A stretch of 64,000 nt of DNA from Verrucomicrobiia bacterium (lineage in GTDB: Bacteria; Verrucomicrobiota; Verrucomicrobiia; CAIQCK01). Where the stretch lies: assembly GCA_041651735.1 (NCBI GenBank), contig JBAZIR010000001.1, positions 799 to 64,798 on the forward strand, in the 5' to 3' direction. The position numbers were made by a program, and so were the translations under genes. Each line of letters starts with the position of its first letter. The first letter of the stretch is position 1. Positions 1 to 64,000 of the stretch are shown piece by piece. Under the pieces are notes generated by a model that worked only from the letters and a program-made list of their open reading frames with translations, had not been told where the DNA came from and did no database searches.

Positions 1-639
1 GTCCGGACGACGCACTATATCCTTGGCAGCGCGCTCGGCAGCCATCCGTATCCAATGATGGTTCGCGATTTCCAAAGTTGCATCGGCCGCGAGGCGCGCC
101 GCCAGATTCTGGCGAAGGAAGGCCGGCTGCCCGATGCGATCGTCGCCTGTGTCGGCGGCGGCTCGAACTCCATCGGCATTTTCCATCCGTTCCTCGGCGA
201 CAAGAAGGTCCGGCTCATTGGCGTCGAGGCCGGCGGGCGCGGCATCAAGCCGGGTAACCACGCGGCGCGATTTGCGGGCGGCTCTCTTGGCGTGTTGCAG
301 GGTACGCGGACCTACGTGCTCCAAAACGCCGACGGGCAGATTGAATTGACGCACTCGGTCAGCGCGGGCCTCGACTACGCGGCGGTCGGCCCGGAACACG
401 CGTGGTTGCGCGACCTCAAGCGCGTCGAATATACTTACGCCACCGACGACGAAGCGCTGCGAGCGTTCAAGTTCCTCGCCGAAAAGGAAGGCATCATCCC
501 GGCGCTGGAGAGCGCGCACGCCGTGGCGCACACGATGAAGCTCGCGCCGAAGATGAAGAAGAATCAGATCGTCATCATCAACCTTTCCGGGCGCGGCGAC
601 AAAGATGTGCAGCAGGTGGCGGAGATTGTGAAGCTATGA
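1..639 (+). CDS. trpB: tryptophan synthase beta chain, C-terminal part (5' end lies outside the window)
   Basis: Frame 1 is open from base 1. Translation [15 protein letters not shown]...[11 protein letters not shown]...GVEAGG...NLSGRGDKD matches conserved TrpB motifs. Stop TGA at 637-639. Confidence 0.9.
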
Positions 640-1514
640 AAAGCATGACTGGCTATGGGCGCGGCGAGTGTTCGCGTCACGGCGTAAAGATCACGGTCGA
701 GCTGAACTCGGTCAATCGCAAGCAGAGCGACATCACCATCAATCTGCCGCGCGAGCTGATCGAGTTGGAGCCGCGCATTCGCGACCTGATCAACGCGCGC
801 GTCGCCCGCGGCCGGCTCAACGTCGCCGTCGGCTACCATCCCGGCTCCGACCGGCCGCGCGCGCAAGTGCAAGTGAATACGGCGGTGGCGAAGGCTTACC
901 TGCAGGCCACCAGGAAGCTCCACCGGGAACTGGGCGTTGACGGTTCCATCACGCTGGACTCTTTGCTGCGCGCGCCCGGCGTTGTGAGCGTCATCGAGAC
1001 CGAGCTCGAAGCCGCCTCGCTGGGGCCGCTGGTGGAAACGGCATTGAACCACGCACTGGATCGGCTGGTAAAGATGCGGGAACGCGAAGGCAAGCATCTC
1101 GCAGCCGACCTGAACAAACGGCTGAATCTGATCGGCGAGAGCGTTGCGAAAATCCGTGTCGAAGCGCCGAACGTAGTGAAACGTTACCAGCAGCAATTGC
1201 ATGCGCGCATCAAAGCGTCCGGCGTGGAGTTGCCCCTGGACGACGAGCGGCTGCTCAAGGAAGTGGTGATCTTCGCCGACCGCGCCGACATCACCGAGGA
1301 ACTGACACGGCTGGCGAGCCATCTCGATCAGTTCGCCGGCTGTCTTGCCTCCGGCCAACCGGTGGGCCGCACGCTGGATTTCCTCTCCCAGGAGATGGGC
1401 CGCGAAATCAATACGATCGGCTCCAAGGCGAACGATATTGCCATCACACAAACCGTGGTGACATTAAAGGCGGAGCTTGAAAAAATCCGCGAGCAGGTGC
1501 AGAACATCGAGTAG
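636..1514 (+). CDS. yicC: YicC family stress-induced protein
   Basis: ATG 636 overlaps the trpB stop (ATGA). N-terminus [10 protein letters not shown] and C-terminal DITEELTRL...[17 protein letters not shown] are typical of YicC. The track ORF from 402 overlaps trpB in another frame. Confidence 0.85.
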
Positions 1515-1520
1515 GTTCCG

Positions 1521-2138
1521 ATGAAATCCAAGGAGGGCCTTTTGGTGGTGCTGTCCTCGCCTTCGGGCGGCGGCAAGACCACGCTCTGCAACCGGCTGAC
1601 GGAAGCCGACACGAACGTCGTGCGCTCGATCTCCTGCACAACCCGCCCGCCGCGCAGCGCCGAGGTGAAAGACCGCGATTACTATTTCCTGACCCCCGAT
1701 GATTTCGAGAAGCGCGTCGCCCGCGGCGAGTTTCTCGAACACGCGCAGGTCCACGGGCATTACTACGGCACGCTGCGAAAGACTGTCGAGGATCTGCTGG
1801 CGGCGGGTCACGACGCCCTGTTGAACATTGACGTGCAAGGCGCGGCGACCGTCTGCAAACTTGCCAAGGCCGACCCGCGCCTCTGCCGGGCGTTGGTCAG
1901 CGTTTTCCTGATGCCGTCATCGCTGCAATTGCTCGAACAACGCCTGCGCCGGCGTGGCACCGACGACGAGGCGACCATCGCGCGGCGTCTCGCGGAAGCC
2001 CGGCGTGAGATGGCGCGTTGGCGCGAGTACGATTATGTGATTGAGACCGGTTCGATGGAAGAGGATTATCGGCGGATGCAAGCGATCCTGGACGCCGAGC
2101 ACAGTCGTTCGGGGCGGTTGAATTTTGAAACGGAGTAA
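1521..2138 (+). CDS. gmk: guanylate kinase
   Basis: P-loop SSPSGGGKTT, CTTRPPR...DYYF motif, about 205 aa, and the classic yicC-gmk adjacency. Confidence 0.9.
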   Translation: MKSKEGLLVVLSSPSGGGKTTLCNRLTEADTNVVRSISCTTRPPRSAEVKDRDYYFLTPDDFEKRVARGEFLEHAQVHGHYYGTLRKTVEDLLAAGHDALLNIDVQGAATVCKLAKADPRLCRALVSVFLMPSSLQLLEQRLRRRGTDDEATIARRLAEARREMARWREYDYVIETGSMEEDYRRMQAILDAEHSRSGRLNFETE

Positions 2139-2145
2139 CGAAGCC

Positions 2146-2709
2146 ATGGGAAGCCAAGCCACAGTTCTGGTCGGCGTGACCGGCTCGATAGCGGCCTACA
2201 AGGCGGCCGATCTGGTCAGCAAGCTCGTCAAAGCCGGCCACGCGATCCATGTGATCATGACGCGCGAGGCGACGGAACTGGTGGCGCCGCTGACGTTCGC
2301 CACGCTCTCGCGCAATCCGGTGACGCTCAACCTCTTTGAAGAGCCGGCGGAATGGAAGCCCCAGCATATCTCGCTGGCCGATGCCGCCGACCTGACAGTG
2401 ATCGCACCGGCGACGGCCAACGCCATTGCGAAGCTGGCGCTCGGCCTCGCGGACGACGCGCTCAGTTCGATCGCGCTCGCCTGCCAGGCGCCGCTGCTGA
2501 TCGCGCCAGCGATGAACGGCAAGATGTGGCTGCACCCGGCAACACAACAGAACGTGGCGACGTTGAAGGAGCGCGGCGCGCAGTTTATCGGCCCGGAAGC
2601 CGGCATGCTGGCGTGCGGTTACGAAGGACTGGGCCGCCTCTGGAATGTGGACGGCATCGTCGCGGAGATCGAGCGGTTGCTGAAACAGAAGAAGAAACAA
2701 ACGACGTGA
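2146..2709 (+). CDS. coaC: phosphopantothenoylcysteine decarboxylase (flavoprotein), stand-alone CoaC
   Basis: VLVGVTGSIAAYKA flavin-binding start and PAMNGKMW motif. Start taken at ATG 2146 after the gmk stop; 2125 is an alternative. Confidence 0.8.
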   Translation: MGSQATVLVGVTGSIAAYKAADLVSKLVKAGHAIHVIMTREATELVAPLTFATLSRNPVTLNLFEEPAEWKPQHISLADAADLTVIAPATANAIAKLALGLADDALSSIALACQAPLLIAPAMNGKMWLHPATQQNVATLKERGAQFIGPEAGMLACGYEGLGRLWNVDGIVAEIERLLKQKKKQTT

Positions 2710-2773
2710 AATGCGAAACGTAAAACGCGAGATGGCTGTCACTGCGTTTTGCGCTTCACCCGTTGCCAACGCG

Positions 2774-3442
2774 ATGCGTTTTCTCATCACAGCTGGCCCG
2801 ACGCGCGAGTGGCTCGACCCGGTGCGGTTCATCTCGAACCCGTCGTCGGGCAAGATGGGCTACGCACTGGCGCGAGTCGCGAGAGAGACGGGCGCGACCG
2901 TAACGCTGGTGAGCGGGCCGGTGACGCTGGCGGCGCCACAGGGCGTGGAGATGGTTCGGATCGAGACCGCCGCGGAGATGGCAGGCGAAGTTTTTCGGCG
3001 TGCCAAACGGTCTGATATCATTATTCTATCCGCGGCGGTTGCCGACTGGACGCCCGCTATCCGGGCGCGGCACAAGATGAAGAAGGAGGCAGGCGGAAAG
3101 CAAAAGGCAAAACTGGTGCTGACGCTGAAACCAACCGTGGACATTGCGGCGACCCTCGGGAGATCACTTCGGCCCGGCCAGGTGCTGGTGGGTTTTGCGG
3201 CGGAGACACAGCACGTCGAGGCCAACGCGAAAAAGAAGCTCGAACGGAAGAACTTCGACATGATCGTGGCGAATGACGTGAGCCAACCTGGCGTGGGCTT
3301 CGGCTCCGACCGTAACGAAATCATTATCATCAGCCGTAACGGCATGGTCGAACGGCCGCGGCGCGCGAGCAAACGGGTTCTGGCGCGACGCATTTTGAAA
3401 CGAGCCTGCGCGATGCGCGCGGACAAAATGGAACAGTCATGA
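2774..3442 (+). CDS. coaB: phosphopantothenate-cysteine ligase, stand-alone CoaB
   Basis: MRFLITAGPTREWLDPVRFISNPSSGKMG is the CoaB-domain signature. The ORF is open from 2711; ATG 2774 coincides with the domain start. Confidence 0.8.
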   Translation: MRFLITAGPTREWLDPVRFISNPSSGKMGYALARVARETGATVTLVSGPVTLAAPQGVEMVRIETAAEMAGEVFRRAKRSDIIILSAAVADWTPAIRARHKMKKEAGGKQKAKLVLTLKPTVDIAATLGRSLRPGQVLVGFAAETQHVEANAKKKLERKNFDMIVANDVSQPGVGFGSDRNEIIIISRNGMVERPRRASKRVLARRILKRACAMRADKMEQS

Positions 3443-4371
3443 TTTTGACGCTGACGTTAAATCCGTGCATTGACGTGGAGGTTGAGGTGCGCCGGCTGAT
3501 GCGCGACGACGTCAATCGCATCCTTTCCAAGGACCGCGAAGCGGGCGGCAAAGGCATCAATGTCTCCCGCGTCGTGCAATCCCTCGGCGGCAAGACGCTG
3601 GCCATCGCGCCCATTGGCGGCCACATGGGGATGGATTTTCTGAACCGTTTCAGCAAGACGCGTATCCGCGCCAAGCTGGTGCCGATCACCGGCGAGACGC
3701 GCGTCAACATCAACATCCACGAGACCGGCGGCCGTGTGCATACGCGACTAAACGCATCGGGGCCGCGGTTGACAGCGCGGGAGCTGCAGCAGGTGATGGA
3801 CGCCGTCGAACGAAATCTGCCGCGCGCGGCGTTGTTGGTGATCAGCGGCAGCCTGCCACCCGGCCTGCCTGCCGACACTTACGCGGAGATCATCCGCATG
3901 GCCAACCGTCGCGGCGTGCGCGTCATCCTCGACACCGACGGCGAGCCACTGCGGCTCGGCTTGCGCGCGAAGCCGTTCATGGTGAAGCCCAACATTCACG
4001 AAGCGCGGCGGCTGCTTGGCGGCCGGCTGCAAACCACGCGGGCCGTGGCGCGTGCGGCGCGGCGGCTCGTGCAGATGGGCGCTGAGGTGGCTGTCATCTC
4101 GCGAGGCGCGCAAGGCGCAGTGCTCGCGACGGCCGATGGTTGCTGGAGCGGACGCTCGCCGGGCGTGCCGCGGCGCAACAACGTCGGGCCGGGGGACGCG
4201 TTGGCGGGAGCGTTTGCGCTGGCGCTGTCGAGGGGACGCGATTTGCCGGAGGCGCTGCGATGGGGCGTGGCGGCTGGCGCCGCCCACGTGGCCTGTCCGC
4301 CAACGGCGAACGGTTGTGGCGTTCGCCAGATGCGGCGGCTGCTGCCGAAGGTGAAGGTTCGTAAATTGTAG
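3439..4371 (+). CDS. 1-phosphofructokinase-family hexose kinase (PfkB/FruK/LacC type)
   Basis: LTLNPCIDV...AGGKGINVSR N-terminus and C-terminal NNVGPGDALAGAF (GxGD) ribokinase-superfamily motif. ATG overlaps the coaB stop (ATGA). Confidence 0.75.
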   Translation: MILTLTLNPCIDVEVEVRRLMRDDVNRILSKDREAGGKGINVSRVVQSLGGKTLAIAPIGGHMGMDFLNRFSKTRIRAKLVPITGETRVNINIHETGGRVHTRLNASGPRLTARELQQVMDAVERNLPRAALLVISGSLPPGLPADTYAEIIRMANRRGVRVILDTDGEPLRLGLRAKPFMVKPNIHEARRLLGGRLQTTRAVARAARRLVQMGAEVAVISRGAQGAVLATADGCWSGRSPGVPRRNNVGPGDALAGAFALALSRGRDLPEALRWGVAAGAAHVACPPTANGCGVRQMRRLLPKVKVRKL

Positions 4372-4393
4372 CACGGGCATTCTCCTTAAAGCA

Positions 4394-4425
4394 AACGGCG
4401 CACTGACTTCCGTCAATGCGCCGTT
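4394..4425. terminator. candidate bidirectional hairpin between convergent genes
   Basis: Perfect 9-bp inverted repeat AACGGCGCA (4394-4402) / TGCGCCGTT (4417-4425) with a 14-nt loop, lying between the pfkB-like stop and the CsgG-like stop. There is no strong U-tract. Confidence 0.4.
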
Positions 4426-4451
4426 GCACCAAATCAGTTTGGGGAATCAGG

Positions 4452-5402
4452 TCATTCGATCTTGATGACGTCCTTGCTTGTGAAACCCGTGCCGCCGGTG
4501 GGCTTGGCAACCGAAAACTTGTCCGACACCTCCACGACTTCGATCTGACCATATTTCGAAGTCTTGCCGCCGAGATTCAGGCCCGTCTCCGGATCAATCA
4601 GCGCCTCTCCCTGATGGTAGCATGTGAAACGGTCGCCCGGTTTCACGCCAAAGTTCGCGCCGGCGTTGATGTAAATCCTGTCGCCGTCGGCTTTCACAAT
4701 CCGGCCCTGCCACGGCACCTGCTCCAGTCGTGAGGAAATGGCCCCCACCGCCTGGTTGAGTGCGTCAACCACCGCATCGCCCAGCGGCGTCTTCTGCAGG
4801 CCACCCATGCCGCCGCGGAAGTCGCCGGACGCAAAGCCAAACGACATTCCCGACTTGCGGGCAATGCCTTTGATCTGCTGTGAGTCGAGCACCTGGCCGC
4901 TGGTGGTATCAATGATCCGCAGCGCAACCACAACCTCGGCCTTGCCGCCGCTGGCGCCAATGTTGAATCCCTTGAAACCGAACCCCGCGCCGCTTTCAGA
5001 CGTACGCGTGTCCACACTGATGATGCTGCCGGTGATCTGGATTTGCGCCGTCAGCAATTGGCCGACTTGGGGCGCGTTGGCCGTCTGCACCGTGCGCCCG
5101 CTCTGCGCGAAATCCTGCTCCTTCATCACCGTCTGGATTTCAGCGCGCTCCACCACGATGAACCGGCCGCACTTGATCAGAGCGTCCGCCAGCGAGTCGG
5201 CAAAGCCGGTGCCGAGTTCCACCTGGCCCTGCCAGTTGGATTTGTTGTCAAAGCGTGTGACGGCGATTCGTTTTTTCAGCATCGGCCCTGCCGCCATTGG
5301 CGCAACGGGGATGGCGCGGACAACTTGTGGTTCCTGGGCATGAACCAATACCGCCATAACCATTAAACTCACTACAGTGGTCAACATTTTCATAACAATC
5401 AA
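4452..5402 (-). CDS. CsgG/HfaB-family secretion-channel-like protein with extra C-terminal beta domain
   Basis: Signal peptide, then RIAVTRFDNKS...GTGFADSLADALIKCGRFIVVERAEIQTVMKEQDF, which resembles the CsgG core. C-terminal GDRIYINAGANFGVKPGD module. Confidence 0.7.
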   Translation of the reverse strand: MIVMKMLTTVVSLMVMAVLVHAQEPQVVRAIPVAPMAAGPMLKKRIAVTRFDNKSNWQGQVELGTGFADSLADALIKCGRFIVVERAEIQTVMKEQDFAQSGRTVQTANAPQVGQLLTAQIQITGSIISVDTRTSESGAGFGFKGFNIGASGGKAEVVVALRIIDTTSGQVLDSQQIKGIARKSGMSFGFASGDFRGGMGGLQKTPLGDAVVDALNQAVGAISSRLEQVPWQGRIVKADGDRIYINAGANFGVKPGDRFTCYHQGEALIDPETGLNLGGKTSKYGQIEVVEVSDKFSVAKPTGGTGFTSKDVIKIE

Positions 5403-5471
5403 TTTTTTGCGAAATTACAGTTCTTCAGACGCGGTGAAGCTTAGTTTCTTCAAAACCTTCTGGCAATCAAA

Positions 5472-5804
5472 TCATTGTCCTGACAGGCTCACAGCCATCC
5501 ATCGCAGGTAGTCCGCCTGCCCGGCGGCCAGCGGCAGCGCGATGATTTCCGGCACTTGGTAGCTGTGAAGCTGCTTCACGGCGCGCTCCACGGCTCGAAA
5601 ACGGCTGCGGCGCGTCTTCATCACCAGCAGCCACTCGCGCGCGTGGTCAATCTTTCCTTCCCACCAGTAATGCGACTCGACGTCAGGGATGATGTTCGCG
5701 CAAGCCACCAATCGCTGCTCCAGCAGCGATCGCGCGATCCGGCGCGCTTCCCGCCGCGAAGCGGCAGTGACAAAGACAACGCAGTAAGCACCGGCAGCAC
5801 TCAT
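5472..5804 (-). CDS. cutA: divalent-cation tolerance protein CutA
   Basis: YCVVFVTAAS...ACANIIP..ESHYWWEGK motif, about 110 aa. ATG 5804 overlaps the upstream HAD stop (ATGA). Confidence 0.85.
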   Translation of the reverse strand: MSAAGAYCVVFVTAASRREARRIARSLLEQRLVACANIIPDVESHYWWEGKIDHAREWLLVMKTRRSRFRAVERAVKQLHSYQVPEIIALPLAAGQADYLRWMAVSLSGQ

Positions 5805-6385
5805 GGAATCCTTTCGACCACGGCCGACAACTCGCTGAGGTTGTGGATGATGAAATCCGCCTCGTGCGCCCACTCCGGCAGCTTGTTGTTGATGAGCAGC
5901 ACGCCCCTCGCGCCGGCGTTGTGGGCACAGCGCAGGTCATAGACGTAATCGCCGACCACCAGCACCTCGGTCGGTTTGAATCCCCATCGCCGGGCAAGTG
6001 TCAGCACCGGTTCCGGCGATGGCTTGTGCGGTCCGTCTTCGCGCGTCAATGTCGCATCGAATCGCAGGTTGAACTTGGCCAGCACGGTCTTCACGGACCT
6101 GCGGGAGTTGCGCGTCAGGAGGCCGAGCTTGACGCCGCGCGCCCTCAGCGTGTCGAGCAACTCCGCCGCGCCGGGCTGAAGCGTGGAGTTCACGGCGGCC
6201 TCGTCCTCGATGCGATGCAGGATGCTCTCCAGCCGCCGCCGTTCGGCCTCATCCACGGATTTGAGATGGTCCACGATATCGCCCACCATCACGCCCAGCT
6301 CGCGCCGCAGCGACTGGAAATCAATGTGCGGTTCCGTCAGCGTGCCGTCCATGTCGAAGATGATGCCGCGAATCATATAAGTCAT
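5801..6385 (-). CDS. HAD-superfamily phosphatase
   Basis: IIFDMDGTLTEP (DxDGT motif I), LLTRNS, VVGDYVYD. Start ATG 6385 abuts the mnmA stop; the ORF extends to 6424. Confidence 0.75.
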   Translation of the reverse strand: MTYMIRGIIFDMDGTLTEPHIDFQSLRRELGVMVGDIVDHLKSVDEAERRRLESILHRIEDEAAVNSTLQPGAAELLDTLRARGVKLGLLTRNSRRSVKTVLAKFNLRFDATLTREDGPHKPSPEPVLTLARRWGFKPTEVLVVGDYVYDLRCAHNAGARGVLLINNKLPEWAHEADFIIHNLSELSAVVERIP

Positions 6386-7476
6386 GAGTTGGAGGTTTGG
6401 GCCGGTTGGGTCCGGGCGATCCATCCGCCGCCAAGCAGCAGGTCGCCGTCGTAGAATACCGCCGCCTGGCCCGGCGTGACGGCACGCTCCGGCTCGGCAA
6501 ACCGCACGCGGACGCGCGCACCGCCATCAGAAGGCTCGATGACCGCGGCAGATCCTTTGTGCTGGCTGCGAATCTTGACGCTCACTTCGCGCGGCTGGTC
6601 CGGCGCGGGGATGGAAACCCAGTTGCACCGCTCAACGATGCATTCCGTACTCGCCAGCGCTGCGTCGTCGCCGACGATCACGCGGTTGCGCGCGGCATCG
6701 ATCGCGACAACGTACAACGGCCGGCCGGTGGCAATACCCAGCCCGCGCCGCTGGCCGATCGTGAAGAATTCTATTCCCGAATGCCGGCCAAGCACACGCC
6801 CGGCGGAGTCCACGATGTCGCCCGCGTGTTCCGCCACACCCACCGCGCGCAGGAACCGCCGGTAATCGTCGGCGACGAAACAAATCTCCTGGCTTTCTTC
6901 CTTCGTGGCGACCTTCAGGCCGAGTTGCGCGGCCATGGCGCGAGTTTCCGGCTTCGTGATGTCGCCCATTGGGAACAGCGCATGTGCCAGTTGCGACTGG
7001 CTGAGCGAGAAAAGGAAATAGGATTGATCCTTCCGTTCGTCGCGCCCCCTGCGAACGCGCATCCGGTCGCCGTGTTCGAGGATTGCATAGTGGCCGGTGG
7101 CGACACATTCAGCGCCGAGCGAGCGCGCCTTGTCGAGCAGCGCGCCGAATTTCAACCCTTCATTGCAGAGCACACACGGGTTCGGCGTGCGGCCGGCGCG
7201 ATACTCAGCCACGAAATAGTCGATCACGCGTCTCTGGAACTGTGCCTGCTCGTCCATGACATAGTGCGGGATGCCGAGTTGCTGCGCCACCGCTCGCGCG
7301 TCGGCCACGGCCTGCGGGCCGCAGCATTTCTCCTCGACGCGGTTTTGGCAGGCCTCCGGCCAGAGTCTCATCGTGATACCGATGACTTCATAGCCCTGCT
7401 GGAGCAAACGGCTGGCAACGACGCTGGAATCCACGCCGCCGCTCATGCCGACAACTACCCGGATGTTCTTGTTCAT
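6382..7476 (-). CDS. mnmA: tRNA 2-thiouridine(34) synthase
   Basis: MNKNIRVVVGMSGGVDSSV PP-loop and conserved ...TPNPCVLCN... region, about 364 aa. Upstream ORF extension to 7575 is not needed. Confidence 0.9.
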   Translation of the reverse strand: MNKNIRVVVGMSGGVDSSVVASRLLQQGYEVIGITMRLWPEACQNRVEEKCCGPQAVADARAVAQQLGIPHYVMDEQAQFQRRVIDYFVAEYRAGRTPNPCVLCNEGLKFGALLDKARSLGAECVATGHYAILEHGDRMRVRRGRDERKDQSYFLFSLSQSQLAHALFPMGDITKPETRAMAAQLGLKVATKEESQEICFVADDYRRFLRAVGVAEHAGDIVDSAGRVLGRHSGIEFFTIGQRRGLGIATGRPLYVVAIDAARNRVIVGDDAALASTECIVERCNWVSIPAPDQPREVSVKIRSQHKGSAAVIEPSDGGARVRVRFAEPERAVTPGQAAVFYDGDLLLGGGWIARTQPAQTSNS

Positions 7477-7550
7477 CAAAAGTTCCGGCTCAACAACGCG
7501 TCGAAGCCGGTTTCGGTTGCCCACTCTAACGCCGCCCGCCGCGCTGTAAA

Positions 7551-9158
7551 GTGAGGAAAACACTTGACGGTCCATCGCTTGCCCGTGAGAGTCGCGCGCT
7601 GGTGAGATTCTCGTGGCGCACGATTAGATTGGCAGTCGCAGCGGCAGGTCTTGTTGCGGCGATCGTTTGGTTTTGGCCGCGCCGGGCACTGGGCTGCGCT
7701 GATCTTCTTCCCGCCACAACGCCGATCTTCGCACAAGTTTCCAATATGACCGCCACAACGGCTCGCTGGGAGCAAACGCCCGCGGCGACGATGGTGGCGA
7801 AACTGCGGGAAGTTTCCTCCTCCAAGGGAGTCGGCGGGTTGATGACAAAACGCTGGGGCAACCTGCTCGATGCGGTCGTGCGCGGGGCGGCGGAACTCGC
7901 GGACGGCGAGGTGTTCGTGGCGCTCACCGGCCTGCAAACCTCGCCGCGCATCGCGCCGCTGTTGGTGGTCTCCATCCAGTGTGGCGCCCGGCGTTCGCAG
8001 GCACGCGAGTGGCTCGATCAGCTCAAAAGCCAGTTGAAGCGCGAATTTCCGGCGACGGCATTCAGCGACCAACGGTATTTCAAGACCGACTACCAACAGT
8101 GGCGACTGGAGCCTGGACTGGAAATCTGCGCCGCCATGCTGGGAGACCGCCTCATCTTCACGCTCGGCGCCGCGCCGATGATGGAGGTGATTGATCGTCA
8201 TCGCGATCCATCGCGCGAAACGCTGGCCCGCAGCGAACCGTTCCGCGCAATGCGCGCGCGGTTGCCGGAGAACGCCGACTGGTTGCTGGTGGCACAGACG
8301 GGGCCTTTGACACACATGCTCGATCCGTTTCTGCAATGGCTGCCGCAATTGCAGACACTCGCAAAACCGCTGGCACAACTCGACGCCGTCGGCGCGGCAC
8401 AGGTCTTCGATGGCAGCCAGGTTTTGGATTCAGTGACGGTGGCGCACAAAACCCCTCCGAAACAATCGCTCCATCACTTCAAGCCGATGTTGCTGGAGCG
8501 CCTGCCGGCGTCGTGTGTCGCCTACGCGATGGCCGACATGCCGGCTGGCGAAGTCTATAATTCCATCATCCGGACGACGCTCACCCTGGGCCATCGGGAA
8601 TGGATGAAAGTGTTGACGCTTTTCGAAGCCGGATGGATCGCGCAACAAACCGATTTTGCCGGCGACGTGCTCGGCACGCTCGGCACGCCGACGGCCGTGG
8701 CGCTGGATTGGCCGCCGGGCCAGCGCCGACTGGCCGTGTTGTTCGGCGCGCCGCTGAAAGAACCGGACCGGTTGAAGGCCGTTATGCGGCGGTTTGACAA
8801 GGCGCAGCCGCCGCCGATGCACTGGCGCATCGTCAACGATTGGCTCTGGCTGTCGCCTTCGAAGGATTCGCTGGAACGTGTGAGCCAGACCGCGCAGGGC
8901 GCCACGCCGACGTTGCGCGCCGGCATCCAACGGCACACAACCGTCGCAGCGAATGGCGGCTGGTGGTGGTTCTTTGCGGACACGGCACGGCTGGCGACAA
9001 CGTTTGGGGTGTCAACCGCAACGCAGCAACCGCTGTTGACCAGCGTCGTCCGCCGTGGCCGATTCGACGAAGTCACAGCCTTTTCGCCGCTGGGCAGCAT
9101 CGTGAGCGCATGGCTCGCCATTGAGGCGACGGATCGCCCGCATGGGGCCAGGAAGTAA
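7551..9158 (+). CDS. hypothetical membrane-anchored protein (possibly DUF3352-like)
   Basis: Long uninterrupted ORF with GC-typical codon use and N-terminal anchor RLAVAAAGLVAAIVWFW. GTG 7551 or in-frame GTG 7602 are possible starts. No catalytic motif recognised. Confidence 0.5.
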   Translation: MRKTLDGPSLARESRALVRFSWRTIRLAVAAAGLVAAIVWFWPRRALGCADLLPATTPIFAQVSNMTATTARWEQTPAATMVAKLREVSSSKGVGGLMTKRWGNLLDAVVRGAAELADGEVFVALTGLQTSPRIAPLLVVSIQCGARRSQAREWLDQLKSQLKREFPATAFSDQRYFKTDYQQWRLEPGLEICAAMLGDRLIFTLGAAPMMEVIDRHRDPSRETLARSEPFRAMRARLPENADWLLVAQTGPLTHMLDPFLQWLPQLQTLAKPLAQLDAVGAAQVFDGSQVLDSVTVAHKTPPKQSLHHFKPMLLERLPASCVAYAMADMPAGEVYNSIIRTTLTLGHREWMKVLTLFEAGWIAQQTDFAGDVLGTLGTPTAVALDWPPGQRRLAVLFGAPLKEPDRLKAVMRRFDKAQPPPMHWRIVNDWLWLSPSKDSLERVSQTAQGATPTLRAGIQRHTTVAANGGWWWFFADTARLATTFGVSTATQQPLLTSVVRRGRFDEVTAFSPLGSIVSAWLAIEATDRPHGARK

Positions 9159-9169
9159 ACCGCGGCCGC

Positions 9170-9715
9170 CTACCGCACCACGAGCAGGCTTTGGCGCTCG
9201 CTGCTTTCGTTCTCCACCTTGCGACGAAGGAAGTCGAGGATTTCGTTCTCCAGCCGGCTGCAGGAGCTGCTCCAGTTCTTCCTGCCGGTGAGAAGCTTCA
9301 CGCACGGGCGCAAGCCGGTGAATTGAATGAACCGCGCCGGGTGACCGCGCAGGTCGTGCACGGTCTTCTCCAATTCCTTGAAGAACACCAGCTCGAAGCC
9401 GTAGCCCGCCTGCACAGCGAGTTTGCGCAGGTCAGCCGAGAACGCCGCCGGCTTGTCGCTGTCAATGACTTCGCAGCAGCAGGCCAGCACGCGCTCAAGC
9501 ACCTCGTTCAGCGCCGACTCATCCACGATATCGCGGTCGAGATCGGTGTGAAAGTAGTGCATCACCGCATGGGCAATCTGCCGCGCCACCCAAAGCTCGA
9601 TCTTGCCGATGCTCGGATGCCCGGTGATCTGATGGGCGAGTTGTTCGAGCGTAAGCGGCTCGCACTGGCCGTTTGGCCGCACCACAAAAATCACATCTTC
9701 GCGCACGTCAATCAT
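9170..9715 (-). CDS. hypothetical protein (181 aa), downstream of nrdR
   Basis: ORF 35 nt downstream of, and co-directional with, nrdR. No family recognised. Confidence 0.5.
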   Translation of the reverse strand: MIDVREDVIFVVRPNGQCEPLTLEQLAHQITGHPSIGKIELWVARQIAHAVMHYFHTDLDRDIVDESALNEVLERVLACCCEVIDSDKPAAFSADLRKLAVQAGYGFELVFFKELEKTVHDLRGHPARFIQFTGLRPCVKLLTGRKNWSSSCSRLENEILDFLRRKVENESSERQSLLVVR

Positions 9716-9749
9716 GTTTCTCCAATGTTGCCGGCCCCGCGGCTCCGGC

Positions 9750-10205
9750 TCAAGACTTGTTGCTCAGTTCCTGGATCGTGTGCACAAATTCGTTGATGTC
9801 CCGAAACTGGCGATAAACCGACGCGAACCGCACGTAAGCCACTTCGTCGAGTTCGCTCAGGTGTTTCATCACCGCCTCGCCGATGGCCGTCGCCGGCACC
9901 TCGCGGTCGTATTTGTTGCCCAAGTTTTCGACGATCTCCTCGACCGTCCGGTCAATCTTCTCAACGCTGACCGGCCGCTTCTCGCACGCCTTCAACAAGC
10001 CAGCGGCAAGTTTGCGCCGGTCGAAATCCTCCCGCCGCCCGTCGCGCTTAACCACCAGCAATGTAGCGCGTTCGGTTTCCTCGTAGGTGGTAAAGCGATG
10101 CCCGCAGCCTAGACACTCCCGTCGGCGTCGGATCACGGCCCCGTCGCGCGACATCCTGGAGTCTATGACTTTGTCATCTACATGCCGGCATTTTGGACAG
10201 AGCAT
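9750..10205 (-). CDS. nrdR: transcriptional repressor NrdR
   Basis: MLCPKCRHVDDKVIDSR...CLGCGHRFTTYE zinc ribbon followed by an ATP-cone. Start at ATG 10205. Confidence 0.9.
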   Translation of the reverse strand: MLCPKCRHVDDKVIDSRMSRDGAVIRRRRECLGCGHRFTTYEETERATLLVVKRDGRREDFDRRKLAAGLLKACEKRPVSVEKIDRTVEEIVENLGNKYDREVPATAIGEAVMKHLSELDEVAYVRFASVYRQFRDINEFVHTIQELSNKS

Positions 10206-10303
10206 GATGTACAGACCTCTACGGGCTGTGGCTCTGTCACGGCTAACACACAATCCGTTGGGCTGTCAAGGCTTTCTTCCCTCTGCCTTCTTTTGCGGCC
10301 TCG

Positions 10304-10708
10304 TCAGTGGCTCGCGGGCCATCGCGGCTTGACGATCCACAAACTCAGCAACAAAGCGGCAAAAAAGATAACGTAGATGACCAAAAAGACCTCTTCAGAG
10401 GCGCGGTAGAAGAGAATCTGGTGCACCCAGTGCTGAAGGAAGGATGTCTGGTAGTGCTGCCCGTTGCCGGCCAACACGCGGAATTGCTGTTCCCAAGTCG
10501 TCAGTGGACAGGTTACGTCGAACACTGATTCCACCACGACGACGCCCATGCAGCCCAAATGCGCGAGGCGGAACCAACAGTTTCGCACGAAACTCCAGCG
10601 GAGAAAATACCCAGTCCAGATCACCAACAAGCCGACAACGACAAACGCGACGTAGGCAAAGTGCAGCATCAGCATCGCGTCGGCCAGGATGGAATAGAAG
10701 CATGTCAT
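10304..10708 (-). CDS. small integral membrane protein (DUF2784-like, from memory)
   Basis: About 134 aa with about 4 hydrophobic helices. Start chosen at MTCFYSIL because the longer ORF would overlap the upstream permease. Confidence 0.5.
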   Translation of the reverse strand: MTCFYSILADAMLMLHFAYVAFVVVGLLVIWTGYFLRWSFVRNCWFRLAHLGCMGVVVVESVFDVTCPLTTWEQQFRVLAGNGQHYQTSFLQHWVHQILFYRASEEVFLVIYVIFFAALLLSLWIVKPRWPASH

Positions 10709-10778
10709 CCCATGACGACGAAGGGCGGTTCTTTGTGGAACCGCCCTTCGCAACAACCATCGTTTTGTCCGCCAGTCG

Positions 10779-12179
10779 TTACCGCTTCGCCGGCAACGGC
10801 ACCACGGCAGATTGCAGACCCACCTTGGCACAAACGAAGTAAGCCACGGCGCCGATAATGAACGCTGTCACCGGCGCTGCGGGCACATTCACGCCCACGT
10901 TCGGCAGGATGCCCACAATGAAGCCCAGCAACCACGCAACCCAGCCCGCTGGATTGAAGCCCGCTCGCGGGCCGCTCCACTTGCCCCCATTGAGCAGGTA
11001 GTCCACCATCATCGCCCCGCAGATCGGACCGAAAGAGGCGCCGATGATCACAAACACACCGGCTGCATCACCCGCCAGTCCAGTCACCGCCAGCACGACG
11101 CTCACCACCGCGCCAATGCCCACCGAAATGAACGGATTCACCTTCGGCAGCGTCGTCTTGAAGCTGTTGGCAGCGATGAATGACGAGAAACACGCCGGAG
11201 GGAAGGCCGCCACGGCCAACGCGAACATCATCCATTTGGCCACATCTTCGCCCAGCACCACGGGAATGAGATTGAACGAGTCCAGGATGAAGCTCTTCTT
11301 CTGCACGCCCGCCGCAACAGCTTTGGCGCTCAGTTCGGGCGAACCATAAACACCCGCCACGACCAGCATCGAGATGCCCGCCGTGAACACAATCGCCAGC
11401 GCAACGCCTACCAACCCGCCCATGCTGACGTCCCGCTTGTCCCGGCTGTTGGTGCCAAAGTCCACCCCCGCCGCACCCGCCGTCGCAAAGAAGCCGACCA
11501 CGTAGGTCATGATCATCGCCACCACGCCGCACACGCCCAACGCGGCTGACGTATCCGGCTCGGCCGCTTGTTGGAGAGTGATGAGCTTGGCGGGATCGAA
11601 GCTCCCGATGCTACCCGCGGTCTTGGCCAACAGCAGCAGCAGCGTGATGAGCGGAATCAGCGGCAGGAACGTCGCCACCTTGGCGACATACTGGATGCCT
11701 TTCAGACCGACAAACGCCGCCAGCAATCCCCAAATCACCATCAGAACCTGAGCCGGGACGGGAATCACTTTCGCCAGGGCCAGCGAGGCAAAATAAGTGT
11801 TCACACCCAACCATCCAAACTGCAGCACGCCCATCAGGAAACCGGGCATGAAGAAACCGCCCTTGGCGCCGAATGTCGAGGTGCCGACGATGTAGAGCGG
11901 CAGCCCGGTCTTCATCCCAAGCAGCCCCGGCACGAGATAAAACAGGTAGTGGCAAATCAGCGCCGAGATCACCAGTCCCCCGAGGGCCACACCCAGTCCC
12001 TGCGCGAGCGTGCCACCGAGATTGGCCGCCTTGGCCGCGTCCTGCCAGAACACGAACCAGAGGAAGATGCCGGCGTAGGTCGGCGCGGTGTTCTTATACC
12101 AAGGCGCTCGATTCCCCTGTGGGTTGGGCTTTGCGCTGGTGATGTAGTCGGGGAGCGGTGAAACGTTTGTGTTACTCAC
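10779..12179 (-). CDS. NCS1/purine-cytosine-permease-like transporter
   Basis: 466 aa, about 12 hydrophobic segments. N-terminal WYKNTAPTYAGIFLWFVF and GxxxG-rich helices resemble CodB/CytX-type permeases. GTG start at 12179. Confidence 0.65.
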   Translation of the reverse strand: MSNTNVSPLPDYITSAKPNPQGNRAPWYKNTAPTYAGIFLWFVFWQDAAKAANLGGTLAQGLGVALGGLVISALICHYLFYLVPGLLGMKTGLPLYIVGTSTFGAKGGFFMPGFLMGVLQFGWLGVNTYFASLALAKVIPVPAQVLMVIWGLLAAFVGLKGIQYVAKVATFLPLIPLITLLLLLAKTAGSIGSFDPAKLITLQQAAEPDTSAALGVCGVVAMIMTYVVGFFATAGAAGVDFGTNSRDKRDVSMGGLVGVALAIVFTAGISMLVVAGVYGSPELSAKAVAAGVQKKSFILDSFNLIPVVLGEDVAKWMMFALAVAAFPPACFSSFIAANSFKTTLPKVNPFISVGIGAVVSVVLAVTGLAGDAAGVFVIIGASFGPICGAMMVDYLLNGGKWSGPRAGFNPAGWVAWLLGFIVGILPNVGVNVPAAPVTAFIIGAVAYFVCAKVGLQSAVVPLPAKR

Positions 12180-12331
12180 GGCCTTCCTTTTCGCTTCTTT
12201 TCAAGTCATTTCGCAAGTCTAAAATGTGCCGGCGCCGGCGCGCATCTTAACCGGCGGGCTTCATGAATAGAATGCGACTCTACTGCAAAAGTTTGTTGAT
12301 TCCAAACGGGCGGCGGCTATTCTCGCGCGCC

Positions 12332-13456
12332 ATGAATTCAGAAGAACTTCGCCCATTTGTCGCCGCCAAACTCGCCGCCGCCAAGGGCCTTGTGCCCAAG
12401 CTCACCGCCACCGTCGGCTTCGACGGTTTCGTGGATGAAATCATCCGCGTGGTGGACAAGCGCGAGGCGCTCGACAAATACACCTTCGTGCCGACGATGA
12501 CCAAGCTGGCCGAGAAGGTCGCCGGCGCGGCGGGCAAGAGCACCAACATGCAGCTCGTCGTCCAGATGATGAAACTCGGCGGCAACGGCCCGATCATGGC
12601 CAACGCGCTGGCGAGCATGGGCCTGAAGGTTACCTACATCGGCAACCTCGGTTTCCCGAACCTCCATTCCGTCTTTGAGCCGATGGCGAAGCGCGCGAAG
12701 GTCATCAGCATTGCCGACCCCGGCCACACAGACGCGCTGGAGTTTGAGGATGGCAAGATCATGCTCGGCAAACACGAAACGCTCGGCGACGTGAACTGGC
12801 AGAACATCGTCAAGCGCGTGGGCCTGCCGACGCTCAAGAAGCTGCTGACGGGCAGTTCGTTCGTCGCCTACGTCAACTGGACGATGCTGCCGCACATGAG
12901 TGACATCTGGCGGCAAATCCTGTCCAAGGCGTTGCCGAAGGCCGAGCCGAAACAGAAGCCGGTTGTCTTTTTCGATCTCGCCGATCCGGAGAAGCGCACC
13001 GCCGCTGACATTCGCGGCGCGCTCGACCTGATCCAGAAGTTCGGCGGGTTCTACCGCGTCATTCTTGGCCTGAACCAGAAGGAGGCGCACGAAATCGGCG
13101 AGGTGCTCGGCCTCAATACCGCCGACGAGTCGAAGGATTCGATCCAGGAGCTGGCCAGGCAGATTTTCGCTGCGCTGAAGATCGAGCGGCTGGTGGTGCA
13201 TCCGACGGCCTATGCGGTGGCGGTGGACGCGAAAGGCTCGGCGCTCGTGGACGGGCCGTTCTGCGAGAAGCCGCTGATCACGACGGGCGCGGGCGACCAC
13301 TTCAACGCCGGCTTCTGCCTCGGCAACCTCCTCGGTTTCGACAAGGAGATGTCGCTGCTGGTGGGCGTTTCCACGAGCGGCTTCTATGTCCGCACCGGCA
13401 AGAGTCCGGCCGTGGCCGACCTCGTCAAGTTCATGCGCAACTGGCCGCTGAACTGA
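12332..13456 (+). CDS. ribokinase-superfamily sugar kinase (PfkB / ADP-dependent-kinase-like)
   Basis: C-terminal TTGAGDHFNAGF anion-hole motif and N-terminal VGFDGFVDEII. Start ATG 12332 (MNSEEL); the ORF is open from 12263. Confidence 0.6.
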   Translation: MNSEELRPFVAAKLAAAKGLVPKLTATVGFDGFVDEIIRVVDKREALDKYTFVPTMTKLAEKVAGAAGKSTNMQLVVQMMKLGGNGPIMANALASMGLKVTYIGNLGFPNLHSVFEPMAKRAKVISIADPGHTDALEFEDGKIMLGKHETLGDVNWQNIVKRVGLPTLKKLLTGSSFVAYVNWTMLPHMSDIWRQILSKALPKAEPKQKPVVFFDLADPEKRTAADIRGALDLIQKFGGFYRVILGLNQKEAHEIGEVLGLNTADESKDSIQELARQIFAALKIERLVVHPTAYAVAVDAKGSALVDGPFCEKPLITTGAGDHFNAGFCLGNLLGFDKEMSLLVGVSTSGFYVRTGKSPAVADLVKFMRNWPLN

Positions 13457-13574
13457 CGGCGCTGAATCGGCATCGGGCCGGCGCTCCCAGGCTATTTGAG
13501 CCTCCGCGGAAAATCCGCCTTGCGGCTGAACCGCCGGCTTGGATTTCCGCCGCCCATTCCTTATAGTTTGCGCC

Positions 13575-14966
13575 ATGCCAACCAAGAAACACGCCACCTG
13601 GGGCGGGCGCTTCACTGCCGGGCCTGCTGAAGCTGTCCAGCGTTTCACCGAATCGGTTTCCTTCGACCACCGGCTCGCGCCTTACGACATCCGCGGCAGC
13701 ATCGCCCACGCGAAGATGCTCGCGAAGATCGGTGTGCTCTCCCGTGCCGAGTGCGCCGCCATCGTCAAAGGCCTCGAACAGATCAGCATGGAGATCGCCG
13801 CGGGCAAATTCAAGTGGCGCGCCGACCTCGAAGACGTCCACATGAACATTGAGTCCGAGCTGACCCGCCGTATTCCGGCTGGCGCGAAGCTCCACACCGC
13901 CCGCAGCCGCAACGACCAGGTGGCGCTCGACGTGCGCCTCTACGTCCGCGACCAACTCCGGCTCGTCCAACGCGACCTGCGCGACCTTCAGTGGTCGCTG
14001 CTGATGCTGGCGTCGGTCAACGACAACATCGTCATCCCCGGCTATACGCACCTCCAGCGCGCGCAGCCGGTGTTGTTCGCACATCACCTGCTGGCCTACG
14101 TCGAAATGTTCGACCGCGACCACGGCCGGCTCGACGACGCGTTCAAACGCGTTAACGTTTGTCCGCTCGGTTCCGGTGCCATCGCCGGCTCCACGCTGCC
14201 GCTCGACCGCAAATTCGTCGCAAAGGAACTCGGCTTCGACGGCGTTACGCAGAACTCGATGGATGCCGTCAGTGACCGCGACTTTATCGTCGAGTTTCTT
14301 GCCGACGGCGCGCTCATCGCCCTGCACGTCTCGCGCCTGGCCGAGGATATCATCCTCTGGGCTTCGGCGGAGTTTGGCTTCATCCATATTGCCGACACCT
14401 ACACCACCGGTTCCTCGCTGATGCCGCAGAAGAAAAACCCGGACATCGCCGAGCTGGCGCGCGGCAAGACCGGCCGGGTCTATGGCAACCTCGTTGCGCT
14501 GCTGACGCTGCTGAAAGGTCTGCCGATGACCTACAACCGCGACTTGCAGGAAGACAAGGAGCGCCTCTTCGACACCGCCGGCACGCTGCACTCGACGCTT
14601 GGCGTGCTGGCCGACATGCTGCTGAACACACACGCCGTCCGCGAACGCTGCGAAAGCGCCGCCGATGACCCCGCGCTGCTCGCCACCGACCTCGCCGATT
14701 ATCTCGTCAAGAAAGGCGTCGCCTTCCGCCAGGCCCATCACATCGTCGGCGCCCTTGTGGCCCAAGCCGAAAAGCAGGGCAGACTGCTGAGCGCGTTGCC
14801 GATGGAAACATTCCGCGCGCTCTCGCCAAAGTTCGACCCCGATGTGCGGCAAGTCTTCGACGTGCGCCGTGCGCTTATCGCGCGCACCGTCACCGGTGCC
14901 CCATCCCCCGCGAACGTGCAGCGGCAGTTGAAGCGGTGGGAGAAGATGTTGAGCAAGAACACATGA
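13575..14966 (+). CDS. argH: argininosuccinate lyase
   Basis: WGGRFT N-terminus and fumarate-lyase signature GSSLMPQKKNPD, about 463 aa. Confidence 0.92.
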   Translation: MPTKKHATWGGRFTAGPAEAVQRFTESVSFDHRLAPYDIRGSIAHAKMLAKIGVLSRAECAAIVKGLEQISMEIAAGKFKWRADLEDVHMNIESELTRRIPAGAKLHTARSRNDQVALDVRLYVRDQLRLVQRDLRDLQWSLLMLASVNDNIVIPGYTHLQRAQPVLFAHHLLAYVEMFDRDHGRLDDAFKRVNVCPLGSGAIAGSTLPLDRKFVAKELGFDGVTQNSMDAVSDRDFIVEFLADGALIALHVSRLAEDIILWASAEFGFIHIADTYTTGSSLMPQKKNPDIAELARGKTGRVYGNLVALLTLLKGLPMTYNRDLQEDKERLFDTAGTLHSTLGVLADMLLNTHAVRERCESAADDPALLATDLADYLVKKGVAFRQAHHIVGALVAQAEKQGRLLSALPMETFRALSPKFDPDVRQVFDVRRALIARTVTGAPSPANVQRQLKRWEKMLSKNT

Positions 14967-15045
14967 TGACAGGAGTCTGCTGCCGTACGTTGGACGCAAA
15001 CGGGCAAATCATTGCACCGCTTTACGCGCAAAGGAATCGCTTCAT

Positions 15046-15369
15046 ATGCATTGGATCTATCTCTCGCTCGCCATCGTTTTTGAAGTTGCCGGCACAACTT
15101 GCATGAAGCTCTCGGAGGGTTTTGCGAAACCGCTGCCGTCCGTGCTTCTGGCGGTATTTTACGGGGTGTCTTTCTTTTTGCTGACGATGGTCCTCAAGAA
15201 GATCGACGTGAGCGTGGCTTACGCTGTCTGGAGCGGGGTCGGTGTCGCGCTGATTTCCGTGATTGGCGTCATCTTTTTTCGTGAGCCGATGACTGTCATC
15301 AAGGCTGTTGGGACGTTGGCGATCATCGGCGGTGTGGTGGCTCTGAATGTAGCGGGTGGCGCGCATTGA
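15046..15369 (+). CDS. SMR-family small multidrug efflux protein
   Basis: 107 aa, 4 TM, with EmrE-like IYLSLAIVFEVAGTTCMKLSEGF including the conserved membrane Glu. Confidence 0.85.
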   Translation: MHWIYLSLAIVFEVAGTTCMKLSEGFAKPLPSVLLAVFYGVSFFLLTMVLKKIDVSVAYAVWSGVGVALISVIGVIFFREPMTVIKAVGTLAIIGGVVALNVAGGAH

Positions 15370-15414
15370 GCTGCGTTTTCATCCATTCGCCGCCAAGGAT
15401 CATTTTAAGTGACC

Positions 15415-15843
15415 ATGAAACCACGCAACCGCAAAACATGGGAAGAGACCGCGCTCATTCTCGCGGAGACCATCGCACACTGCCGGTCGCAGGATCCCTA
15501 TGTGCAGGTCGGGGCCTGTGCTGTCATGCAGGACAACTCGGTGAGTCTGGGCTATAACGGCCCGCCGCCGAAGATTGAGATCGACTGGTCGGACCGTGAC
15601 ACCCGGCTGGCGCGGGTCATTCACGCCGAAGTCAACGCGTTGCGGTCGGTCGGTCCCGGTGAGTGCAAGTTCCTGGCTGTCACTCTGCTGCCGTGCCGGA
15701 GTTGCATGACGTTCATTGCCTCCAAAGGCATCAAGCGGATTGTGTTCCGCGACGTTTACGAGCGCGACAAGCTGGCGTTCGCGCTGGCGAAGGAGTTCGG
15801 CATCGAACTGGTCCAGATTCCGCGGAAACGAAAGCGAGGCTGA
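15415..15843 (+). CDS. dCMP/CMP deaminase family zinc enzyme
   Basis: HAEVNAL and PCRSC zinc-ligand motifs. ATG 15415 (GTG 15409 also possible). Confidence 0.8.
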   Translation: MKPRNRKTWEETALILAETIAHCRSQDPYVQVGACAVMQDNSVSLGYNGPPPKIEIDWSDRDTRLARVIHAEVNALRSVGPGECKFLAVTLLPCRSCMTFIASKGIKRIVFRDVYERDKLAFALAKEFGIELVQIPRKRKRG

Positions 15844-15912
15844 AAGCCCGCGCCAGCCGCCTCCCAGTTTTTTGTGGCTTTTGTGCCTCCTTGTGGCTCA
15901 TAAAATCCCGTC

Positions 15913-17217
15913 ATGCACGATTTCAGATTCAAGGACGGCCGGCTTTGTTGCGAGGGCATCGCGCTCGAGCGGCTTGCACGCGAATGCGGGACGCCGCTTT
16001 ACGTTTACAGCCAGCACACCATCACGGACCATTTCCAGAAGCTCGACCGGGCGCTGGCGGAGCTGCCGGATCGTCTCGTCTGTTTCGCGATGAAGGCCAA
16101 CTCCAACGCCGCGATCCTGCGGTTGCTGGCCAACCTCGGCGGCGGTTTCGACATCGTCAGCGCGGGCGAGCTTTATCGCGTCGTGCAGGCCGGCGGCGAT
16201 CCGCACAAATGCGTCTTCGCCGGCGTCGGCAAAACGGATGAGGAAATCCGCTACGCTTTGGCGCAGGGCATCTATTGCTTCAACGTCGAGAGCGTGCCGG
16301 AGATCGAGCGCATCAACCGGCTCGCGCAGGAGATCAACGAGCGCGCGCCCATCGCCATCCGCGTCAACCCGAACGTCGAGGCGCACACGCACGCGAAGAT
16401 CACCACCGGCACCTACGAGAACAAGTTCGGCATCGCGATCGAAGACGTGGCGGCGGTCTATGCCCGCGCCGCGAAACTGCCGGGCATCCGCATCCGCGGG
16501 GTGCAGATGCACATCGGTTCGCAGATCACCTCCGTCGGCCCCTTCGTGAAGGCGGTGAAGAAGGCGCTGGCGCTCGTGAAGGAACTCAAGCATCTCTACG
16601 ATATTGAGTTCTTCAGCATCGGCGGCGGCATTGGCATTTGCTACGACCCGGCGCTGGAGAGCGCGACACCGGAATGGTGGCGGCGCAATCCGAAGGCCCG
16701 CACCTGGCTCACGCCGCAGCGTTACGCCGCGAGCATCGTGCCGTTGCTGGCGCCGCTCGGTTTGCGCATCCTCATCGAGCCGGGCCGGTTCATCATCGGC
16801 AACGCCGGCGCTTTGGTGACGCGGGTGCAGTATGTAAAGTCCACGCCGGAGAAAACCTTCGTCATCGTGGACGCTGGCATGAACGACCTTATCCGGCCGG
16901 CGTTCTACGACTCGTATCACCAGATTGTCCCACTGCGGAAGACACGCGGCACGCTCGTGGCCGATGTGGTTGGACCGATCTGCGAGAGTGGTGATTATTT
17001 CGCCAAGAACCGCCGGGTCGCCGCCGTGCGCGAGGGCGACGGCCTTGCCTTGCTGAGCGCCGGCGCTTACGGCATGGCGATGGCTTCAAACTACAACTCG
17101 CGTCCGCTTGCCGCCGAAGTGCTGGTCAACGGCAGCCGTTACGCCGTCGTTCGTGCGCGCCAGACGGCCGAAGATCTGACCCGCGGCGAGAAAGTGGCCG
17201 GCTGGCTGAAGGAATGA
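15913..17217 (+). CDS. lysA: diaminopimelate decarboxylase
   Basis: FAMKANSN PLP-lysine region and ...GPICESGD... motif. 434 aa, group IV decarboxylase architecture. Confidence 0.92.
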   Translation: MHDFRFKDGRLCCEGIALERLARECGTPLYVYSQHTITDHFQKLDRALAELPDRLVCFAMKANSNAAILRLLANLGGGFDIVSAGELYRVVQAGGDPHKCVFAGVGKTDEEIRYALAQGIYCFNVESVPEIERINRLAQEINERAPIAIRVNPNVEAHTHAKITTGTYENKFGIAIEDVAAVYARAAKLPGIRIRGVQMHIGSQITSVGPFVKAVKKALALVKELKHLYDIEFFSIGGGIGICYDPALESATPEWWRRNPKARTWLTPQRYAASIVPLLAPLGLRILIEPGRFIIGNAGALVTRVQYVKSTPEKTFVIVDAGMNDLIRPAFYDSYHQIVPLRKTRGTLVADVVGPICESGDYFAKNRRVAAVREGDGLALLSAGAYGMAMASNYNSRPLAAEVLVNGSRYAVVRARQTAEDLTRGEKVAGWLKE

Positions 17218-17223
17218 GCTGTC

Positions 17224-17454
17224 ATGGCAACCTACGTTTACGAAACCATCCCGGCGGCTGGCGGTGAAGTGCGCCGTTACGAAATCCGCCAGAGTATGAA
17301 GGATGCGCCGCTGACGAAGCACCCGGAAACGGGCGAGCCGATCCGGCGTGTCATCACGGGCGGCTTGGGCCTGATTGGTGTGGGCAGCCGCGGAGGGCCG
17401 TCGGCCGCGCCGCGCCGCCCCTCGCACGGTGGCGGATGCAGTTGTTGTCACTGA
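17224..17454 (+). CDS. FmdB-like small protein lacking the zinc-ribbon cysteines
   Basis: MATYVYETIP...YEIRQSMKDAPLTKHPETGEPIRRVI follows the FmdB/CxxC_CxxC_SSSS spacing, but both CxxC pairs are replaced. C-terminal GGGCSCCH. Confidence 0.5.
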   Translation: MATYVYETIPAAGGEVRRYEIRQSMKDAPLTKHPETGEPIRRVITGGLGLIGVGSRGGPSAAPRRPSHGGGCSCCH

Positions 17455-17484
17455 ACACCCGTTTGGATTCGCTTCTCCGCGAAA

Positions 17485-18183
17485 TCACGGTGCGGAATAA
17501 ATCATCCAGAGGCCGCCGAGGAGCACCAGTACGCCGCAGGTTTTCTTCACGATGGCGAGTCCCTTGGATTGTTCGTTCCAGCTCAGGTATCGCTGCACTA
17601 TCTCGGTGAACGTGCCTGCCAGCACGATGACGGCGCAATGGCCGATGCCGTAGGCCAGCAACAGCGACGCGCCATAGAGAGGGGCGGACTTTGCCAGCTT
17701 GAAGGTTACCGCCAGCATCGGCGCCATGTAGGCGAACGTGCATGGGCCGAGCGCGATGCCGAAGACCAGGCCGAGGATGAACGCCGCGAGCAGTCCGCGC
17801 CGCTTCATGTTCACCTGACCCGGCCCGGACCACGGCATGGGAATGACCCCGAGCAGATGCAGGCCGACGAGGAAGAAAATCGCCGCGACGAAATAGTTCG
17901 CCCACCCGCCCACGTCGCCCATCATCCGGCCAGCGGCGGCGGTGGCGACGCCGATGACGGCGATGGTCAGCAGGATGCCCACTGAGAACAGTGTCGCAAT
18001 CCAGAACGCGCGCGCGGTGCTCACGCGGCCCTGGCCGCTGATGAAACCGACGATGAGCGGGATGCTCGCAAGATGGCAGGGACTGAGAAGAACGCTGAGC
18101 ACGCCCCAAACCGCCGACGCTCCGAGCGCAATCAGCGGAGAGCCTTCGACGGCCTGGCTAAGTTGGGTGAAGAGTTGTTCCAT
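17485..18183 (-). CDS. ccdA: cytochrome c biogenesis / thiol-disulfide transporter CcdA (DsbD core) family
   Basis: 6-TM protein with the two conserved membrane cysteines (LLSPCHL and ALGPCTF). Confidence 0.8.
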   Translation of the reverse strand: MEQLFTQLSQAVEGSPLIALGASAVWGVLSVLLSPCHLASIPLIVGFISGQGRVSTARAFWIATLFSVGILLTIAVIGVATAAAGRMMGDVGGWANYFVAAIFFLVGLHLLGVIPMPWSGPGQVNMKRRGLLAAFILGLVFGIALGPCTFAYMAPMLAVTFKLAKSAPLYGASLLLAYGIGHCAVIVLAGTFTEIVQRYLSWNEQSKGLAIVKKTCGVLVLLGGLWMIYSAP

Positions 18184-18192
18184 GCCAGCCGG

Positions 18193-18666
18193 CTATTGGG
18201 TTCCTGTCTTGGCGCACTCGTGTTCCTTGACTAAACGGGTTGCGATGCGCGCGGCTTCGCGAGTGAGGAATGCGCACTTTTCCCGGAGCTTGTTCTCCTT
18301 GAAAAACTTCATGCCTTCGGGTGTATCGAGACGGCAACCCATGAGCTTCTCGCAGTGGGTCGAGCCGAACTGCTGTTCGCATTCGTCCAGAAACATCCGG
18401 GCCAGCCGCTGGTTATCCTCGCGCGGCTCCGTGGGATGATTTCGGCCTGTCGCCAGGCTGATGGCAAGGACGCCGCCGCTGACGGCGCCGCAGATGTCAC
18501 CTGTCCGCGCCACGCCGCCACACAGGCCCGTCGCAATTCGAGGGATGATTTCGGAACGGATGTCGAGGCTCTCCGCGATGGCTTGGAGCACGCTTTCGGC
18601 GCAGCAGAAGCCTTGCTGGAAAAGTTCCGCAGCTCGTTCTGCAACCTGGTCGGGTGTCTGTTTCAA
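18193..18666 (-). CDS. C_GCAxxG_C_C family putative redox protein
   Basis: GFCCAESVLQAI ... GLCGGV ... GDICGAVSGG ... C pattern characteristic of the family. Confidence 0.75.
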   Translation of the reverse strand: MKQTPDQVAERAAELFQQGFCCAESVLQAIAESLDIRSEIIPRIATGLCGGVARTGDICGAVSGGVLAISLATGRNHPTEPREDNQRLARMFLDECEQQFGSTHCEKLMGCRLDTPEGMKFFKENKLREKCAFLTREAARIATRLVKEHECAKTGTQ

Positions 18667-18673
18667 AGCTCCC

Positions 18674-19105
18674 TCACTTTAGGCGATTTGTTCCGCCGAA
18701 GTCGAAGCCGAGTTCCTTCCACTTCGCCAGCATGTCTTCCTTGGCAAAGAATCCCGTGTGGCGGAACAACTCCTTGCCGTCGGCGTTGAAGAAGATTTGC
18801 GTCGGGATGATCTCGACAGCCTGTTTTTGCGCCACGTCGGGATTCTTCCACACGTCAATGAACTCCACGTCCAGCCTGCCGGCGTATTCCTTCTTCATCT
18901 CTTCCAGGATGGGCGCCATCGCTTTGCAGGGAATGCACTTGTCCGCGCCAAGATCGAGGAGTCTGGGAATCTTTGCGGCAGATTGGGTTGCCGGCGGGCT
19001 GGCAACACCGGTGGACGCAGGGAGCCGGCTCTGTTTGAGCACGACGACTCCCGCGACAAGCGCGATGAGCGCCACGACGATCATAGCCTTGGCTGATGTT
19101 TTCAT
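18674..19105 (-). CDS. membrane-anchored (periplasm-facing) thioredoxin-fold protein
   Basis: N-terminal anchor AMIVVALIALVAGVVVL, then LLDLGADKCIPCKAMAPILEE with a CxxC active site. Confidence 0.8.
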   Translation of the reverse strand: MKTSAKAMIVVALIALVAGVVVLKQSRLPASTGVASPPATQSAAKIPRLLDLGADKCIPCKAMAPILEEMKKEYAGRLDVEFIDVWKNPDVAQKQAVEIIPTQIFFNADGKELFRHTGFFAKEDMLAKWKELGFDFGGTNRLK

Positions 19106-19128
19106 GGGAGGAACACAATCCAGCAGGA

Positions 19129-19638
19129 TCAGCTCTGGAGCATCGGCCGCGCGGCGTCGGCGGCTTTGGCGATGGCTTCGGCGGTGGCGGGCGTCTTGCC
19201 CTTCTCCATGCCGAGTTCGTAGAGCTTCAAGTGGGCGAACTTGGAGAAGCCCGCGACTTCAAGCGTCTTGCGGGCGCACTCCAACGGACAGCCGTCTATC
19301 ACAAGCACCTTCGCCGCGCATTTGGTTGTCTCCACGATGCCGGGCACGCGCCCGCCGATGCCGGCCAGACAGAACATCCGGCCCACGCCTTCGGCCATGA
19401 GCTTGCGCGCGGTTTGGTCTGCGATGGCCCCGACGTCCGCCGAGCCGGAACAGGGGAAGATCAATTTCGGCGCGACCCCGCAGGCGCACACAGGCGCGGC
19501 ATTGGCTTTGGTGTCCTTCGACGTTTGTTCCGCGCCTCTGGCCACTGTGACGGCCAAAGCGCCGGCGGCGGCTGAGCCGGCCGCGCCGATGAATTGTCTG
19601 CGATTCACTTTCGGTTTCATGGCTTCCTTTCGTTTCAT
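19129..19638 (-). CDS. DGC-domain (putative zinc-binding) protein with twin-arginine leader
   Basis: NRRQFIGAAGSAAAGALAV Tat-type leader. LIFPCSGSADVG...CLAGIGG...VLVIDGCPLECARK matches the DGC domain pattern. Start at 19638 or 19620. Confidence 0.7.
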   Translation of the reverse strand: MKRKEAMKPKVNRRQFIGAAGSAAAGALAVTVARGAEQTSKDTKANAAPVCACGVAPKLIFPCSGSADVGAIADQTARKLMAEGVGRMFCLAGIGGRVPGIVETTKCAAKVLVIDGCPLECARKTLEVAGFSKFAHLKLYELGMEKGKTPATAEAIAKAADAARPMLQS

Positions 19639-19672
19639 GGTTTCATCGTTGCCAAGCTGCGGGCCGCGAGGA

Positions 19673-19906
19673 TCAGGCGAGTAGCTTCTTGATTTCTTCC
19701 ACCGACGGCACTTTGCCGGCGATTTTGAGAGTACCGTTGATCACCAGCGCCGGCGTCATCATCACGCGCAGAGCTGTGATCTGCCTGTGGTCAGTGATCT
19801 TCTCCAGGTTGTATTCCAAGCCGAGTTCTTTCGCGGCCTGTTCCGTTGCGCGTGCCAGCTGCTGACAGCGGCTGCAACCAGGTCCAAGTACGAGCAGGCT
19901 GATCAT
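19673..19906 (-). CDS. mini-thioredoxin (redox-active disulfide protein 2 / MTH895 type)
   Basis: 77 aa, with LVLGPGCSRCQQL ... MMTPALVINGTLKIAGKVPSVEEIKKLL. Confidence 0.8.
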   Translation of the reverse strand: MISLLVLGPGCSRCQQLARATEQAAKELGLEYNLEKITDHRQITALRVMMTPALVINGTLKIAGKVPSVEEIKKLLA

Positions 19907-19932
19907 GGTTTCTCCAGATTCCACAGACGCGG

Positions 19933-20166
19933 CTAGGCCAGCAGCTTTTTGACGTCATTCACCGACGGCACTTTGCCCACAACCTTGACGACGCCGTCCA
20001 CGACGAGCGCCGGGGTCATCATCACGCCGAAGTTCATGATGGCGTTGATATCGGTGACTTTTTCAAGTTGGTAATCAAGGTTTAGCGACTTGGCGGCTTG
20101 TTCGGCGGTCTCCGCCAGTTTTGTGCACTTTGCACAACCGGTTCCGAGAATTTGCAGTTTCTTCAT
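19933..20166 (-). CDS. mini-thioredoxin (redox-active disulfide protein 2 / MTH895 type), paralogue
   Basis: 77 aa, with LQILGTGCAKCTKL ... MMTPALVVDGVVKVVGKVPSVNDVKKLL. Confidence 0.8.
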   Translation of the reverse strand: MKKLQILGTGCAKCTKLAETAEQAAKSLNLDYQLEKVTDINAIMNFGVMMTPALVVDGVVKVVGKVPSVNDVKKLLA

Positions 20167-20186
20167 CGTTTTCCTTTCCATCGAAA

Positions 20187-21509
20187 TCAAGGGAAGAAGT
20201 ATCCGAAAAGCATGCCGGTGGTTGTGCCCATGATGACCACCAGCACCGTGAACACGACAGTCTTCTTCAATCCCATGATACTACGCAATACCAGCATGCT
20301 CGGCAATGACAAGGCTGGCCCAGCCAGCAACAGCGTCATCATCGGCCCGGAATGCATGCCAAGTTTGCGCAGCGCCTCACAGATGGGAATCTCGGTGAGC
20401 GTTGCAAAATACCAGAACGCGCCGATGACGCTGGCGACGAGGTTTGAGAGCAGCGAGTTGTCGCCGACCAGACCCGCAACCACTTTATCCGGCAGCAGAG
20501 CGCCGACGAAGCCGGTGACGAAGACGCCGCCAAAGAGCAGCGGGACGATCATCTTGGCAAAGTCCCAAGTGTTGGTCATCCACGAGCCGATCTCGTCACG
20601 CGTCAGCCAGCGCCACGACATCCACAGCACAGCCAAACCCATCGCCCCCGCCAGATACCAGCGGGCGTGATAGACCGACATGACCCACGTTTTGGCTTCC
20701 TCGACTTGCGCGATGTCTTTCTTGGGCAGCGTCACCTTTTCGCCGCTGGCTTGGCCCTTCCAATCCTGCTGAAGCTGGAATACCACTTCATCCTTCGTCT
20801 CTTGCAGTGTAACGGCGGCAAACTGGCCGCCGTCGTTCGTCCGCACGACGACGTTGCCGGGGTTGAACCAATCGCTGAACACCAGAAACGCCACCATGCA
20901 ACCGAGGAACGTGGAAGTCTTCCAGAGCGGACGGTGCGGCGCGTCGTCGTCCGGCATTTGTGGCTGTGCGTTGATGCGGTGTTGTTCTTCGCGCCGGAAG
21001 ATCAACGCCATCAGCAGGCCGATGAGGATCGAGAACGCGATGGCGCCGACCGCACGCCCGACGCCGATGTTAAAGCCCAGCACGCGGGCCGAGAGGAAGA
21101 TCGCCAGCACGTTGATCGCCGGGCCGGAGTAGAGAAACGCCGCCGCCGGGCCGAGGCCCGCGCCGAGCTTGTAGATGCCCGCGAACATCGGCAGCACACT
21201 GCACGAGCAGACGGCCAGGATCGTGCCGGACACCGACGCGACGCTGTAGGCCGTGACCTTGTTGGCCTTCGGGCCGAGATGGCGCAGCACCGCCTGCTGC
21301 GAGAGGAACGTGCTGATGGCTCCCGCGATGAACATCGCCGGTACGACGCACGCCAGCGTGTGGTTGCGGACATACCATTGGAGCAGCTTGAACGCTTCGA
21401 TGATGGCGGCGTTGATCTTCGGATTGGCCAGCGGCAGGAAGTAGGCGACCAGGAAAATGCCCGCGATCCAGCCGAAGGTTTTCAGTTCCTTCTTTACGCC
21501 CTCATTCAT
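20187..21509 (-). CDS. COG0701-type permease (ArsP-like) with central soluble insert
   Basis: Two homologous halves: VCSCSVLPMFAGIYKLGAG..LYSGPAINV and TEIPICEALRKLGMHSGP..LAGPALSLPS. About 100 aa of non-hydrophobic insert lies between them. Start at ATG 21509. Confidence 0.75.
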   Translation of the reverse strand: MNEGVKKELKTFGWIAGIFLVAYFLPLANPKINAAIIEAFKLLQWYVRNHTLACVVPAMFIAGAISTFLSQQAVLRHLGPKANKVTAYSVASVSGTILAVCSCSVLPMFAGIYKLGAGLGPAAAFLYSGPAINVLAIFLSARVLGFNIGVGRAVGAIAFSILIGLLMALIFRREEQHRINAQPQMPDDDAPHRPLWKTSTFLGCMVAFLVFSDWFNPGNVVVRTNDGGQFAAVTLQETKDEVVFQLQQDWKGQASGEKVTLPKKDIAQVEEAKTWVMSVYHARWYLAGAMGLAVLWMSWRWLTRDEIGSWMTNTWDFAKMIVPLLFGGVFVTGFVGALLPDKVVAGLVGDNSLLSNLVASVIGAFWYFATLTEIPICEALRKLGMHSGPMMTLLLAGPALSLPSMLVLRSIMGLKKTVVFTVLVVIMGTTTGMLFGYFFP

Positions 21510-21546
21510 GTTGTTTTCCTTTTCTTTGTGCCGAAGGAAAGCGTGG

Positions 21547-21570
21547 CTATTTAGCCAACTAGCCAAGTAT
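21547..21570. promoter_or_regulatory. imperfect palindrome related to the arsR operator candidate, between arsR and the permease
   Basis: CTATTTAGCCAACTAGCCAAGTAT shares TATTTAGCCA with the palindrome at 21920-21943. Confidence 0.3.
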
Positions 21571-21585
21571 TCGGCAAATAAAAAA

Positions 21586-21906
21586 TCACCGCGTTTGCAG
21601 CTCTTCCTCCTTGGCCGAGTTCTGTCGCACGGCGGTCACACACTGGAAAAAGTTCATCACGCACCGCGTCTTGAGCCGGTAGAACACCTGCACGCCGCGT
21701 TTGTCATCCTCCACGATGCCGGCATATTTCAGCAGCGTGAGATGTTTCGAGACGGTGGACATTTCCGATCCGACCATCTCCGTCAACTCGCACACACATC
21801 GCTCGCCCCTAGCCAGTTCATCCACGATGAACAAGCGCGTGGGGTGAGCCAGCGCCTTGAGGACGGCGGCCTGTGCCTTGAACTTGGCTGGCAATGTTTG
21901 AGCCAT
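21586..21906 (-). CDS. arsR: ArsR/SmtB-family metalloregulator
   Basis: LKALAHPTRLFIV, CVC metal site (ERCVCELTEM) and HTH STVSKHLTLLKYAGIV. Start at ATG 21906. Confidence 0.85.
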   Translation of the reverse strand: MAQTLPAKFKAQAAVLKALAHPTRLFIVDELARGERCVCELTEMVGSEMSTVSKHLTLLKYAGIVEDDKRGVQVFYRLKTRCVMNFFQCVTAVRQNSAKEEELQTR

Positions 21907-21919
21907 AAATGACAGCGGT

Positions 21920-21943
21920 ATATTTAGCCATTTGCCTAAATAT
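21920..21943. promoter_or_regulatory. candidate ArsR operator
   Basis: Perfect 8-bp arms ATATTTAG (21920-21927) / CTAAATAT (21936-21943) with an 8-nt spacer, 14 nt upstream of the arsR start. Confidence 0.4.
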
Positions 21944-22066
21944 GTCAAGCATCCGTTTTCCGCGTGAGTGCCCCAACTTGGTCCACCCCCAAAAACGTGA
22001 GGATTACTGCGCTGGCCACGCCGCCGCCTGCCGTGTGACCGAAGTAACTGCGCGCGATGTCTTGCT

Positions 22067-22825
22067 TCACGGTGTTTCTTTCCGTTGGTCCGGGGCTGCG
22101 GACCCTGTCTTGTTCTCGCTCTGAGAGGGGCGAAGTTGGCCGTCTTCCATCTCGCAGGTCCGGTCGAAGACGTCCAGCGAGCGATGGTCGTGAGTGACGA
22201 CGACGACGCCCGCGCCGTGTTCGTGGGCGACCTTGGCGAAAAGCTCCATCACCTGCCGGCCGCGGTGGCTGTCCAGTGCGGCGGTCGGTTCGTCAGCAAG
22301 GATGAGGCTCGGCTCGTTGGCGAGCGCGCGGGCCACGGCGACGCGCTGTTGCTGGCCGCCGGAGAGTGCGTCGGGCAGATGGTGGGCGCGGTCGGCCATG
22401 CCAAGGTAATCGAGCAGTTCCATCGCGCGGCGGCGGGCCGCGCGCGGCGGGGCATCATTGATTTCCAGCGCGACCTGGACGTTTTGCAGCGCATTGAGGA
22501 ACGGAATCAGGTTGGCCTTCTGGAAGACAAAGCCGAGATGCTCGCGCCGGAACGCCGTGAGGTTGACCAGTGGCCGGTCGCCGTCCATGACCGGCTCGCC
22601 GCCGATGACGATGCGGCCGGCGGTGGGCGGATTGATGAGGCCGATGGCGGTCAGCAGCGTGGTCTTGCCCGCGCCGCTTGGGCCGAGCAAGGCGATGACT
22701 TCGCCGCGTTTCACCCGCAACGACACGTCTCGGAGCGCCACGACCTCGGTGTTGCCGCTGCCATAGACTTTCGTCAGGTTGGAAACCTCGATGGCCGGTG
22801 TGTTGTCGGGAGCGAAGTTCATCAC
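22067..22825 (-). CDS. ABC transporter ATP-binding protein (MacB/LolD/DevA type)
   Basis: Walker [10 protein letters not shown], signature [10 protein letters not shown], Walker B LILADEPT. Confidence 0.9.
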
Positions 22826-24033
22826 GACAAGACCTTGTTCGGCTCGACGCCCATCGCCTTCCAGATGCCGAGCAGGCTGGCCAGCACGGAGATGGCTAGC
22901 ACGATGCCGGCCAGCGCCAGCAGGTCGGGCGTTTCAATGACGACCCGACGCGGAAAGTTTGGAAACGCAAAGCTGCCCAGCCAATACGCCAAGCCATAGC
23001 CAAGCGCGCCGATGAGCAGCGATTGCTGGAGGATCAAGCCAACGATGACGCCGTTGCGGGCGCCGATGAGCTTCAGCATGGCGATGTCGTGAATCTTGTC
23101 CAACGTGAGCGTGTAGATGATCAGCGCCATGATGATGGTGGAGATGATGATGAGCAGCGTGCGAAACAGGCCGAGTTGCCGCCGCGACCGATCCACCATG
23201 CCGGACAGCAGGAGGTCCACTTGTTGTTGATGGGTGAAGACCGTGATGTCCGGCCACGTTGCGAACGTCGCCGCCACTTGGGCTGCGTTCACGCCGGGTT
23301 TCAGCATGACCGTGACGGCGCTCACTTGCGGCGGTGCCAGCGCTGGAATGCCGCTGGCTGGCCCCGCGGCGCGTTCGAGCAACAGCGGCTGGACCTTCCC
23401 AATGTCCAGCGCCTCGGCGCGGGCACGCCGGGACTGGCGCTCCAGCCGCGTCGCTTCGCCCGGCACATCGAACTGGATAACGGCGGCGTCGCTAACGGTG
23501 AAAAAGCCCAGCCCGTCGCCCGCGATTCCCGACATGCCTTTCGTGAGGCCGACGACTTCGTAAATATCCTTGCCGAGCTTCACCTTTTCGCCGAGCGCCA
23601 AGCCCAGTGAGCGGTCCGCGATCATCTCGTAGTGCGCCTGTCGCAGCGGGCGTCCGGCGACGAGCGGAATCCAATCGCCCCGGTCGTCGGGCCAGGAGAT
23701 ACCCTGCACCACGATGCGCAACGACCGTCCGCGATGCTCGCGCTGGATGGTATGCGAGACGAACCGTAGCGCCCCGGCGACACCCGGCACGGCGCGGGCG
23801 CGGTCCTCGATGTTGGCCGGGATGCGTGAAATCTCCGCAAATGGGCCTCGCGTGGCGCCCTGCACGACCCAGAGGTCCGCGCCAATCTTGTCCACCAGCA
23901 GCGTTGCCTCGCGAATCAGCCCGCGATAGATGCCGCCCATGCCCATCACAATCATCAGCAACAGGCCGACGCCAACGGTCGTCAGCGTGAACCGCCCGAA
24001 ATTGTGCCGGATGTCGTGGATGGCCAGATTCAT
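22822..24033 (-). CDS. ABC exporter permease, FtsX/MacB/DevC type
   Basis: N-terminal TM, about 230-aa extracytoplasmic loop and C-terminal 3-TM FtsX bundle. Start overlaps the HlyD stop and its stop overlaps the ATPase start. Confidence 0.85.
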   Translation of the reverse strand: MNLAIHDIRHNFGRFTLTTVGVGLLLMIVMGMGGIYRGLIREATLLVDKIGADLWVVQGATRGPFAEISRIPANIEDRARAVPGVAGALRFVSHTIQREHRGRSLRIVVQGISWPDDRGDWIPLVAGRPLRQAHYEMIADRSLGLALGEKVKLGKDIYEVVGLTKGMSGIAGDGLGFFTVSDAAVIQFDVPGEATRLERQSRRARAEALDIGKVQPLLLERAAGPASGIPALAPPQVSAVTVMLKPGVNAAQVAATFATWPDITVFTHQQQVDLLLSGMVDRSRRQLGLFRTLLIIISTIIMALIIYTLTLDKIHDIAMLKLIGARNGVIVGLILQQSLLIGALGYGLAYWLGSFAFPNFPRRVVIETPDLLALAGIVLAISVLASLLGIWKAMGVEPNKVLS

Positions 24034-25199
24034 GGCGCGACGATTCGCTGGCCGTCGACGAGTTCCGCCTTTGGCTCGGCGGGCTTGACCAGCAGGTCGG
24101 CGGCGGAGACGCCTTGGGCAATCTCAACGGTGTCGCTCCCGCGCAATCCGATGGTGACGGCGCGCCATCGCCCTTTGCCGCCGTCGTTGACGAACACACC
24201 CGGCTTGCCTTCGCGCCATTGGAGGAATCGTTGCGGGACCGCCAGCGCCGACGGCTTGTGGCCGGTCTCGATGAACACCTCGGCGCGCTGGCCAACGGTC
24301 CAGTTCTTTGGAAGCTCCTTCACGCGCACGTCCACGAGGAACTCGCGCGTTTCGCGGTCGGTCTCGCGGCCCAGGCGCGCGACCTCGCCGGAATAACTCT
24401 TCGCCGGTTCCGACCGAAAAACCACGCGTGCCGGCTGGCCGGCATTCAAAGTGGCGGAGGCGGTCTCGTCCACCCAGGCCGAGACCCAGATTTCGTTGGT
24501 GGAGATGAGTTGGAGCAGCGAACCGCCCGGCACCACCACGCCGCCGGGGTCGCGGTCACGCCGCACAATCAGGCCGTCATAGGGACTGACGATTTGCGTG
24601 AAACCGAGGCGTTCCTTCTGATAGAGGAGGTTCTTCTCGGCCGTCGCGACTTGGCGCTCGGCTTCAACGATGGCGGCTTGAGCACGCTTTACGTCTGCTT
24701 CGGCCACGTTCAACTGCTCCACCGCCCTGTCCAGTTCATCTTCGGACGAGACCTTCTTTCCGTGCAACTCGGACACGCGTTTGTGGTTCAGCCGCGCCTG
24801 CTGCGCGACGGCCAGCGCGCGGGCCTCGTCTGTCTTGACTCGTTCGAAGCTGGCCCGCGCTGCCGCGAGGGTGGCGGCGGCGACCTCGACCTGCTGCTTG
24901 AGTTCGCCGTCATCGAGCCGGGCCAGCAACTGGCCGGCTTTGACGGTGTCTCCTTGGTCCACGAGCACTTCCGCGAGCCGCTCCTGGATGCGCGGGCTGA
25001 TGGTGGTTTTGACGCGCGCCTCCAGCGTGCCGGTGCCCATAACCTCGGCAACGAGTGGCCCCATTGCAGCCCGGCAAGTCACCACGGGCGTTGGGGCAAA
25101 GACAAAACGATGGATGGCGAAGCCCGCCAACAGAACCGGAATCAGCCACTTGAGGGATCGGCGGCTGAGTTGCAGGAAACGGGTTGGGTTGGATTTCAT
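24030..25199 (-). CDS. HlyD/RND-MFP-family periplasmic adaptor
   Basis: N-terminal anchor LKWLIPVLLAGFAI, lipoyl/coiled-coil/beta-barrel pattern (GDTVKAGQLLARLD ... IVSPYDGLIV). Start at ATG 25199 (or 25211). The 735-aa track ORF is an artefact. Confidence 0.85.
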   Translation of the reverse strand: MKSNPTRFLQLSRRSLKWLIPVLLAGFAIHRFVFAPTPVVTCRAAMGPLVAEVMGTGTLEARVKTTISPRIQERLAEVLVDQGDTVKAGQLLARLDDGELKQQVEVAAATLAAARASFERVKTDEARALAVAQQARLNHKRVSELHGKKVSSEDELDRAVEQLNVAEADVKRAQAAIVEAERQVATAEKNLLYQKERLGFTQIVSPYDGLIVRRDRDPGGVVVPGGSLLQLISTNEIWVSAWVDETASATLNAGQPARVVFRSEPAKSYSGEVARLGRETDRETREFLVDVRVKELPKNWTVGQRAEVFIETGHKPSALAVPQRFLQWREGKPGVFVNDGGKGRWRAVTIGLRGSDTVEIAQGVSAADLLVKPAEPKAELVDGQRIVAP

Positions 25200-25231
25200 C
25201 AGGTGGTCCATTCTTAATCCGGCGGCAACGC

Positions 25232-26305
25232 CTATGCTGATTGATACCACCTGCGCGACCGGTTGCAAACATTGCAGACCGAGAGCATCACCGGCACTTC
25301 CACCAGCACCCCTACGACGCAGGCCAGCGCCGCGCCGGAGCTGGGGCCAAAGAGAGTGATGGCTACGGCCACGGCCAACTCGAAGAAGTTGCTCGCGCCG
25401 ATCAGCGCGCCCGGCGATGCCACGTTGTGCGGCACCTTGAACCAGCGCATCAGCCCGTAGGTAAGACTGGAGTTGAAATAGACCTGAATGAGGATAGGCA
25501 CGGCAATCAGCACCACGGCAAACCAGCGCGTGGTCAGGTTCTCCGCCTGAAACGCGAAGATGAGCACCAGCGTCAACAGCAGCGCGCCAATCATGACGGG
25601 ATGGAACTTCGGCAGGAACTTCTGTTCGAACCAAGCGAGGCCGTGCGACTTCAGCAGCGTCGTGCGCGTGACCCAGCCTGCCGCCAGCGGGATGACGATG
25701 AAGACGACCACCGAGGTGATGAGCACCTTGGCCGGCACGACGACGTTGGCGACACCGCAGAGAAACATCACGATCGGCGCGAAGGCCACGAGCATGATGA
25801 GGTCGTTGACCGCCACCTGCACGAGCGTGTAGGCCGGGTCGCCATCGGTGAGATAGCTCCACACGAACACCATGGCCGTGCACGGCGCGGCGGCGAGGAT
25901 GATGAGACCGGCGGTGTAGCTCCTCGCTGTTTCCGGATCGATCCACGCCGCGAAGACGTGCTGCATGAAAACCCACGCCAGCAACGCCATGCTGAACGGC
26001 TTGACCAGCCAGTTCACAAACAACGTCACCATCAGCCCCTTCGGCTTGCGCGCGATGCCGCCAATAGCGCTGAAGTCCACCTTCAACATCATCGGGTAGA
26101 TCATCAGCCACAGCAGCACGCCGATGGGCACATTGACCTGCGAGCCTTGGCCGAACTCCCATTTGCTCAACGCGGCGGTCACGTCCGGCAGCAGCTTGCC
26201 AAGGGCGACGCCGACGATCATGCAGAGAAAGACCCACAGCGTCAGGTAACGCTCAAAGAAAGCGAGGCGCTTTTCGGTCTGGCCATGAGTTTTCATCCGC
26301 AGCAT
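25232..26305 (-). CDS. acr3: arsenite efflux permease, ACR3 family
   Basis: LAFFERYLTLWVFLCMIVGVALG ... LWLMIYPMMLKVDF, about 10 TM, 357 aa. Confidence 0.9.
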   Translation of the reverse strand: MLRMKTHGQTEKRLAFFERYLTLWVFLCMIVGVALGKLLPDVTAALSKWEFGQGSQVNVPIGVLLWLMIYPMMLKVDFSAIGGIARKPKGLMVTLFVNWLVKPFSMALLAWVFMQHVFAAWIDPETARSYTAGLIILAAAPCTAMVFVWSYLTDGDPAYTLVQVAVNDLIMLVAFAPIVMFLCGVANVVVPAKVLITSVVVFIVIPLAAGWVTRTTLLKSHGLAWFEQKFLPKFHPVMIGALLLTLVLIFAFQAENLTTRWFAVVLIAVPILIQVYFNSSLTYGLMRWFKVPHNVASPGALIGASNFFELAVAVAITLFGPSSGAALACVVGVLVEVPVMLSVCNVCNRSRRWYQSA

Positions 26306-27456
26306 TTTCCTTTCTTGTTGGGCGACAAGGCTGGGCCGGGGCAGCAGACCTTGTCTGCCGTGGGCGTGAAGTCACCTTGCAGGAAGCGTTCGGCCAGTTG
26401 CAGCACAGACCTCGCGGGCGCTTGTTTGACGGAGTTGGCGGTTTTCACCGCCACGGCCATGTCCTGCGCTGACACGCCGAGTTTGCGCGCCTGACCGTAG
26501 TGATACTTGAAACAAGGCTCGCAGTTCGCGGCGATGGCCGCTCCGATGGCGACCAGTTCGTTGACTGCCGGCGTAACCAGACTCGCACCACACCCGCAGG
26601 TTGCCGGTTTGCTCGCCTGAACGTTGAGGCTCGTAATGTAGTCCGACGGCTTCGTGCGCTTCGGCAGGTGCTTGAGAAGGTTCCGGTAGAGAGGGTCTTT
26701 CCAGTCGGTCATCGCGTCGACGTAGTCGCTCTTCGGTGTCAGCTTGATGTCGGCCAGACCGGCCTCCCGCGCCATGCGTTCGGTCTCGCTCGCCAGCACC
26801 GCGCCGGCGATGCAACCAATCAACGCCTCGATCATCCCCGTCACTGCTTTAGGCAACGGCTTGATCAACGCGAGATCCGACACTGCCACTCGCCCGCCCG
26901 GCTTGAGCACCCGCGCGATTTCCCTCCAAACCTGTGGCTTGTCGGGCGAGAGATTGATGACGCAATTGGAGATAATCACGTCCACGCTTGCGTCGGCCAC
27001 GGGCAGGCGCTCGATCTCACCCAAACGAAATTCGACATTGTCGAGCTTGGTGCGCTTGCGGTAAGTGGCGATGTTCTTGCGCGCCTTGGCCAGCATTTCC
27101 GGCGTCATGTCCACGCCGATGACGCGACCCGTCGCGCCGACCTTCGGCCCGGCGATGAATACGTCGAAGCCGCCACCCGCGCCAAGGTCCAGCACGACCT
27201 CGCCCGGTTTGAGCGAAGCCAGCGCCGTCGGGTTGCCGCATGAAAGGCCCATGTTCGCGCCTTCCGGCAGCGCAGTCAGTTCCCCGGCATCGTAGCCGAT
27301 ATGCTGGACGAGTTCCGCCGATGCCGCTGCATTGGAGCCGCAGCAACCCGGCTTGGTGGAGCCACAGGAACCGCTGCTGGCGGCAATCCTGCCATAGCCA
27401 TCGCGGACTTTCTGCCGCACGGATTCAGGTTCAATCGAGGATCGGTTGTTGCTCAT
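26293..27456 (-). CDS. arsM: arsenite S-adenosylmethionine methyltransferase fused to a CMD/AhpD-like CxxC domain
   Basis: SAM motif VVLDLGAGGGFD. Conserved As-binding Cys contexts (GLSCGNP, ISNCVINL, LIGCIAG). C-terminal ELVAIGAAIAANCEPCFKYH CMD-type motif and CC..CCG tail. Confidence 0.85.
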   Translation of the reverse strand: MSNNRSSIEPESVRQKVRDGYGRIAASSGSCGSTKPGCCGSNAAASAELVQHIGYDAGELTALPEGANMGLSCGNPTALASLKPGEVVLDLGAGGGFDVFIAGPKVGATGRVIGVDMTPEMLAKARKNIATYRKRTKLDNVEFRLGEIERLPVADASVDVIISNCVINLSPDKPQVWREIARVLKPGGRVAVSDLALIKPLPKAVTGMIEALIGCIAGAVLASETERMAREAGLADIKLTPKSDYVDAMTDWKDPLYRNLLKHLPKRTKPSDYITSLNVQASKPATCGCGASLVTPAVNELVAIGAAIAANCEPCFKYHYGQARKLGVSAQDMAVAVKTANSVKQAPARSVLQLAERFLQGDFTPTADKVCCPGPALSPNKKGKCCG

Positions 27457-27528
27457 AGGGATTGGTCTCTCAATGGTCTATGTGTCATGCGAGCTATTCA
27501 TCAGCACAGGGTTCATCATCAGTTGCTA

Positions 27529-27975
27529 CTAATTGGCGGTGAGCGCATTCGGCAGACTTTCGACGAAGCGGCGGATTTCGTCGCGCACGCGCCGGTAAAC
27601 CGCCAGCTTGGCTTCGCCATCGTCCATGGTCTTGGTGAGCTTGGGCGGATCCTCGAAACCCACGTGGATCATTCTGGTCTTGCCGGGAAAGACGGGGCAG
27701 TGCTCATTGGCATGGCCGCAGACGGTGACGACGTGGTCGAACGTCACACCGGTCAGTTCATCGAGCATCTTGGAATGCTGTCTCGAAATGTCCACGCCCG
27801 CCTCGGCCATGACGCGAACAGCGTGCGGGTTCATGCCGTGTTTCTCGATGCCGGCGGAATACGGCTCGATCACATCGCCCTTGAGATGGCGCGCCCAGCC
27901 TTCCGCCATCTGACTGCGGCAGGAGTTACCGGTGCAAAGGAACAGGATCTTTATCTTCGGAGGTGGCGTTGGCAT
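27529..27975 (-). CDS. arsC: arsenate reductase, LMW-PTP (thioredoxin-coupled) type
   Basis: ILFLCTGNSCRSQMAEGW P-loop, about 148 aa. The start overlaps the arsR 3' end by 25 nt. Confidence 0.9.
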   Translation of the reverse strand: MPTPPPKIKILFLCTGNSCRSQMAEGWARHLKGDVIEPYSAGIEKHGMNPHAVRVMAEAGVDISRQHSKMLDELTGVTFDHVVTVCGHANEHCPVFPGKTRMIHVGFEDPPKLTKTMDDGEAKLAVYRRVRDEIRRFVESLPNALTAN

Positions 27976-28316
27976 ATCGTCGTGGGATCGGTTTTAAGAA
28001 CTTGTTTCAGTTTCTTACGGCCCTCAGCGGCTTCCGGCGTGTTCCCCAGGGATTTCTGCACCCATTCAATCGCCTCGCGCACGGCAACGCTGGCCTCTTT
28101 GCCCGGCAGGCGGTAATACACCCACCGCTCCTCCTTGCGGGACTCGATCAACCCGGCGTGATAGAGGATGGACAGGTGTTTGGAGATGGTGGACGGCGCC
28201 AACTCGCACAGCTCGCCGATCTGGCATACACACAGCTCGCCGGCCTTCAACGCCAATAACACGCGCACCCGATTCTCATCGGCCAGCGCCTTGGTGATTC
28301 TCATGAACTCGCGCAT
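27951..28316 (-). CDS. arsR: ArsR/SmtB-family metalloregulator
   Basis: LADENRVRVLLAL, GELCVCQIGEL, HTH STISKHLSILYHAGLI. Confidence 0.85.
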   Translation of the reverse strand: MREFMRITKALADENRVRVLLALKAGELCVCQIGELCELAPSTISKHLSILYHAGLIESRKEERWVYYRLPGKEASVAVREAIEWVQKSLGNTPEAAEGRKKLKQVLKTDPTTICQRHLRR

Positions 28317-28330
28317 GACACACCCTATAA

Positions 28331-28346
28331 TTCGTCGTATGACGAA
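28331..28346. promoter_or_regulatory. candidate operator upstream of arsR
   Basis: Perfect palindrome TTCGTC-GTAT-GACGAA, 15 nt upstream of the arsR start codon. Confidence 0.4.
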
Positions 28347-28439
28347 ATGTCAATATGAAAAGTCCCTGCCATTTTTAGGAAGCGAAACAGGAAGGGCGTG
28401 TTGCCCCACGACAGCCCGAAGGCGCCACCGCTTGTCGGT

Positions 28440-28469
28440 TGACAAAACAGGTGCAGCAGGTTTTTGTCA
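28440..28469. promoter_or_regulatory. inverted repeat upstream of mntH (candidate Mn/Fe regulator site or promoter element)
   Basis: TGACAAAA (28440-28447) / TTTTGTCA (28462-28469), perfect 8-bp arms with a 14-nt spacer. TTGACA hexamer at 28439-28444. Confidence 0.3.
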
Positions 28470-28491
28470 GGCACGTCAATTTGGAGTACGA

Positions 28492-29877
28492 GTGGAAAAG
28501 AACGCCAACAACCCAGCGCCTGCGCCCGCCGCCGAAACCGGCTGGCGACGGACATCTGCCTCCACCAGCCTGTCGGAAGTCCACCGCTCGGTCGAGGTGC
28601 CGCACTCCGCCGGTTTCTTTCGCAAGATGCTTGCGTTTGCCGGGCCGGGCTATCTGGTGGCCGTCGGCTACATGGATCCGGGCAACTGGGCCACCGACAT
28701 CGCCGGCGGCTCGGCGTTCGGCTACACGCTGCTGTCGGTGATCCTGTTGTCGAACCTGATGGCGATCCTGCTCCAGACACTCGCGGCCAAACTCGGCATC
28801 GTCACCGGCCGCGACCTCGCGCAGGCGTGCCGCGACCACTACTCGAAGCCGGTCGCCATCACGCTCTGGGCACTGTGCGAGGTGGCGATTTGCGCGTGCG
28901 ACCTCGCCGAGGTGCTTGGGTCGGCTATTGCGTTGAACTTGCTCCTCGGCTTGCCGCTGATCTGGGGTGTGTGCCTGACCACGCTGGATGTGTTTGGCAT
29001 CCTCTATCTCCAGAACAAGAGCTTCCGCTGGATCGAGGCGCTGGTGGTGACGCTCATCTTCTCCATTCTTGCCTGTTTCGTCGCGGAAATCTGGTTCTGC
29101 AAGCCGGACCCGGTCGCCGTGCTCACGGGCTTCATCCCGCGCACCGAGATTCTCAAGAACCCGGAGATGCTCTACGTGGCGATTGGCATCCTCGGGGCCA
29201 CGGTGATGCCGCACAATCTCTACCTGCACTCCTCCATCATCCAGACGCGCAAATACGAGCTGACGCCCGACGGCAAACGCGAGGCCATCCGCTTTGCCAT
29301 CTGGGACTCCGTCATCGCGCTCTCCACCGCGTTGCTGGTCAACGCCGCCATCCTCATTGTTGCCGCTGCCTCGTTCCACCGCGCAGGCCACCACAACATC
29401 ACCGACATCAAGGATGCCTACCAGATGCTCTCGCCCGTGCTCGGCGTCGGTGTGGCGAGCACGTTCTTCGCGCTGGCGCTCCTCGCCTCGGGTCAGAACT
29501 CGACGCTCACCGGCACACTCGCGGGCCAGATCGTGATGGAGGGATTCCTCAACTTCCGCATGAAGCCGGCGCTGCAACGGTTCCTCACGCGCGCGATCGC
29601 GATCACGCCGGCCATCATTGCCATCGCCATCTACGGCGATGCCGGCGCCGGCAAGCTGCTCGTGCTCAGCCAGGTTGTCTTGAGCCTCCAGCTTGCGTTC
29701 GCCGTCATCCCGCTCGTGAAGTTCACCGGCGAACGCGCCAAGATGGGTGAGTTCACCAACCCGCGCTGGGTCGCCACGCTGGCGTGGGTGGCTGCCGCCA
29801 TCATCGTCGTGCTCAACGTAAAATTTATCACCGATTATTCTGGCCTTACCGCGTGGCTGACATCGCTGTTCACATAG
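28492..29877 (+). CDS. mntH: Nramp-family divalent metal (Mn2+/Fe2+) transporter
   Basis: LAFAGPGYLVAVGYMDPGNWATDIAGG signature, 11-12 TM. Start uncertain: GTG 28492 is preceded by GGAG at 28483-28486. The ORF is open from 28168, but that would overlap arsR. Confidence 0.85.
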   Translation: MEKNANNPAPAPAAETGWRRTSASTSLSEVHRSVEVPHSAGFFRKMLAFAGPGYLVAVGYMDPGNWATDIAGGSAFGYTLLSVILLSNLMAILLQTLAAKLGIVTGRDLAQACRDHYSKPVAITLWALCEVAICACDLAEVLGSAIALNLLLGLPLIWGVCLTTLDVFGILYLQNKSFRWIEALVVTLIFSILACFVAEIWFCKPDPVAVLTGFIPRTEILKNPEMLYVAIGILGATVMPHNLYLHSSIIQTRKYELTPDGKREAIRFAIWDSVIALSTALLVNAAILIVAAASFHRAGHHNITDIKDAYQMLSPVLGVGVASTFFALALLASGQNSTLTGTLAGQIVMEGFLNFRMKPALQRFLTRAIAITPAIIAIAIYGDAGAGKLLVLSQVVLSLQLAFAVIPLVKFTGERAKMGEFTNPRWVATLAWVAAAIIVVLNVKFITDYSGLTAWLTSLFT

Positions 29878-29885
29878 GAGCCGTC

Positions 29886-30323
29886 ATGTATCAGAAGATC
29901 CTCGTTGCATTGGAAAACAGCCAGGCCGACAAGAGCCTGCTGCCGCACATCGTCGAACTGGCGAAACTCCACAAGTCGAAGCTGTTGTTGGTCCACGTCG
30001 CTGACGGCTGGGTCGCCCGCAACTACGACAAGCTCCAGCTCCGCGAGTCACAGGAGATGGTTGATGACCGCGCCTACCTCGATGAGACGGCTAACCAATT
30101 GCGCAGCAATGGCTTAAATGTTGACACCTGTCTTGCTCTTGGCGATCCGCCCAATGAGATTCTCAAGACCGCCGAACGCGAGCAGTGCGACCTGATCGCG
30201 ATGACCACCCACGGCCACCGGCTGCTTGCGGACATTTTCTACGGCAGCACCATCGAGCACGTCCGCCACCGCTCCATGATTCCGCTGCTGATCGTCCACG
30301 CGGGAACACTCAACGCAGGTTGA
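29886..30323 (+). CDS. universal stress protein (UspA family)
   Basis: MYQKILVALENS ... LLLVHV ... DLIAMTTHGHR...GSTIEHVRH pattern, about 145 aa. Confidence 0.85.
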   Translation: MYQKILVALENSQADKSLLPHIVELAKLHKSKLLLVHVADGWVARNYDKLQLRESQEMVDDRAYLDETANQLRSNGLNVDTCLALGDPPNEILKTAEREQCDLIAMTTHGHRLLADIFYGSTIEHVRHRSMIPLLIVHAGTLNAG

Positions 30324-30448
30324 CCGCGGCTCCGTTTGGCGGGCGACGGGCCGGTCGGGGAGACGCCCCGGGGCATTTTCACCGCATTTCCCTCTTGCGT
30401 TTCGCGCGCCAGTCGCAAATCATCGCGGCCCTTTGTGTGGAACAAGCG

Positions 30449-31249
30449 ATGAACCCCAACGCTAACAAGCCGAACGACAGGATCAAGCCCGCCGATGGTA
30501 AGCCCGCGCCGGCGCCGGAAACGGCCGCCGAGCCGGAGGAGTTGCCATTGGACCTCCAGCTTTTGGATTTCTGGGACAAGAACAAGAAGCTCGTCATTGC
30601 CGCCGTCTGCGCCATCGTGGTTGGCGTGGGTGTTTATCTGGCTGTGGACCGGTGGATGGAACAGCAGCGCGAAGAGCAAGGCCGCGCGCTGGCTGGCGCC
30701 AAAGAGGCCAAGGATTACGCGGCGGTGGCCAGCCAGTTCAAGGGAGAGAACGTCGGCGCGTTTGCACTGTTGCTGCTGGCAGACCAGCAATACCAGGACG
30801 GTAAATACAGCGACGCTGAGAAGACCTACAATCGTTTTGCCGAGGAGTATCCGAAACACCCGATGCTCGACTCGGCGTTTTATGGCATAGGCGCCGCCCG
30901 CGAGAGCCGGGGCGATTACGCCGGCGCCATCAGCTCTTATCAGCGCGTCGCGGAGACCCCCAACCCTGTGCACGGACTCGATGCCCGAATGGCCATCGGT
31001 CGTTGCCTGGAGGCCACCCAACAGTGGAAGAAGGCGCGTCAGGGCTACGAAGACCTCATCGCCGCTCAGCCCAACTCCTCATTGGCCGAGCGCGCGCGCA
31101 GCCGCATCATCACCTTGGACCGCGAGGCCCGTGCGCGCGGCGAGTCGCTGACGCCGCCGCCCAAGCCGGCCAGCGCTCCGGCGACGATCCCGCAGGTGTT
31201 GCTGCCGGCCACGCCTGCGACGCCGGCAACTCCGGCTGCGAAGCCGTGA
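30449..31249 (+). CDS. membrane-anchored TPR protein (YfgM-like) with Pro/Ala-rich tail
   Basis: Single TM LVIAAVCAIVVGVGVYLAV, TPR-like helices (GKYSDAEKTYNRFAEEYPKHPM...), C-terminal PATPATPATPAAKP. Start at ATG 30449. Confidence 0.6.
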   Translation: MNPNANKPNDRIKPADGKPAPAPETAAEPEELPLDLQLLDFWDKNKKLVIAAVCAIVVGVGVYLAVDRWMEQQREEQGRALAGAKEAKDYAAVASQFKGENVGAFALLLLADQQYQDGKYSDAEKTYNRFAEEYPKHPMLDSAFYGIGAARESRGDYAGAISSYQRVAETPNPVHGLDARMAIGRCLEATQQWKKARQGYEDLIAAQPNSSLAERARSRIITLDREARARGESLTPPPKPASAPATIPQVLLPATPATPATPAAKP

Positions 31250-31338
31250 CCTGCGCTGTTCGCCGCAAAACTTTTCCGTGCGGTTGGCGTTGGTTCATGG
31301 TAACGCTTTGACCCGGCTTTCGGAACTGACTATAGTGG

Positions 31339-33084
31339 GTGGCTGTTGTGGATAACGTTGCGACCAAACCTACCGCATTGAATTTGCGCGAACTGCTCCA
31401 GTCGCTGGCGCCCCTCACGCCGGAAGAACTTGACCGTATTTTCACTGAGCGCCAGCAGCAACCGGGCAAGTCGCTCATTGAGATCATCGTCGCCACGCAC
31501 AAGGTGAAGGAGGAGCCGTTGCTGCGTGCGATCGGCGAGAAGCTCGGTCTGCCGTTTGTCCACTTGGCGGAGATGGACTTGGACCGCGTCGTCACCTCCA
31601 AGCTCCAGCCCAAGGTGGTCTTCCAGCACGTGGTCGTGCCGATCAAGGCCGAGAACGGCACCCTTTGCGTCGCCACCTGCGACCCGTTCAACGAAGCCGC
31701 CCGCAGCGCCATCGGCTGGCTCACCGGCCAGCGCGTGCAACTGGCGCTGGCTACGCGCGAGGAGATTGAGAAGGCGCAGAAACGCTACTACGGTGTTGGC
31801 GCCGACACGCTCGACCAGATGCTTGCCGCCGGCGGCGTCATAGATATTCCCGCCAACGAGCGGATCAACATCGGCGACATTGACGAAGCCTCGCAGGAGG
31901 CGAGCGTGGTGAAGTTCGTCAACCAGATCATCGCCGAGGCCAAGCGCGACCGCGCCACAGACATCCACATCGAGCCGATGGAGGAGGACCTGCGCATCCG
32001 CTACCGCATTGACGGCGTGCTGGTGCAGGTGCCTGTGCCGGCCGTGCTGAAGCGGTTCCAGGCGTCCATCATCAGCCGCGTGAAGGTCATGGCCAACATG
32101 GACATCGCCGAAAAGCGGCTGCCGCAGGACGGCGCGATCAACCTCCGCGTCGGCGGCGAAGAGGTGGACATCCGCGTCTCCACCATCCCCAGCATCCACG
32201 GTGAGAGCGTGAGCCTGCGTTTACTGAGCCGCAGCACGATGCTGCTGGGCCTCGACAAGCTCGGCATGGCTGCTGAGGACGAGAAGATTTTCCGCCGCCT
32301 GATCGAACGTCCGCACGGCATCATCCTGGTCACCGGCCCGACCGGCAGCGGCAAGAGCACGACGCTCTACGCCTGCCTCAGCACGATCAATACGATTGAC
32401 CAACGCATCATGACCGTCGAGGACCCGGTGGAGAACCAACTCCGGGGCATCATCCAGATGCAGGTGCGGCCGGACATCGAGCTGACCTTCGCGCGCGGCT
32501 TGCGCCACCTGCTCCGCCAGGATCCGGATGTGATCATGATCGGCGAGGTGCGCGACTTGGAGACGGCTGAGATTGCCGTGCGCGCGTCGCTCACGGGCCA
32601 CCTCGTCTTCGCCACGCTTCACACCAACGACGCGCCGAGCGGCTTCACCCGGCTCATTGACATGGGCATTGAGCCGTTCCTCATCACATCGTCCATCGAA
32701 GCGATTGTCGCCCAGCGGTTGTTGCGCACCCTCTGCCCTGCCTGCAAGGTCGAGGACAAGCCGAGCGAGGACCTGATGGAACGGCTTGGCGGCAAGGATG
32801 AAAAATACCGGCACACAAAATTTTACCGCGGCGTCGGCTGCGAAGAATGCCGCCGCACCGGTTACCAGGGCCGAACCGCCATTTACGAAATCATGTTGAT
32901 GAGTGATTCGTTGCGGCCCTTGGTGGTGGATCGACGTCCCGCGGCTGAACTGAAGAAGGCAGCCGTCGCCCACGGCATGAGAACGCTCCGCGACGACGGG
33001 ATGCGCAAAGCGGCGCTGGGGATCACGTCGTTGGAGGAAGTGCTCCGCATCACACAGGAAGACGAAGCCTACACGGACGATTAA
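31339..33084 (+). CDS. gspE: type II secretion ATPase GspE
   Basis: N-terminal T2SSE_N-like domain, Walker A GPTGSGKST, Walker B IIMIGEVRD, tetracysteine CPACK...CEECRRTGY. GTG start. Confidence 0.9.
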   Translation: MAVVDNVATKPTALNLRELLQSLAPLTPEELDRIFTERQQQPGKSLIEIIVATHKVKEEPLLRAIGEKLGLPFVHLAEMDLDRVVTSKLQPKVVFQHVVVPIKAENGTLCVATCDPFNEAARSAIGWLTGQRVQLALATREEIEKAQKRYYGVGADTLDQMLAAGGVIDIPANERINIGDIDEASQEASVVKFVNQIIAEAKRDRATDIHIEPMEEDLRIRYRIDGVLVQVPVPAVLKRFQASIISRVKVMANMDIAEKRLPQDGAINLRVGGEEVDIRVSTIPSIHGESVSLRLLSRSTMLLGLDKLGMAAEDEKIFRRLIERPHGIILVTGPTGSGKSTTLYACLSTINTIDQRIMTVEDPVENQLRGIIQMQVRPDIELTFARGLRHLLRQDPDVIMIGEVRDLETAEIAVRASLTGHLVFATLHTNDAPSGFTRLIDMGIEPFLITSSIEAIVAQRLLRTLCPACKVEDKPSEDLMERLGGKDEKYRHTKFYRGVGCEECRRTGYQGRTAIYEIMLMSDSLRPLVVDRRPAAELKKAAVAHGMRTLRDDGMRKAALGITSLEEVLRITQEDEAYTDD

Positions 33085-33111
33085 CGGTCGGCGGTCGAAA
33101 CTTTATTTCCG

Positions 33112-34377
33112 ATGCCAGACTTCTCCTACAGTGCGCGCAGCAAGAGCGGCGAGGCGGTCAGCGGCCTGCTGACCGCGCCGGACCGCAAGGCAGCGCTGAC
33201 GCAACTGGTCGCCCAAGGCTACTTCCCCATCGCTGTGGACGCGGCGGTGCAGAAGAAAAGCGCGCTCGCCCGATCCTCGAAAGCGAAAGACGCGACACCG
33301 GCATCCAAGACCGGCGCTGCGGCAAAAAAGGTCCGCGTCAATTCCCGGCAGGTGATGTTGTTCACGCAGCAACTCGCCAACCTCCTCAAGAGCGGCATGA
33401 GCCTGAAGCAGGCGCTGGAGTGCTTGACGCGGCAACAGAAGAACAAGTCGCTCGGCCCAATCCTGGAGCAGGTCGGCGAGGAAATCATGCAAGGCGCCAA
33501 TCTCTCCGACGCGCTGGCGCGGAATCCGAAGATTTTCACCCGTTTTTACACCAACATGATCCGCGCCGGCGAGCAGAGCGGCACGTTGCCCGAGGTGCTG
33601 CGGCGGCTGACTGAACACTACGAGCGGCTCGCCGACATCCGCGAGAAGGTGACCTCGGCATTGCTCTATCCGGCCATCATTCTCGTCGTGGGCATCATCG
33701 TGGTGTTCGTTTTCATGGTGTTTCTGCTGCCGAAATTCACGCAGATGTTCCAGGACCTTGGCACGACGTTGCCGCTGCCAACCCGGATCCTGATCGGCGT
33801 CGGCAATCTCGCCAGCAATATCTGGTTCCTGGCCGGGCTGGGAACGGTCATCTTCGCCATCGTATTCGGCTACAAGAGCACCATGCGGACCGTCGAGGGG
33901 CGGTTGATGCTGGACCGGTGGAAGCTGCACATTCCGCTGGCCGGCAATACGTTGAAGGCGGCGTTTTTCGCGCAGTTCAGCCGCACGCTGGCGACTTTGT
34001 TGGGCAATGGCGTGCCGGTGCTCACCGCGCTGAAGATCGCCGAGGATACGATGACCAACCTCGTCATCGCCCGCGAAATTGCGAAGGCCCGCGAGCGCGT
34101 CACCGACGGCACCACCATTTCCGCGCCGCTGGCGGCCGGCCAGATTTTTCCTTCGCTGCTGATTGACATGCTGGCGATTGGCGAACAAACCGGTGATATG
34201 CCGACGGCGCTCAACAACGTCGCCAGTTTGTATGAACAAGAATTGACGCAGGATGTCAAACGTTTCACCACATTGTTGGAGCCTGCCGTCATCGTGATGA
34301 TCGCGCTGGTGGTCGGTTTCATCGTGTTTAGCGTGCTCAGCGCCGTCATGAGCATCACGTCCGGATTGAATCGGTAA
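33112..34377 (+). CDS. gspF: type II secretion inner-membrane platform protein GspF
   Basis: Two T2SSF repeats (...AGEQSGTLPEVL... / ...IGEQTGDMPTAL...), 3 TM, 421 aa. Confidence 0.9.
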   Translation: MPDFSYSARSKSGEAVSGLLTAPDRKAALTQLVAQGYFPIAVDAAVQKKSALARSSKAKDATPASKTGAAAKKVRVNSRQVMLFTQQLANLLKSGMSLKQALECLTRQQKNKSLGPILEQVGEEIMQGANLSDALARNPKIFTRFYTNMIRAGEQSGTLPEVLRRLTEHYERLADIREKVTSALLYPAIILVVGIIVVFVFMVFLLPKFTQMFQDLGTTLPLPTRILIGVGNLASNIWFLAGLGTVIFAIVFGYKSTMRTVEGRLMLDRWKLHIPLAGNTLKAAFFAQFSRTLATLLGNGVPVLTALKIAEDTMTNLVIAREIAKARERVTDGTTISAPLAAGQIFPSLLIDMLAIGEQTGDMPTALNNVASLYEQELTQDVKRFTTLLEPAVIVMIALVVGFIVFSVLSAVMSITSGLNR

Positions 34378-34394
34378 ATAGGAGAGAACTGAAG

Positions 34395-34832
34395 ATGAAA
34401 CTGAGATGGAACAAGCAATCGGGCTTCACCCTCATCGAAATCATGCTGGTCATCGCCATCATTGCCCTGCTCGTGGGCACGGTGATCGTCAATATCGGCC
34501 CGCAGCGGAAAAAGGCATACGAAACCCAGGCGAAAAACCAAATCAGCGCCTACAAGATGGCGCTGCAAACCTACAGCCTCGACAACGGCATCTACCCCAC
34601 CACCGACCAGGGCTTGCAAGCGCTGGTTGCGGCGCCCACCAGCGAACCGGTGCCGGCGAAGTGGCACGGCCCTTACACCGACCCGGCCGTCATCAAACCC
34701 GATCCATGGAACCGGGCCTACATCTACGTCTGCCCCCCGCAGCAGAATCCAGACCCCGAAGGCTTCGACCTCTACAGCTCCGGTCTCGACGGCCGCCCGA
34801 ATACCGACGACGATATCGTGAGTTGGAGATGA
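34395..34832 (+). CDS. gspG: major pseudopilin GspG
   Basis: Prepilin leader MKLRWNKQSG/FTLIEIMLVIAI and C-terminal DPWNRAYIYV...DLYSSGLDGRPNTDDDIVSW typical of GspG. Confidence 0.9.
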   Translation: MKLRWNKQSGFTLIEIMLVIAIIALLVGTVIVNIGPQRKKAYETQAKNQISAYKMALQTYSLDNGIYPTTDQGLQALVAAPTSEPVPAKWHGPYTDPAVIKPDPWNRAYIYVCPPQQNPDPEGFDLYSSGLDGRPNTDDDIVSWR

Positions 34833-34852
34833 GGGATCGTGGCAGGTGAAAC

Positions 34853-35578
34853 GTGATGAGTGAAGCGGGGCCAAATGGACGGCAGCAGCCAGCACCTCGC
34901 GCGCGTTGGACATCTCTCCTGACGTTGCGTTCGTCCCCCGCTTTGCGCCGTTCATCACTCGTCACTCGTCACTCGTCACTCCCCCCTCGTCACTTTGCAC
35001 GTTCCGGCTTCACCCTGATTGAGACGATAGCGGTGATCGTGATCATCATGCTGGCGGTCGGCGTAGGCATGCCGACGTTCTTGCGAACCTATCGCGGTGA
35101 GATCCTGCGCAGCGAGACAAGCACGTTGAGATCCACCATCCAGCACGCGCGCTATCAGGCTATCGTCCGCCAGCGCGCAATGTCGTTAAACATGGATTTT
35201 TCGGAGCAAGTTTACTGGATTGAAATGCCGGACATCACGGAGACCAACCTGGTATTGCAGGTGTTGAGCCTCAGTACCAATGCGCTGGCCTTTGCCGATG
35301 GCACGGTGCCCGAAACCGCACTGCAAGCCGACGACCTTTCCACCAACGCCGTCATCACCGCGTTGCCCACGTCCACCCGCCATGAGATGGTTTCGCCGGC
35401 GCGCCTGCTGCAAGTGCAAGCCGCGGATGACACCGTTACAGCCAGCGGCACTGCTTCAATCGTGTTCTATCCCAACGGCGCCTTCTTCCTCGGCGGCGCC
35501 GACGACGACACGGTCGCGATTGAGTTGGACCCCATGACGTCGCTCTCAAAACTGCTGCCCAATGCGCCAATGAGATGA
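34853..35578 (+). CDS. minor pseudopilin (GspH-like) with unusually long leader
   Basis: G/FTLIETIAVIVIIMLAV prepilin motif sits about 50 codons into the ORF. The possible in-frame starts (ATG/GTG/TTG/CTG codons at or upstream of 34943, e.g. GTG 34853, ATG 34856, TTG 34943) are all upstream of a heptamer-repeat tract. Confidence 0.6.
   Translation: MMSEAGPNGRQQPAPRARWTSLLTLRSSPALRRSSLVTRHSSLPPRHFARSGFTLIETIAVIVIIMLAVGVGMPTFLRTYRGEILRSETSTLRSTIQHARYQAIVRQRAMSLNMDFSEQVYWIEMPDITETNLVLQVLSLSTNALAFADGTVPETALQADDLSTNAVITALPTSTRHEMVSPARLLQVQAADDTVTASGTASIVFYPNGAFFLGGADDDTVAIELDPMTSLSKLLPNAPMR
34955..34994. repeat. tandem heptamer tract (TCACTCG)n inside the gspH-like 5' region
   Basis: TCACTCG x3, then TCACTCC, CCCCTCG and TCACT, read directly. 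Translates as SLVTRHSSLPPRH in the gspH frame. Confidence 0.85.
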
Positions 35579-35606
35579 CACGCCCATGCGCTGCGTTTCA
35601 CGTTTC

Positions 35607-36053
35607 ATGCCTCACGTTGTTCGCTCCGGCTTCACGTTGCTGGAGGTGATGTTGGCGGTGGCCATCGTCGGCACGGCGCTTTTCACCATTGCGATGGCCA
35701 TCGGCCGCTGCACCGACTCGGCCAAGAACGCGAGCAACTACACCGTCGCGCACGATCTGGCGGAGATGAAGCTGATGGAATTCAGCAATCCGACCAACTT
35801 CACCATGGGCATCACCACCGGCGATTTCGGCGACGGCTTTCCCAACTTCCAATGGCAGCGCGAGATTATCGCTGACGACAACCAGCTCGAATCGCTCTAC
35901 AAACAGACCCTTGTCATCAAGTGGCGCGAGCGAAATCGCGAATACGATGTGACGATGAACACGATTCTCTATAATCCAAGCTCCACTTCCAACACCATGG
36001 GCAACGCGCTGGGTCCCAGCAACCGCGGCCGGTCCGCCGCCGGAGGAAGCTGA
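35607..36053 (+). CDS. minor pseudopilin (GspI-like)
   Basis: MPHVVRSG/FTLLEVMLAVAIVG prepilin motif, about 148 aa. ATG 35607 (ORF open from 35586). Confidence 0.65.
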   Translation: MPHVVRSGFTLLEVMLAVAIVGTALFTIAMAIGRCTDSAKNASNYTVAHDLAEMKLMEFSNPTNFTMGITTGDFGDGFPNFQWQREIIADDNQLESLYKQTLVIKWRERNREYDVTMNTILYNPSSTSNTMGNALGPSNRGRSAAGGS

Positions 36054-36817
36054 TGAGCGGAAACGATTCCATCGCTCCATTTTCCCGCCGCGGCGGCTTC
36101 ACGCTGATCGAGCTGCTGTTGGCAACGGCGATCATGGCGAGCATGTTGGCGGCGGTGTTGATGACATGGAACACCGGACTGGCGGCGCTGAAACGGAGCC
36201 GTGACCTGACAGAAGGTCTCCAGCGCCAGCGCGCGCTGACGGACATCATCTCGCGATCGTTCCGCACGGCGATCTTTTCGCAGGAAAACGCCACTTGGTA
36301 CGCCTGGGACACCCAGGACAACGGCGAGAGCGACTCCGTCAGCTTCGTGGCCACGGACGTGCCAGCGGTGGGGGCGATGGCGCAAACGAGCGGCGTGCCG
36401 CAGCGCATCCAGTTCTGGCTGGAGCCGGGCGAGCATAACGAACTGGTCCTGATGGCGCACGCGCGGAACTTTCTGGCTGCCGACGTGGATACCGCAGGGC
36501 AGACCATCCGGCTGGCCGACTGGGTGAAGAGCTTCAACATGCGTTACTATGACGCGGCCAATGACCAATGGATGGACACATGGGACGATGCCACCACCAT
36601 GCCCGGATCGCTTGAACTGACCATTACCATGGCGAATTCCAATCCCACCCAGGCGGACGTGACGCTGGTGAAGAACATTGATATCCCTTGCAACGCCGCG
36701 GCGCAGATCGGCACCGTGCCGACGGCGTCAAGCAGCAGGACGACCAGCAGCTCCAGCGGCGGCGCAAGCAGCGGGGCAAGCGGTGGTACAAGCAGCGGAC
36801 GTGGCAGCGGCAGTTGA
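36053..36817 (+). CDS. minor pseudopilin (GspJ-like) with Ser/Gly-rich tail
   Basis: RRGG/FTLIELLLATAIMASML prepilin motif. C-terminal SSSRTTSSSSGGASSGASGGTSSGRGSGS. Confidence 0.6.
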   Translation: MSGNDSIAPFSRRGGFTLIELLLATAIMASMLAAVLMTWNTGLAALKRSRDLTEGLQRQRALTDIISRSFRTAIFSQENATWYAWDTQDNGESDSVSFVATDVPAVGAMAQTSGVPQRIQFWLEPGEHNELVLMAHARNFLAADVDTAGQTIRLADWVKSFNMRYYDAANDQWMDTWDDATTMPGSLELTITMANSNPTQADVTLVKNIDIPCNAAAQIGTVPTASSSRTTSSSSGGASSGASGGTSSGRGSGS

Positions 36818-36827
36818 GACGAAAAAG

Positions 36828-37919
36828 ATGAATCGCAGCGGCTTCAAACTTCAGCGGGACGTGGAACGGCGACACGGCGCCATCCTGATCGTCGTGCTCT
36901 GGGTCGTCCTGCTGCTGTCGTTGATGGTCAGCACGTTTGCCTTTACGATGCACATTGAGACGCGGCTGACGAGCTATCACGACCGCGAGTTGAAGGCAAA
37001 AGCGCTGGCCATGGCGGGCATCGAGTTCGAGAAGGCGCTGCTGGCGGCGAAAGTCAACAAGGCCGGGCAAATCAACAGCTCTGATGGTTCGGTGCGCCAG
37101 TTCTCCTCGACCACCGCCGATTACTATTCGGAGCCGTGGCATAACAACCCCGACCTGATCGATCGTGCGATCACGGGCACCGTGGAGGATGGCACTTTTA
37201 CCGTGCAAGTGGTGGACGAACAGTCCAAGTTAAACGCAAATGCCATCACGCCGGAACAGTGGAAGATATTGTTGCAGATCAGCGGTGTGGACCTCGAAAC
37301 CTCCAACATGATTGTTGACTCCATCGGCGATTGGATAGACACAAATAGCTCAAACAAACTTAATGGAGCCGAAGACGATTATTATATGGGGTTGTCGTCC
37401 GACCAAGGCGGGCCGTATCATTGCAAGAACGCGTCACTGGACAGGATTGAAGAACTGCTGCTGATTCGAGGCATGACACCGGACATTTTCTATGGTCATT
37501 TGGGACAATCGCGCGGCGAGACAACCTACACGGGTCTCGCACAGTTCCTGACCACCATGCCGTTTATCAAGGTCAACGTGAACACCGCCTCCAGCCAGGT
37601 GCTCCAATGCATGCCCGGCGTCACCGCTCAGATGGCCGAGCAACTCATCCGCTACCGGCAGGGCGACGACGGCATCGACGGCACCGATGATGACAAGCCG
37701 CTTCTGGAGGTGGGCGCGATCGCGAACGTCTGGAGCGGCACCATGTCGCGCAACGCGATGCGCGCACTGGCCAACTCTCTGGGCGTCTCAAGCTCCTACT
37801 TCACCATCTATTCCACCGGCACCGTCGGCAGCGTCCGCCGAATGATTGTGGTGACCCTCTTCCGCAACACTGAAGGGAGCTTCCAGACCATCAGTTGGAA
37901 CGAACTGACGCCGCGCTGA
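36828..37919 (+). CDS. minor pseudopilin GspK-like
   Basis: RHGAILIVVLWVVLLLSLM anchor without the Phe+1/Glu5 motif, and KVNVNTASSQVLQCMPGV...QLIRYR HhH-like segment typical of GspK. Confidence 0.7.
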   Translation: MNRSGFKLQRDVERRHGAILIVVLWVVLLLSLMVSTFAFTMHIETRLTSYHDRELKAKALAMAGIEFEKALLAAKVNKAGQINSSDGSVRQFSSTTADYYSEPWHNNPDLIDRAITGTVEDGTFTVQVVDEQSKLNANAITPEQWKILLQISGVDLETSNMIVDSIGDWIDTNSSNKLNGAEDDYYMGLSSDQGGPYHCKNASLDRIEELLLIRGMTPDIFYGHLGQSRGETTYTGLAQFLTTMPFIKVNVNTASSQVLQCMPGVTAQMAEQLIRYRQGDDGIDGTDDDKPLLEVGAIANVWSGTMSRNAMRALANSLGVSSSYFTIYSTGTVGSVRRMIVVTLFRNTEGSFQTISWNELTPR

Positions 37920-37928
37920 TACGCACCG

Positions 37929-39413
37929 ATGAAATCGAAAACTCCCCATCGTCTTGGCATCGCGTTCGGTTCCGCGGGGCTTGACGTTGCCGAAGTGGCG
38001 TATGACGGCGGGCAGTTGCGCGTTGTGCGCTGTGAGACGTTTGCCGCGCCAGCGGCGGCGGCCAACGGCGGCAAGGCCGCAACGGCCGGCCCAGTCTGGC
38101 CGGTCGAGAAGCTCAAACCGTTCCGGCCGGCAGCGGCACGAGGCGTGCCGGTGTGCGTCGGCTTGCGATCGGCGGACGTGTTCTGCCGGCTTGTGACACT
38201 GCCGACGGCCGCCGAGACTGAGCTGCGGCCGATGTTGGAGATGCAATTGGAGAACCTGTCGCCGCTGCCGACGGAGCAGGTGGTGTTCGGCTTCGAGGTT
38301 ATTCGCAAGACGGAGAAACAATCGGATTTGTTGGTGGCCATCGCGCGGCGCGAGGCGGTGGTGGAGCGGCTCGAACAGCTCCGCGAGGCGGGCTTTGCCG
38401 TCGAGACGCTCGACCTTGACGCGCTGGCGTTGCTGGGTTTCCTCGGACATGAGAAACCCTTGCGCGACAGGGAACTTGCGGCGCTGGCGCTGGTGATTCT
38501 GGAAGGCGACTCGGCGACACTGCTGCTGGTGCACGAGGGTCAGCCGCACTCGATCATGGCGGTGCCGTTGGGCAGCGACGTGTCGGTGTCCGATGCGGCC
38601 ACGCAGATCGCTGGCGCGCTTCATTTGGCGCAAACCGCTGTGCAGGCGTCGCAGCCCACGGCGGCCTGGCCGGTGGTGCGCCTGTTGCAACGCTCGGCCG
38701 AAGGCACGCTGGGGGCCCGGCTGAACCTGCCAACTCTCGGTGCTGCGTTAGCCGAACGGCTCGGGACCCCATGCGAACCGCTGGACTTGAGCGAGCGACA
38801 ACGCGTGGGTTTGGGCGCGGTCGGCCTTTGTGTGCGTGCCGGGTCAGGCCGGGCACGCATGAACCTCGTGCCCGCCGAGTATCAGGCGGAGCGCCACCGC
38901 CTTGCGCGGAAACGGCAACTCAGGCTGGCAGGGATTGCGCTGGGAGCGCTTTACGGTTTGCTTATCGTGGCTGCGGTGGCTGGCTTCGCTTATCAGTTCA
39001 ATCAGCTGGGTGGACTGGAAGAGAAGGCCGACGGCCTGAAATCCCCCTACGAACGCGCCAGCGCTTTGCAAGCCGACCTGCGCGTGTTGCAGGAATACGT
39101 CAGCAATCGCAGCGTGCCGCTGGAGATTCTCGCCGAGTTGCAGAAGCTCAAGCCGGACGCGGTGTGTCTGACGGAGTTTCATTTTACCGATGGCGAGCAG
39201 GCGGGACTGAGTGGTTACGCCTCGTCAGCCTCGGTCGTCAGCGAGTTCGAGGCGAAGCTGCAAAAATCGCCCTATTTCCCCGGCGGGACGGTGCTCTCGC
39301 CGCTGACGAACCAGAAAATGGCCGGCAACGTGGTGGTGCGGTTCACCATCCAGTGCAAGATCAAGAAGTCGGCGAAACACGAGACGCCGGGCGGACGCCG
39401 GCGTCCGCGGTAA
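37929..39413 (+). CDS. GspL/PilM-like assembly protein fused to a PilN-like membrane segment
   Basis: Position after gspK. Actin-like N-terminal region, central TM LAGIALGALYGLLIVAAVAGFAY, periplasmic C-terminal domain. Assignment is by context and topology only. Confidence 0.5.
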   Translation: MKSKTPHRLGIAFGSAGLDVAEVAYDGGQLRVVRCETFAAPAAAANGGKAATAGPVWPVEKLKPFRPAAARGVPVCVGLRSADVFCRLVTLPTAAETELRPMLEMQLENLSPLPTEQVVFGFEVIRKTEKQSDLLVAIARREAVVERLEQLREAGFAVETLDLDALALLGFLGHEKPLRDRELAALALVILEGDSATLLLVHEGQPHSIMAVPLGSDVSVSDAATQIAGALHLAQTAVQASQPTAAWPVVRLLQRSAEGTLGARLNLPTLGAALAERLGTPCEPLDLSERQRVGLGAVGLCVRAGSGRARMNLVPAEYQAERHRLARKRQLRLAGIALGALYGLLIVAAVAGFAYQFNQLGGLEEKADGLKSPYERASALQADLRVLQEYVSNRSVPLEILAELQKLKPDAVCLTEFHFTDGEQAGLSGYASSASVVSEFEAKLQKSPYFPGGTVLSPLTNQKMAGNVVVRFTIQCKIKKSAKHETPGGRRRPR

Positions 39414-39432
39414 CACACAAACACAGAGAACC

Positions 39433-40038
39433 ATGGCGCTTTCTCAACGAGAAAAAATCCTGGCCGGCGCGTCGGCGGCGGTGGTGTTCGTGTGCCTGAA
39501 TTGGTTCGCGGTCGGCCCGGCCATGGATACCTGGCAGGAGACCCAGGAGAAACTCTCTCAGACCCGGCAGAGGATCAAAGACTACGAGGCTGCGCTGGCG
39601 ATGGAGCCGCAGTGGCAGACCCAACTCCGCGAGTTGCGGACGCGCCTGAAACGGAGCGATCCCGGCCAGAGCGGCGCCGACGTCATTACGCGCATCGAAG
39701 GAGTCGGCAGCCAGTTGGGTTTCAACTTCAACCAGCGCGCGCCGTCGGCGCCGGTGGATCGCGATCGCTATACCGAGAAGTCGGCGACGTTCACGTTCCA
39801 GGGCCAGTGGCCCGGTCTGGTCAGGTTCCTGTTTGCGCTGACCAAGCAGCCGGAGATCTACCGCGTCACCACGCTGCGGTTGCGCGCGGAGACCCGGGAT
39901 CCGAACCAGCTTGCCGGCGACATGACCATCGTGACTTATTACCTGACCGGCAACGAATCCAACGCCACGCGAAAGAAACCCGTGGACACTTCAGGGCCAG
40001 AGCGACAGGATAAACCCGTCAACGACGCGGAAAAATGA
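39433..40038 (+). CDS. GspM/PilO-like bitopic protein
   Basis: N-terminal TM GASAAVVFVCLNWFAV followed by a coiled-coil, plus position in the cluster. Confidence 0.45.
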   Translation: MALSQREKILAGASAAVVFVCLNWFAVGPAMDTWQETQEKLSQTRQRIKDYEAALAMEPQWQTQLRELRTRLKRSDPGQSGADVITRIEGVGSQLGFNFNQRAPSAPVDRDRYTEKSATFTFQGQWPGLVRFLFALTKQPEIYRVTTLRLRAETRDPNQLAGDMTIVTYYLTGNESNATRKKPVDTSGPERQDKPVNDAEK

Positions 40039-40949
40039 TCATGGCGGCCCCGGTGAAACAACAACGTAGAAACTCGACCGCGACGCAACGGTTGGCGACC
40101 GTCGGGTGCGGGCTGCTTGTTGCGTATGCGGCTGCCTCGTCGGCGCAGACCAACGTCCCGGTGGCTGCGGCGTCATCGGCCAGTGCTGCTCCCGCCGCCG
40201 CACGGCAAACCAACGCCGTCAGCCAGGTTGCGATCGCGCCGCCTGCCACGAACACCGTTTCACTGGTTGACACGATCCAGGCTGATCCGGCTTTTCAATC
40301 CTACACCAACCTGCTTGAACACTCGCTCTTCGTGCCGGCTTCCGAAATCGGTGGCGGCAGCGGCGGCGCTGGCGATCTCGGCCCGACCTTCGCCGGCGGT
40401 TTGCGGGTGACCGGGTTCTGGAAACACGGCGACGTCATCGAGGCCAGTCTCGAAGATCGTAACGAGCCGGACAAGAAGATGTTCGTCAAGATGGGCGATA
40501 TGATTGCGGACACGGAGATCAAAGTCGTCGGCTTTGATCTGCGCGGCCGCGCGGTGTTGCTGAAAAAAGGTGACGAAGAAGGCCGGCTCGAATACGAAAG
40601 CGAAGCCATGGCGGCGCCCACGACCGGGAAACCCGGCGCACCGGGAATGCCCGCCGCGCCTGGCCAGCCGGGCTCGGCGATGATGCAACGGCCCGGTATG
40701 CCGCCAACGCCGCCGCAACCCGGCATGCCCCCCGGTTCTCGAACCGGCGCCTTCCCTTCCAGGACTCCGCCGCAGGCTGTCACCGCCGGTGGTTCCGGCG
40801 ATTCGAACCGGCAAGTGTCGCGTAAAGAACAGCGCGAGCAAACCATCACGCGATTGCGGCAGATGATGCAAAGCACCGCCGACCCGGCGGCGAAGCAGCG
40901 GTTGCAGAATTACATCCAGATGCTGGAGAAGGCCAACTCCCAGGAGTAG
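40035..40949 (+). CDS. secreted Pro-rich protein of the T2SS cluster (GspC/PilP-like role possible)
   Basis: ATGA-coupled to the upstream gene. Signal/anchor CGLLVAYAAASSAQT and KPGAPGMPAAPGQPG...PGMPPTPPQPGMPPG tract. No family recognised. Confidence 0.45.
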   Translation: MIMAAPVKQQRRNSTATQRLATVGCGLLVAYAAASSAQTNVPVAAASSASAAPAAARQTNAVSQVAIAPPATNTVSLVDTIQADPAFQSYTNLLEHSLFVPASEIGGGSGGAGDLGPTFAGGLRVTGFWKHGDVIEASLEDRNEPDKKMFVKMGDMIADTEIKVVGFDLRGRAVLLKKGDEEGRLEYESEAMAAPTTGKPGAPGMPAAPGQPGSAMMQRPGMPPTPPQPGMPPGSRTGAFPSRTPPQAVTAGGSGDSNRQVSRKEQREQTITRLRQMMQSTADPAAKQRLQNYIQMLEKANSQE

Positions 40950-41065
40950 GCTGGTGTCACCCAACAAAATCGGAAAATGAAAACGAAACAACACGCTCGG
41001 AACCTGGCAGATCAGCCGGCAGTCTCCGGCCGCGTTGCCGCTTTAACTGAGGGAGAAGTCTGGTC

Positions 41066-43765
41066 ATGAAAACAGGGCTGTTAGTAGCGCTCGCGTTCCT
41101 GTGCGCCGTCAGCGCTCGGGCGCAGCAGACTCCGAACGCGGACGCCGCCAAGGCGACGATCCGCATCCGCGCCAGCGACCTGATGCGGCAGTCTTCCCAA
41201 GGCAGCAATACGGTTGTGGTCGCCGCTGCGCCGCTGGCCGCGTCCCCGGCTGCGTCCTCGCGGCCAACCGCTGCCGGCGCGCCGCCGCCGGGTCCGGCTC
41301 CCGTTCCGGGAACTCCGCCTCCGCCGCCGGGTCCGGCGCCCGTCACAGCGCCGCCGCGCGCGCCCATGGCCGCTCCGGCCCCAGCCGTTGTCGAGCCGGC
41401 TCCCAAGCAGACGTTCCACCAAAGCACCCTCACCGGCGACGAGCCGATTGAGTTCGACTGGATGAACGCCGACCTCTCACAGGTGCTCGCCAAATACAGC
41501 GAGCTGACCCGTCGCAGCGCCATTATGCAGCAGGGCTTGCAGGGCATGATCACCTTCCGCTCCTCTGGCCCCCTCAGCGTCGAGGAAGCCATCGGCGCGC
41601 TCGAGAGCGTCCTGCTCGTGAACGGCTATGCCATCGTCCCGATGGGCGAGAAGTTTTTCAAGGTGGTGCCGTCACCCTACGGCCCGCAGGAAGGGTTGCC
41701 GGTCTTCACCGAGGACGCGAAGATGCAGCAGTTCGACCGGTTGGTGGCGCAGGTGGTGCGCGTCAAGTTCCTCGACCCTACCGACGTGGCGCGCGCGTTG
41801 GGCGGCAGCGGCACCACCGGCGCGCCCATCATGCAGGGCGCTCCGCAAGCGGCCGGCGGCGGCGCCAGCGGCCGCGTCTTCATGCATCCCTACGGCCAGA
41901 TCATTCCGTTGCCGCGCTCCAGCGCCTTGTTGTTGATTGACACCGCGCTGAACGTCTCGCGCCTGAAGCAGATCATCGAATACATGGATACCACCAGCGA
42001 GACGAAGATGGAGACGCGCGTTTATGTCCTGGAGAACGCCGACGCCGTTGCCGTTTATGGTATTCTCCAGCAATTGATTGCCGCCGACCAAGGCACCGGC
42101 GCGTCGGGGGGGCAGACGGGCCAGATTGTGGGGAACATGCCCGCCGGGGGATTTTCCATAGGCCGCAGCCGGCCCAGTGTCACCTCCATCGAGGAGAGTG
42201 TCATCATGGGCCGCGTTCTCATCAACTACGACCTGCGCACCAACGCCCTCATCCTCATTACGCAGGAGGTGAACTTCGCGTTCTTCGAAAAGATCCTCAA
42301 GGCGCTCGACGTGAAAACCAACCAGGATTTCAAGACGCGCGTCTTCTTCCTCAACTACGCCGACGCCACAGACATGGCCAACATGCTCTACCAGTTGGTC
42401 CAGGGCGCCGAGCCAACGGCCGTGGGCGGGCGAGCGAGTGGAACAACCACCTCGCCTTATAGCAGTCGCACCGGCACGACCGGAACCAGCGGGCGCTCCA
42501 CAGGCTTGGGAGGCAGCACCAGCAGCTCACGCGGCAACACCACCGGGTCGCGCAGCAGCAGCAGTGGCAGCCGCTCCGGCTCCAGTTCCCGAACCAGCAG
42601 TTCGCGGAACACCTCCACCTCGCGGGCCGCGACCGCCGGACGGTCCACGACCCCTTCCGTGCCGGGAGCGACGGGCGCAGCCGCCGGCGCCAACGTGCCG
42701 CAGCAATTGATCGAGATCATCCCCGACGTGCGCAACAACGCGCTGGTCGTCTTCGCGCCAGAGCAGGATCTGGAATCCCTCACCGATGTCATCAAGCAAC
42801 TCGATGTTTTCCCGCCGCAGGTGGCCATCGATGTGGTTGTGGCCGAGGTGAGTCTGGACAAGGATACTACGGTCGGCGTCGATCTGTTCCAGAAAGCGGT
42901 GACCAGCCCTTCACGGGCGGGGGCCGGCATCTCCACGCCGGACGGCGGCGGCATTCCATCCACGAACACCCTTTCGCGGTTGATTGATCCGCGCACCATC
43001 ACCAGCCCGCAGGCTTTGGCAGGCGCCGGCTTGACGGGTGGGTTGACCTACTTTGCGAGCTTCTTCGGCGGCGATCTGCGTGCCGTCATCAGCGCGTTGG
43101 CAGAGAACAGCACCTTCAAGGTGCTTCAGACGCCGCATCTTTACACCTCCAACAACCAGACTGCGCGCATATTCGTCGGCGAGTCGCGCCCCGTCGTCAC
43201 CTCCACGGTGAGCGACTCGGCCGGCAGCGGCATCGCTTCGCGGTCAAACTATGACAATGTGGACATTGGCGTCGGTCTGGAGGTCACGCCGTTGATCAAC
43301 CCGGATGGCGTTGTCACGTTCAACATCTACCAAACGGTGGACGACGTGAAAACCTATACGGTTATTGATGGCAACCAGGTGCCGGTCATAAGCCGCCGCG
43401 AAGCCGAAGCGGTGGCGGTGACCTGTAAGGATGGGCAAATCATCATCCTCGGCGGGTTGACCTCCACCGTCCGCAAGCAAATAATCAACCAGGTGCCGAT
43501 CGTTGGCGATATCCCGTTGCTGGGCTACCTCTTCAAGAAGACGGAGTGGATTGATGCGAAGACCGAACTGGTGTTCTTCCTGCGTCCCAAGGTGATCCGC
43601 ACCGTCGAAGAGGCGCAGCGCTACACTTGGGGTCGCATTGAGAAGAGCAAGGATCTGCGCACCATGCCGCTCCGCGACGGCGAAGGCTATAGCCCGGTGC
43701 AGGACAAGCTCCACATGGAGAAACTCAAGGCCATTGACCGTTTCGACAAGACCGACAAGTTCTAG
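41066..43765 (+). CDS. gspD: type II secretion secretin GspD with Pro/Ala-rich N-terminal and Ser/Thr/Arg/Gly-rich internal inserts
   Basis: Signal peptide, N-domains, secretin core ...VPIVGDIPLLGYLFKK..ELVFFLRPKVI, 899 aa. Confidence 0.9.
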   Translation: MKTGLLVALAFLCAVSARAQQTPNADAAKATIRIRASDLMRQSSQGSNTVVVAAAPLAASPAASSRPTAAGAPPPGPAPVPGTPPPPPGPAPVTAPPRAPMAAPAPAVVEPAPKQTFHQSTLTGDEPIEFDWMNADLSQVLAKYSELTRRSAIMQQGLQGMITFRSSGPLSVEEAIGALESVLLVNGYAIVPMGEKFFKVVPSPYGPQEGLPVFTEDAKMQQFDRLVAQVVRVKFLDPTDVARALGGSGTTGAPIMQGAPQAAGGGASGRVFMHPYGQIIPLPRSSALLLIDTALNVSRLKQIIEYMDTTSETKMETRVYVLENADAVAVYGILQQLIAADQGTGASGGQTGQIVGNMPAGGFSIGRSRPSVTSIEESVIMGRVLINYDLRTNALILITQEVNFAFFEKILKALDVKTNQDFKTRVFFLNYADATDMANMLYQLVQGAEPTAVGGRASGTTTSPYSSRTGTTGTSGRSTGLGGSTSSSRGNTTGSRSSSSGSRSGSSSRTSSSRNTSTSRAATAGRSTTPSVPGATGAAAGANVPQQLIEIIPDVRNNALVVFAPEQDLESLTDVIKQLDVFPPQVAIDVVVAEVSLDKDTTVGVDLFQKAVTSPSRAGAGISTPDGGGIPSTNTLSRLIDPRTITSPQALAGAGLTGGLTYFASFFGGDLRAVISALAENSTFKVLQTPHLYTSNNQTARIFVGESRPVVTSTVSDSAGSGIASRSNYDNVDIGVGLEVTPLINPDGVVTFNIYQTVDDVKTYTVIDGNQVPVISRREAEAVAVTCKDGQIIILGGLTSTVRKQIINQVPIVGDIPLLGYLFKKTEWIDAKTELVFFLRPKVIRTVEEAQRYTWGRIEKSKDLRTMPLRDGEGYSPVQDKLHMEKLKAIDRFDKTDKF

Positions 43766-43865
43766 TATAAAAACCTTCCGGCACGGCGGAGCCGGGGCCC
43801 AACACGAATTGGAATGGTCCGCTGCCACCGCGTGAGGGATGTTGCGAGCAACAGGGAACGAAGCC

Positions 43866-45578
43866 ATGCAGACGCCGACAGAAACGCCGGATGATTCGAG
43901 TGTCGCGAAACCCGCGACGTTCGATCTGCTGGAGGGTTTCACCTCCGAGCAGGCGGCATTGCTTTCTTCCAAGCTCACGACCCTCTCCATCAAGGCACGT
44001 GGCCTGTTCATCCACGCCGGTGAACCCGGCGACTGTCTTTACATTATCCGCAAGGGTGAGGCTGAAGTGTGCGTGGCGTCGCCCGATGGCAGCGGCGGTC
44101 GGAAAGTGCTCGCCCGGCTCGGCCCCGGCCACGTGGTCGGCGAGATGGCGCTGCTGAATCGCGAGCCGCGCAACGCCGACGTCATCGCCACCACCGATTG
44201 CGAACTGGACCGGCTGTCGGCGGTGGATTTCGAATCGCTCTGCGGCCGGGTGCCCGTGCTGAAAATGGTCCTGACGCGGCTGGTGGCGCATCGGTTGAGC
44301 TGGTCCGGCAGCGACGTTCTGGCGCGGCGCATCGGCTCCTACACCGTGATCGCCCCGATCGGTGAAGGCGGCATGGCATGGGTCTATCGCGCCATTTGCA
44401 ACACCGTTCCGGCGGACGATCCGGAGCGCCGCGTGGTGGCGCTGAAGATGCTTCCTCATTCACTCGTAACCCGCCCCGGTTTCCTTGAACAGTTCCGCCA
44501 GGAAGCCAACGTCATGACCGGCCTGCGGCACGAGAACATCGTCTCACTCTACGAAACCATTGAGATATACGGCACCATGTTCCTCGTGCTGGAATACGTC
44601 CAGGGCCGCAGTCTGCGCGACTGGGTGGGGAGCCAGGGCAGGCTTTCCCCGGATGAAGTATGGAGCATCGCCTGCAGCATCACGCAGGCTTTGTGCGCAG
44701 CTCATGCCCGCGGTGTCATTCACCGCGACGTGAAGCCGGACAACATCATGTTGCGCCAGGATGGCGTTGTGAAACTCATGGACTTCGGCATCGCCGTGCC
44801 CCTCAAAGGTCCCACGGTGGACCTCGGCGGCGTGGCCATTTCACCCCGTTACGGCGCCCCGGAGATTTTCGCCGGCGAACGCGGCGACCCGGCCGCCGAT
44901 TTCTACAATCTGGGGATCATGCTCTACGAAATGGTCACCGGCCGTTCGCCGTTTACGGCTGACTCCTACGAGGAATGGGCGGAAGCGCATCAGACGATCG
45001 CGCCGCCGCCGCTGCAACAGTATTGTCCCGGTCTGCGATCGGACTTGGAGGCGTTGATTAACGCGGCGTTGATCAAAAATCCTGCCGAGCGCTGGCAAGC
45101 CATTGCGCCGCTGTTGGACCGGCTGTCGGTCAAGACGGTGGTACAGGCCCCGGCGCCGTTGGCCGGGGCGCAGCCGCATATTTGCACGACGAAAGACGGC
45201 AGCCGTATCGCAACCGCCGGACCGTCGCGGGCGATGATGGCGTTCTGGGTCCGGTTCCCCGGCGAGCCGAAAGAGCGCGCGTTCCTGATGACCAAGCCGC
45301 TCGTCATCGGGCGCGATACGCCGGCCGATATCCTGATTGCCGACATGATGGTGTCGCGCCGACATGCTGAATTCTCCGTCACACCCCAGGGCCTGCACGT
45401 GCGCGACCTCGATTCCAGCAACGGTTTGTTCGTCAACGGGGAACAGGTCACGGAAGCGGATCTGCACCAGGGCGACCAACTGCGCATCGGCTCCACCCTG
45501 CTCACCTTCGAGCGGGAGAGTGCCACTGGCATCCACTTCAGCGTCGCCCCGTGCGTGAATCTCCCGGCTGGCGATTAG
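43866..45578 (+). CDS. cyclic-nucleotide-binding / Ser-Thr protein kinase / FHA three-domain protein
   Basis: CAP_ED motif (GEMALLNREPRNADV), Hanks kinase motifs (GEGGMAWVY, VALK, HRDVKPDNIM, DFGIA), C-terminal FHA (VIGRD...VSRRHAEF...DLDSSNGLFVNG). Confidence 0.85.
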   Translation: MQTPTETPDDSSVAKPATFDLLEGFTSEQAALLSSKLTTLSIKARGLFIHAGEPGDCLYIIRKGEAEVCVASPDGSGGRKVLARLGPGHVVGEMALLNREPRNADVIATTDCELDRLSAVDFESLCGRVPVLKMVLTRLVAHRLSWSGSDVLARRIGSYTVIAPIGEGGMAWVYRAICNTVPADDPERRVVALKMLPHSLVTRPGFLEQFRQEANVMTGLRHENIVSLYETIEIYGTMFLVLEYVQGRSLRDWVGSQGRLSPDEVWSIACSITQALCAAHARGVIHRDVKPDNIMLRQDGVVKLMDFGIAVPLKGPTVDLGGVAISPRYGAPEIFAGERGDPAADFYNLGIMLYEMVTGRSPFTADSYEEWAEAHQTIAPPPLQQYCPGLRSDLEALINAALIKNPAERWQAIAPLLDRLSVKTVVQAPAPLAGAQPHICTTKDGSRIATAGPSRAMMAFWVRFPGEPKERAFLMTKPLVIGRDTPADILIADMMVSRRHAEFSVTPQGLHVRDLDSSNGLFVNGEQVTEADLHQGDQLRIGSTLLTFERESATGIHFSVAPCVNLPAGD

Positions 45579-46465
45579 GGAGGCGTCAGCGGATCGGCCA
45601 CGCCCGGAAGCGTTGCCGTGAACTTCCTCAGATACTTCAGCGCAACCGCGAAATCCTTCGGCAATGGCGCCACCAGTTCCAGCCGTTGGCCGGTGGTTGG
45701 ATGTGTCACCGCCAACCGCTCCGCGTGCAGCGCCAGCCGGCCCAGCAACGGGCGTTCCGCCGTCTCCGAGTGCAGCTTGTAGCCGGGCTTGAGCTGCGAC
45801 AGGTACAACGCGCTCCGCTCGCCCTCACCGTAAACCTTGTCGCAAAGGATCGGATACCCCGCGTGCCGCAGGTGCACGCGAATCTGGTGCGTCCGCCCCG
45901 TCTCCGGCTCGCAGGCCACCAGCGTGCAACTCAGGAAAGGCATGCTCTCCCGCTGCCCGCGCAACGCCCGCAGCCGGAACCGCTCCAGCACCCGAAACCG
46001 CGTCAGCGTCTGCTTGCCGCCGTGGCGGAGCTCGATCTGCAGCCACGGCCGCGCTGGATGGGGGCCGAGCTTCAGTTCCACTTCGAAGGCATCTTCCGCC
46101 GGCTCGCCTTCCACCAACGCCACGTAGGATTTGCCGACGGTCCGGTCGTTGAATTGTTTCGACAGCTCGCGCAGCGCGTCGTGCGTTTTCGCCAGCAGCA
46201 ACACGCCGCTCGTGTCCGCATCAAGCCGGTGGACGTTGGCGAGCATGCTCAGGCCGCGCTCGCGCACCCATGCCGCGCCGGTGTCGAGCGCGCGCCGGAC
46301 ACCGGACATGAGGTTTGGTTTCTCCGGATCATAAGTGTCGGGCGAAATCATCAACCCGCTGGGCTTGTCCACCGCCATCAGCGCGTCGTCTTCGTAGAGC
46401 ACCGGCAGTTCCACCGACACACCGGGCGCCAGTGGCAATCGAAAGCTGTTCATCAAGTTACTCAT
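45575..46465 (-). CDS. RluA-family pseudouridine synthase
   Basis: HRLDADTSGVLLLAKT catalytic motif. Its stop codon overlaps the kinase stop by 2 nt (convergent). Confidence 0.85.
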   Translation of the reverse strand: MSNLMNSFRLPLAPGVSVELPVLYEDDALMAVDKPSGLMISPDTYDPEKPNLMSGVRRALDTGAAWVRERGLSMLANVHRLDADTSGVLLLAKTHDALRELSKQFNDRTVGKSYVALVEGEPAEDAFEVELKLGPHPARPWLQIELRHGGKQTLTRFRVLERFRLRALRGQRESMPFLSCTLVACEPETGRTHQIRVHLRHAGYPILCDKVYGEGERSALYLSQLKPGYKLHSETAERPLLGRLALHAERLAVTHPTTGQRLELVAPLPKDFAVALKYLRKFTATLPGVADPLTPP

Positions 46466-46556
46466 CGCACATCACACGTCCATCTTGCAGTCACAAAACC
46501 ATTGTCCTAGATTCTCCCGTCCACGTTATGAAACAAAACAGGAACGAGCAAGACGT

Positions 46557-47564
46557 ATGATCATGCCGCGCGAACCAGGCTACATCGAGCGCGCCGACGC
46601 CTCCTACGACGCCGGCCAGTTCGAGAAGGCCATGGAGCTGTACCAGAAACATATCGAGATGGAACCGGATGCGCCGGAAGGCTACGAGGGACTCGGCCTG
46701 AGCCTGTGGGCGCTGGAGCGCCATCGCGACGCGCTCCGTGCGCTGGACACCGCGCAGAAGTTTGACCCCGAAAACGCCGGCATCGCCATCAACCGCGCCG
46801 CCTTGCTCACCGACGTGCTCGAACGCCACGAGGAAACCGTCGCCATCTGCGAGGGCCTCACCCGCCGCAATCTCAAGCGCAACGACGTGCGCGACGCCCG
46901 TTACTTTGCCGCCAAGGCGCACTTCCGTCTCGGCAACGATGCCGAGGCGCTGGCCCTGCTTGACGCCGCGTTGCGCGATGCGCCCGGCGACATCGAACTG
47001 CTGAGCTGGAAAGCGCATGTGCTTTTCGAGAGCGGCCACTACGAGAAAGCCAAGCTCGCCCACGAGAAATGCCTGCAACTTGACAGCGACGATCCCGGCA
47101 TCTGGTGGGATTACGGCCTGGTGATCGAGAAATTGGGCGAGGAGGTTGCCTCCCACCGGGCGTTCGAGCGCGCGCACGAACTGGATCCGGAGGATTTTCC
47201 GCTGCCGGTGCCGATCTCGGCGAAGGCGGCTGAGCGCATCGCTGTCCGAACGCTGGAGGAGCTGCCGGATGATTTCCGCGACGCCATCCGCGACGTGCCG
47301 GTGATCGTGGACGATTTCCCGTCGCGCGAGTTTGTGCTGGAGAACCCGACGCTCGGCCCGCAAATCCTCGGATTGTTCACCGGCAACACCCACGGCGAAC
47401 AGCAGCCCGTGCCGACCGCCATCATGATCTTTCGCAAGAACCTGGAGAAAATTGTTGTCGACCGGGAGGAACTCCTCGTCGAAATCCGTAAGACGCTTCT
47501 CCACGAGATCGGCCACTATCTCGGCCTGAACGAGGACGATCTGAAAGAGCGGGGATTGGAGTAG
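46557..47564 (+). CDS. TPR-repeat protein with C-terminal minimal zincin (HExxH) domain
   Basis: TPR helices (AMELYQKHIEMEPD..., KAKLAHEKCLQLDSDD...) and LLHEIGHYLGLNEDDL metallopeptidase motif. Start at ATG 46557. Confidence 0.6.
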   Translation: MIMPREPGYIERADASYDAGQFEKAMELYQKHIEMEPDAPEGYEGLGLSLWALERHRDALRALDTAQKFDPENAGIAINRAALLTDVLERHEETVAICEGLTRRNLKRNDVRDARYFAAKAHFRLGNDAEALALLDAALRDAPGDIELLSWKAHVLFESGHYEKAKLAHEKCLQLDSDDPGIWWDYGLVIEKLGEEVASHRAFERAHELDPEDFPLPVPISAKAAERIAVRTLEELPDDFRDAIRDVPVIVDDFPSREFVLENPTLGPQILGLFTGNTHGEQQPVPTAIMIFRKNLEKIVVDREELLVEIRKTLLHEIGHYLGLNEDDLKERGLE

Positions 47565-47612
47565 GCACAGGCGCCTGCCTGCGCTCCGGCCGAAGCCGAT
47601 TCCACAGTTGAA

Positions 47613-48251
47613 ATGAACGAACCCGCTGCGAACCACACGATTCGAGTGATTCTATTCGACCTCGGTGGCGTGCTCGTGGAGTTCGACGGCATCGCGCCGT
47701 TGATCGCCCTCTCCGGCAACAGGCTGGACAAGGAAGGCGCCCGCCGGTTCTGGCTCACGTCGCCGTCGGTCCGCCAACTCGAAACCGGGAAGTGCGGCGC
47801 GGAGGAGTTCGCCCGCAGCGCCGTTGCCGAGCTGGGCCTCACGATGGCGCCGGATGTTTTCCTGCGACAGTTCGTGAGTTGGGACCGCGGCCCGATGGAC
47901 GGCGCGCTCAGCCTGCTGGACGCGCTCAAGCCGCGCTTCCTCCTGGCCTGTCTCAGCAATAACAACGAGCTGCATTGGAACCGGCTTTGCGACGAGACGG
48001 TGCTCCCGGGGAAATTTCACCGGTGCTATCTCTCGCAGGAGATCGGCCTGATGAAGCCGGATCCAGCTTCGTTCAGCTACGTGGTTCGCGATCTTGAAAC
48101 CGCTCCGGAACACATCCTCTTCTTCGACGACAACCCGGAGTGCGTGGAGGCGGCGCAGCGGCTGGGGCTTCACGCCCGCCGTGCGCGCGGTGTTGAAGAG
48201 GTGAAGGCGGTGTTGGCGGAACTGGGATTGTATCCCGATACCGCGGGTTGA
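47613..48251 (+). CDS. HAD-superfamily hydrolase (subfamily IA-like)
   Basis: VILFDLGGVLVEF motif I, CLSNNN motif II, ILFFDDNPECV motif IV. Confidence 0.75.
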   Translation: MNEPAANHTIRVILFDLGGVLVEFDGIAPLIALSGNRLDKEGARRFWLTSPSVRQLETGKCGAEEFARSAVAELGLTMAPDVFLRQFVSWDRGPMDGALSLLDALKPRFLLACLSNNNELHWNRLCDETVLPGKFHRCYLSQEIGLMKPDPASFSYVVRDLETAPEHILFFDDNPECVEAAQRLGLHARRARGVEEVKAVLAELGLYPDTAG

Positions 48252-48262
48252 CGGCGGAGTGC

Positions 48263-49216
48263 CTACTTCGCTGCGTCGGGGGGAGCGTTAAAATCGTCGA
48301 TGAACCGCTGGATCAGCGCGGCGTTCCAGTTGCCCGGCATCGGGCTGTCCTGGTTCGCGATGAGGTCGTCCACGGTTGGCTGTTTCGACGGCACGCCGTC
48401 GGCCGGCACTTCAAGCCGCGCGATCCAGACGACCGCATTGAGAACGACTTTACGGAAATCATTATGCGCCCAGTTCCAGTGGACGTGGCCGCCGGTGAAG
48501 CCGAAACCGCGCGCGCCGTCGGGCCGTTGATAGGCCCAGCCAACGTCCTCGGCCATTCCCATCCGCGCGCGGACCGCGGGGTTGCCGCTGTGCGGGCCGT
48601 CGGGGCGCTTGCGCGTGCTGTCGGGCGGCACGGCGCTGAGGATCGGCGTCACGCCCTCCATGTTTTCGCGGAACCGCATGTGGCAATACCACTCGTCGTG
48701 AATCCGGAACGGCTTCACGCCACGCGCGACCGGGTGCTGCGGAAGTTTGTTGAACTTGGCGATCCACGACGGATTGATGGACCAGTGTTGTTCGTAGCAA
48801 CCGCCGATCCAGTCGCGCATCTTATCCATCGTTTCCTTCTTGCCGGGGTCTACCGTGTAGTGGAGGCACGCGAGGCCGACGCCTTTTTTCATCAGCGCGT
48901 CGAGTTCGGCAAGGTGCTCGTTGAGCAACCGGCCGCCGTCGCAGTAAATGACGATCGCGTCAGCGCCGTCGAGCGCCTTTGCGTCGGCCGGCCAGCCGCG
49001 CGAAACGATCGCGTGGAGCTTGTCCGGCATCGCATCGTTCAGCGCCTTCGCAAGGAGCAGGCAACCGGCGTTGTGCGCGTGCGAGCCGAAGCCGTGGCTG
49101 CCTGCGCCGGCGAGGAAGACGATCTTCTTTTTGCCGTCAGCCGCGCCGGCATTCCCGGCGAAGCAGAGGACGAGAACCACACCCAGCGGCACGAGCAACG
49201 AGCGAATCAATTTCAT
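48263..49216 (-). CDS. secreted ThuA-like (trehalose-utilisation-type, GATase1-fold) protein
   Basis: Signal peptide, then KKIVFLAGAGSHG...ADAIVIYCDGG...GVGLACLHY...HPVARGVKPFRIHDEWY, which resembles the ThuA domain. Confidence 0.7.
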   Translation of the reverse strand: MKLIRSLLVPLGVVLVLCFAGNAGAADGKKKIVFLAGAGSHGFGSHAHNAGCLLLAKALNDAMPDKLHAIVSRGWPADAKALDGADAIVIYCDGGRLLNEHLAELDALMKKGVGLACLHYTVDPGKKETMDKMRDWIGGCYEQHWSINPSWIAKFNKLPQHPVARGVKPFRIHDEWYCHMRFRENMEGVTPILSAVPPDSTRKRPDGPHSGNPAVRARMGMAEDVGWAYQRPDGARGFGFTGGHVHWNWAHNDFRKVVLNAVVWIARLEVPADGVPSKQPTVDDLIANQDSPMPGNWNAALIQRFIDDFNAPPDAAK

Positions 49217-49353
49217 AATAATGCCTCCGACGGTGGAACTCTTATCATCCGACCTCGATGGAATCCAGCTTCAACCGCAGGGGCGTGTTCTGCAAGATTT
49301 GGCGTGGACGATGCCGGCCCCGGCGGTAGTATGACGGTCAGGAGTACATCATC

Positions 49354-50841
49354 ATGACGACCCAAATGTTTGCTCGCACGTTCGTTCGCAGTCTCTGCTC
49401 CATCCTCTGCGCTGTCATGGCGACGGCATGGCTGTGTCCCGCGACCGGGGGCGCGGCGGCCGACGCCGCCAATCGGTTGCCCAATATCGTTATCATCTTT
49501 TGCGATGACATGGGCTATGCGGACGTCGGTTGTTTCGGCGCCCAGGGCTACACCACGCCGCACCTCGACCGCATGGCGGCGCAGGGCGTGCGCTTCACCA
49601 ACTTCCACGTCCCGCAGGCCGTCTGTTCGGCGTCACGCGCGGCGCTAATGACCGGCTGCTATCCGAACCGCATTGGCATCCACGGCGCGCTCAGTCCGAA
49701 GGTGAACCACGGCATCGCCAACAGCGAGATGACGCTTGCCGAGCTCGTGAAACAGAAAGGCTACGCGACCGGCATGGCAGGCAAATGGCATCTCGGCCAT
49801 CATCCGCAGTTCCTGCCGGTGCATCACGGCTTCGATGAATACCTCGGCCTGCCCTACTCCAACGACATGTGGCCCCGTCACCCGGAGGCAAAGAAAGGAA
49901 CGTATCCCGGCCTGCCGATGATCGAAGGCGACAAACCGATCAAGGTCGGCCTCGACCACAAGGATCAGGAACAACTCACCACGCAATACACCGAGCGCGC
50001 GGTGCGGTTCATCGAAAAGAACAAGGACCGGCCGTTCTTCTTCTATCTCGCCCATTCCATGCCGCACGTGCCGCTCCACGTCAGTGACAAGTTCCGCGGC
50101 AAGACGGCGCGCGGGCTGTTTGGCGATGTGATCTCGGAGATTGACTGGTCGGTCGGCCAGGTGCTCGCCGCGCTGGAGCGCTGCGGCGTCGCCGACAACA
50201 CATGGGTCATCTTCACCAGCGACAACGGGCCGTGGCTTTCCTACGGTGACCACGCGGGATCGACCGGGCCGTTGCGCGAGGGCAAGGGCACCGAGTGGGA
50301 GGGCGGCACGCGCGTGCCGTGCATCATGCGCTGGCCGGACAAACTGGGCGTGGGCAAGTCGAGCGACGCGATGTTCATGACAATTGATTTGTTGCCGACG
50401 ATCGCGAAACTGATCGGCGCGAAACTGCCGGAGCATAAAATTGATGGCCTCGACGTGTGGCCCGTCATCGCCGGCAATCAAGGCGCGAAGAACTCGCACG
50501 AGGCCTATGCGTTCTACTACGCGAACAATCAATTGCAGGGCGTGGGGACCGGCGATGGCCGTTGGAAACTGCTGTTCCCGCACGCTTACCGCACGCTCGG
50601 CGGCAGACCCGGCGGCAAGGACGGCATCCCGGTCAAATACGAGCAGCGCAGGGTCGAACAGCCCGAACTCTACGATCTCCAGAACGACGTGGGTGAAACG
50701 AAGAACATCATCGCCGGGCATCCCGACATCGTGAAACGGCTGGGAACCTTCGCCGAAAAGATGCGCGCCGATCTCGGCGACAATCTGACCAAGCGCAAAG
50801 GCGACGGCGTCCGCGAGCCGGGGAGAATCCCGGAACAGTAG
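49354..50841 (+). CDS. sulfatase (formylglycine-dependent arylsulfatase family)
   Basis: Signal peptide. NIVIIFCDDMGYADVG metal site and CSASRAALMTG (C-x-A-x-R) formylglycine motif. Confidence 0.9.
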   Translation: MTTQMFARTFVRSLCSILCAVMATAWLCPATGGAAADAANRLPNIVIIFCDDMGYADVGCFGAQGYTTPHLDRMAAQGVRFTNFHVPQAVCSASRAALMTGCYPNRIGIHGALSPKVNHGIANSEMTLAELVKQKGYATGMAGKWHLGHHPQFLPVHHGFDEYLGLPYSNDMWPRHPEAKKGTYPGLPMIEGDKPIKVGLDHKDQEQLTTQYTERAVRFIEKNKDRPFFFYLAHSMPHVPLHVSDKFRGKTARGLFGDVISEIDWSVGQVLAALERCGVADNTWVIFTSDNGPWLSYGDHAGSTGPLREGKGTEWEGGTRVPCIMRWPDKLGVGKSSDAMFMTIDLLPTIAKLIGAKLPEHKIDGLDVWPVIAGNQGAKNSHEAYAFYYANNQLQGVGTGDGRWKLLFPHAYRTLGGRPGGKDGIPVKYEQRRVEQPELYDLQNDVGETKNIIAGHPDIVKRLGTFAEKMRADLGDNLTKRKGDGVREPGRIPEQ

Positions 50842-50905
50842 TCCGGCTCGTCCGCGTCATATTTGGCTTGAGCCAACCCGGCGGCTCCCCTAGAAGCAGT
50901 ATGAC

Positions 50906-52087
50906 ATGAGTTCAACTCCTGCCCCTTCCAAACCTGCCTCCTCCAAACCGCCGCGCCTGATGTCGCTCGATGTGTTCCGCGGCTTTACGATGCTCGCGAT
51001 GGCCTCCAGCGGGCTGGGCATCATTGCGGTCGCGAAGAAGATGCCGGACTCGATCTGGGCGAGCATCGCGCCGCAACTGCAACACGTGGAATGGATTGGC
51101 TGCAGCGCATGGGACCTGATTCAGCCGGCGTTCATGTTCATCGTGGGCGTGGCGATGCCGTTCTCGTTCGCGCGGCGCGCGGCCGATGGCCAGTCGTTTG
51201 GGCAGCAATGGCGGCACGCGCTGGTCCGGGCGGCGGTGCTGGTGTTTCTGGGTGCGATGCTCTACGGACAAACCACGCGCGCCTACGTGTTCACCAATGT
51301 GCTCGCGCAGATCGGGCTGGGCTACGCGTTCGTGTTCCTGCTCATCGGTCGCAGTTGGCGCGTGCAGCTCGGAGTGGTTGCAGCAATTCTCGCGGGCTAC
51401 TGGCTGGCGTTCGCGGCATATCCGCTCCCGCCACAGGATTTCGATCATGCGAAGGTTGGCGCCAAGGGCGCGGAGGTGTTGCCCGGTTTCTGGGCGCATT
51501 GGAGCAAGAACACCAACCTCGCCGCGGACTTTGACCGGTGGTTCCTGAACCTTCTGCCGCAGGCGAAGCGGTTCGAGTTCAACAGCGGCGGCTACCAAAC
51601 GCTGAACTTCGTGCCCGAGGCAGTGAACATGATTCTCGGCCTGATGGCGGGGGAGATGTTGCGGCGCGAGACGAACAGCCGCCGGCGGCTGGGCTGGCTC
51701 GCCGTGGCCGGCACGGTATGCCTCGTACTCGGCGGGGTTGCGAGCCTCACGATCTGCCCGATGGTGAAACGGATTTGGACGCCGTCGTTCGCGCTCTGGA
51801 GCGCAGGCTGGACGCTGTGGCTGCTGGCGGCGTTCTACCTGGTGATTGATGTGGCGGGCTGGCGGCGCTGGAGCTTCCCACTGTTGGTTGTTGGCATGAA
51901 CTCCATTGCGATCTACTTGATGGCGCAGCTCTGGCCGGGATGGATCAGGACATTGCTGAAGGCGCACATCGGGCAGGAATTTTTCAGCGGCGCCTACGGC
52001 CCGATCTGGGAGCAATCGGCCGTGCTGCTGGTGCTGTGGATGATCTGCTGGTGGCTGTACCGGCAGCGGGTGTTTCTAAAGATCTGA
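50906..52087 (+). CDS. HGSNAT/DUF5009-like multi-pass membrane acyltransferase
   Basis: RLMSLDVFRGFTMLAM N-terminal motif and about 10-11 TM helices, as in heparan-alpha-glucosaminide N-acetyltransferase homologues (COG4299). Confidence 0.7.
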   Translation: MSSTPAPSKPASSKPPRLMSLDVFRGFTMLAMASSGLGIIAVAKKMPDSIWASIAPQLQHVEWIGCSAWDLIQPAFMFIVGVAMPFSFARRAADGQSFGQQWRHALVRAAVLVFLGAMLYGQTTRAYVFTNVLAQIGLGYAFVFLLIGRSWRVQLGVVAAILAGYWLAFAAYPLPPQDFDHAKVGAKGAEVLPGFWAHWSKNTNLAADFDRWFLNLLPQAKRFEFNSGGYQTLNFVPEAVNMILGLMAGEMLRRETNSRRRLGWLAVAGTVCLVLGGVASLTICPMVKRIWTPSFALWSAGWTLWLLAAFYLVIDVAGWRRWSFPLLVVGMNSIAIYLMAQLWPGWIRTLLKAHIGQEFFSGAYGPIWEQSAVLLVLWMICWWLYRQRVFLKI

Positions 52088-52349
52088 AGCGCGCGATGAG
52101 AATCAGCGGCCGCTGGTCAGGCGCAAGGACAGCGGCGTGCGCGAATCCAGCGATCCCTTGCGTCGCGGCCAGGCTTTGACTTTGCTGTTGTATAGCGCAC
52201 GGCAGGAGCTACACTGCCGCGAAGGTTAACAAGGACATCACCATGACGGTGCCAATGTCGCAGCAAGACCCCCAACACCAGTGCAGACCGCTGTTCCCAT
52301 CCGCTGCGCATTGCAAGACTCACCTCACGCACTGAAGGAAAAGACCCCC

Positions 52350-53705
52350 ATGAACAATCAATTCACCCGCCGCCATTTTATCCAAAGCGCCGCCGCAAGC
52401 TCTGCCGCACTCGCCTGGCTCAGCGCGCGCACCGGTCCCAACGTTTTCGCAGCCGACGCCGCCAAACCCGCCATCCTCGGCGGCAAACCCGCCCACACCG
52501 GCGGCTGGCCGAAGTGGCCGGAGTGGCGCAATGAATGGGAGGCGCAGGTCCTCGATGTGCTGCGCAGCGGCCGTTGGTGCCGCGCGGGCGGCGGCGGCCA
52601 TGTGCCGGAGTTCGAGGCCGCCTGGGCCAAGCTCCTCGGCGCCAAGCGCGCCCTCGGCACCGCCAGCGGCACCACCGCGCTCATCACCAGCCTCTACGTC
52701 GCAGGCGTGGACGCCGGCGACGAAGTCATCTGCTCGCCCTACACCTTCAGCGCCAGCTATAATGCCATCCTCATCCAGAAGGCCCTGCCGGTCTTCGCCG
52801 ACACCAACCCTGAGACGCTCACGATGTGTCCGAAGAGCATCGAGAGCCGCATCACGGAGCGCACCAAAGCCATCCTGCCCGTCCACATCTACGGCATGCC
52901 GTGTTACATGGACGAGATCAACGCCATCGCGAAGAAACACAAACTCGCGGTGGTCGAGGACGCCTGCCAGGCGTGGCTGGCTGAATACAAAGGCCGCAAG
53001 TGCGGCACGCTCGGCGATCTGGGCTGCTTCAGCTTCCAGAACTCCAAGCACATCCCCTCCGGCGAAGGCGGCGCGGTCACCGGCATGAGCGACGAGCTGC
53101 TCGATCGCTGCCATTCGTTCCACAACTGCGGCCGTTCCGTCGGCAGCTTCAAGGGCCACGGCTGTTTCGCCCGCGGTACCAACTACCGGATGCAGCACTT
53201 CCAAGCCGTCATCCTCCTGCAACAGATCGAGAAACTGGTCAAGGAGACCGCGCACCGTCAGGCCAACGCCGACTACCTCATCGCCGGCCTGAACCAGATC
53301 GGCGGCCTCGTCCCCGTGCGTTTGCCGGAGAACAGCCGCGCCGTGTGGCATCTCTTCCCGATGCGATACGACGCTGCGCAATTCAACGGCCTGTCGCGCG
53401 GCAAGTTCATGCAGGCTCTCGGCAAGGAAGGCGTCCCCAGCAGCGGCGGCTACGGCGAGCAATACAACGATGGCATGTTGGACGAAGCGATCAACTCGAC
53501 CGGCTACAAGCGCCTCTGGAGTGCCGACCGGCTCAAGGCCTATCGCGAAAGCTTCAAGGACCTCAAGGGCAACGCGCAGGTTTGCGCGACCACTGTCGCC
53601 ATCGGCCAGAACATGCTGTTGGCCGACCGCAGCGCGATGGACCAGATCCTCGACGCCATTCGCAAGATCAAAGCCCACAGCGCCGCGCTGGCGAAGAAGG
53701 CGTGA
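52350..53705 (+). CDS. DegT/DnrJ/EryC1/StrS-family PLP aminotransferase with twin-arginine leader (paralogue 1)
   Basis: MNNQFTRRHFIQSAAASSAALAWL Tat motif. TASGTTAL, DEVICSPYTF and FSFQNSKHIPSGEGGAV (PLP lysine) motifs. 451 aa. Confidence 0.85.
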   Translation: MNNQFTRRHFIQSAAASSAALAWLSARTGPNVFAADAAKPAILGGKPAHTGGWPKWPEWRNEWEAQVLDVLRSGRWCRAGGGGHVPEFEAAWAKLLGAKRALGTASGTTALITSLYVAGVDAGDEVICSPYTFSASYNAILIQKALPVFADTNPETLTMCPKSIESRITERTKAILPVHIYGMPCYMDEINAIAKKHKLAVVEDACQAWLAEYKGRKCGTLGDLGCFSFQNSKHIPSGEGGAVTGMSDELLDRCHSFHNCGRSVGSFKGHGCFARGTNYRMQHFQAVILLQQIEKLVKETAHRQANADYLIAGLNQIGGLVPVRLPENSRAVWHLFPMRYDAAQFNGLSRGKFMQALGKEGVPSSGGYGEQYNDGMLDEAINSTGYKRLWSADRLKAYRESFKDLKGNAQVCATTVAIGQNMLLADRSAMDQILDAIRKIKAHSAALAKKA

Positions 53706-53821
53706 GAAGACTCCCTTGATGTTGAGACTCGACTCAATAACTCAAACCAGCGCTGTTCCTTCGGGTGGACAGAATTAACAACTCTCGTCCTTTTGCTCCT
53801 GACAGGATCCAGAAGAATTTT

Positions 53822-55093
53822 ATGAACACATCACGTCGTTGTTTTCTTCAGTCGTCGGCCGCGTTTTTGGGCGCCGGTTCCGTGTCGGCTGCCGATTCCA
53901 CCCGGGCCGAAGATCCGCGCCAGCATTATTTCGACGCCTTCTATTACAAGGAGCCGCCTGCGTTCCAGTTCGAGTATCCGTTCGACGGAGGCATTCTCCA
54001 GGAAGGCTGCGGCTATCCTGTCTTGGGCGCCGAGATGGGAACCGACGGCGTCAAACGCCTCAAGGTCCATGTCGTCGTCAAGGCTTCCGGCGTGTCGAAT
54101 CTGGAAGTAGTCATGCCCGAAGGACAGGTCGTTCCGACAAGCATGGTATCCGGCCTGTACATGGGCACGGTCTTGCTCAAGGAGCGCGTCACGCCGATCA
54201 AGGCTCGGGGCAAGCGCAACGGCAAGCAGGTCGAAACCGTTTGCCGGGTCGTCTGGGCGAAAAACGTCTATAAGCGCTACCGGTGCTACATTGATGACCA
54301 CAGTTTCTTTTTCCGCGACATCCTGAAGAATAATTACAAGAGTCTTTTCGACTGTTTCTATCTGGCCAAGTTACGGGAACTGAACCGGCGCTATAAAACG
54401 AAGTTCAACCTGAACTGTTTCAACTCAACGCCGGAACGGGATTTCACCCTTTCGATGTTTCCGGATAAGTACAAGCCGGAGTTCGAAGACAACGCCGACT
54501 GGCTCCGGCTGGCGTTTCATTCGGAAAACGAATTCCCGGGTGAGCCGTATCGCGAAGCGCCGCCGGAAAAGCTCGCGGCGGACTTCGACCTGGTTGCCAA
54601 AGAACTTAAGCGGATCGCCGGAAAGGCCTACACTGCCGGCCTGCAGATCCATTTCGCGATGGTTCGGGCCGATTCCTACAAAGTGTTGGCGCAGCGGGGC
54701 GTAAAAATGCTCCAGACAAGTGGCAGGAAACATCCATCGTCCGGCGATAAGTTCTGTGACTTCATGTTGCCGAACTCGATTACCGCCTACATCCGCGAGA
54801 ACCAGGGCTGGATGGATTTCGATTCCGGCGTCATTTTCTACAATGGAGCCTTGCCTGCGACCTGCGAATGGACTCCGGTTGAGCAGACGATTCCCCTCAT
54901 GCATCGCAAGCTCGACAACCCCAAACTAAATTCCCTGATCAACATCGCCGGACACGAGCAGTACTGGTGGCCCTTTTACAAAAACTACAAGAAGGACAAC
55001 TTTGATCGTTGGGAAGCGGCACTCCGTTACGTCACCGAACAAGGTTATAAACCGATTTGGATCGAGGACGGTTTCTTCGGCGGTGCCGAATGA
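53822..55093 (+). CDS. exported hypothetical protein (twin-arginine leader), family unknown
   Basis: MNTSRRCFLQSSAAFLGAGSVSA Tat motif. 423 aa, locally AT-richer coding. The pattern YIDDHSFFF / AFHSENE / AGHEQYWWP is only weakly reminiscent of NodB-like deacetylase folds. Confidence 0.55.
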   Translation: MNTSRRCFLQSSAAFLGAGSVSAADSTRAEDPRQHYFDAFYYKEPPAFQFEYPFDGGILQEGCGYPVLGAEMGTDGVKRLKVHVVVKASGVSNLEVVMPEGQVVPTSMVSGLYMGTVLLKERVTPIKARGKRNGKQVETVCRVVWAKNVYKRYRCYIDDHSFFFRDILKNNYKSLFDCFYLAKLRELNRRYKTKFNLNCFNSTPERDFTLSMFPDKYKPEFEDNADWLRLAFHSENEFPGEPYREAPPEKLAADFDLVAKELKRIAGKAYTAGLQIHFAMVRADSYKVLAQRGVKMLQTSGRKHPSSGDKFCDFMLPNSITAYIRENQGWMDFDSGVIFYNGALPATCEWTPVEQTIPLMHRKLDNPKLNSLINIAGHEQYWWPFYKNYKKDNFDRWEAALRYVTEQGYKPIWIEDGFFGGAE

Positions 55094-55103
55094 CGATGTA
55101 CGG

Positions 55104-55145
55104 TGCGGCATTCAGCCAATCGCCGCGCTGACGAAGAAGGCGTAG
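55104..55145 (+). pseudogene. relic of a DegT paralogue 3' end
   Basis: ATCGCCGCGCTGACGAAGAAGGCGTAG (I-A-A-L-T-K-K-A-stop) versus the DegT1 end AGCGCCGCGCTGGCGAAGAAGGCGTGA (S-A-A-L-A-K-K-A-stop). No upstream DegT ORF is attached. Confidence 0.5.
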
Positions 55146-55233
55146 GAAGTCGGCTGCGAAGGCTGCGGCAGAACTGCTGCAACGAACAACAGCAGCGGTA
55201 TAGCCGAGACGCCTGCGCCATCTTGAGAGCGCG

Positions 55234-56727
55234 ATGAAGAGAATCTCTTACAAGTTGCGGGGAGTTGTCTCAGTATGGATGCTCATCGTCACGACGGTTC
55301 CTCTTCTGCATGGGGATCATGGGCCGATGAGATTGGGTGAAGCAGTGCAACGGTCCGAACTGATCATCCTCGGGAAGCTGGTCCCTAACGGGGAGAAACT
55401 TGATGTGACAGTAGAGGAAGTTCTGAAGGGGACTTTGCCGCAGAACTTCGCTCTACAATGCTGGTCATCGTCCTACAAGACGAAAGAAGGACGCGAGACG
55501 CGAAACTACGTATTTGATATGGAGACCTTTTTGGCACTTGAGGATTTGGTCTCGTCGCCTCGACGTCTCATTTTTCTCCACACTGATTGGATGAAGCGAA
55601 TCATGCCGTTTCACCCCGCCTGCTTTCAGACATTGGAAGTCAAACCGCGCGTCATTGAACTGCTCGCCATGATGCGCAACCCCGCGCCGTTCGTTTCCTC
55701 GCAGAAATACCGGGACGACATTGATCTAATCAACTTGCTCGGCTATCTGTTTTACGCCGCTCGCGTCTCAGCGCCGGGGCTGCCGGATTTGGAGAGGAGT
55801 TTTAGCGGAAACTACGAGCAGATCCCTTGGGAGCACATCTGTTTCACACTCAAGTTCACGTTTGTGCCGACACGAAAACCAATGCTTCAGATGGAGCCTT
55901 TTGATGTCAAAGGGCCTATTGCACACCTCATTCGTCAGGCTCATGACTCAGGCTATCTGGAAAAAGAGGCCAGTCAGGCGAAGAACAAACTCCCGGCGGC
56001 TTTCAGTGTAACGGTAGATACGACTTGGAAGACACGTGTCGGGGATCTTTCTTCAGAGGCAGCCGCTGAGTTTCTGCGGGCACGGCTTCGGTCTGAGGAT
56101 TTGGAGGTCGTCCAAGCCTCGTTTCATGCGTTGGGTTTGATGCTCGACCGGGATGCAGTGCCGATTGCCATTGACATGCTCCGGCTGTTGCATAAAGACC
56201 GCAAGTTTCGCGCTGCTGCTGCTCGGTTTCTTTCGTGGGCAAAGGACCCACGCTCGGTCGCAGCGATCTGCATGACACTTGACGAACTGCCACGTTATAT
56301 CCCTTACGGCGGCAACCCCGATTACGACCCAGTCTTGAATGAACTGGGATCAGGCCTTGGGGAAGCAGTCTGTAACCTCCGCGATGCGAAAACGATCCCT
56401 GCTCTCAAGCGCGCGATACTCAAAGGCTATGCAGGTTTCCGAATCTCTTGGACGTTGAGTCAAATTGGGAGTGAAGACGCGTTCGAGGTTCTTATCACGA
56501 ATGTGCGTTCTCTGCCTGCTGGAGACTCTTTTTTTTCCGCCCTTGAGCTAGTGAATATGGTCCGACGTTCAAATCTGCCAATTGAACCTTGGATGAAACG
56601 ACAGTCCTCTGACAGCGCTTCGAATCCTGGTTTTGTCGCACAGTGGGTCGAATGGTGGGAACAACACAAGGCGGAATTCCGGATTGTTCGCTCATCGGAG
56701 GAGGCTTGGAAACTGTATGGCGACTGA
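55234..56727 (+). CDS. hypothetical protein with signal/anchor and HEAT-like repeats (lower-GC gene)
   Basis: N-terminal VVSVWMLIVTTVPLL. Helical repeat region (EDLEVVQASFHALGLMLDRDAVPIAIDML...KDPRSVAAICMTL...). GC is visibly lower than in the flanks. Confidence 0.5.
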   Translation: MKRISYKLRGVVSVWMLIVTTVPLLHGDHGPMRLGEAVQRSELIILGKLVPNGEKLDVTVEEVLKGTLPQNFALQCWSSSYKTKEGRETRNYVFDMETFLALEDLVSSPRRLIFLHTDWMKRIMPFHPACFQTLEVKPRVIELLAMMRNPAPFVSSQKYRDDIDLINLLGYLFYAARVSAPGLPDLERSFSGNYEQIPWEHICFTLKFTFVPTRKPMLQMEPFDVKGPIAHLIRQAHDSGYLEKEASQAKNKLPAAFSVTVDTTWKTRVGDLSSEAAAEFLRARLRSEDLEVVQASFHALGLMLDRDAVPIAIDMLRLLHKDRKFRAAAARFLSWAKDPRSVAAICMTLDELPRYIPYGGNPDYDPVLNELGSGLGEAVCNLRDAKTIPALKRAILKGYAGFRISWTLSQIGSEDAFEVLITNVRSLPAGDSFFSALELVNMVRRSNLPIEPWMKRQSSDSASNPGFVAQWVEWWEQHKAEFRIVRSSEEAWKLYGD

Positions 56728-56739
56728 ATTGGAGCACAG

Positions 56740-56760
56740 TCATTAGTTATTGGTCATTGG
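56740..56760. repeat. tandem heptamer tract TCATTAG-TTATTGG-TCATTGG
   Basis: Read directly, 13 nt after the stop of the preceding gene. Confidence 0.7.
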
Positions 56761-56773
56761 GATCACCCTTGAC

Positions 56774-56850
56774 GGTGGGTGGCGGAGGATAGAGCGGTGG
56801 ACAGATTGAGAATCGGAGTGGTGGAGTAGTAGAGTGTCGGCCGGAGGACG
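56774..56850. repeat. G-rich GGAGTGG-type intergenic element (diverged copy)
   Basis: GGTGGGTGGCGGAGG...GATTGAGAATCGGAGTGGTGGAGTAG shares the GGAGTGG and GATTNNGAAT motifs with 58275-58400 and 63295-63445. Confidence 0.45.
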
Positions 56851-56904
56851 TGCGGCATCTGAAGGAACGAATATATCGAGATCGACCGTCATCCGAACAC
56901 CACT

Positions 56905-58272
56905 ATGAAAAAGACATTACTGGTCATTGCTTTGGTGACAGCGGTTTCGCGCGCGGCGGAGCCTCAGCATGCGGTGGAGACGTGCCCGGCGAGCAGCGCT
57001 GCACAGGCGGAGTATGTTCTCTACGATGATTTCTCGTGGCCCAACACCACTCTCGACCGGGCGAAATGGTGGCGAGGAGGTTTGGATGGCGTGGACGGCA
57101 CAAACACCATATTGAACGAGTCGGATCTTACGTCTTCGGTGATGTTCTCTGGAGGTGACTTCAAGTTCGTGATCGGCGGGCCCTCCGCCTCGTCGCAGGG
57201 GCTTTTTGGTTTGGGTGACATTGACGACGGTGACCCGTTCCTCATTCTTTCCGACAAGGGGGCAGGCTGGCGTTTTCACGTTCGAAGCGGCTCGAAGACT
57301 TACACAGGCCCGGTCATTGCGTCCTCGCTGGCCAAGGGTGATGTGGTTGTGTTCCATTGGGACTCGAACGGTTCCAGCGTCTCGATCAACGGAGTAGTGA
57401 AGGACTCGCAGTCAACCGTGCATCCGCCCCACATGCCGCTGACCATGCTGGAGTGGACCGGCACTGCGACCCAGCCGGATAGGGCCAGTGGAAGGATGGT
57501 CCTGGACTCTGTCAGCTATTCAGCTACCCCGGTTTCCAGTCCGAAGCCTTCGACGACGACTTCTGTCGAGTCAACCGGGACGAGAGTGTTATCCGCAAAG
57601 CTGGTGGAGGACACTTTCGTTGACTGCTCAAACCCCGGCACAAACGTCAATGGAAGCACGCATCAGATTTACATTCGAAACAGCCGATATCATCCCGACC
57701 TCACCGGGGCCGGAAAAACATTGGACGCAGGCCATTTGGGATTGGTTCAGTTTGCCTTGCCTCAACTTCCCGCTGGCTGGAATGTGACCGCCGCGCGGCT
57801 TGCGGGTGAGGTTGCTCAGAACCATAAGTCGTATGGCATGCCCGGTTGGGCGCCAGCCAGGCCGATAGAGCTGGAGGTGCTGGGTCTCGGCGTGAATCCT
57901 GATCTTGCCGCGGTTACCTACAATGCCGTGCATGATGCCACGGGCCACGGCGTGATAACCGATTACTCGGCTTCAGGCAGTGTCAATTTCACATTCGGCA
58001 GTCAGGCTCAGTCGCTGGAGGTCTTGCGATTCAATACGTCCGCGACACCTGCCGGCAGTCTTTTGCAGTTCCCGGATCCAGAGGGCAAGCTGTGCGCATT
58101 CGTGCGAAGCAAGATCAGTCGCACCGGACCCGTGGTTATCACACTCGCCATAGGTCCGGGTCGAACGCAGGCTGTATCGGGGATGGACTGCGACTTCAAG
58201 TTTTACGCCAAGGAGAATACTGCCGGCCGGTCTCCCATGTCGCTCACGCTGGAACTAAAACAGGTGCCGTGA
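56905..58272 (+). CDS. secreted hypothetical protein, two beta-rich modules (LamG/jelly-roll-like N-terminal; DNRLRE/CBM-like C-terminal, from memory)
   Basis: Signal peptide MKKTLLVIALVTAVSRA, Ser/Thr/Pro linker SSPKPSTTTS. Lower-GC gene. No catalytic motif recognised. Confidence 0.5.
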   Translation: MKKTLLVIALVTAVSRAAEPQHAVETCPASSAAQAEYVLYDDFSWPNTTLDRAKWWRGGLDGVDGTNTILNESDLTSSVMFSGGDFKFVIGGPSASSQGLFGLGDIDDGDPFLILSDKGAGWRFHVRSGSKTYTGPVIASSLAKGDVVVFHWDSNGSSVSINGVVKDSQSTVHPPHMPLTMLEWTGTATQPDRASGRMVLDSVSYSATPVSSPKPSTTTSVESTGTRVLSAKLVEDTFVDCSNPGTNVNGSTHQIYIRNSRYHPDLTGAGKTLDAGHLGLVQFALPQLPAGWNVTAARLAGEVAQNHKSYGMPGWAPARPIELEVLGLGVNPDLAAVTYNAVHDATGHGVITDYSASGSVNFTFGSQAQSLEVLRFNTSATPAGSLLQFPDPEGKLCAFVRSKISRTGPVVITLAIGPGRTQAVSGMDCDFKFYAKENTAGRSPMSLTLELKQVP

Positions 58273-58274
58273 CT

Positions 58275-58400
58275 GTCGGCGTGATCAACGCCTGACTCTG
58301 GACGGATTCCTGGTCCTTCCGGTGGCGAGGGGGAGTGGAGTGTTGGGTCGCTGGAGTGGTGGGACCGGAGGGATTCGGAATGAGCCGAAGGCGCGGCATT
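58275..58400. repeat. dispersed 3'-flank repeat element, copy B
   Basis: GTCGG...CCTGACTCTGGACGG...GGAGTGGAGTG..CTGGAGTGGTGGGA..GGATTCGGAATGAG aligns by eye with copy C at 63295-63445. It starts 3 nt after a stop codon. Confidence 0.6.
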
Positions 58401-58408
58401 GGTAACAG

Positions 58409-58450
58409 GTGATTCATGACTTGTGACTCGTGACTCGTGATTCGTGTGCG
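58409..58450. repeat. tandem heptamer tract (GTGACTC)n
   Basis: GTGATTC ATGACTT GTGACTC GTGACTC GTGATTC GTGTGCG: six 7-nt units read directly. Confidence 0.85.
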
Positions 58451-58633
58451 TCCATTTTCATACGTTGCGGCGATCTGGGTTTGGCCTTGACGGTTTGGAA
58501 CACGGGCGTAGGCTGCGCAGCAGCAAGGTGAGAGCGTATCGCGAGAGTACCAAGGAGCGAAAGGCAACGCCCGGATTTGCACAATTACTGTCGGCCGGCT
58601 GCAACTGACATACATGACTGAAGGAGATTCCCC

Positions 58634-59788
58634 ATGAAGACACACAAGATCAGCCGAACTCAATTCGTCCGCGAAGGAGCATGTCTTGCGGCCGGGGCAT
58701 TCTTCAGCGACGTGTTCGCACCGCAAACCGCCTGCGCGCAGGAGAACCGGCCGCAATGCGCATCTCAACCCTCCGGTTGTCCCGGGGCGGCCGCTGCCGG
58801 GAAATCCGGTTTCACGTTGCGGCCTTACGAACTCCTTTGCCTCGTGTGTTCCCTCGGCGGGGACCGGGGCTGTCCTCAGAATGCGAAACTCGCGGCTGCG
58901 CTGGAGAAAATCCGGCGGCAGCCGGACATTCCGCTGACGCTATGCTGCAATGCGGGCGATGTTTACTCCTACCAAGACCCGGGCACCGAAGCGGACACCG
59001 CGGAGGGCCGCGATTACAATCGCAAGCGCGACCTCGACATCCTGCTGAAGCTCGACGCCGCGCCCGGCGCCACGCAACCGGCGCGGATTTGGCTGGCCAT
59101 GCTGCTCAAACGGATTTCCACGGTGGCGGGACTATGTGCCTACAGCAGCGTCACGTCGGAGGCCTGGAAAGGTTGTGCCAAAGCCGCGAGCGGCTGTTAC
59201 GAACGGGCGCAGAAGCAGGGCTTGACCCTGCTCATCCCGCCCCGCGACGAGGCGGAGATGACGCGCGAGAAGGAAGCTTCGATCGCCGCGCTGAAATCCG
59301 CCAAAGAAGTCACCATCCGGCCTCATATCCTTGTTTGTGCGGTGTGCCAGTATGGCGGCGGCACACGTCCCCCATTCAAGCCTGACAATCTCCCGGAGCT
59401 TTTGCAGATGATCCTCACCGAGCGGCCGGACGTGCCGGTCAAATTCGTGCGCGGCGCGGATTGGATGATGTGCGCGCCCTGTCCCTCGCGCGTCGCGGCG
59501 ACCAATGCCTGCGTGTGCGGCGCGATCAAGTCGGGTGGCCTATACAACGAGTTGAAGGATCTCAACGTGCTTCAACGTCTCGGGCTGACTTTTGGTTCCA
59601 CCATGAAGGCTCGCGACCTGTGTCTGCTGATTTTTGAGAAAATCCCGACCGTGACAGGCGTGTGCGCGCTGGATATCGATGGCTTGGCCGCGCAGTCCAT
59701 CTGGCGCGACGGCTGCGGCGGCAAACCTCACCCCGCTTACGACAAGGGTCGCAAAGCGTTGCTCGAGAAACTGGGCGGGAAAGCCTGA
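58634..59788 (+). CDS. exported Cys-rich protein made of two homologous modules (DUF1284-like, from memory)
   Basis: Leader MKTHKISRTQFVREGACLAAGAFF (Tat-like, but with a single Arg). Module 1 has LRPYELLCLVCSLGG...STVAGLCA; module 2 has IRPHILVCAVCQYGGG...PTVTGVCA. 21 Cys in 384 aa. Confidence 0.6.
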   Translation: MKTHKISRTQFVREGACLAAGAFFSDVFAPQTACAQENRPQCASQPSGCPGAAAAGKSGFTLRPYELLCLVCSLGGDRGCPQNAKLAAALEKIRRQPDIPLTLCCNAGDVYSYQDPGTEADTAEGRDYNRKRDLDILLKLDAAPGATQPARIWLAMLLKRISTVAGLCAYSSVTSEAWKGCAKAASGCYERAQKQGLTLLIPPRDEAEMTREKEASIAALKSAKEVTIRPHILVCAVCQYGGGTRPPFKPDNLPELLQMILTERPDVPVKFVRGADWMMCAPCPSRVAATNACVCGAIKSGGLYNELKDLNVLQRLGLTFGSTMKARDLCLLIFEKIPTVTGVCALDIDGLAAQSIWRDGCGGKPHPAYDKGRKALLEKLGGKA

Positions 59789-59854
59789 AGACCGCCGCCA
59801 TCCACTGCGTATCAACCCGACTCGCTCAACTGACTAAAGGAGTTCCCTCTCCCC

Positions 59855-61210
59855 ATGAACAACCAACTCACCCGCCGCCATTTCATTCAAACCGCCGCCG
59901 CAGGCTCCGCCGCGCTCATCTGGCTTGGTGGGCACAGCGGCCCGAACGTCTTTGCAGCGGACGCCGCCAAACCCGCCGTCCTCGGCGGCAAGCCCGCCCA
60001 CACGGGCGGCTGGCCGAAGTGGCCGGAGTGGCATCAGGAATGGGAGGCCCAGGTCCTCGACGTGCTCCGCAGCGGAAAATGGTGCCGCGCAGGCGTTGGC
60101 GGCCAGGTGCCGGAGTTCGAGGCCGCATGGGCCAAACTCCTCGGCGTCAAACGCGCCCTCGCCACGTCCAGCGGCACCACCGCGCTCATCACCAGCCTCC
60201 ATGTCGTGGGAGTGGACGCCGGCGACGAAGTCATCGTCTCGCCTTTTACTTTCAACGCCGCCTACAACGTCATCCTGACCCAGAAAGCCCTGCCGGTGTT
60301 TGCCGACACCGACCCCGAGACGCTCACGATGTGTCCGAAGTCCATCGAGAGCCGGATCACTGAGCGCACCAAGGCCATCCTGCCGGTCCACATTTACGGC
60401 ATGCCCTGCGACATGGACCCGATCAACGCCATCGCCAAAAAACACAAGCTCGCCGTCGTGGAGGACGCCTGCCAGGCGAACATGGCGGAATACAAAGGCC
60501 GCAAGTGCGGCACGCTCGGCGACCTCGGCTGCTTCAGTTTCCAGAACTCCAAGCACATGCCCGCCGGCGAAGGCGGCGCGGTCGTTGGCATGAGCGACGA
60601 GCTGCTGGACCGCTGTCATTCGTTCCACAACTGCGGCCGTTCCGTCGGCAGCTTCAAGGGCCACGGCTGTTTCGCCCGCGGCACCAACTACAGGATGCAA
60701 CATTTCCAAGCCGCCATGCTCCTGCAACGGTTCGACTATTTGCAGAAGGAAACCCAGATTCGTCATGCCAACTCCAGCTATCTCAACGCCAACCTTGCGA
60801 AGATTCCCGGCATCGCCCCCGCGCGTCTGCCGGAGAACAGTTGGGGGACGTATTATCTGTTCCCGTTCCTATACGACGCGCAGCAATTCAACGGACTGCC
60901 GCGCGCCAGGTTCATTCGCGCGCTCGGCGCGGAAGGAATCCCCTGCGGCGCCGGCTACGGTGAACAGTATAACGACGGCATCATCGACGAGGCGATCAAC
61001 TCGACCGGTTACAAGCGCCTCTGGAGCGCCGACCGGCTGAAGGCGTATCGGGAGAGCTTCAACGAACTGAAGGGCACCAAGAAAGCCTGCGAGACGGTCG
61101 TGTGCTTTTCCCACAGCCTGCTCATGGCCGACCGCAGCGCCATGGACCACATCCTCGACGCCATCCGCAAGATCCAAGCCCACAGCGCCGAGTTGGCAAA
61201 GAAGGCGTGA
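59855..61210 (+). CDS. DegT/DnrJ/EryC1/StrS-family PLP aminotransferase with twin-arginine leader (paralogue 2)
   Basis: MNNQLTRRHFIQTAAAGSAALIWL Tat motif and FSFQNSKHMPAGEGGAV PLP-lysine motif. 451 aa, about 80% identical by eye to 52350-53705. Confidence 0.85.
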   Translation: MNNQLTRRHFIQTAAAGSAALIWLGGHSGPNVFAADAAKPAVLGGKPAHTGGWPKWPEWHQEWEAQVLDVLRSGKWCRAGVGGQVPEFEAAWAKLLGVKRALATSSGTTALITSLHVVGVDAGDEVIVSPFTFNAAYNVILTQKALPVFADTDPETLTMCPKSIESRITERTKAILPVHIYGMPCDMDPINAIAKKHKLAVVEDACQANMAEYKGRKCGTLGDLGCFSFQNSKHMPAGEGGAVVGMSDELLDRCHSFHNCGRSVGSFKGHGCFARGTNYRMQHFQAAMLLQRFDYLQKETQIRHANSSYLNANLAKIPGIAPARLPENSWGTYYLFPFLYDAQQFNGLPRARFIRALGAEGIPCGAGYGEQYNDGIIDEAINSTGYKRLWSADRLKAYRESFNELKGTKKACETVVCFSHSLLMADRSAMDHILDAIRKIQAHSAELAKKA

Positions 61211-61298
61211 GAGGAAATGTCTATTGTTGAGACCCGACCCCCAATTCCCCCGCGTGAGAGGAATTGTCTATTGTTGAGACCCGACTCCCAATTTCCCC
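61205..61298. repeat. 47-bp tandem direct duplication spanning the DegT2 stop codon
   Basis: Unit 1 (61205-61251) and unit 2 (61252-61298) differ at 3 of 47 positions: GCGTGAGAGGAAWTGTCTATTGTTGAGACCCGACYCCCAATTYCCCC. A related core, GTTGAGACTCGACTCAAT, lies at 53721-53738 after DegT1. Confidence 0.85.
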
Positions 61299-61366
61299 AC
61301 GGCAAGCCCAAGGCGGCAACGGACCTGAGAGGCGCGACGTGGTTGCGACTGGACGCTCAAAATAGA

Positions 61367-63292
61367 ATGATGACGCGAACGCATCTATTCTTGCTCAGCA
61401 TCTTCCTGGCGGCTGTTCCGATGCAAATATTGGCGGAAGACCGGCAGGAGCTTCCCAAGCGATTACAACGGAAGGACTGCTACTTCGGCGTTCATTTTGA
61501 TTTCCATGCCGAGCCGTCAGACAAAAATATCGGACAGAACACCACGCCGGAAATGGTCAACAAGATGATTGACCTCATCCAGCCTGACTTCATCCAGGTT
61601 GACACCAAAGGACATCCCGGTCTTTCGAGTTACCCGACCCGGGTCGGGAACCACGGCGGGAGTTTTGTCGGTGACCCGCTCAAGGTATGGAGGGAAGTGA
61701 CCGCTCGGCGAGGCGTTGCCTTGTATGCGCACCATTCCGGATTGTGTGACGGGTGTGCCATGAAGAACCATCCCGACTGGGCGTGCGTTGACGCGCAGGG
61801 CCATACGAACAACGCCTACGTGTCGCTTTCCGGCCCGTATGCGGACAAGCTGCTGATACCGCAGCTCATCGAGCTGGCCGTTGATTACAAACTCGACGGC
61901 GCCTGGGTTGACGCGGAATGCATGGGCGCGACGGTTGATTATTCGGCTGCCGCGAAGAGAGCGTTTACCCAACAGACCGGGATCACGGCGATCCCGGCAA
62001 AACCGGGCGATCCTGAGTGGTTCACATGGACGCAGTTCCACCGGGAGGCTTTCCGAAAATACCTCCGGCATCATACCTCGGAGGTGAAGAAGAAGGCTCC
62101 GTGGTTTCAGTTCTGCTCGAACTACTCCTTTCTGATACCCATGCCGGAACCGGTCAGCGCCGGTGTGGATTTTCTTTCCGCGGATATCATGGACCTGAAC
62201 CATATGCGTTTCTATTCCCGTTTCATGGCGTCCCAGGGCATTCCGGGTGATCTCATGTCTTGGAGTTTCACGAAGTGGGGCCTTGGCACCCTGGATCCGC
62301 CGGAATCACGGAAACCGGCCGTCCAGTTGATGCGGGAAGCTGCCAGCGGCATTGCACAGGGGATTGGGTATCAGGCTGTCTTTTCTCAGGCGGGAGCTGG
62401 AAGGCGGCCTGTCCGGGACGGCAGTGTGGACCTGGAAAAACTCAAACCCATGGGCGAGGTCGCGAAATTCTGCCGGGAGCGCCAAAAGGTGTGTTTCAAG
62501 GCGAAGACCGTGCCTCAAATCGCGGTGCTGATTTCGACCGGGGCACAATATCGGAAGATGAGTCAGGTGGGCGACAGGCTATTTGCTTACGAGGGAATGC
62601 ATGCAGGCATTGCCTTTGGCCTGCTGGATAACCAATACGCGGTTGATGTCGTTCATAGCGCGCGGCTGTTGGAACGGCTCCATGAATACCCGTTGGTTGT
62701 TATTTGCGAGCAGGACTATCTCGAACCTGATCTGCGGGATCGGGTAGCCGGTTACGTGCAACAGGGCGGCAAGCTTCTCCTGATCGGTGACGGGATGGTC
62801 AAGCTATTCGGCAAGGAGATCGGCGGAGCGGAAAAGCATGAGATGCCTCAAGGCCTGTCCCCTCAGTCCTTTGCTTGCTACACGTTCGGAAAAGGAATGA
62901 TTGGCGTCCTTCCCCAACAGATCGGCGCTGAATATGCCAAAAAAGCTGATCCTGTTGTGCGGGATCTGATCGGCGTTGCCGCAAAGACGTTGTTTCCCAA
63001 TCCGATCGCGGTTGTCACCGGTTCCCACGATCTCGACGTTTCCGCTATGCGAACTCCGGCGGGCGGGCTTGCCGTGCATTTGGTCAACACATCCGGTCCT
63101 CACGAGCAATCCGCTTTGCTTTCCTCGATTGCGCGCGTCGGGCCACTGTCGGTGACGATCCGTTTCGGAACGAGACCCAAGCGCGTGCTTTTAGAGCCGG
63201 GCAGCCGGGAGTGCGGTCATGCTTATGAGAACGGCAACATTCGGTTGAATGTTGATGAAGTGAAACTGCATGAGATCATAGTTGTGGAATAG
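61367..63292 (+). CDS. secreted putative glycoside hydrolase (GHL6/GH42-like TIM barrel plus GH42M-like domain)
   Basis: Signal peptide MMTRTHLFLLSIFLAAVPMQILA. FGVHFDFHA...IQVDTKGHPG...DGAWVDAECMG barrel-like motifs. C-terminal IAVLIS...YPLVVICEQDYL...GGKLLLIGDG resembles the GH42 trimerisation domain. Confidence 0.55.
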   Translation: MMTRTHLFLLSIFLAAVPMQILAEDRQELPKRLQRKDCYFGVHFDFHAEPSDKNIGQNTTPEMVNKMIDLIQPDFIQVDTKGHPGLSSYPTRVGNHGGSFVGDPLKVWREVTARRGVALYAHHSGLCDGCAMKNHPDWACVDAQGHTNNAYVSLSGPYADKLLIPQLIELAVDYKLDGAWVDAECMGATVDYSAAAKRAFTQQTGITAIPAKPGDPEWFTWTQFHREAFRKYLRHHTSEVKKKAPWFQFCSNYSFLIPMPEPVSAGVDFLSADIMDLNHMRFYSRFMASQGIPGDLMSWSFTKWGLGTLDPPESRKPAVQLMREAASGIAQGIGYQAVFSQAGAGRRPVRDGSVDLEKLKPMGEVAKFCRERQKVCFKAKTVPQIAVLISTGAQYRKMSQVGDRLFAYEGMHAGIAFGLLDNQYAVDVVHSARLLERLHEYPLVVICEQDYLEPDLRDRVAGYVQQGGKLLLIGDGMVKLFGKEIGGAEKHEMPQGLSPQSFACYTFGKGMIGVLPQQIGAEYAKKADPVVRDLIGVAAKTLFPNPIAVVTGSHDLDVSAMRTPAGGLAVHLVNTSGPHEQSALLSSIARVGPLSVTIRFGTRPKRVLLEPGSRECGHAYENGNIRLNVDEVKLHEIIVVE

Positions 63293-63294
63293 AA

Positions 63295-63445
63295 GTCGGT
63301 GGCGCCAATTCCTGACTCCAGTCGGGTGACTGGTAATCCGTGGTTCGCAGTTGGTCGGCGGAGTGGGAGTGCTGGAGTTGTGGAGCCCTGAGGAGAAGAA
63401 TCGGCGGACGCGAAGTTCGGATTACGGAATCGGACGGAGGCTCAC
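63295..63445. repeat. dispersed 3'-flank repeat element, copy C
   Basis: GTCGG...CCTGACTCCAGTCGG...GGAGTGGGAGTGCTGGAGTTGTGGAG...GGATTACGGAATCGGACGGAGG, starting 3 nt after the hydrolase stop. Homologous by eye to 58275-58400. Confidence 0.6.
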
Positions 63446-63502
63446 GCAAAGCCGTAAAAATGCGAGGGCGGGTCGGTTCTGCAACGCCCCCGGTTCTCGT
63501 GA

Positions 63503-64000
63503 TCAGGGCTTGGAACCCAGAATGCCCTTCGTTTGGGCGGATTTGATTATCTCATCAAGGCTTCCTTCTGCAGAGACAGAAGGAGGCCGGGGACCGGGCT
63601 TTTGTTCCGTCAGCACGCGCCTCATCGCTTCCAGAATCGGTTCTTCCTGGGCCGTGAACGTCACCCTTCCCACCTCTTTGTTGTTTCGCCTGGTCGAGCC
63701 CAGGAAAATGATGTTTCCGCCTTCCAACCCTTGTTCAAAGACGATCCTGGCTCCCACGTAATCGTTTGGCCGGACTGCCTGGGAAACCAGCTTCTTGGCA
63801 TTCTGTGCCAGCGTGTTCGTTCGCTTGCGCAACCCCTCCGGCATGCCTGGATAAGTTTTTACTTTCTGGAGTTGCTGTTCGAAGAAGTAATAGAAGCGCG
63901 ATTCCTTGTTCAGTTTCAGGAACTCCACCTCAAAAGAACCCGGCCTTGAACTCAGGATCAGGTCCATGAATTCCCTGTTGGTTTCGAGCGACGATTGAAA
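63503..64000 (-). CDS. hypothetical protein, possibly 5'-truncated by the window edge
   Basis: The reading frame is open from the window end to the stop at 63503. An internal ATG at 63967 would give 154 aa. Lower GC. No family recognised. Confidence 0.4.
   Translation of the reverse strand, partial: FQSSLETNREFMDLILSSRPGSFEVEFLKLNKESRFYYFFEQQLQKVKTYPGMPEGLRKRTNTLAQNAKKLVSQAVRPNDYVGARIVFEQGLEGGNIIFLGSTRRNNKEVGRVTFTAQEEPILEAMRRVLTEQKPGPRPPSVSAEGSLDEIIKSAQTKGILGSKP

Follow-up and report, generated by a model that had tools for sequence, protein, structure and literature searches.

A probable arsR2-controlled accessory module in the arsenic-resistance island of a groundwater Verrucomicrobium is a local variant of a widespread ArsP-thioredoxin-DGC cassette

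We found that eight adjoining genes of a groundwater Verrucomicrobium form the second half of a 15-gene island and represent the local form of a cassette that is widespread and in part already named, and whose members are an ArsP exporter, small thioredoxins, a DGC protein rich in cysteine, and a thiol relay that spans the membrane. With moderate confidence, we read the set as the arsR2-controlled accessory module of an arsenic-resistance island. In the window, i.e., the entire 64,000-nt stretch of DNA that was analyzed, an ORF survey placed all eight ORFs on the minus strand at 17485-21948, and their families were assigned by Pfam and NCBIfam profiles (Table 1). Counted from the likely true starts, the intergenic gaps from arsR2 to ccdA are 76, 20, 26, 52, 23, 7, and 9 nt, where the 52 nt between mini-thioredoxin 2 and the DGC gene become 34 nt if an upstream ATG is used. 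This agrees with a first-pass annotation, which had described eight co-directional minus-strand genes with gaps of 7-76 nt, and all motifs quoted there (CVC, CSC, PIC, GTGCAKC, GPGCSRC, NRRQF, CIPC, SPC, and GPC) were found in the sequence. Both of its 77-aa mini-thioredoxins are present, but in reversed order, as the GTGCAKC protein precedes the GPGCSRC one in the direction of transcription.

Table 1. Features of the island, in the direction of transcription
Feature	Coordinates	Strand	Length	Basis
arsR1	28316-27951	-		tblastn
arsC, thioredoxin-type	27975-27529	-		tblastn; NCBIfam 153 bits vs cut-off 174
arsM	27456-26293	-		tblastn; NCBIfam 316.8 bits vs cut-off 263
acr3	26305-25232	-		tblastn; NCBIfam 383 bits vs cut-off 282.8
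DevB/HlyD adaptor	25211-24030	-		family assignment
DevC/FtsX permease	24033-22822	-		family assignment
DevA ABC ATPase	22825-22067	-		family assignment
Putative arsR2 promoter and operator O1	21920..21948	-		read from sequence
arsR2, ArsR/SmtB repressor	21586..21906	-	106 aa	HTH_5 E 1.4e-12; NF033788 89 bits vs cut-off 55
Operator-like site O2, contains TGGCTAAATAGCCA	21548..21569	.		76-nt arsR2-arsP spacer
arsP-like permease, ArsP_1 family	20187..21509	-	440 aa	PF03773 E 2e-71
Mini-thioredoxin 1 (GTGCAKC), cytoplasmic	19933..20166	-	77 aa	TIGR00412 110.9 bits vs cut-off 62
Mini-thioredoxin 2 (GPGCSRC)	19673..19906	-	77 aa	TIGR00412 95.8 bits vs cut-off 62
DGC-domain protein	19129..19620	-	163 aa	PF08859 E 4e-27
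Anchored thioredoxin (CIPC)	18674..19105	-	143 aa	PF00085 E 5e-13
C_GCAxxG_C_C protein, TTG start	18193..18666	-	157 aa	PF09719 E 2e-26
CcdA, DsbD_TM	17485..18183	-	232 aa	PF02683 E 2e-12

Canonical ars genes begin 3.3 kb upstream of the eight-gene set, on the same strand; the first-pass annotation had omitted them. The block with arsR1, arsC, arsM, and acr3 spans 25232..28353 (-), and arsR1 carries its own promoter-like site, TTGACA-N18-TATAGG, and a palindrome, TTCGTC-N4-GACGAA, at 28346-28331. Because arsR1-arsC-arsM-acr3 and a DevBCA-type ABC exporter, located between acr3 and arsR2 (22067..25211), lie directly upstream on the same strand, the eight genes appear as the arsR2-headed distal module of the ars island. 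L006 and L008 are the nearest relatives (~91-95% identical to the window in nucleotide sequence); there, the DevBCA trio is absent from the equivalent position and arsP directly follows acr3 in a single array, arsR-arsC-arsM-acr3-arsP-trx-trx-DGC-trx-CGCAxxG-ccdA, while the trio also adjoins DGC cassettes in 8-12 other loci.

Upon examining 80 species-level genome loci with close DGC homologues, we observed that the order ArsR-ArsP-ArsE-type mini-thioredoxin-DGC recurs in at least eight phyla, followed by an anchored thioredoxin-like protein and a DsbD-superfamily membrane protein. The latter is CcdA in 39 loci and ArsG in 30, and an anchored thioredoxin, ArsR, and ArsP occur in 55, 54, and 52 loci, respectively. 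Linkage is thus conserved well beyond the permease/mini-thioredoxin pair. The exact set of all seven structural genes recurs only in L006 and L008; another cassette, L003, reads arsC-arsM-acr3-arsP-Trx3-DGC(Tat)-Trx-DsbD_TM. Both mini-thioredoxins match Thioredoxin_3 and the TIGR00412 'MTH895/ArsE family'. A homologue of the first adjoins DGC in 71 of the 80 loci. A best match to the second occurs in only 4 of them; L006 and L008, as well as L004 and L005 from metagenomes, have the two copies side by side, and we regard mini-thioredoxin 2 as a lineage-specific extra ArsE copy. The C_GCAxxG_C_C gene, whose product has no signal sequence and is cytoplasmic, belongs to the cassette in just two of the 80 loci, L006 and L008, and is absent from the L003-L005 and L007 cassettes. 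What is special to the window is a conserved Tat leader on DGC, the C_GCAxxG_C_C gene, and the second ArsE copy.

The first-pass annotation had held the combination to be undescribed, which was too strong: ArsE, ArsF, ArsG, and ArsP are named families (the first three in NCBIfam as TIGR00412, NF040494, and NF040495), and the four-gene core was described in 2022. In Pseudodesulfovibrio mercurii ND132, 'Operon C' comprises ArsR5-ArsP-ArsE-PF08859 (DND132_2311-2314), the same core in the same order; in RNA-seq its expression rose significantly under both As(III) and As(V), and its regulator responded to accumulating SAH as well (Gionfriddo et al., bioRxiv 10.1101/2022.10.17.512643). As described there, Operon C differs from the window set in being without an anchored thioredoxin, CcdA, or C_GCAxxG protein, no Tat leader was reported, and the PF08859 (DGC) protein was given as of 'unknown function'. 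Loci of Desulfovibrionaceae and Desulfomicrobiaceae (L047 and L071) are among the 80 closest DGC loci. The metalloid link proposed in the first pass is supported by the ars genes upstream, by arsC, arsM, or acr3 within 8 kb in 46 of the 80 loci, and by the arsenic induction of the ND132 core.

The permease belongs to the same Pfam family as Campylobacter jejuni ArsP, an efflux permease for MAs(III) and Rox(III) (PMC6205960), and resembles it in two conserved cysteines and an ArsR-regulated ars context. It differs in being of a long type, ~440 aa with a central insert, and its substrate is a prediction; a central region of ~150 aa separates its two TM bundles, and a long-type ArsP with a ~100-aa insert has been described before (PMC2963123). 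Its CSC motif (C101, C103) is conserved in 59 of 60 cassette ArsPs and its PIC cysteine in only 3 of 60. Two arsP clades have been reported, and function may differ between them. Its nearest NCBIfam equivalogs are SO_0444, a Cu/Zn exporter, and SaoE. These matches would fit a module for other thiol-reactive species (Sb, Hg or organomercury, Cu, or reactive sulfur or selenium) in a general soft-metal island that merely includes ars genes, as would weak NCBIfam matches to BigR, TsoR, and TsoB, the embedded DevBCA exporter, and sister cassettes in which the thioredoxin is joined to a NosL-like domain of the copper chaperone type and a MerB-like domain. We consider this improbable, as the SO_0444 and SaoE matches are well below, and all alternative family matches far below, their cut-offs, whereas ars genes lie directly upstream and recur near the related cassettes, the ND132 core is arsenic-induced, and the ArsR has an As(III)-type CVC site.

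An arsenical-responsive control of the module is suggested by ArsR2 and its flanking DNA. ArsR2 combines the alpha3 CVC site with a C-terminal Cys pair (C82, C89), and each of these four cysteines is kept in 39-42 of the 42 ArsRs that head cassettes; its start is most likely ATG 21906, not TTG 21948. The palindrome to which the first-pass annotation had pointed upstream of arsR2 is real: in O1, ATATTTAGGC-N4-GGCTAAATAT at 21943-21920, the arms can pair at 9 of 10 positions. Immediately 5' of the cassette ArsR, 16 of 41 loci from other phyla have a palindrome of 22 bp that resembles it (TATTTGGCTA..TGCCAAATA), with 56 matches in real versus 7 in shuffled sequence, and O1 is an instance of this conserved candidate operator. 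It overlaps a putative promoter with TTGACA at 21948-21943, a 16-nt spacer, and TAAATA at 21926-21921, which a simple sigma-70 scan did not call because the -10 element matches at only 3 of 6 positions. This weak -10 element counts against the proposed promoter. At O2, TTGCCG-N18-TAAATA may form an internal promoter; a second operator copy between arsR and arsP occurs in 4 of the 41 loci counted, and examples are seen in L007, L047, L051, L056, and L067.

The relay architecture proposed in the first pass, with cytoplasmic mini-thioredoxins, a DsbD-superfamily membrane protein, and an anchored thioredoxin, fits the sequences. Hydropathy predicts that CcdA crosses the membrane six times, Cys36 (SPC) lying in TM1 and Cys148 (GPC) in TM4, and the thioredoxin has a single N-terminal TM segment (residues 5-23) and is predicted, on hydropathy alone, to be signal-anchored and periplasmic. 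A six-TM CcdA with cysteines in TM1 and TM4 and a signal-anchored thioredoxin are common to CcdA/DsbD periplasmic pathways such as CcdA-ResA, and CcdA with a ResA-like anchored thioredoxin is the standard reducing pair of System II. The window pair could accordingly be a housekeeping cytochrome c maturation pair that merely adjoins an arsP-arsE-DGC operon, although the match to that standard pair is by itself not diagnostic. This reading is very unlikely: the window pair lies inside an ars cassette, not beside cytochrome c or Msr genes, with gaps of 7-23 nt; the pair, or an ArsF/ArsG substitute, follows DGC in 69 of the 80 loci in many phyla; ccsA/ccsB were not found beside the cluster (ORF survey of 15-25 kb and the upstream genes examined); and 18 loci encode the orthologous thioredoxin as a fusion with NosL-like and MerB-like domains of its own.

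Like the window, ArsEFG combines, within ars clusters, a cytoplasmic mini-thioredoxin, a thioredoxin-like protein with a TM anchor, and a membrane protein of the DsbD superfamily, and it reportedly acts in nitro-group reduction and efflux, as Chen, Zhang and Rosen are said to have set out in 2019. By analogy, the thioredoxin-like proteins could transform aromatic or nitro organoarsenicals, with the DsbD-like protein being the product efflux permease and not an electron conduit. The mini-thioredoxins belong to the ArsE family, NCBIfam names ArsF a nitroreductase subunit and ArsG an aminobenzylarsenical efflux permease (in equivalent slots in 30-36 related loci), and all three are cited as organoarsenical resistance determinants (PMC9144182). 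We nevertheless judge such a function to be rather unlikely here. The window thioredoxin is a classical PF00085 protein and the membrane protein a DsbD_TM/CcdA, neither matching the ArsF or ArsG model, respectively, at E up to 1; moreover, the cassette is ancient and occurs in many phyla, while nitroaromatic arsenicals are man-made compounds. ArsG, a DsbD_2 protein, occupies the same cassette slot as CcdA, which aligns with an ArsG-family protein over its full length at 24% identity; both are of the DsbD superfamily, whose paired TM cysteines are typical of electron transfer. Earlier work had recorded these three redox determinants in ars operons (8 instances, 7 with arsC) and had read them as helpers of cytoplasmic ArsC, with DGC, Tat, and C_GCAxxG unmentioned.

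We found the DGC protein to carry a predicted Tat leader, MKPKVNRRQFIGAA...ARGA|EQ, that includes NRRQF. Its start is most likely ATG 19620, because a good Shine-Dalgarno sequence precedes this codon and MKxKVNRR forms the N terminus of homologues. As the first-pass annotation had proposed, the leader holds up: it is conserved at the protein level across homologues of 53-93% identity, RRxF is kept in divergent homologues, h-region indels are in frame, and independent Tat or Tat-lipobox variants occur among homologues, while the Tat HMM scores lie just below their cut-offs (16.6 vs 16.7 and 18.1 vs 22.7). Most DGC homologues are cytoplasmic, with a conserved Tat leader in 6 of the 80 loci and leaderless DGC in 64 of the 69 loci that have a CcdA or ArsG membrane protein. 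Since these 64 relay-bearing loci encode cytoplasmic DGC, the DGC protein is not a general client of the relay, as had been suggested, and the relay must have other clients; the 18 thioredoxin fusions also speak against such a general role.

The mature domain, which AF2 models as flavodoxin-like alpha/beta with pLDDT > 90, has five invariant or near-invariant cysteines plus one more (C45, C47, C57, C84, C111, C115), rather than the four first described, and 'zinc-binding' is an annotation guess. An ArsE-DGC fusion occurs on 4 contigs (P0087, L089) in an otherwise identical cassette, and an ArsR-DGC fusion on a single contig (P0197), its ArsR part 60% identical to ArsR2 with the CVC lost. These fusions suggest that DGC binds a ligand and is serviced by a thioredoxin, a part that may thus fall to the anchored thioredoxin in this lineage. 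ArsD, likewise a small Cys-rich protein encoded beside an arsenical exporter, offers a functional analogy only, as DGC is flavodoxin-like and not homologous, and its arsenic binding is only proposed. Rather than binding an arsenical, DGC could act as a small redox enzyme with Fe-S or Zn that draws electrons through CcdA and the thioredoxin, e.g., to reduce pentavalent or thiolated arsenicals in the periplasm. Tat export is usual for cofactor-loaded, pre-folded proteins, the invariant D62, R72, D109, and H130 suggest a catalytic site, the C-terminal ends of beta1 to beta3 in the flavodoxin-like fold carry cysteines, and distant homologues have YtfE, NnrS, and hemerythrin as neighbors, in contexts of nitrosative stress or Fe-S. 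We regard this as unlikely, given that most homologues are cytoplasmic, that the ArsR-DGC fusion points to ligand sensing and not catalysis, and that DGC has no PDB relative by sequence or fold and no relative of known function.

From the gene content, order, and spacing, the ars neighbors, the conserved cassette and operator, and the arsenic induction of the homologous core in ND132, we infer a mechanism that we favor by a modest degree. ArsR2 would bind the palindromes O1 and O2 and be released when a trivalent arsenical occupies its cysteines. ArsP would then export trivalent, probably methylated, arsenicals produced by the upstream ArsC and ArsM. The ArsE-type mini-thioredoxins would be the cytoplasmic reductants of the module, with electrons passing through CcdA to the membrane-anchored thioredoxin on the periplasmic side, by the same logic as in the ArsE/ArsG/ArsF trio that replaces them in other cassettes. 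DGC, a protein with a cysteine cluster, would bind the arsenical or a thiol-reactive ligand of similar kind and would depend on a partner thioredoxin in either compartment: in most lineages it would be cytoplasmic and served by ArsE, while in this lineage it would be exported folded by Tat, making the anchored thioredoxin its likely reductant, and the C_GCAxxG_C_C protein and the second ArsE would be recent lineage-specific additions.

The first-pass annotation had described eight genes on the minus strand, and an ORF survey likewise recovered eight co-directional minus-strand ORFs at 17485-21948, namely arsR2, arsP, two mini-thioredoxin genes of the ArsE type, a DGC-domain gene, an anchored thioredoxin gene, a C_GCAxxG_C_C gene, and ccdA (hereafter the cassette). 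The close spacing was borne out, with gaps of 76, 20, 26, 52, 23, 7, and 9 nt measured from the likely true starts, Pfam and NCBIfam returned the claimed family assignments for all eight proteins, and every quoted motif was found in the sequence. The two 77-aa mini-thioredoxins are present in the reverse of the order listed, and ATG 21906 is a more probable start of arsR2 than the listed one; the DGC gene probably starts at ATG 19620. Absent from the initial description was the upstream context on the same strand, which comprises four ars genes and an ABC exporter (see table). In the resulting 15-gene array, the sole sizeable gap is one of 160 nt ahead of arsR2.

Coordinates of features in the window and in loci (L numbers) of related genomes and contigs
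Feature	Sequence	Position	Strand	Basis or remark
arsR1	window	28316-27951	-	tblastn, NCBIfam
arsC, thioredoxin-type	window	27975-27529	-	tblastn, NCBIfam
arsM	window	27456-26293	-	NCBIfam, 316.8 bits (cut-off 263)
acr3	window	26305-25232	-	NCBIfam, 383 bits (cut-off 282.8)
DevB/HlyD-DevC/FtsX-DevA ABC exporter	window	25211-22067	-	between acr3 and arsR2
FmdB-like small ORF	window	17224-17454	+	translation only; convergent on ccdA 3' end
lysA	window	15913-17217	+	translation only; convergent on ccdA 3' end
dCMP-deaminase-like gene	window	15409-15843	+	translation only; convergent on ccdA 3' end
SMR-family small multidrug transporter	window	15046-15369	+	translation only; convergent on ccdA 3' end
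arsR1 upstream region	window	28324-28353	-
Putative operator upstream of arsR2	window	21921-21942
Putative operator in arsR2-arsP spacer	window	21548-21569
Operator of the same type	L038	3534-3555
Operator of the same type	L068	4567-4588
Operator of the same type	L025	5538-5559
Trx-NosL-MerB-like fusion	L009	3087-4391
Trx-NosL-MerB-like fusion	L013	8378-9856
Trx-NosL-MerB-like fusion	L016	2623-3996
Trx-NosL-MerB-like fusion	L037	8403-9881
Trx-NosL-MerB-like fusion	L077	6443-7738
Trx-NosL-MerB-like fusion	L085	8221-9729
ArsR-DGC fusion (P0197)	L088	2389-3150
ArsG-family gene	L072	10138-10833
GcvH-like or flavodoxin-like/FMN-reductase-like gene	L007	5851-6303
GcvH-like or flavodoxin-like/FMN-reductase-like gene	L041	4844-5530
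Distant DGC gene	L086 (Ideonella plasmid NZ_CP088082.1)	5974-6387

Comparison with the closest relatives, L006 (a groundwater Verrucomicrobia MAG, JACRJX010000043.1, with ~95% nucleotide identity to the window) and L008, revealed a different arrangement. In both, arsP comes straight after acr3 within a single block, arsR-arsC-arsM-acr3-arsP-trx-trx-DGC-trx-CGCAxxG-ccdA, while the window holds an additional 3.8 kb that comprises the ABC exporter, arsR2, and the 5' end of arsP; the DevBCA-type trio was not found at the equivalent position in either relative. The arsR2 segment matches L007, another related locus, at 87.6%. As the DevB/HlyD-DevC/FtsX-DevA trio also adjoins DGC cassettes in other phyla (8-12 loci), it may constitute a further optional module of arsenic islands. 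The limits of the transcription units remain inferred, since a terminator scan gave weak matches only, mostly inside genes, and the proposed arsR2 promoter was not recognized by a scan for the sigma-70 consensus.

ArsR2 is a winged helix-turn-helix protein (HTH_5, E = 1.4e-12; NF033788, 89.3 bits versus a cut-off of 55) that carries the CVC arsenite site of helix alpha3 as RCVCEL, with C37 conserved in 42/42 and C39 in 39/42 cassette ArsRs; the third cysteine of the R773 type is not present in ArsR2. In the regulators heading these cassettes, which constitute a subfamily, four cysteines are conserved (39-42 of 42), two in the CVC of helix alpha3 and two as a C-terminal pair. The palindrome at 21920-21943, singled out earlier as an ArsR target, proved to be a member of a conserved operator type, TATTTGGCTA..TGCCAAATA, and overlaps TTGACA-N16-TAAATA. 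This 22-bp putative operator occurs twice in the window. In 16 of 41 loci from other phyla it is located a short distance ahead of the cassette ArsR gene, and 4 of the 41 have a further copy in the arsR-arsP spacer; the search yielded 56 matches in real versus 7 in shuffled sequence. Upstream of arsR1, TTGACA-N18-TATAGG is overlapped by a different palindrome, TTCGTC-N4-GACGAA, so the island has two ArsR paralogues with distinct putative operators, which suggests two separately tuned units. Regulators of the As(III)-type ArsR/SmtB class are defined by arsenical-dependent release from their operator; bearing on such release by ArsR2 are the conserved palindrome and, by analogy, the arsenic induction of its homologue in Pseudodesulfovibrio mercurii ND132.

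We found the cassette to be widespread. A one-genome-per-species scan returned 574 DGC relatives, and the best 80 of the 574 loci were examined after annotation with the window proteins, the ars genes of the related locus L003, and unbiased clustering of leftover ORFs; the counts are lower bounds, many of the 80 contigs being incomplete. Near the DGC gene we found a mini-thioredoxin in 71 of the 80 loci, an anchored thioredoxin in 55, ArsR in 54, ArsP in 52, and an ArsF-family anchored CPTC protein in 36, as well as CcdA (39) or, almost mutually exclusively, an ArsG-family DsbD_2 protein (30); arsC, arsM, or acr3 shared the locus in 46/80. The hosts of these best 80 of 574 loci include Verrucomicrobia, Lentisphaerae, Kiritimatiellae, Planctomycetes, Hydrogenedentes, Acidobacteria, Omnitrophota, and Desulfovibrionaceae. 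Within the same set, the neighbourhood check thus sustained the proposed linkage, with conservation reaching beyond the permease/mini-thioredoxin pair, which indicates that the cassette genes form a functional unit. Among the 80 loci, L006 and L008 alone include the C_GCAxxG_C_C gene (PF09719, 92.9 bits versus 27; TIGR01909, 66.9 versus 47.4) in the cassette, and a best match to the second ArsE paralogue is rare (4/80); both genes are recent additions. Recurrent near DGC cassettes are a GcvH-like gene and a Tat-signal flavodoxin-like/FMN-reductase-like gene, each in 6 loci.

The permease is an unambiguous member of PF03773 ArsP_1 (E = 2e-71, 241 bits versus a cut-off of 32.3). ArsP proteins are characterized by efflux of MAs(III) and Rox(III) but not As(III), and two cysteines are required for transport. 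Both motifs that had been pointed out are in the protein, and only CSC stood up as conserved: C101 and C103 occur in 59 of 60 cassette ArsPs and provide two conserved cysteines, as judged among cassette ArsPs. The PIC cysteine is conserved in just 3 of the 60, and we rejected PIC as a functional site. The window ArsP belongs to the long, insert-bearing subtype, a type with an insert of ~100 aa that has been described previously (PMC2963123).

The mini-thioredoxins, the anchored thioredoxin, and CcdA may form a thiol relay. Both mini-thioredoxins are Thioredoxin_3 proteins of the MTH895/ArsE family (TIGR00412, 110.9 and 95.8 bits versus a cut-off of 62), the anchored thioredoxin carries CIPC in a PF00085 domain behind one N-terminal TM segment, and CcdA (PF02683 DsbD_TM, 47.3 bits versus 27.1) consists at 232 aa of the TM core only, without the periplasmic DsbD alpha and gamma domains. 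Hydropathy predicts six TM segments in CcdA; SPC36 falls within TM1, and GPC148 within TM4. In the simplest reading, electrons would pass from the cytoplasmic mini-thioredoxins via the DsbD-like membrane protein to the anchored periplasmic thioredoxin-like protein; that CcdA reduces the periplasmic thioredoxin we infer from their adjacency (9-nt and 7-nt gaps) and conservation.

The names ArsE, ArsF, and ArsG in NCBIfam reportedly follow Chen, Zhang and Rosen 2019. While the window mini-thioredoxins belong to ArsE, the window thioredoxin gave no match to ArsF (NF040494) at E up to 1, where representatives from other loci reached 122.8 bits, and CcdA gave none to ArsG (NF040495) at E up to 1. 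By analogy, the window system appears to work like ArsEFG, without membership except for ArsE. Downstream of ArsE and DGC, the same slot is filled either by CcdA with a classical anchored thioredoxin or by ArsG with ArsF, and this interchangeable use of a bona fide CcdA argues for an electron-transfer role of the slot. The ArsG family corresponds to Pfam DsbD_2 and aligns over its full length to the window CcdA (24% identity, with both Cys regions aligned), which, together with the shared slot, casts doubt on ArsG being primarily a permease. NCBIfam labels such proteins 'aromatic aminobenzylarsenical efflux permease ArsG', as in L072 and 29 other loci.

The DGC protein (PF08859, E = 4e-27, 94.7 bits versus a cut-off of 27) belongs to a small family of 1,084 clusters at 50% identity (E up to 1e-3), for which Pfam suggests zinc binding. 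Invariant in 52 sequences are five cysteines (C47, C57, C84, C111, and C115) as well as D62, R72, D109, and H130. An AF2 model gave a confident flavodoxin-like alpha/beta domain (pLDDT >90), in which the conserved cysteines are predicted to lie where beta1, beta2, and beta3 end and in the helix that comes next. Foldseek against the PDB returned generic flavodoxin or receiver folds only (best E 0.036), and a profile search of PDB sequences gave no match, so no function could be transferred from a fold or sequence relative there.

Most close DGC homologues are ~125 aa long and leaderless. The twin-arginine leader claimed for the window protein is present in the sequence: it reads KVNRRQFIG, then AAGSAAAGALAVTVA, then ARGA/E (slash, cleavage site), and thus combines the twin-arginine motif, an h-region, and an AxA-type cleavage site; its Tat HMM scores fall below the curated cut-offs, at 16.6 (TIGR01409, cut-off 16.7) and 18.1 (PF10518, cut-off 22.7). 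Across homologues of 53-93% identity, KVNRRQF/RRxF is conserved and the h-region is variable, with indels kept in frame; the better Shine-Dalgarno sequence precedes the downstream ATG. The conservation pattern and the in-frame indels speak for translation of the leader, so we rejected an upstream-start artefact, and weighing motif conservation, the variable h-region with its in-frame indels, and the Shine-Dalgarno sequence of the downstream ATG, we conclude that the leader is real. A Tat leader is found in 6 of 80 genome loci, from the window's Verrucomicrobial clade and some Planctomycetes, and in ~4 of the best 150 DGC cluster representatives, including one Tat-lipobox variant.

Gene fusions offer a view of what DGC may do. 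An ArsE-DGC fusion (P0087) occurs on four contigs in an otherwise identical cassette, ArsR-ArsP-[Trx3-DGC]-Trx-DsbD_TM, and an ArsR-DGC fusion (P0197) on a single contig, where the ArsR half is 60% identical to ArsR2 and has SVR in place of CVC, hinting that the DGC domain may be able to supply the ligand-sensing site. Together, these fusions suggest that DGC may be a ligand-binding Cys protein that needs a thioredoxin partner. Annotated DGC neighbours in a plasmid database were limited to homologues of ~40% identity in NnrS/YtfE/NorR or haloarchaeal contexts, which are unrelated and were set aside as a guide to the cassette subfamily. One of these neighbourhoods, on an Ideonella plasmid, runs NnrS-hemerythrin-DGC-U32 peptidase-YtfE-NorR, and such cases indicate that the wider DGC family is not confined to arsenic contexts.

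As a general rule, the proposal that DGC is the client of the relay fails, given that DGC is cytoplasmic in 64 of 69 relay-bearing loci. In 18 of the 80 loci, the same anchored CIPC thioredoxin ortholog forms one protein with a NosL-like and a MerB-like domain (MerB-like, PF03243, E = 3e-21), usually followed by CcdA, and there these domains are evidently the clients of the fused thioredoxin. To our knowledge, ArsI is the only known C-As lyase and needs O2; the Trx-NosL-MerB-like fusion is, judging from its domains, a candidate for an organometal(loid) lyase that would act in the periplasm and independently of oxygen. A tblastn search of the window detected no MerB-like, NosL-like, ArsF, or ArsG genes elsewhere in it. 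In the window's lineage, the anchored thioredoxin stands alone and DGC is the sole predicted exported Cys-rich protein of the operon; as DGC is thioredoxin-paired elsewhere, the anchored thioredoxin is a reasonable reductant for it, and we tentatively propose, at somewhat less than even odds, that it reduces DGC here. A broader reading, which we regard as rather unlikely in its entirety, would make DGC an unrecognised class of arsenical-binding protein (chaperone, buffer, or sensor) that always comes with a dedicated thioredoxin, and ArsE, CcdA/ArsG, and the anchored thioredoxin a relay devoted to arsenicals outside the cytoplasm, with Tat-exported DGC as its periplasmic client here and the fused MerB-like domain, a candidate oxygen-independent C-As lyase, as its client in sister lineages. 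If true, ArsG would be recast as an electron conduit, not a permease.

Overall, the initial interpretation was partly supported. The combination, which had been thought undescribed, is not a categorically new system and represents an arsenic-island accessory cassette of a known kind (ArsP, ArsE, and a DsbD-type relay), of which the Tat-exported DGC, the classical thioredoxin with CcdA, the added C_GCAxxG_C_C gene, and the duplicated ArsE are the window's local variations. In the ars operon of B. vulgatus, arsR and arsD reportedly flank three unknown genes that are induced by arsenicals. In P. mercurii ND132, ArsR5-ArsP-ArsE-PF08859 constitutes a third ars operon, which responds to As(III) and to As(V) with significant up-regulation and whose PF08859 protein is labelled 'unknown function' (Gionfriddo et al., bioRxiv 10.1101/2022.10.17.512643). 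This preprint excepted, literature searches for PF08859, COG4273, and 'DGC domain' returned diguanylate-cyclase papers only.

In anaerobic and microaerophilic PVC bacteria, the ars islands carry a conserved, phylum-spanning accessory cassette, whose ArsP-ArsE-DGC core is arsenic-induced in one model organism. The Trx-NosL-MerB-like fusions are worthwhile candidates for the missing anaerobic organoarsenical lyase. The window itself appears to be a natural experiment in which DGC has been relocated to the periplasm within an otherwise unaltered cassette, which makes the target of reduction by CcdA/Trx or ArsG/ArsF directly testable and the window variant a clean handle on the function of DGC and the relay.

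Follow-up and report, generated by a model that had tools for sequence, protein, structure and literature searches.

Conserved Tat-type signals on DegT-family aminotransferases point to a candidate periplasmic role in amino-sugar glycan breakdown

The window (the whole 64,000-nucleotide stretch of DNA analysed, from a Verrucomicrobiia MAG) encodes ten consecutive predicted exported or membrane proteins, two of which, DegT-1 and DegT-2, are aminotransferases of the DegT/DnrJ/EryC1 family with an appended Tat-type signal that is conserved in their clade. Members of this family normally make amino sugars inside the cell. For the two copies, family membership, intact catalytic residues and recurrent partners are directly evident, and it is reasonably probable that they work in the periplasm as PLP-loaded transaminases, converting amino sugars to keto sugars and back during the catabolism of amino-sugar glycans. 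All eight items listed in an earlier note on this DNA are present in the sequence, some needing correction, and the interval holds two extra predicted exported genes absent from that list, for a HEAT-repeat protein and a 455-aa protein. The features are as follows.

48263..49216, minus strand: ThuA-domain protein, 317 aa, with a Sec-type signal peptide (Pfam ThuA)
49354..50841, plus strand: formylglycine-type S1 sulfatase, 495 aa, with a signal peptide (Pfam Sulfatase)
50906..52087, plus strand: NagX/HGSNAT-like polytopic membrane protein, 393 aa, putative transmembrane acetyltransferase (NCBIfam NagX)
52350..53705, plus strand: DegT-1, Tat-signal DegT/DnrJ/EryC1-family PLP aminotransferase, 451 aa (PF01041, homologues, PDB alignment)
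53822..55093, plus strand: Tat-motif (SRRCFLQ) protein of an unnamed PVC family, 423 aa, GC 0.55 (motif)
55234..56727, plus strand: HEAT-repeat protein, 497 aa, with an N-terminal hydrophobic segment, GC 0.53 (Pfam HEAT_2, 3.9e-9)
56905..58272, plus strand: predicted secreted protein, 455 aa, no family assigned, GC 0.58
58634..59788, plus strand: tandem DUF1284-like protein, 384 aa, 21 Cys (weak Pfam DUF1284 match)
59855..61210, plus strand: DegT-2, Tat-signal DegT-family PLP aminotransferase, 451 aa (PF01041, homologues, PDB alignment)
61205..61298, no strand: tandem 47-nt direct repeat, 94% identity, extending across the stop codon of DegT-2 and the listed start of the ORF that follows
61367..63292, plus strand: putative secreted TIM-barrel-like glycosidase, GC 0.565 (sub-threshold Pfam, weak PDB match)

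The two DegT copies are 80% identical and scored 295.4 and 297.9 bits against PF01041 (Pfam cut-off 19.8). In DegT-1, which starts at 52350 and not at 52347, Lys233 and Asp204 are intact and aligned to their PLP-site counterparts in 5w71, with FSFQNSK(233)H...GEGG of DegT placed against ...QQGKVLTAGEGG and VVED(204)ACQ against VIEDCAQ. The Schiff-base position is thus occupied by Lys in the window DegTs, not by the His of dehydratase members. The best PDB relatives were glutamine:2-deoxy-scyllo-inosose aminotransferases (6e-59), with NtdA and WbpE also among the matches. The best scores against the NCBIfam NDP-sugar equivalogs compared (PseC, LegC, WecE, ArnB, DesI, RfbH and dTDP-Fuc4N transaminase) were 131.9–185.4 bits, against cut-offs of 375–650, and a neighbour-joining tree computed without support values placed the copies in a separate, mostly Tat-bearing clade. 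On both counts they stand apart from the cytoplasmic NDP-sugar aminotransferases, the comparison put forward in the earlier note.

The N-termini read previously as MNNQ(F/L)TRRHFIQ followed by an Ala-rich h-region were found as described, and the signal, spanning residues 1 to ~35, runs from T-R-R-H-F-I-Q through AAA(G/S)SAAL... to a VFA-AD site. The RR motif, and likewise the h-region and AxA site, are retained in 118 of the 120 closest homologues (67–100% identity; Verrucomicrobiota and Planctomycetota). Among the fetched loci, in which genes were called with a crude purpose-made caller, 116 of 128 DegT genes carry the motif, and truncation or a wrongly called start accounts for most of those without it. 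Acidobacteriota and Bacteroidota likewise contain relatives with a Tat signal. Among relatives that lack the signal, the nearest (~410 aa, 35–40% identity) start at query residue ~38–41, where the predicted mature protein begins; measured against them, the N-terminal extension with the RR motif comprises 35–38 residues. An SD-like AAGGA(A/G) lies upstream of the MNNQ ATG in both copies, in DegT-2 no other start codon separates this ATG from the stop before it, and the stretch linking signal and conserved core contains no Met. The Pfam TAT_signal model (PF10518) gave 17.2 and 18.2 bits (E = 0.005 and 0.002; gathering threshold 22.7). From these features we infer export itself, and the reaction direction, substrates and amino acceptor considered below are put forward in the same way.

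Our literature search turned up no paper describing an exported DegT enzyme or clade, in line with the earlier statement that no characterised periplasmic DegT transaminase was known; for a Tat-exported PLP transaminase as such, however, a precedent exists. PtaA of fluorescent Pseudomonas is PLP-bound, Tat-exported and periplasmic (PMC6206403), and by description PtaA, which like PvdN acts in pyoverdine tailoring as a Tat-exported, PLP-containing periplasmic enzyme, leaves the cytoplasm folded with its cofactor, as proposed for the DegTs. PtaA also poses the question, shared with the DegTs, of how PMP is turned back into PLP once outside the cytoplasm (PMC6206403). The substrate of PtaA, however, is a glutamate residue of a siderophore, whereas the DegTs are proposed to act on sugar, and PtaA is a single tailoring enzyme, whereas the Tat-DegTs form a multi-paralogue clade within glycan-degrading loci.

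The comparative context of the Tat-DegT genes supports a setting of amino-sugar and glycan catabolism. Over 77 independent loci, Tat-exported Gfo/Idh/MocA dehydrogenases were found near a Tat-DegT in 25 (in 19 within two genes of it), predicted exported triple L-PSP proteins in 14, ceramidase-like amidases and sulfatases in 12 each, a XylR-type regulator in eight and NagX-like proteins in five. Contexts from three phyla include NagX-like proteins, PIG-L/CE4 deacetylases, ceramidase-like amidases, GH20/GH123 hexosaminidases, SusD, ThuA and xylose-isomerase-like proteins. PIG-L and CE4 genes adjoin DegT in loci L008 and L006, 3-keto-disaccharide-hydrolase-domain genes, as well as xylose-isomerase-like ones, occur near Tat-DegTs, and a Proteiniphilum PUL combines SusD, a ceramidase-like gene, two GH20, two GHL10, an MFS protein, a Tat-DegT and a SIS protein. 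The Gfo partner best matched glycoside and levoglucosan C3 dehydrogenases, and also myo- and scyllo-inositol dehydrogenases (1e-8 to 1e-11). The suggested co-occurrence with Gfo/Idh/MocA, sulfatase and NagX-like genes is seen in some of the loci, but the Gfo part does not extend to the window, which was found to lack Gfo/Idh/MocA, L-PSP, ceramidase-like and xylose-isomerase-like genes; in a 98%-identical relative (L010), the nearest Gfo gene lies seven genes downstream. The context is also variable, some Tat-DegT genes lying among unrelated genes, and some linkages may be due to chance, since PVC genomes abound in sulfatases and exported hydrolases and the figures are raw counts over the 77 loci.

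In the window, the ThuA, sulfatase, NagX-like and DegT-1 genes (plus DegT-2) form a conserved core. The ThuA-domain protein, first described as a signal-peptide ThuA-like protein, matched PF06283 above the cut-off (60.2 vs 33.4 bits, 4.5e-16) and has a 92%-identical orthologue at the same position in L015. The reading of its neighbour as a CSASR formylglycine sulfatase also held, given a Pfam Sulfatase match of 217 bits (3.8e-64) and the motif Cys at residue 91, and L015 and L017 carry 83–84% identical orthologues upstream of DegT. The best PDB matches of the sulfatase were arylsulfatase A (4e-81), GALNS, steryl sulfatase and carrageenan sulfatases; none of its 59 PDB matches at E ≤ 1e-20 was named as a sulfamidase (SGSH), and SGSH_C, a C-terminal subdomain model, was the only SGSH-type model matched. 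An assignment as sulfamidase was rejected, the nearest enzymes being ARSA, GALNS and carrageenan O-sulfatases. As the sulfatase is nearer to O-sulfatases than to sulfamidase, the previously envisaged chain of N-desulfation followed by acetylation is not backed.

The NagX-like protein gave an NCBIfam NagX match of 144.1 bits (5.8e-42; equivalog cut-off 480) that is full length, residues 16–393 aligning with model positions 2–369, and no Pfam match at E ≤ 0.01. It contains eight hydrophobic 19-mers, and His60 aligned to His297 of human HGSNAT, LQH(60)VEWIGCSAWDLIQPAFMFIVG being placed against the FKH(297) region; in HGSNAT this is the catalytic, acetyl-carrying histidine (PMC9007349). Together, the match, the hydrophobic segments and the aligned His uphold its description as an HGSNAT-like multi-TM protein. 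It thereby shares with NagX and HGSNAT a full-length model match and the catalytic His, but its score is far under the equivalog cut-off. Genetic evidence links NagX to glucosamine use, for which it was needed in five bacteria, and a putative MurNAc transporter is among its relatives (PMC9007349). Homologues with 29% identity adjoin a Tat-DegT in L065 and L075.

Four genes of the locus (those listed with a GC value) have clearly lower GC; they look like an insertion and probably joined an 'exported enzyme' neighbourhood later, and in a relative DegT-1 and DegT-2 stand in tandem. The SRRCFLQ protein, for which the unknown family noted earlier was borne out by empty Pfam and NCBIfam searches, has 227 homologues and an AF2 model with pLDDT 86.8, whose fold matches are weak and glycosidase-like (TM ≤ 0.30). 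Among the fetched loci, the HEAT-repeat protein had no homologue near DegT beyond close relatives, and the 455-aa protein, which matched no Pfam or NCBIfam family, occurred in close relatives only. The internally duplicated 21-Cys protein is present as reported; it has a single-Arg Tat-like N-terminus (SRTQFV) and 622 homologues, the long forms of which bear T-R-x-E-F-L or RR N-termini that are absent from the short forms. The ORF of the putative glycosidase runs from 61217 (691 aa), with its listed start inside the 47-nt tandem repeat; an ATG at 61367 or at 61370 is the probable start and gives MMTRTHLF... and a Sec signal. Its labelling as a GH42-like hydrolase was not confirmed, as GH42 models were not matched and only sub-threshold Pfam matches (GLMA_2nd, 26.2 vs 27.7; GHL6, 21.4 vs 35) and one weak PDB sequence match, to the fucosidase 6tvk, were obtained; a homologue of 43% identity lies four genes from a Tat-DegT in L029. 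Beyond close relatives, only NagX-like proteins (two distant loci), sulfatases, the SRRCFLQ protein (one locus) and the 691-aa protein (one locus) recur near Tat-DegTs. Some partners proposed for a single 15-kb pathway are thus recurrent, but in the fetched loci the interval is not one conserved unit.

In our proposal, DegT-1 and DegT-2 would fold in the cytoplasm with PLP, leave by Tat and act in the periplasm on sugars or cyclitols without a nucleotide handle, interconverting C-NH2 and C=O, as members of a large uncharacterised clade in Verrucomicrobiota, Planctomycetota, Acidobacteriota and Bacteroidota. Partner Tat-exported Gfo/Idh/MocA dehydrogenases would interconvert C=O and C-OH in the same compartment, N-deacetylases and ceramidase-like amidases would free amines on amino sugars, and hexosaminidases and putative NagX-like transacetylases are further usual partners of the clade. 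The role is most likely catabolic. Sulfate and acyl groups would first be stripped by other exported enzymes, after which amino-sugar residues or released amino sugars would be deaminated by DegT to keto sugars, and these could be reduced or channelled into 3-keto-glycoside-type chemistry, with ThuA and xylose-isomerase-like genes in the vicinity. As an alternative route, periplasmic glucosamine may be re-acetylated by the NagX-like protein.

In amino-sugar biosynthesis, a dehydrogenase is paired with a DegT aminotransferase, as in NtdC/NtdA, WbpB/WbpE and GnnA/GnnB, and such pairs are cytoplasmic and act on sugar phosphates or UDP-sugars with free NAD and glutamate. The same pairing of Gfo/Idh/MocA and DegT is found in 25 of the 77 loci, but there both enzymes have Tat signals and the contexts are catabolic. 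The periplasmic 3-keto-glycoside pathway (AL3/BT3; ThuA/ThuB) likewise employs a Tat-exported oxidoreductase that acts on glycosides with a bound cofactor, and a periplasmic Tat-signal Gfo/Idh/MocA enzyme with tightly bound NAD has been described (bioRxiv 10.1101/2024.03.25.586180). The Tat-DegT loci resemble this pathway in the C3-oxidising type of their Gfo partner and in their ThuA, xylose-isomerase-like and 3-keto-disaccharide-hydrolase-domain genes; the window, unlike it, has no Gfo gene, and an aminotransferase or transaminase is not mentioned in the pathway as described (bioRxiv 10.1101/2024.03.25.586180).

The exported DegTs could instead act on cyclitols rather than glycans, interconverting inositol, inosose and inosamine together with Gfo/Idh/MocA or attacking periplasmic aminocyclitols or aminoglycosides, which we regard as unlikely. 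Their nearest solved relatives are 2-deoxy-scyllo-inosose and scyllo-inositol aminotransferases, and the inositol dehydrogenase matches of the Gfo partner point the same way. The L-glutamine:2-deoxy-scyllo-inosose aminotransferases (BtrR/RbmB type; 2c7t/2c81, 5w71, 5w70) align over DegT residues 52–440, share the N-terminal WPxWP motif and the PLP Lys and Asp, and use a substrate without a nucleotide handle. However, they are cytoplasmic, signal-less enzymes of aminoglycoside biosynthesis, whereas the window DegTs carry a Tat signal; such cytoplasmic representatives are only ~35–40% identical, and 5w71 falls in a different clade of the neighbour-joining tree. The neighbours are moreover glycan-directed (SusD, GH20, GH123, GHL10, CE4, PIG-L, NagX-like, sulfatases), and glycoside and levoglucosan C3 dehydrogenases remain the best Gfo matches.

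An improbable alternative dispenses with an external amino donor or acceptor. In a self-recycling PLP/PMP version, an amino-glycoside would become a keto-glycoside, elimination would break the glycosidic bond and the amino group would be returned to the product, in parallel to the bound NAD of GH4/GH109 and the periplasmic 3-keto pathway; as a PLP-dependent eliminase, DegT would release an enamine or imine and hence ammonia. Such chemistry would suit a cofactor-loaded Tat enzyme sent to a compartment without an obvious co-substrate pool, and is consistent with the operon linkage to C3-oxidising-type Tat-Gfo/Idh/MocA enzymes and L-PSP-fold proteins, with the nearby ThuA, xylose-isomerase-like and 3-keto-disaccharide-hydrolase-domain genes, and with the precedent of cofactor recycling in the periplasmic pathway (bioRxiv 10.1101/2024.03.25.586180). 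Yet DegT keeps the catalytic Lys of ordinary transaminases, and PtaA is an ordinary transaminase able to work in the periplasm (PMC6206403). In repeat 2 of the L-PSP proteins, at the least, RidA Arg105 has no equivalent, so that imine-deaminase activity cannot be assumed.

Still less probable is a biosynthetic role, in which the DegTs would, within the periplasm, add amino groups to keto sugars of envelope glycans that belong to the cell itself, and the NagX-like protein would acetylate the new amine, a periplasmic copy of the WbpB/E/D dehydrogenase, aminotransferase and acetyltransferase logic. The order of NagX-like and DegT genes and the DegT–Gfo pairs do resemble biosynthetic triads, and Wzy_C and GT4 genes lie 6–10 kb from the DegT array in L002. 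Among the loci compared, however, no glycosyltransferase or flippase is consistently linked, catabolic markers are present (SusD, PUL, glycosidases, sulfatases and XylR-type sugar-sensing regulators), genomes hold many Tat-DegT paralogues, and net synthesis would make an extracellular supply of amino donor harder still to account for.

Finally, that the RR motif is an annotation artefact, with true starts downstream and ordinary cytoplasmic NDP-sugar aminotransferases, is hardly credible: the sub-threshold TAT_signal score and database labels of homologues as 'dTDP-4-amino-4,6-dideoxygalactose transaminase' or 'perosamine synthetase' are countered by protein-level conservation of the 38-residue extension in 118/120 homologues across phyla, the start-codon and SD-like evidence, the Met-free stretch before the core and the unmatched NDP-sugar equivalogs.

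The periplasmic interconversion of amino and keto sugars thus remains our preferred reading. The conserved export signal on these DegT enzymes points to an undescribed extracytoplasmic addition or removal of amino groups on sugars during glycan breakdown.

Ten genes in a row, each with a predicted export signal or membrane segments, were found between positions 48263 and 63292 of the window:

48263–49216, minus strand: ThuA-domain protein (Pfam ThuA, 60 bits against a cut-off of 33)
49354–50841, plus strand: S1 sulfatase (217 bits; CSASR motif, Cys91)
50906–52087, plus strand: polytopic NagX-like protein (NCBIfam NagX over the full length, 144 bits, below the equivalog cut-off of 480)
52350–53705, plus strand: DegT-1, DegT family
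53822–55093, plus strand: SRRCFLQ protein, no family match
55234–56727, plus strand: HEAT-repeat protein
56905–58272, plus strand: 455-aa protein, predicted to be secreted, no family named
58634–59788, plus strand: internally duplicated protein with 21 Cys, weak DUF1284 match
59855–61210, plus strand: DegT-2, DegT family
61217–63292, plus strand: 691-aa ORF, sub-threshold GHL6 and GLMA_2nd matches only

Each item in the gene list of the earlier note was thus found in the sequence, though with corrections. The start of DegT-1 was moved to 52350, and the label "GH42-like" for the 691-aa ORF was dropped, as profile and sequence searches gave no GH42-level match. A tandem 47-nt direct repeat (94% identical, 61205–61298) begins in the last codons of DegT-2 and includes the nominal ATG (61217) of this ORF, with a TTG at the equivalent position of the second copy; its core 21-mer occurs at these two sites only within the window. 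For this gene, a start at the ATG of 61367 or 61370, giving MMTRTHLFLLS... with a Sec-type signal, is more plausible. The HGSNAT catalytic histidine is kept in the polytopic protein: its His60 aligns with His297, the residue of known catalytic role (PMC9007349). An SGSH_C match had raised the idea of a sulfamidase and N-desulfation, which was rejected because the protein as a whole resembles O-sulfatases, its nearest matches being arylsulfatase A, GALNS and carrageenan O-sulfatases and not sulfamidase. With 622 matches, the tandem-DUF1284 family of the 21-Cys protein (homologues P0438–P0557) has short forms of ~330 aa that lack an N-terminal extension and long ones of ~380 aa, whose extension resembles a single-arginine Tat signal (I-T-R-[GS]-E-F-L-R); among 62 long forms, 20 have a true RR. 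Another clear twin-arginine N-terminus (KVNRRQFIGAAGSAAAGALAVTVARGAEQ) is seen in a 169-aa ORF (19129–19638, minus strand) in a region of the window unrelated to this locus.

Both DegT proteins begin with MNNQ(F/L)TRRHFIQ; an Ala/Ser-rich h-region comes next, and then VFA|AD. Since the Pfam TAT_signal model scored them just below its threshold, comparative evidence was used to assess the signal. The RR motif is found at the same place in 118 of the 120 closest database proteins (67–100% identity, ~450 aa), whose named members come from Verrucomicrobiota and Planctomycetota (Pirellulaceae, Thermoguttaceae); the two exceptions are one fragment and one over-extended start. Similarly, the motif is present in 116 of 128 DegT genes in 86 fetched genomic loci; the remainder are mostly truncated genes or genes with a wrongly called start. 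When 50%-identity representatives were searched exhaustively, 5324 relatives were obtained at E ≤ 1e-30. The nearest full-length ones (~40–52% identity, one 35%) aligned from residue 1–7 and had RR motifs, while the next shell (35–40% identity, ~410 aa) begins with M-x-KLA-x-GG-x-PVR at query residue 38–41, the exact start of the predicted mature DegT protein. Given the conserved RR motif and relatives that start at the mature N-terminus, the 35–38-residue extension is, on sequence grounds, an appended and conserved targeting sequence and not an annotation artefact. A start-codon artefact was ruled out by the conserved extension, by the DegT-2 ATG being the first start codon after a stop, and by SD-like AAGGA(A/G) motifs upstream of both DegT ATGs. 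The Tat signals that the earlier note had read on the two copies are hence borne out by motif conservation among homologues.

The window DegT proteins retain both the Schiff-base Lys (233) and the PLP Asp (204), which classes them by sequence as transaminase-type members and not as His-type dehydratases. Against the NCBIfam NDP-sugar equivalogs they scored 132–185 bits, with cut-offs of 375–650, and none was approached. Database annotations of the Tat-signal DegT (Tat-DegT) proteins are generic or wrong: one source uses "dTDP-4-amino-4,6-dideoxygalactose transaminase" or "perosamine synthetase", which probably say too much, since the predicted exported proteins reach no NDP-sugar equivalog cut-off. 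The closest solved structures are L-glutamine:2-deoxy-scyllo-inosose aminotransferases (5w71, 2c7t/2c81; 6e-59), which align over residues 52–440 and have a WPxWP motif in common with the window proteins. The substrates of these aminotransferases carry no nucleotide handle, which would fit a compartment without NDP-sugars. In a neighbour-joining tree of 130 sequences over 400 mature-region columns, built without support values, the window copies fell in a large clade that is essentially all-Tat; its rare "non-Tat" members are N-terminally truncated. This clade lies apart from the cytoplasmic radiation containing 5w71, and two more Tat-bearing paralogue types (B and C) branch elsewhere. The tight clustering with cytoplasmic NDP-sugar enzymes that the earlier note had named as evidence against an exported role was not found in this tree.

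Comparison with other loci indicated that less of the 15 kb belongs together than the single extracytoplasmic amino-sugar and sulfated-glycan pathway proposed previously. The unit did not hold as a whole. Beyond close relatives, four window neighbours, and only these, recur near Tat-DegT genes: NagX-like proteins (29% identity, loci L065 from Verrucomicrobiales and L075 from Kiritimatiellae), sulfatases, the SRRCFLQ protein (37% identity, L054) and the 691-aa protein (43% identity, L029). In related Verrucomicrobia (L010, L014 and L015), the order ThuA (minus strand) – sulfatase – X – DegT is kept, where X is a NagX-like protein or an S15 peptidase, and L017 has sulfatase – X – DegT without ThuA. 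The ThuA, sulfatase, NagX-like, DegT and Cys-rich genes have a GC content of 0.63–0.65, as against 0.53–0.58 for the SRRCFLQ, HEAT-repeat and 455-aa genes between the DegT copies and 0.565 for the 691-aa ORF downstream of DegT-2; these four low-GC genes look like later arrivals. In L015, DegT-1-like and DegT-2-like genes stand directly in tandem, whereas four genes separate them in the window, which together with the low GC suggests an insertion between the copies in the window lineage. The homologue search over the 64 kb found no Gfo/Idh/MocA oxidoreductase (Gfo), L-PSP, ceramidase-like or xylose-isomerase-like homologues in the window; L010, a 98%-identical relative, carries a Gfo gene, seven genes downstream of DegT-2. 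The SRRCFLQ protein was dropped as an obligate DegT partner, although adjacent in the window and near a DegT gene in L054, as its distant homologues P0360 and P0394 have no DegT gene within 10 kb. It belongs to an unnamed family of 227 matches with no Pfam domain, the named ones mostly from PVC bacteria. Its confident AF2 model (pLDDT 86.8) predicts an N-terminal beta-sandwich and an alpha/beta domain, for which Foldseek returned weak glycosidase-like matches only (TM ≤ 0.30), including beta-N-acetylgalactosaminidases.

The neighbourhoods of Tat-DegT genes were compared across 77 independent loci, in which genes were called with a simple GC3-based caller that reproduced the genes of the window and the proteins were clustered; the numbers that follow are raw counts, and some of the linkages may be due to chance. 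A Gfo with a C2 domain and its own Tat signal was found in 25 loci, in 19 of them within two genes of DegT. A Sec-exported protein with three L-PSP/RidA-fold repeats occurred in 14 loci, exported ceramidase-like amidases and sulfatases in 12 each, XylR-type sugar-sensing regulators in eight, and NagX-like proteins in five, always at most two genes from a DegT. Further genes of other Tat-DegT loci encode PIG-L and CE4 deacetylases, GH123, GHL10, xylose-isomerase-like proteins and a protein with a 3-keto-disaccharide-hydrolase domain. The best matches of the Gfo partner are two deposited "dehydrogenase" structures, 8tdf and 8tdh, which a literature search on these codes did not match to particular enzymes; next come levoglucosan dehydrogenase and DgpA, both of which are C3-oxidising sugar dehydrogenases. 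In Planctomycetes the genes form a fixed operon, [XylR-like] – one to four tandem Tat-DegT (types C, B, A) – Tat-Gfo – triple L-PSP, exemplified by L002, L031, L034, L044, L052 and L083. The up to four tandem paralogues (7077–11356 in L002) each have their own RR signal and their types fall in different parts of the tree, and the arrangement suggests that several exported transaminase specificities act together. The triple L-PSP protein (~415–470 aa; L002 13092–14342, L034 7479–8846 and 12 further independent loci) is encoded downstream of Tat-DegT and Tat-Gfo, usually directly after the latter. RidA proteins are normally trimers, so the three-repeat protein would be a trimer fused in one chain. 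At least one repeat (repeat 2), as aligned to a RidA reference sequence, appears to be without the equivalent of RidA Arg105; the protein was for this reason dropped as a canonical RidA imine deaminase and cannot serve as proof of imine release.

In the cultured Bacteroidota Proteiniphilum propionicum, a Tat-DegT gene (WP_238867817.1) lies inside a PUL (Proteiniphilum locus L087 1–21356; also L088 and L089) with the order SusD, ceramidase-like, GH20, GHL10, a no-family gene, MFS, GHL10, Tat-DegT and SIS. The SIS protein is MurQ-like, and further GH20 and GH3 genes follow downstream (two GH20 and two GHL10 in the locus). This PUL may serve the utilisation of hexosamine or peptidoglycan-type material, in an organism that can be cultivated. 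The theme common to the phyla is the extracytoplasmic handling of amino sugars and keto sugars.

The Tat-DegT proteins are DegT-family members of the transaminase type with a conserved, appended Tat-type signal, and they recur with Tat-exported dehydrogenases and enzymes acting on amino sugars. The periplasmic transaminase PtaA and PvdN of Pseudomonas acquire PLP inside the cell and leave it via Tat in folded form (PMC6206403); the Tat-DegT proteins probably do likewise. In the periplasm, they would exchange amino and keto groups (C-NH2 and C=O) on sugars that lack a nucleotide handle. Before that step, the amine would be exposed by deacetylases, amidases and sulfatases; Tat-DegT would then convert the amino sugar into a keto sugar, to be reduced by the Gfo partner or passed into 3-keto-glycoside chemistry. 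The NagX-like protein would offer an alternative fate for periplasmic glucosamine, as proposed for NagX from fitness data (PMC9007349). Such a reaction would call for an amino acceptor in the periplasm, a question that PtaA raises too. Catabolism is the more likely direction, given the PUL, the presence of glycosidases and the regulators that sense sugars. Biosynthesis, with envelope modification as its purpose, would match a dehydrogenase, transaminase and acetyltransferase logic but not this catabolic context. The need for a periplasmic acceptor would disappear if Tat-DegT were the core of an undescribed, cofactor-self-recycling breakdown of amino-sugar glycans, in which an amino-sugar residue passes its amino group to the bound PLP, the resulting keto-glycoside is cleaved by elimination, and either the bound PMP hands the amino group back to the freed sugar or an enamine or imine is let go as ammonia. 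Such an enzyme would be a PLP counterpart to the NAD-dependent GH4/GH109 and 3-keto-glycoside pathways, and bound NAD is recycled in the same way in the periplasmic 3-keto pathway (bioRxiv 10.1101/2024.03.25.586180). Attractive as this scheme is, we consider it improbable; the triple L-PSP partner, at least one repeat of which appears to be devoid of the RidA arginine, cannot be taken as a canonical imine deaminase. Finally, a role on cyclitols (inosose/inosamine) is suggested by the nearest structures, but the neighbourhoods give it no support.

Tat-exported PLP transaminases are already known (PtaA), as are DegT sugar transaminases and their dehydrogenase partners. The earlier note knew of no characterised periplasmic DegT-type transaminase, and our search agreed: no description of an exported DegT enzyme was found in the searchable literature, the coverage of which is incomplete, and PtaA and PvdN were the only precedent. 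Within the same coverage, a widespread, predicted-exported DegT clade in glycan-degrading loci appears to be undescribed. Its members were found in Verrucomicrobiota, Planctomycetota, Acidobacteriota and Bacteroidota, and a fixed operon often joins them to Tat-exported dehydrogenases. Amino sugars, present in chitin/chitosan, peptidoglycan, glycosaminoglycans, mucins and bacterial surface glycans, constitute a large pool of organic carbon and nitrogen, and to our knowledge their catabolism takes off the amino group only in the cytoplasm, once the sugar has been imported and phosphorylated. If the proposed role is true, an extracytoplasmic deamination or amination step would be added to glycan degradation, and many genes now mislabelled "perosamine synthetase" or "dTDP-Fuc4N transaminase" would gain a function. 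It would also sharpen the question, already posed by PtaA, of how PLP/PMP cycling proceeds outside the cytoplasm, and may provide transaminases that accept nucleotide-free sugars, useful for making amino sugars.

Follow-up and report, generated by a model that had tools for sequence, protein, structure and literature searches.

The window, that is the whole 64,000-nt stretch of Verrucomicrobiia DNA that was analysed, encodes on its forward strand a cysteine-rich protein with two DUF1284-like modules, followed on the same strand by a gene for a DegT/DnrJ/EryC1 aminotransferase, here called DegT2 (Table 1). A first, sequence-only reading had placed a 384-aa ORF with 21 cysteines at 58634-59788 (+) and a same-strand gap of 66 nt in front of DegT2, and both are right, as the stop codon ends at 59788 and the ATG of DegT2 starts at 59855. 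The cysteines are located at positions 17, 34, 42, 49, 69, 72, 80, 104, 105, 168, 181, 188, 235, 238, 280, 283, 293, 295, 330, 344 and 361. DegT2 shows a match to DegT_DnrJ_EryC1 with E=1.5e-88 as well as a weak TAT_signal match. Each of the two genes has its own Shine-Dalgarno sequence, no terminator-like site was seen in the spacer between them, and the 361-nt region upstream of the cysteine-rich gene gave no riboswitch or RNA family at E<=1. The locus also encodes a sulfatase, a ThuA protein and a GHL6-like protein.

Table 1: Features of the double-DUF1284 gene and its immediate surroundings (positions within the window).
Feature	Position	Strand	Remarks
Shine-Dalgarno-like AAGGAG	58621..58626	+	7 nt 5' of the ATG; read from the sequence
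ORF, double-DUF1284 protein	58634..59788	+	ATG start, 384 aa, stop codon included
Leader (residues 1-35)	58634..58738	+	begins MKTHKISRTQFVREGACLAAGAFF; n-region, h-region GACLAAGAFFSDVFAP, putative A-C-A cleavage before Q36
Single-Arg Tat-like motif S-R-T-Q-F-V-R (residues 7-13)	58652..58672	+	read from the translation
Low-complexity linker (residues 36-58)	58739..58807	+	C42 and C49 lineage-specific; low model confidence
Module 1 (residues 59-218)	58808..59287	+	predicted degenerate DUF1284-like copy; alignment, hhalign to module 2
Module 2 (residues 219-384)	59288..59785	+	predicted divergent DUF1284 domain; Pfam, hhalign, alignment invariants
Spacer between ORF and DegT2	59789..59854	+	66 nt, AAGGAG at 59837-59842
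DegT2, Tat-leader DegT/DnrJ/EryC1 aminotransferase	59855..61210	+	adjoins only in the window's lineage; not counted as a functional part

The sequence-only reading had proposed that the protein consists of two homologous modules and had named the lack of a significant self-alignment of the halves as evidence against this. BLASTP of one half against the other gave E=2e-13 with 28% identity over 148 columns and put the segment pairs listed in that reading exactly in register, and the hhalign comparison of a module-1 profile (67 sequences) with a module-2 profile (81 sequences) resulted in Prob 99.8% and E=5.4e-30 over 154 columns. The homology of the two halves is far beyond chance. A resemblance to DUF1284 had also been suggested, with a Pfam HMM search as the way to check it, and this suggestion holds for module 2 by profile comparison, but the Pfam score of the window protein itself is sub-threshold: PF06935 matches residues 254-337 with E=1.1e-3 and 19.8 bits, under the gathering cut-off of 25 bits that we used as the threshold for membership. 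This cut-off is passed by the window genome's own paralogue (25.8 bits) and by the relatives P0210 (32.8 bits), P0196 (35.8 bits) and P0129 (25.7 bits), and about half of the listed homologues bear a precomputed PF06935 label. As a bona fide DUF1284 reference we took a 196-aa protein from the same genome (51.7 bits to PF06935). The family alignment matched it within module 2 (hhalign Prob 96.1%, E=3.4e-9, 118 columns), and module 1 alone reached Prob 54% and E=1.3e-4. Module 2 shows the DUF1284 His/Cys pattern R-x-H-x-L ... C-x-x-C ... C ... C ... C, and module 1 is without the CxxC...C triad and has CNAGDV..YQDPG in its place. Judged from these profiles and patterns, module 2 is truly a DUF1284 domain, though a divergent one, and module 1 a degenerate copy, in which the framework cysteines C69, C72, C168 and C181 and its own C105 are conserved. 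The tandem form would go back to an old internal duplication of a Cys/His-rich alpha/beta domain of ~150 aa. The NCBIfam scan gave no match for the window protein, and no Pfam or NCBIfam model matches the tandem DUF1284 form.

The protein belongs to a strongly conserved and uncharacterised double-DUF1284 family that is phylogenetically wide but sparse. More than 620 homologues were found in PVC bacteria, Armatimonadota, Hydrogenedentota, Bacteroidales and Bathyarchaeia-type archaea, the best one being 97% identical and present in a Verrucomicrobia MAG, and the identity is still 50-60% across phyla and domains (bacteria versus archaea). Within the phylum of the window nine out of 301 sampled genomes encode a member, and canonical DUF1284 proteins are too rare there (3 of 401 genomes) to make use of their gene context. 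According to the record titles, the hosts come mostly from anoxic settings. One of the carriers, Mariniphaga sediminis SY21 (locus L091), is in culture. Some members are fusion proteins of 630-715 aa with an extra C-terminal domain of ~300 aa, which has relatives only among other fusion proteins and no Pfam match even at E<=10; a CBM9-like identity considered for this domain is unsupported. In one fusion locus the next gene shows a weak CBM9 match. Fusions of the family to TruB and GcvP look like gene-call artefacts or one-offs.

For module 2 a confident AlphaFold2 model was obtained (pLDDT 90.3, pTM 0.86), and residues 17-56 of the predicted structure have a pLDDT below 50. No solved structure of the family was found, and a PDB sequence search with the family profile gave nothing significant. 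Foldseek returned no PDB match for the whole-protein model, none at E<=0.001 for the module-2 model (best E=7.8 and 10, TM 0.13) and nothing under E=3.6 in BFVD. A confident match to a well-characterised family, which the sequence-only reading had named as evidence against itself, was found neither in NCBIfam nor by the PDB sequence search nor by Foldseek against PDB and BFVD, and our literature search found no paper on DUF1284 (PF06935, COG3543, IPR009702). Thioredoxin-like [2Fe-2S] ferredoxins of the NuoE and Aquifex Fd4 type have a beta-strand ending in Cys, a helix and a later C-x-x-C-P-like pair; homology to them was considered and dropped in view of the Foldseek values for module 2.

The leader had been described in the sequence-only reading as Tat-like with only one arginine, which is correct. 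The consecutive-arginine motif S/T-R-R-x-F-L-K is absent and a single Arg is found at the motif position, the h-region GACLAAGAFFSDVFAP peaks at a Kyte-Doolittle value of 1.65 over 13 residues, the cleavage site was judged by eye, and Pfam and NCBIfam scans gave no TAT_signal match for the window protein. At the same position an RR pair is present in sister orthologues and in the three other DUF1284 proteins of the same genome, two tandem paralogues (MDRRVFLK, SRRAMLK) and one single-domain protein (TRRGFIK). About half of the family carries export leaders, the orthologues having either a canonical twin-arginine leader, a conserved single-Arg variant or none. We counted 38 distinct leaders with the single-Arg motif [ST]-R-x-x-F-[LV]-R, all of which strictly keep the F-[LV]-R of the Tat consensus, and at least 41 distinct leaders with canonical RR; in the tree, a single-R orthologue is the sister of L014, the nearest relative with RR. 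In the window genome single-R leaders are rare (three versus 81 strict RR leaders). Nearly all signal-like N-terminal extensions of the family are Tat-type, and no Sec-type leader was seen among them. The h-regions of the single-R leaders are more hydrophobic than those of the RR leaders (Kyte-Doolittle 1.79, n=38, versus 1.39, n=41), in agreement with experiments in which one Arg was enough for Tat when the hydrophobicity was raised (PMC5539426). The protein is probably exported folded to the periplasm, and in our model it would already be loaded with its cofactor when it passes the Tat system by means of the conserved single-arginine leader and its more hydrophobic h-region. A leader with one Arg and a raised hydrophobicity might just as well have gone over to the Sec route, and this would speak against an Fe-S cluster inserted before export.

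In the module-2 alignment (81 sequences, bona fide DUF1284 included) H231, C280, C283, C293, D309, C344 and C361 are invariant and C235 and C238 nearly so. Of the 21 cysteines, twelve are found in 70 or more of the 77 relatives compared, and H231 and D309 in at least 95% of these relatives. As C238 is replaced in seven and C69 in four of these 77, not every conserved Cys is an obligate ligand. The other nine cysteines are lineage-specific, and some of them are located in the linker, which precedes the compared mature-domain sequences, so that it is represented by gaps in all 77 and its cysteines are without an aligned counterpart. Many polar residues are invariant as well. By the module-2 alignment, module 2 of the window protein retains every family-invariant candidate ligand together with C235. 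All 12 conserved cysteines are also retained in leaderless orthologues from Armatimonadota, Bathyarchaeota, Brockarchaeota and others, which are presumably cytoplasmic. Because of these forms, the almost exclusively Tat-type leaders and the mostly anoxic origin of the hosts, we favour a cofactor over disulfides, and the protein probably binds a metal or iron-sulfur cofactor. The conserved Cys and His residues would then serve as ligands to one or several Fe-S clusters or to other metal ions coordinated by Cys, and the loading would take place in the cytoplasm. Tat export is no proof of Fe-S, since cofactor-less and zinc proteins are also exported by this route. Selenocysteine in place of Cys was considered for three distant genomic matches and rejected, as their in-frame stops either precede the start or fall on a non-Cys residue of a likely pseudogene.

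No neighbour is conserved family-wide, each Pfam family accounting for at most three of 64 downstream and two of 51 upstream neighbours. Among the neighbours are GH20, GH2, GH31 and GH36 proteins, beta-helix lyases and heparinase as well as DUF2961, DUF4838, Gfo/Idh/MocA and AP_endonuc_2 proteins, a glycan theme that was counted from crude gene calls (longest-ORF, greedy) and without a background control in genomes that are CAZyme-rich anyway. An uncharacterised GH20b-like family of ~800 aa flanks the gene in ten lineages from three clades, and a divergent AraC regulator, whose cupin domain is of the sugar type, is found upstream in five lineages of the window's own subtree. Outside the cytoplasm the protein might take part in glycan catabolism, either as a metalloenzyme or redox enzyme that works alone or as a module for electron transfer. 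A corrinoid/methyltransferase idea, derived from URO-D-like neighbours of which two were seen directly, was abandoned, as no corrinoid-binding protein was seen in the loci examined.

DegT adjoins the gene in the window and in its two closest relatives L012 and L013 only, three genomes with 94-100% identical orthologues, and in none of the 75 other non-redundant lineages (64 downstream and 51 upstream neighbours). Four other lineages have DegT homologues within 6 kb, which show 34-36% identity and often lie on the opposite strand; this frequency is close to the ~2 lineages expected by chance if a genome has ~15 DegT genes, as the window genome does. The pairing with an exported PLP enzyme, to which the sequence-only reading had drawn attention and against which it had set a lack of conserved linkage to DegT genes, is not conserved, such linkage being absent from the 75 other lineages. 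The DegT2 adjacency is lineage-specific, with no conserved functional pairing; it would have arisen in the window lineage, probably by relocation into a mosaic locus, and the gene of this window should not be taken as part of a DegT 'module'.

Overall we read the protein as an accessory factor in glycan catabolism that carries a cofactor and is exported by Tat, with a lineage-born DegT2 adjacency, and we see about an even chance that this is correct. The most probable alternative is a hydrolase that depends on zinc, with Zn at two or three sites of structural or catalytic function and without a redox role. This is unlikely but credible: sets of Cys, His and Asp in which helices begin with CxxC knuckles are just as typical of Zn sites as of Fe-S sites, the amidases AmiA and AmiC are Tat-exported Zn enzymes, and the many invariant polar residues fit too, while the anaerobic-host bias agrees somewhat better with an oxygen-sensitive cofactor. 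A cofactor-free secreted binding or structural protein, exported by Sec and stabilised by periplasmic disulfides, could explain the high number of cysteines including the lineage-specific ones of the linker, the one-Arg leader of the window protein without TAT_signal match and the direction of the hydrophobicity difference, which is the one expected of Sec signals. We nevertheless regard it as quite improbable, because the leaderless orthologues of anaerobes and archaea keep the 12 conserved cysteines in a presumably reducing cytoplasm, His231 and Asp309 are invariant along with the cysteines, ~40 distinct relatives have canonical RR leaders, and the F-[LV]-R kept in the single-R leaders is not required by Sec.

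The gene context has suggested two further roles. The Cys-rich protein might share transcript and export with the Tat-DegT aminotransferase and assist it, for instance by supplying electrons or a cofactor, as could be concluded from the terminator-free same-strand spacer, the Shine-Dalgarno sequence of each gene, the same arrangement in L012 and L013, and a DegT gene located three genes downstream of one distant fused family member. As a family-level link this is largely refuted by the 75 lineages with no adjacent DegT and by the near-chance frequency within 6 kb; the closest relatives in the tree have the divergent AraC regulator instead, and PLP transaminases need no redox partner, which leaves the idea highly improbable. 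In loci of Kiritimatiellota the leaderless form is encoded either between rseP and ispG or close to dxr-rseP-ispG, as would suit a protein that delivers Fe-S clusters to one particular Fe-S enzyme, such as IspG, or helps in its maturation. This context is restricted to two or three Kiritimatiellota lineages of ~76, about half of the family is predicted from its leaders to be exported and away from IspG, and the sparse occurrence in the window's phylum contrasts with that of IspG, which almost all bacteria using the MEP pathway possess. Such a function is extremely improbable.

A more far-reaching version of the cofactor-bearing, Tat-exported accessory protein, which we consider rather unlikely as a joint claim, is that the double-DUF1284 proteins represent a new fold class of Fe-S enzymes for a redox- or metal-assisted step of anaerobic glycan breakdown, working together with the flanking ~800-aa GH20b-like proteins. 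They would be cytoplasmic in some lineages and periplasmic in others, and one large subfamily would use a natural single-Arg Tat signal in which the missing Arg is offset by the more hydrophobic h-region. The tandem form is among the best-conserved DUF1284 branches, and since module 2 has a confident model without a solved-fold match, solving a structure and analysing the metal content would establish a new domain class. With its restriction to glycan-degrading, mostly anaerobic lineages and its frequent Tat leaders the family could stand for a step of extracytoplasmic polysaccharide degradation that depends on a cofactor and has so far gone unrecognised. Its conserved single-arginine leaders are a natural case in which to examine whether hydrophobicity can replace the second Tat arginine, as in the laboratory.

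Among known systems DUF1284 (PF06935) itself is closest, which occurs in bacteria and archaea and is described in Pfam as a single small domain of ~100-130 aa. It shares with module 2 the R-P/G-H-H/I-L start, the C-x-x-C-P motif, a later single Cys, the D-L..L..LGL helix and the terminal Cys pair, whereas the window protein has two such domains in tandem (384 aa, ~320-325 aa mature) and many members of the tandem family possess Tat leaders, with some lipoproteins in Bacteroidales. With Tat-exported Fe-S subunits of the ferredoxin type (DmsB, HybA, NrfC) there is a working likeness in the richness in Cys, the Tat-type leader and the presumed cofactor loading before export, but no relation in sequence or fold as judged by Pfam, PDB and Foldseek. 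The CxxCxxCxxxCP ferredoxin motifs of this class are absent from the double-DUF1284 protein and, unlike in these systems, no catalytic partner is encoded beside the gene, which stands alone in most loci. The leader resembles the single-arginine Tat signals of Huang and Palmer (2017, PMC5539426) in its one n-region Arg, the otherwise intact x-F-L-K/R and the more hydrophobic h-region. Those signals are suppressor mutants of E. coli SufI, whereas in the double-DUF1284 family the motif of the putative signal is conserved in nature, on at least 38 distinct leaders.

The double-DUF1284 ORF is preceded by AAGGAG 7 nt before its ATG, and it encodes 21 cysteines and ends 66 nt before the start of DegT2, a Tat-leader aminotransferase gene on the same strand, both counts being as the sequence-only reading had them. 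When residues ~59–223 were compared with residues 224–384 by BLASTP, the two halves aligned over 148 columns with 28% identity (E=2e-13), pairing exactly the segments that had been listed as homologous. The alignments of relatives, 67 sequences for module 1 and 81 for module 2, matched each other in hhalign with a probability of 99.8% (E=5.4e-30, 154 columns), and therefore the duplication is a trait of the family and not a matter of chance. Pfam gave one weak match to the protein, DUF1284 (PF06935, E=1.1e-3, residues 254–337, corresponding to module 2), with 19.8 bits under a cut-off of 25, and the NCBIfam scan gave no match. The same genome encodes a single-domain DUF1284 protein of 196 aa (contig C65, 51.7 bits), to which the tandem family aligns strongly in module 2 (hhalign probability 96.1%, E=3.4e-9) and only weakly in module 1 (54%, E=1.3e-4), so that the window protein can be described as a divergent DUF1284 domain in tandem with a degenerate copy. 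The resemblance to DUF1284 put forward in the sequence-only reading was thus correct, and we regard family assignment and duplication as practically certain.

A word-index search found 622 homologues among 8000 candidates scored, most of them 50–60% identical along the entire mature protein and roughly half bearing a precomputed PF06935 label; an exhaustive search of 50%-identity representatives gave 209 clusters at E≤1e-3. Two further tandem paralogues are present in the window's own genome on contigs C308 (60% identical) and C238 (38% identical; 25.8 bits to PF06935). The C65 gene carries a canonical Tat leader (TTRRGFIKTASALTGAAV) and is followed after 1 nt on the same strand by a 285-aa ORF, carbon-nitrogen hydrolase-like by eye, which looks like a two-gene unit with a putative exported DUF1284 protein. 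Four homologues (P0208, P0221, P0240, P0272) are fusions of 630–715 aa, in which the tandem is joined to a C-terminal domain of ~300 aa without Pfam match; the one at locus L101 lies between a DUF4838 protein, 8 nt away, and a protein of 1497 aa that matches CBM9 weakly. Paralogue pairs are adjacent, tandem or divergent, in five loci (L007, L044, L059, L072, L078), and in L007 the first copy has a single-arginine leader and the next a short N-terminus that is not of Tat type.

Coordinates of the double-DUF1284 gene, of features around it and of related loci in the genome collection
Feature	Locus	Position	Strand	Remark
Double-DUF1284 ORF	window	58634-59788	+	ATG start, 384 codons
GTGACTC x5.4 heptamer tandem repeat	window	58409-58446		TRF score 48; in 361-nt region upstream of ORF
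455-aa protein	window	56905-58272		directly upstream of ORF; no Pfam match
442-aa Tat-leader protein	window	53765-55093		after DegT1, the other Tat-DegT; no Pfam match
Single-domain DUF1284 gene (C65)	L092	1438-2028	-	
Tandem DUF1284 fusion	L100	8001-9896		
Tandem DUF1284 fusion	L101	2012-4159		
Paralogue pair	L007	10001-12319		
~770-1550-aa flanking family	L066	921-3293, 4440-6821, 6991-9363		
~770-1550-aa flanking family	L055	3578-5887, 7026-9926		
~770-1550-aa flanking family	L050	952-5923		
~770-1550-aa flanking family	L084	7227-9638		
~770-1550-aa flanking family	L046	1196-5827		

The sequence-only reading had also paired the protein with an exported PLP enzyme. The 66-nt spacer contains no terminator-like site, and DegT2 possesses its own AAGGAG. 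The neighbours were compared across 75 non-redundant lineages, the window's own not counted, with crude ORF calling and the target gene held fixed, and the Pfam tally found no DegT among the immediate neighbours (64 downstream, 51 upstream), the commonest family occurring in at most three lineages downstream and two upstream. A tblastn search with DegT2 found the adjacency only in the window and in L012 and L013 of its own lineage, where the orthologues are 94–100% identical, and DegT-like genes of 34–36% identity lie 3–6 kb off in four other lineages. As the window's genome alone holds 15 DegT homologues, about two of 76 loci would have one within a 12-kb neighbourhood by chance, and these four are unremarkable. 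The comparison of neighbours hence revealed no conserved linkage with Tat-DegT genes: the adjacency is a lineage-specific accident, and a specific functional pairing with DegT2 is very improbable. Many of the 15 homologues have open frames of 450–536 aa, ~60–150 aa above the usual length, and the genome may thus hold a large set of paralogous DegT genes with long, possibly Tat, leaders. The 361-nt region upstream of the ORF matched no Rfam family, and relatives of the 455-aa protein beyond it occur, among the loci fetched, only in the window's own lineage.

In the genome collection bacterial loci belong to Verrucomicrobiota, Kiritimatiellota, Planctomycetota, Lentisphaerota, Armatimonadota, Hydrogenedentota, Bacteroidota (including the isolate Mariniphaga sediminis), Actinomycetota and Omnitrophota, and archaeal loci to Bathyarchaeota, Brockarchaeota and one Nitrososphaerota-labelled MAG; the one archaeal locus inspected is genuinely archaeal, with TFIIE-alpha, aS21 and Hjc. 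In a maximum-likelihood tree built from 78 mature domains, members of different phyla are mixed throughout, and only 9 of 301 sampled genomes of the window's phylum possess the family, a pattern suggesting a horizontally spread accessory gene. The archaeal copies (L011/L032 from Bathyarchaeota, L047, L063) are nested among bacterial sequences, which implies transfer between domains; they are 50–59% identical to the Verrucomicrobial protein (tblastn), and in L011 the gene lies 30 nt after an ADP-ribosylglycohydrolase gene. Most records, by their titles, come from anoxic settings, among them digesters, fens, groundwater and deep lake water.

Three leader states exist among the relatives, namely the canonical twin-arginine form (e.g. 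MERREFLQCGGLCG, MDRRVFLK, SRRKFISNS), a single-arginine form with the strikingly conserved consensus [ST]-R-[SGTN]-x-F-[LV]-R-x-G-x-C-L-A-A-G, to which the window protein belongs, and none. The tree shows 13 or more switches between these states, of which well-supported branches force at least seven, and the twin-arginine orthologue L014 is sister to the single-arginine L009 beside the window's pair. [quoted passage not shown] The mean peak Kyte-Doolittle value of the h-region is 1.79 for single-arginine (n=38) and 1.39 for twin-arginine leaders of the family (n=41), with a Mann-Whitney p of 3e-7 which is not a true probability because the leaders are related and inflate the statistics. This natural pattern fits the raised-hydrophobicity rule and fits also a drift towards Sec. 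Strict [ST]RRxF[LIV][RKQ] leaders outnumber single-arginine ones by 81 to 3 in the window's genome, and all three other DUF1284 proteins there carry Tat-type leaders; we consider Tat export of the window protein, as predicted, to be rather likely. A second single-arginine leader of this genome (MTTITRGSFLKQSLIATAGASLPWTWARAAGA, on the plus strand of contig C242 near residue 1081 in frame 0) belongs to a 528-aa protein with the mature start IRVGVIGF, Gfo/Idh/MocA Rossmann-like by look. The Bacteroidales members (L080–L091) combine a canonical SRRKFI motif with a lipobox-like ..[ST]SC ~20 residues later, which suggests that they are predicted Tat-exported lipoproteins.

Of the 21 cysteines, twelve are present in 70 or more of 77 non-redundant relatives, namely C69, C72, C105, C168 and C181 of module 1 and C235, C238, C280, C283, C293, C344 and C361 of module 2. 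The remaining nine are specific to lineages, and four of these lie in leader or linker. Invariant in all 81 module 2 sequences, the bona fide DUF1284 protein included, are H231, C280, C283, C293, D309, C344 and C361, and the C-x-x-C-P...C triad is replaced in module 1 by C-N-A-G-D-V..Y-Q-D-P-G. The cysteine/histidine set would bind one or more Fe-S clusters or another metal in the cytoplasm, and cofactor binding by these candidate ligands appears reasonably probable to us. The folded holoprotein would then leave by Tat, in the window's subfamily via a single-arginine signal offset by hydrophobicity. A Sec-exported protein in which the cysteines form only disulfides would agree with a drift towards Sec; no Sec-type leader was seen among the signal-peptide-like extensions of relatives and leaderless relatives retain every conserved cysteine, and we judge it quite improbable. 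The many invariant polar residues, among them N106, Q114, D121, K131, R132, D133, R151, E190, R204, K213, Q239, R245, D251, N252 and D276, would suit an enzyme, or a cofactor site under tight constraint, better than a simple binding module. A zinc hydrolase, sharing the preferred reading apart from the metal, is unlikely, if the least so of the alternatives.

Once exported, the putative metal-binding protein may take part in glycan catabolism, a role to which we give an even chance, either as an enzyme working alone, of metallo- or redox type, or as an electron-transfer module. No partner gene is conserved across the family among the 75 lineages compared. In an uncontrolled tally the neighbours include a loose carbohydrate-active mix of GH20, GH2, GH31, GH36, beta-helix lyases and heparinase II/III together with DUF2961, DUF4838, DUF4434, Gfo/Idh/MocA, AP_endonuc_2, PIG-L and SGNH esterases. 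At the window locus, the two Tat-DegT genes are accompanied by ThuA-like and GHL6-like proteins and by a sulfatase that carries an SGSH_C domain. Members of a ~770–1550-aa family lie beside the double-DUF1284 gene in 10 lineages belonging to three clades, on the same strand and often in several copies. The N-terminal domain of this family is GH20b/GH67N-like, with a weak match to GH20 structures at the profile level (E=0.018), and from its sequence the family may be an undescribed, glycoside-hydrolase-like one; its consensus contains a conserved C-x-S...C-x-x-C motif. A divergently transcribed AraC-family regulator is located directly upstream in the window's nearest lineages on the tree (L007, L008, L009, L014 and L026), where control would probably be sugar-responsive and AraC-type; the single regulator checked has an AraC_binding/cupin domain. 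In a few Kiritimatiellota lineages the gene lies within or near dxr-rseP-ispG; that the protein is an Fe-S carrier for IspG is extremely unlikely.

The AlphaFold2 model of the whole protein (pLDDT 80.4, pTM 0.74; 23-sequence alignment) predicts two similar beta-alpha modules with disordered leader and linker, and module 2 alone reached pLDDT 90.3 and pTM 0.86 with 81 sequences. Foldseek gave no match in the PDB for the whole model, only E=7.8 and 10 (TM 0.13) as best hits for module 2 and nothing useful in BFVD, and the family profile matched no PDB sequence. The literature searched contained no paper mentioning DUF1284 (PF06935, COG3543, IPR009702), and neither a publication on the tandem subfamily nor a structural relative of it was found. 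Known so far is DUF1284 as a Pfam entry of unknown function, and new is its tandem, often Tat-exported subfamily, which lacks a model of its own.
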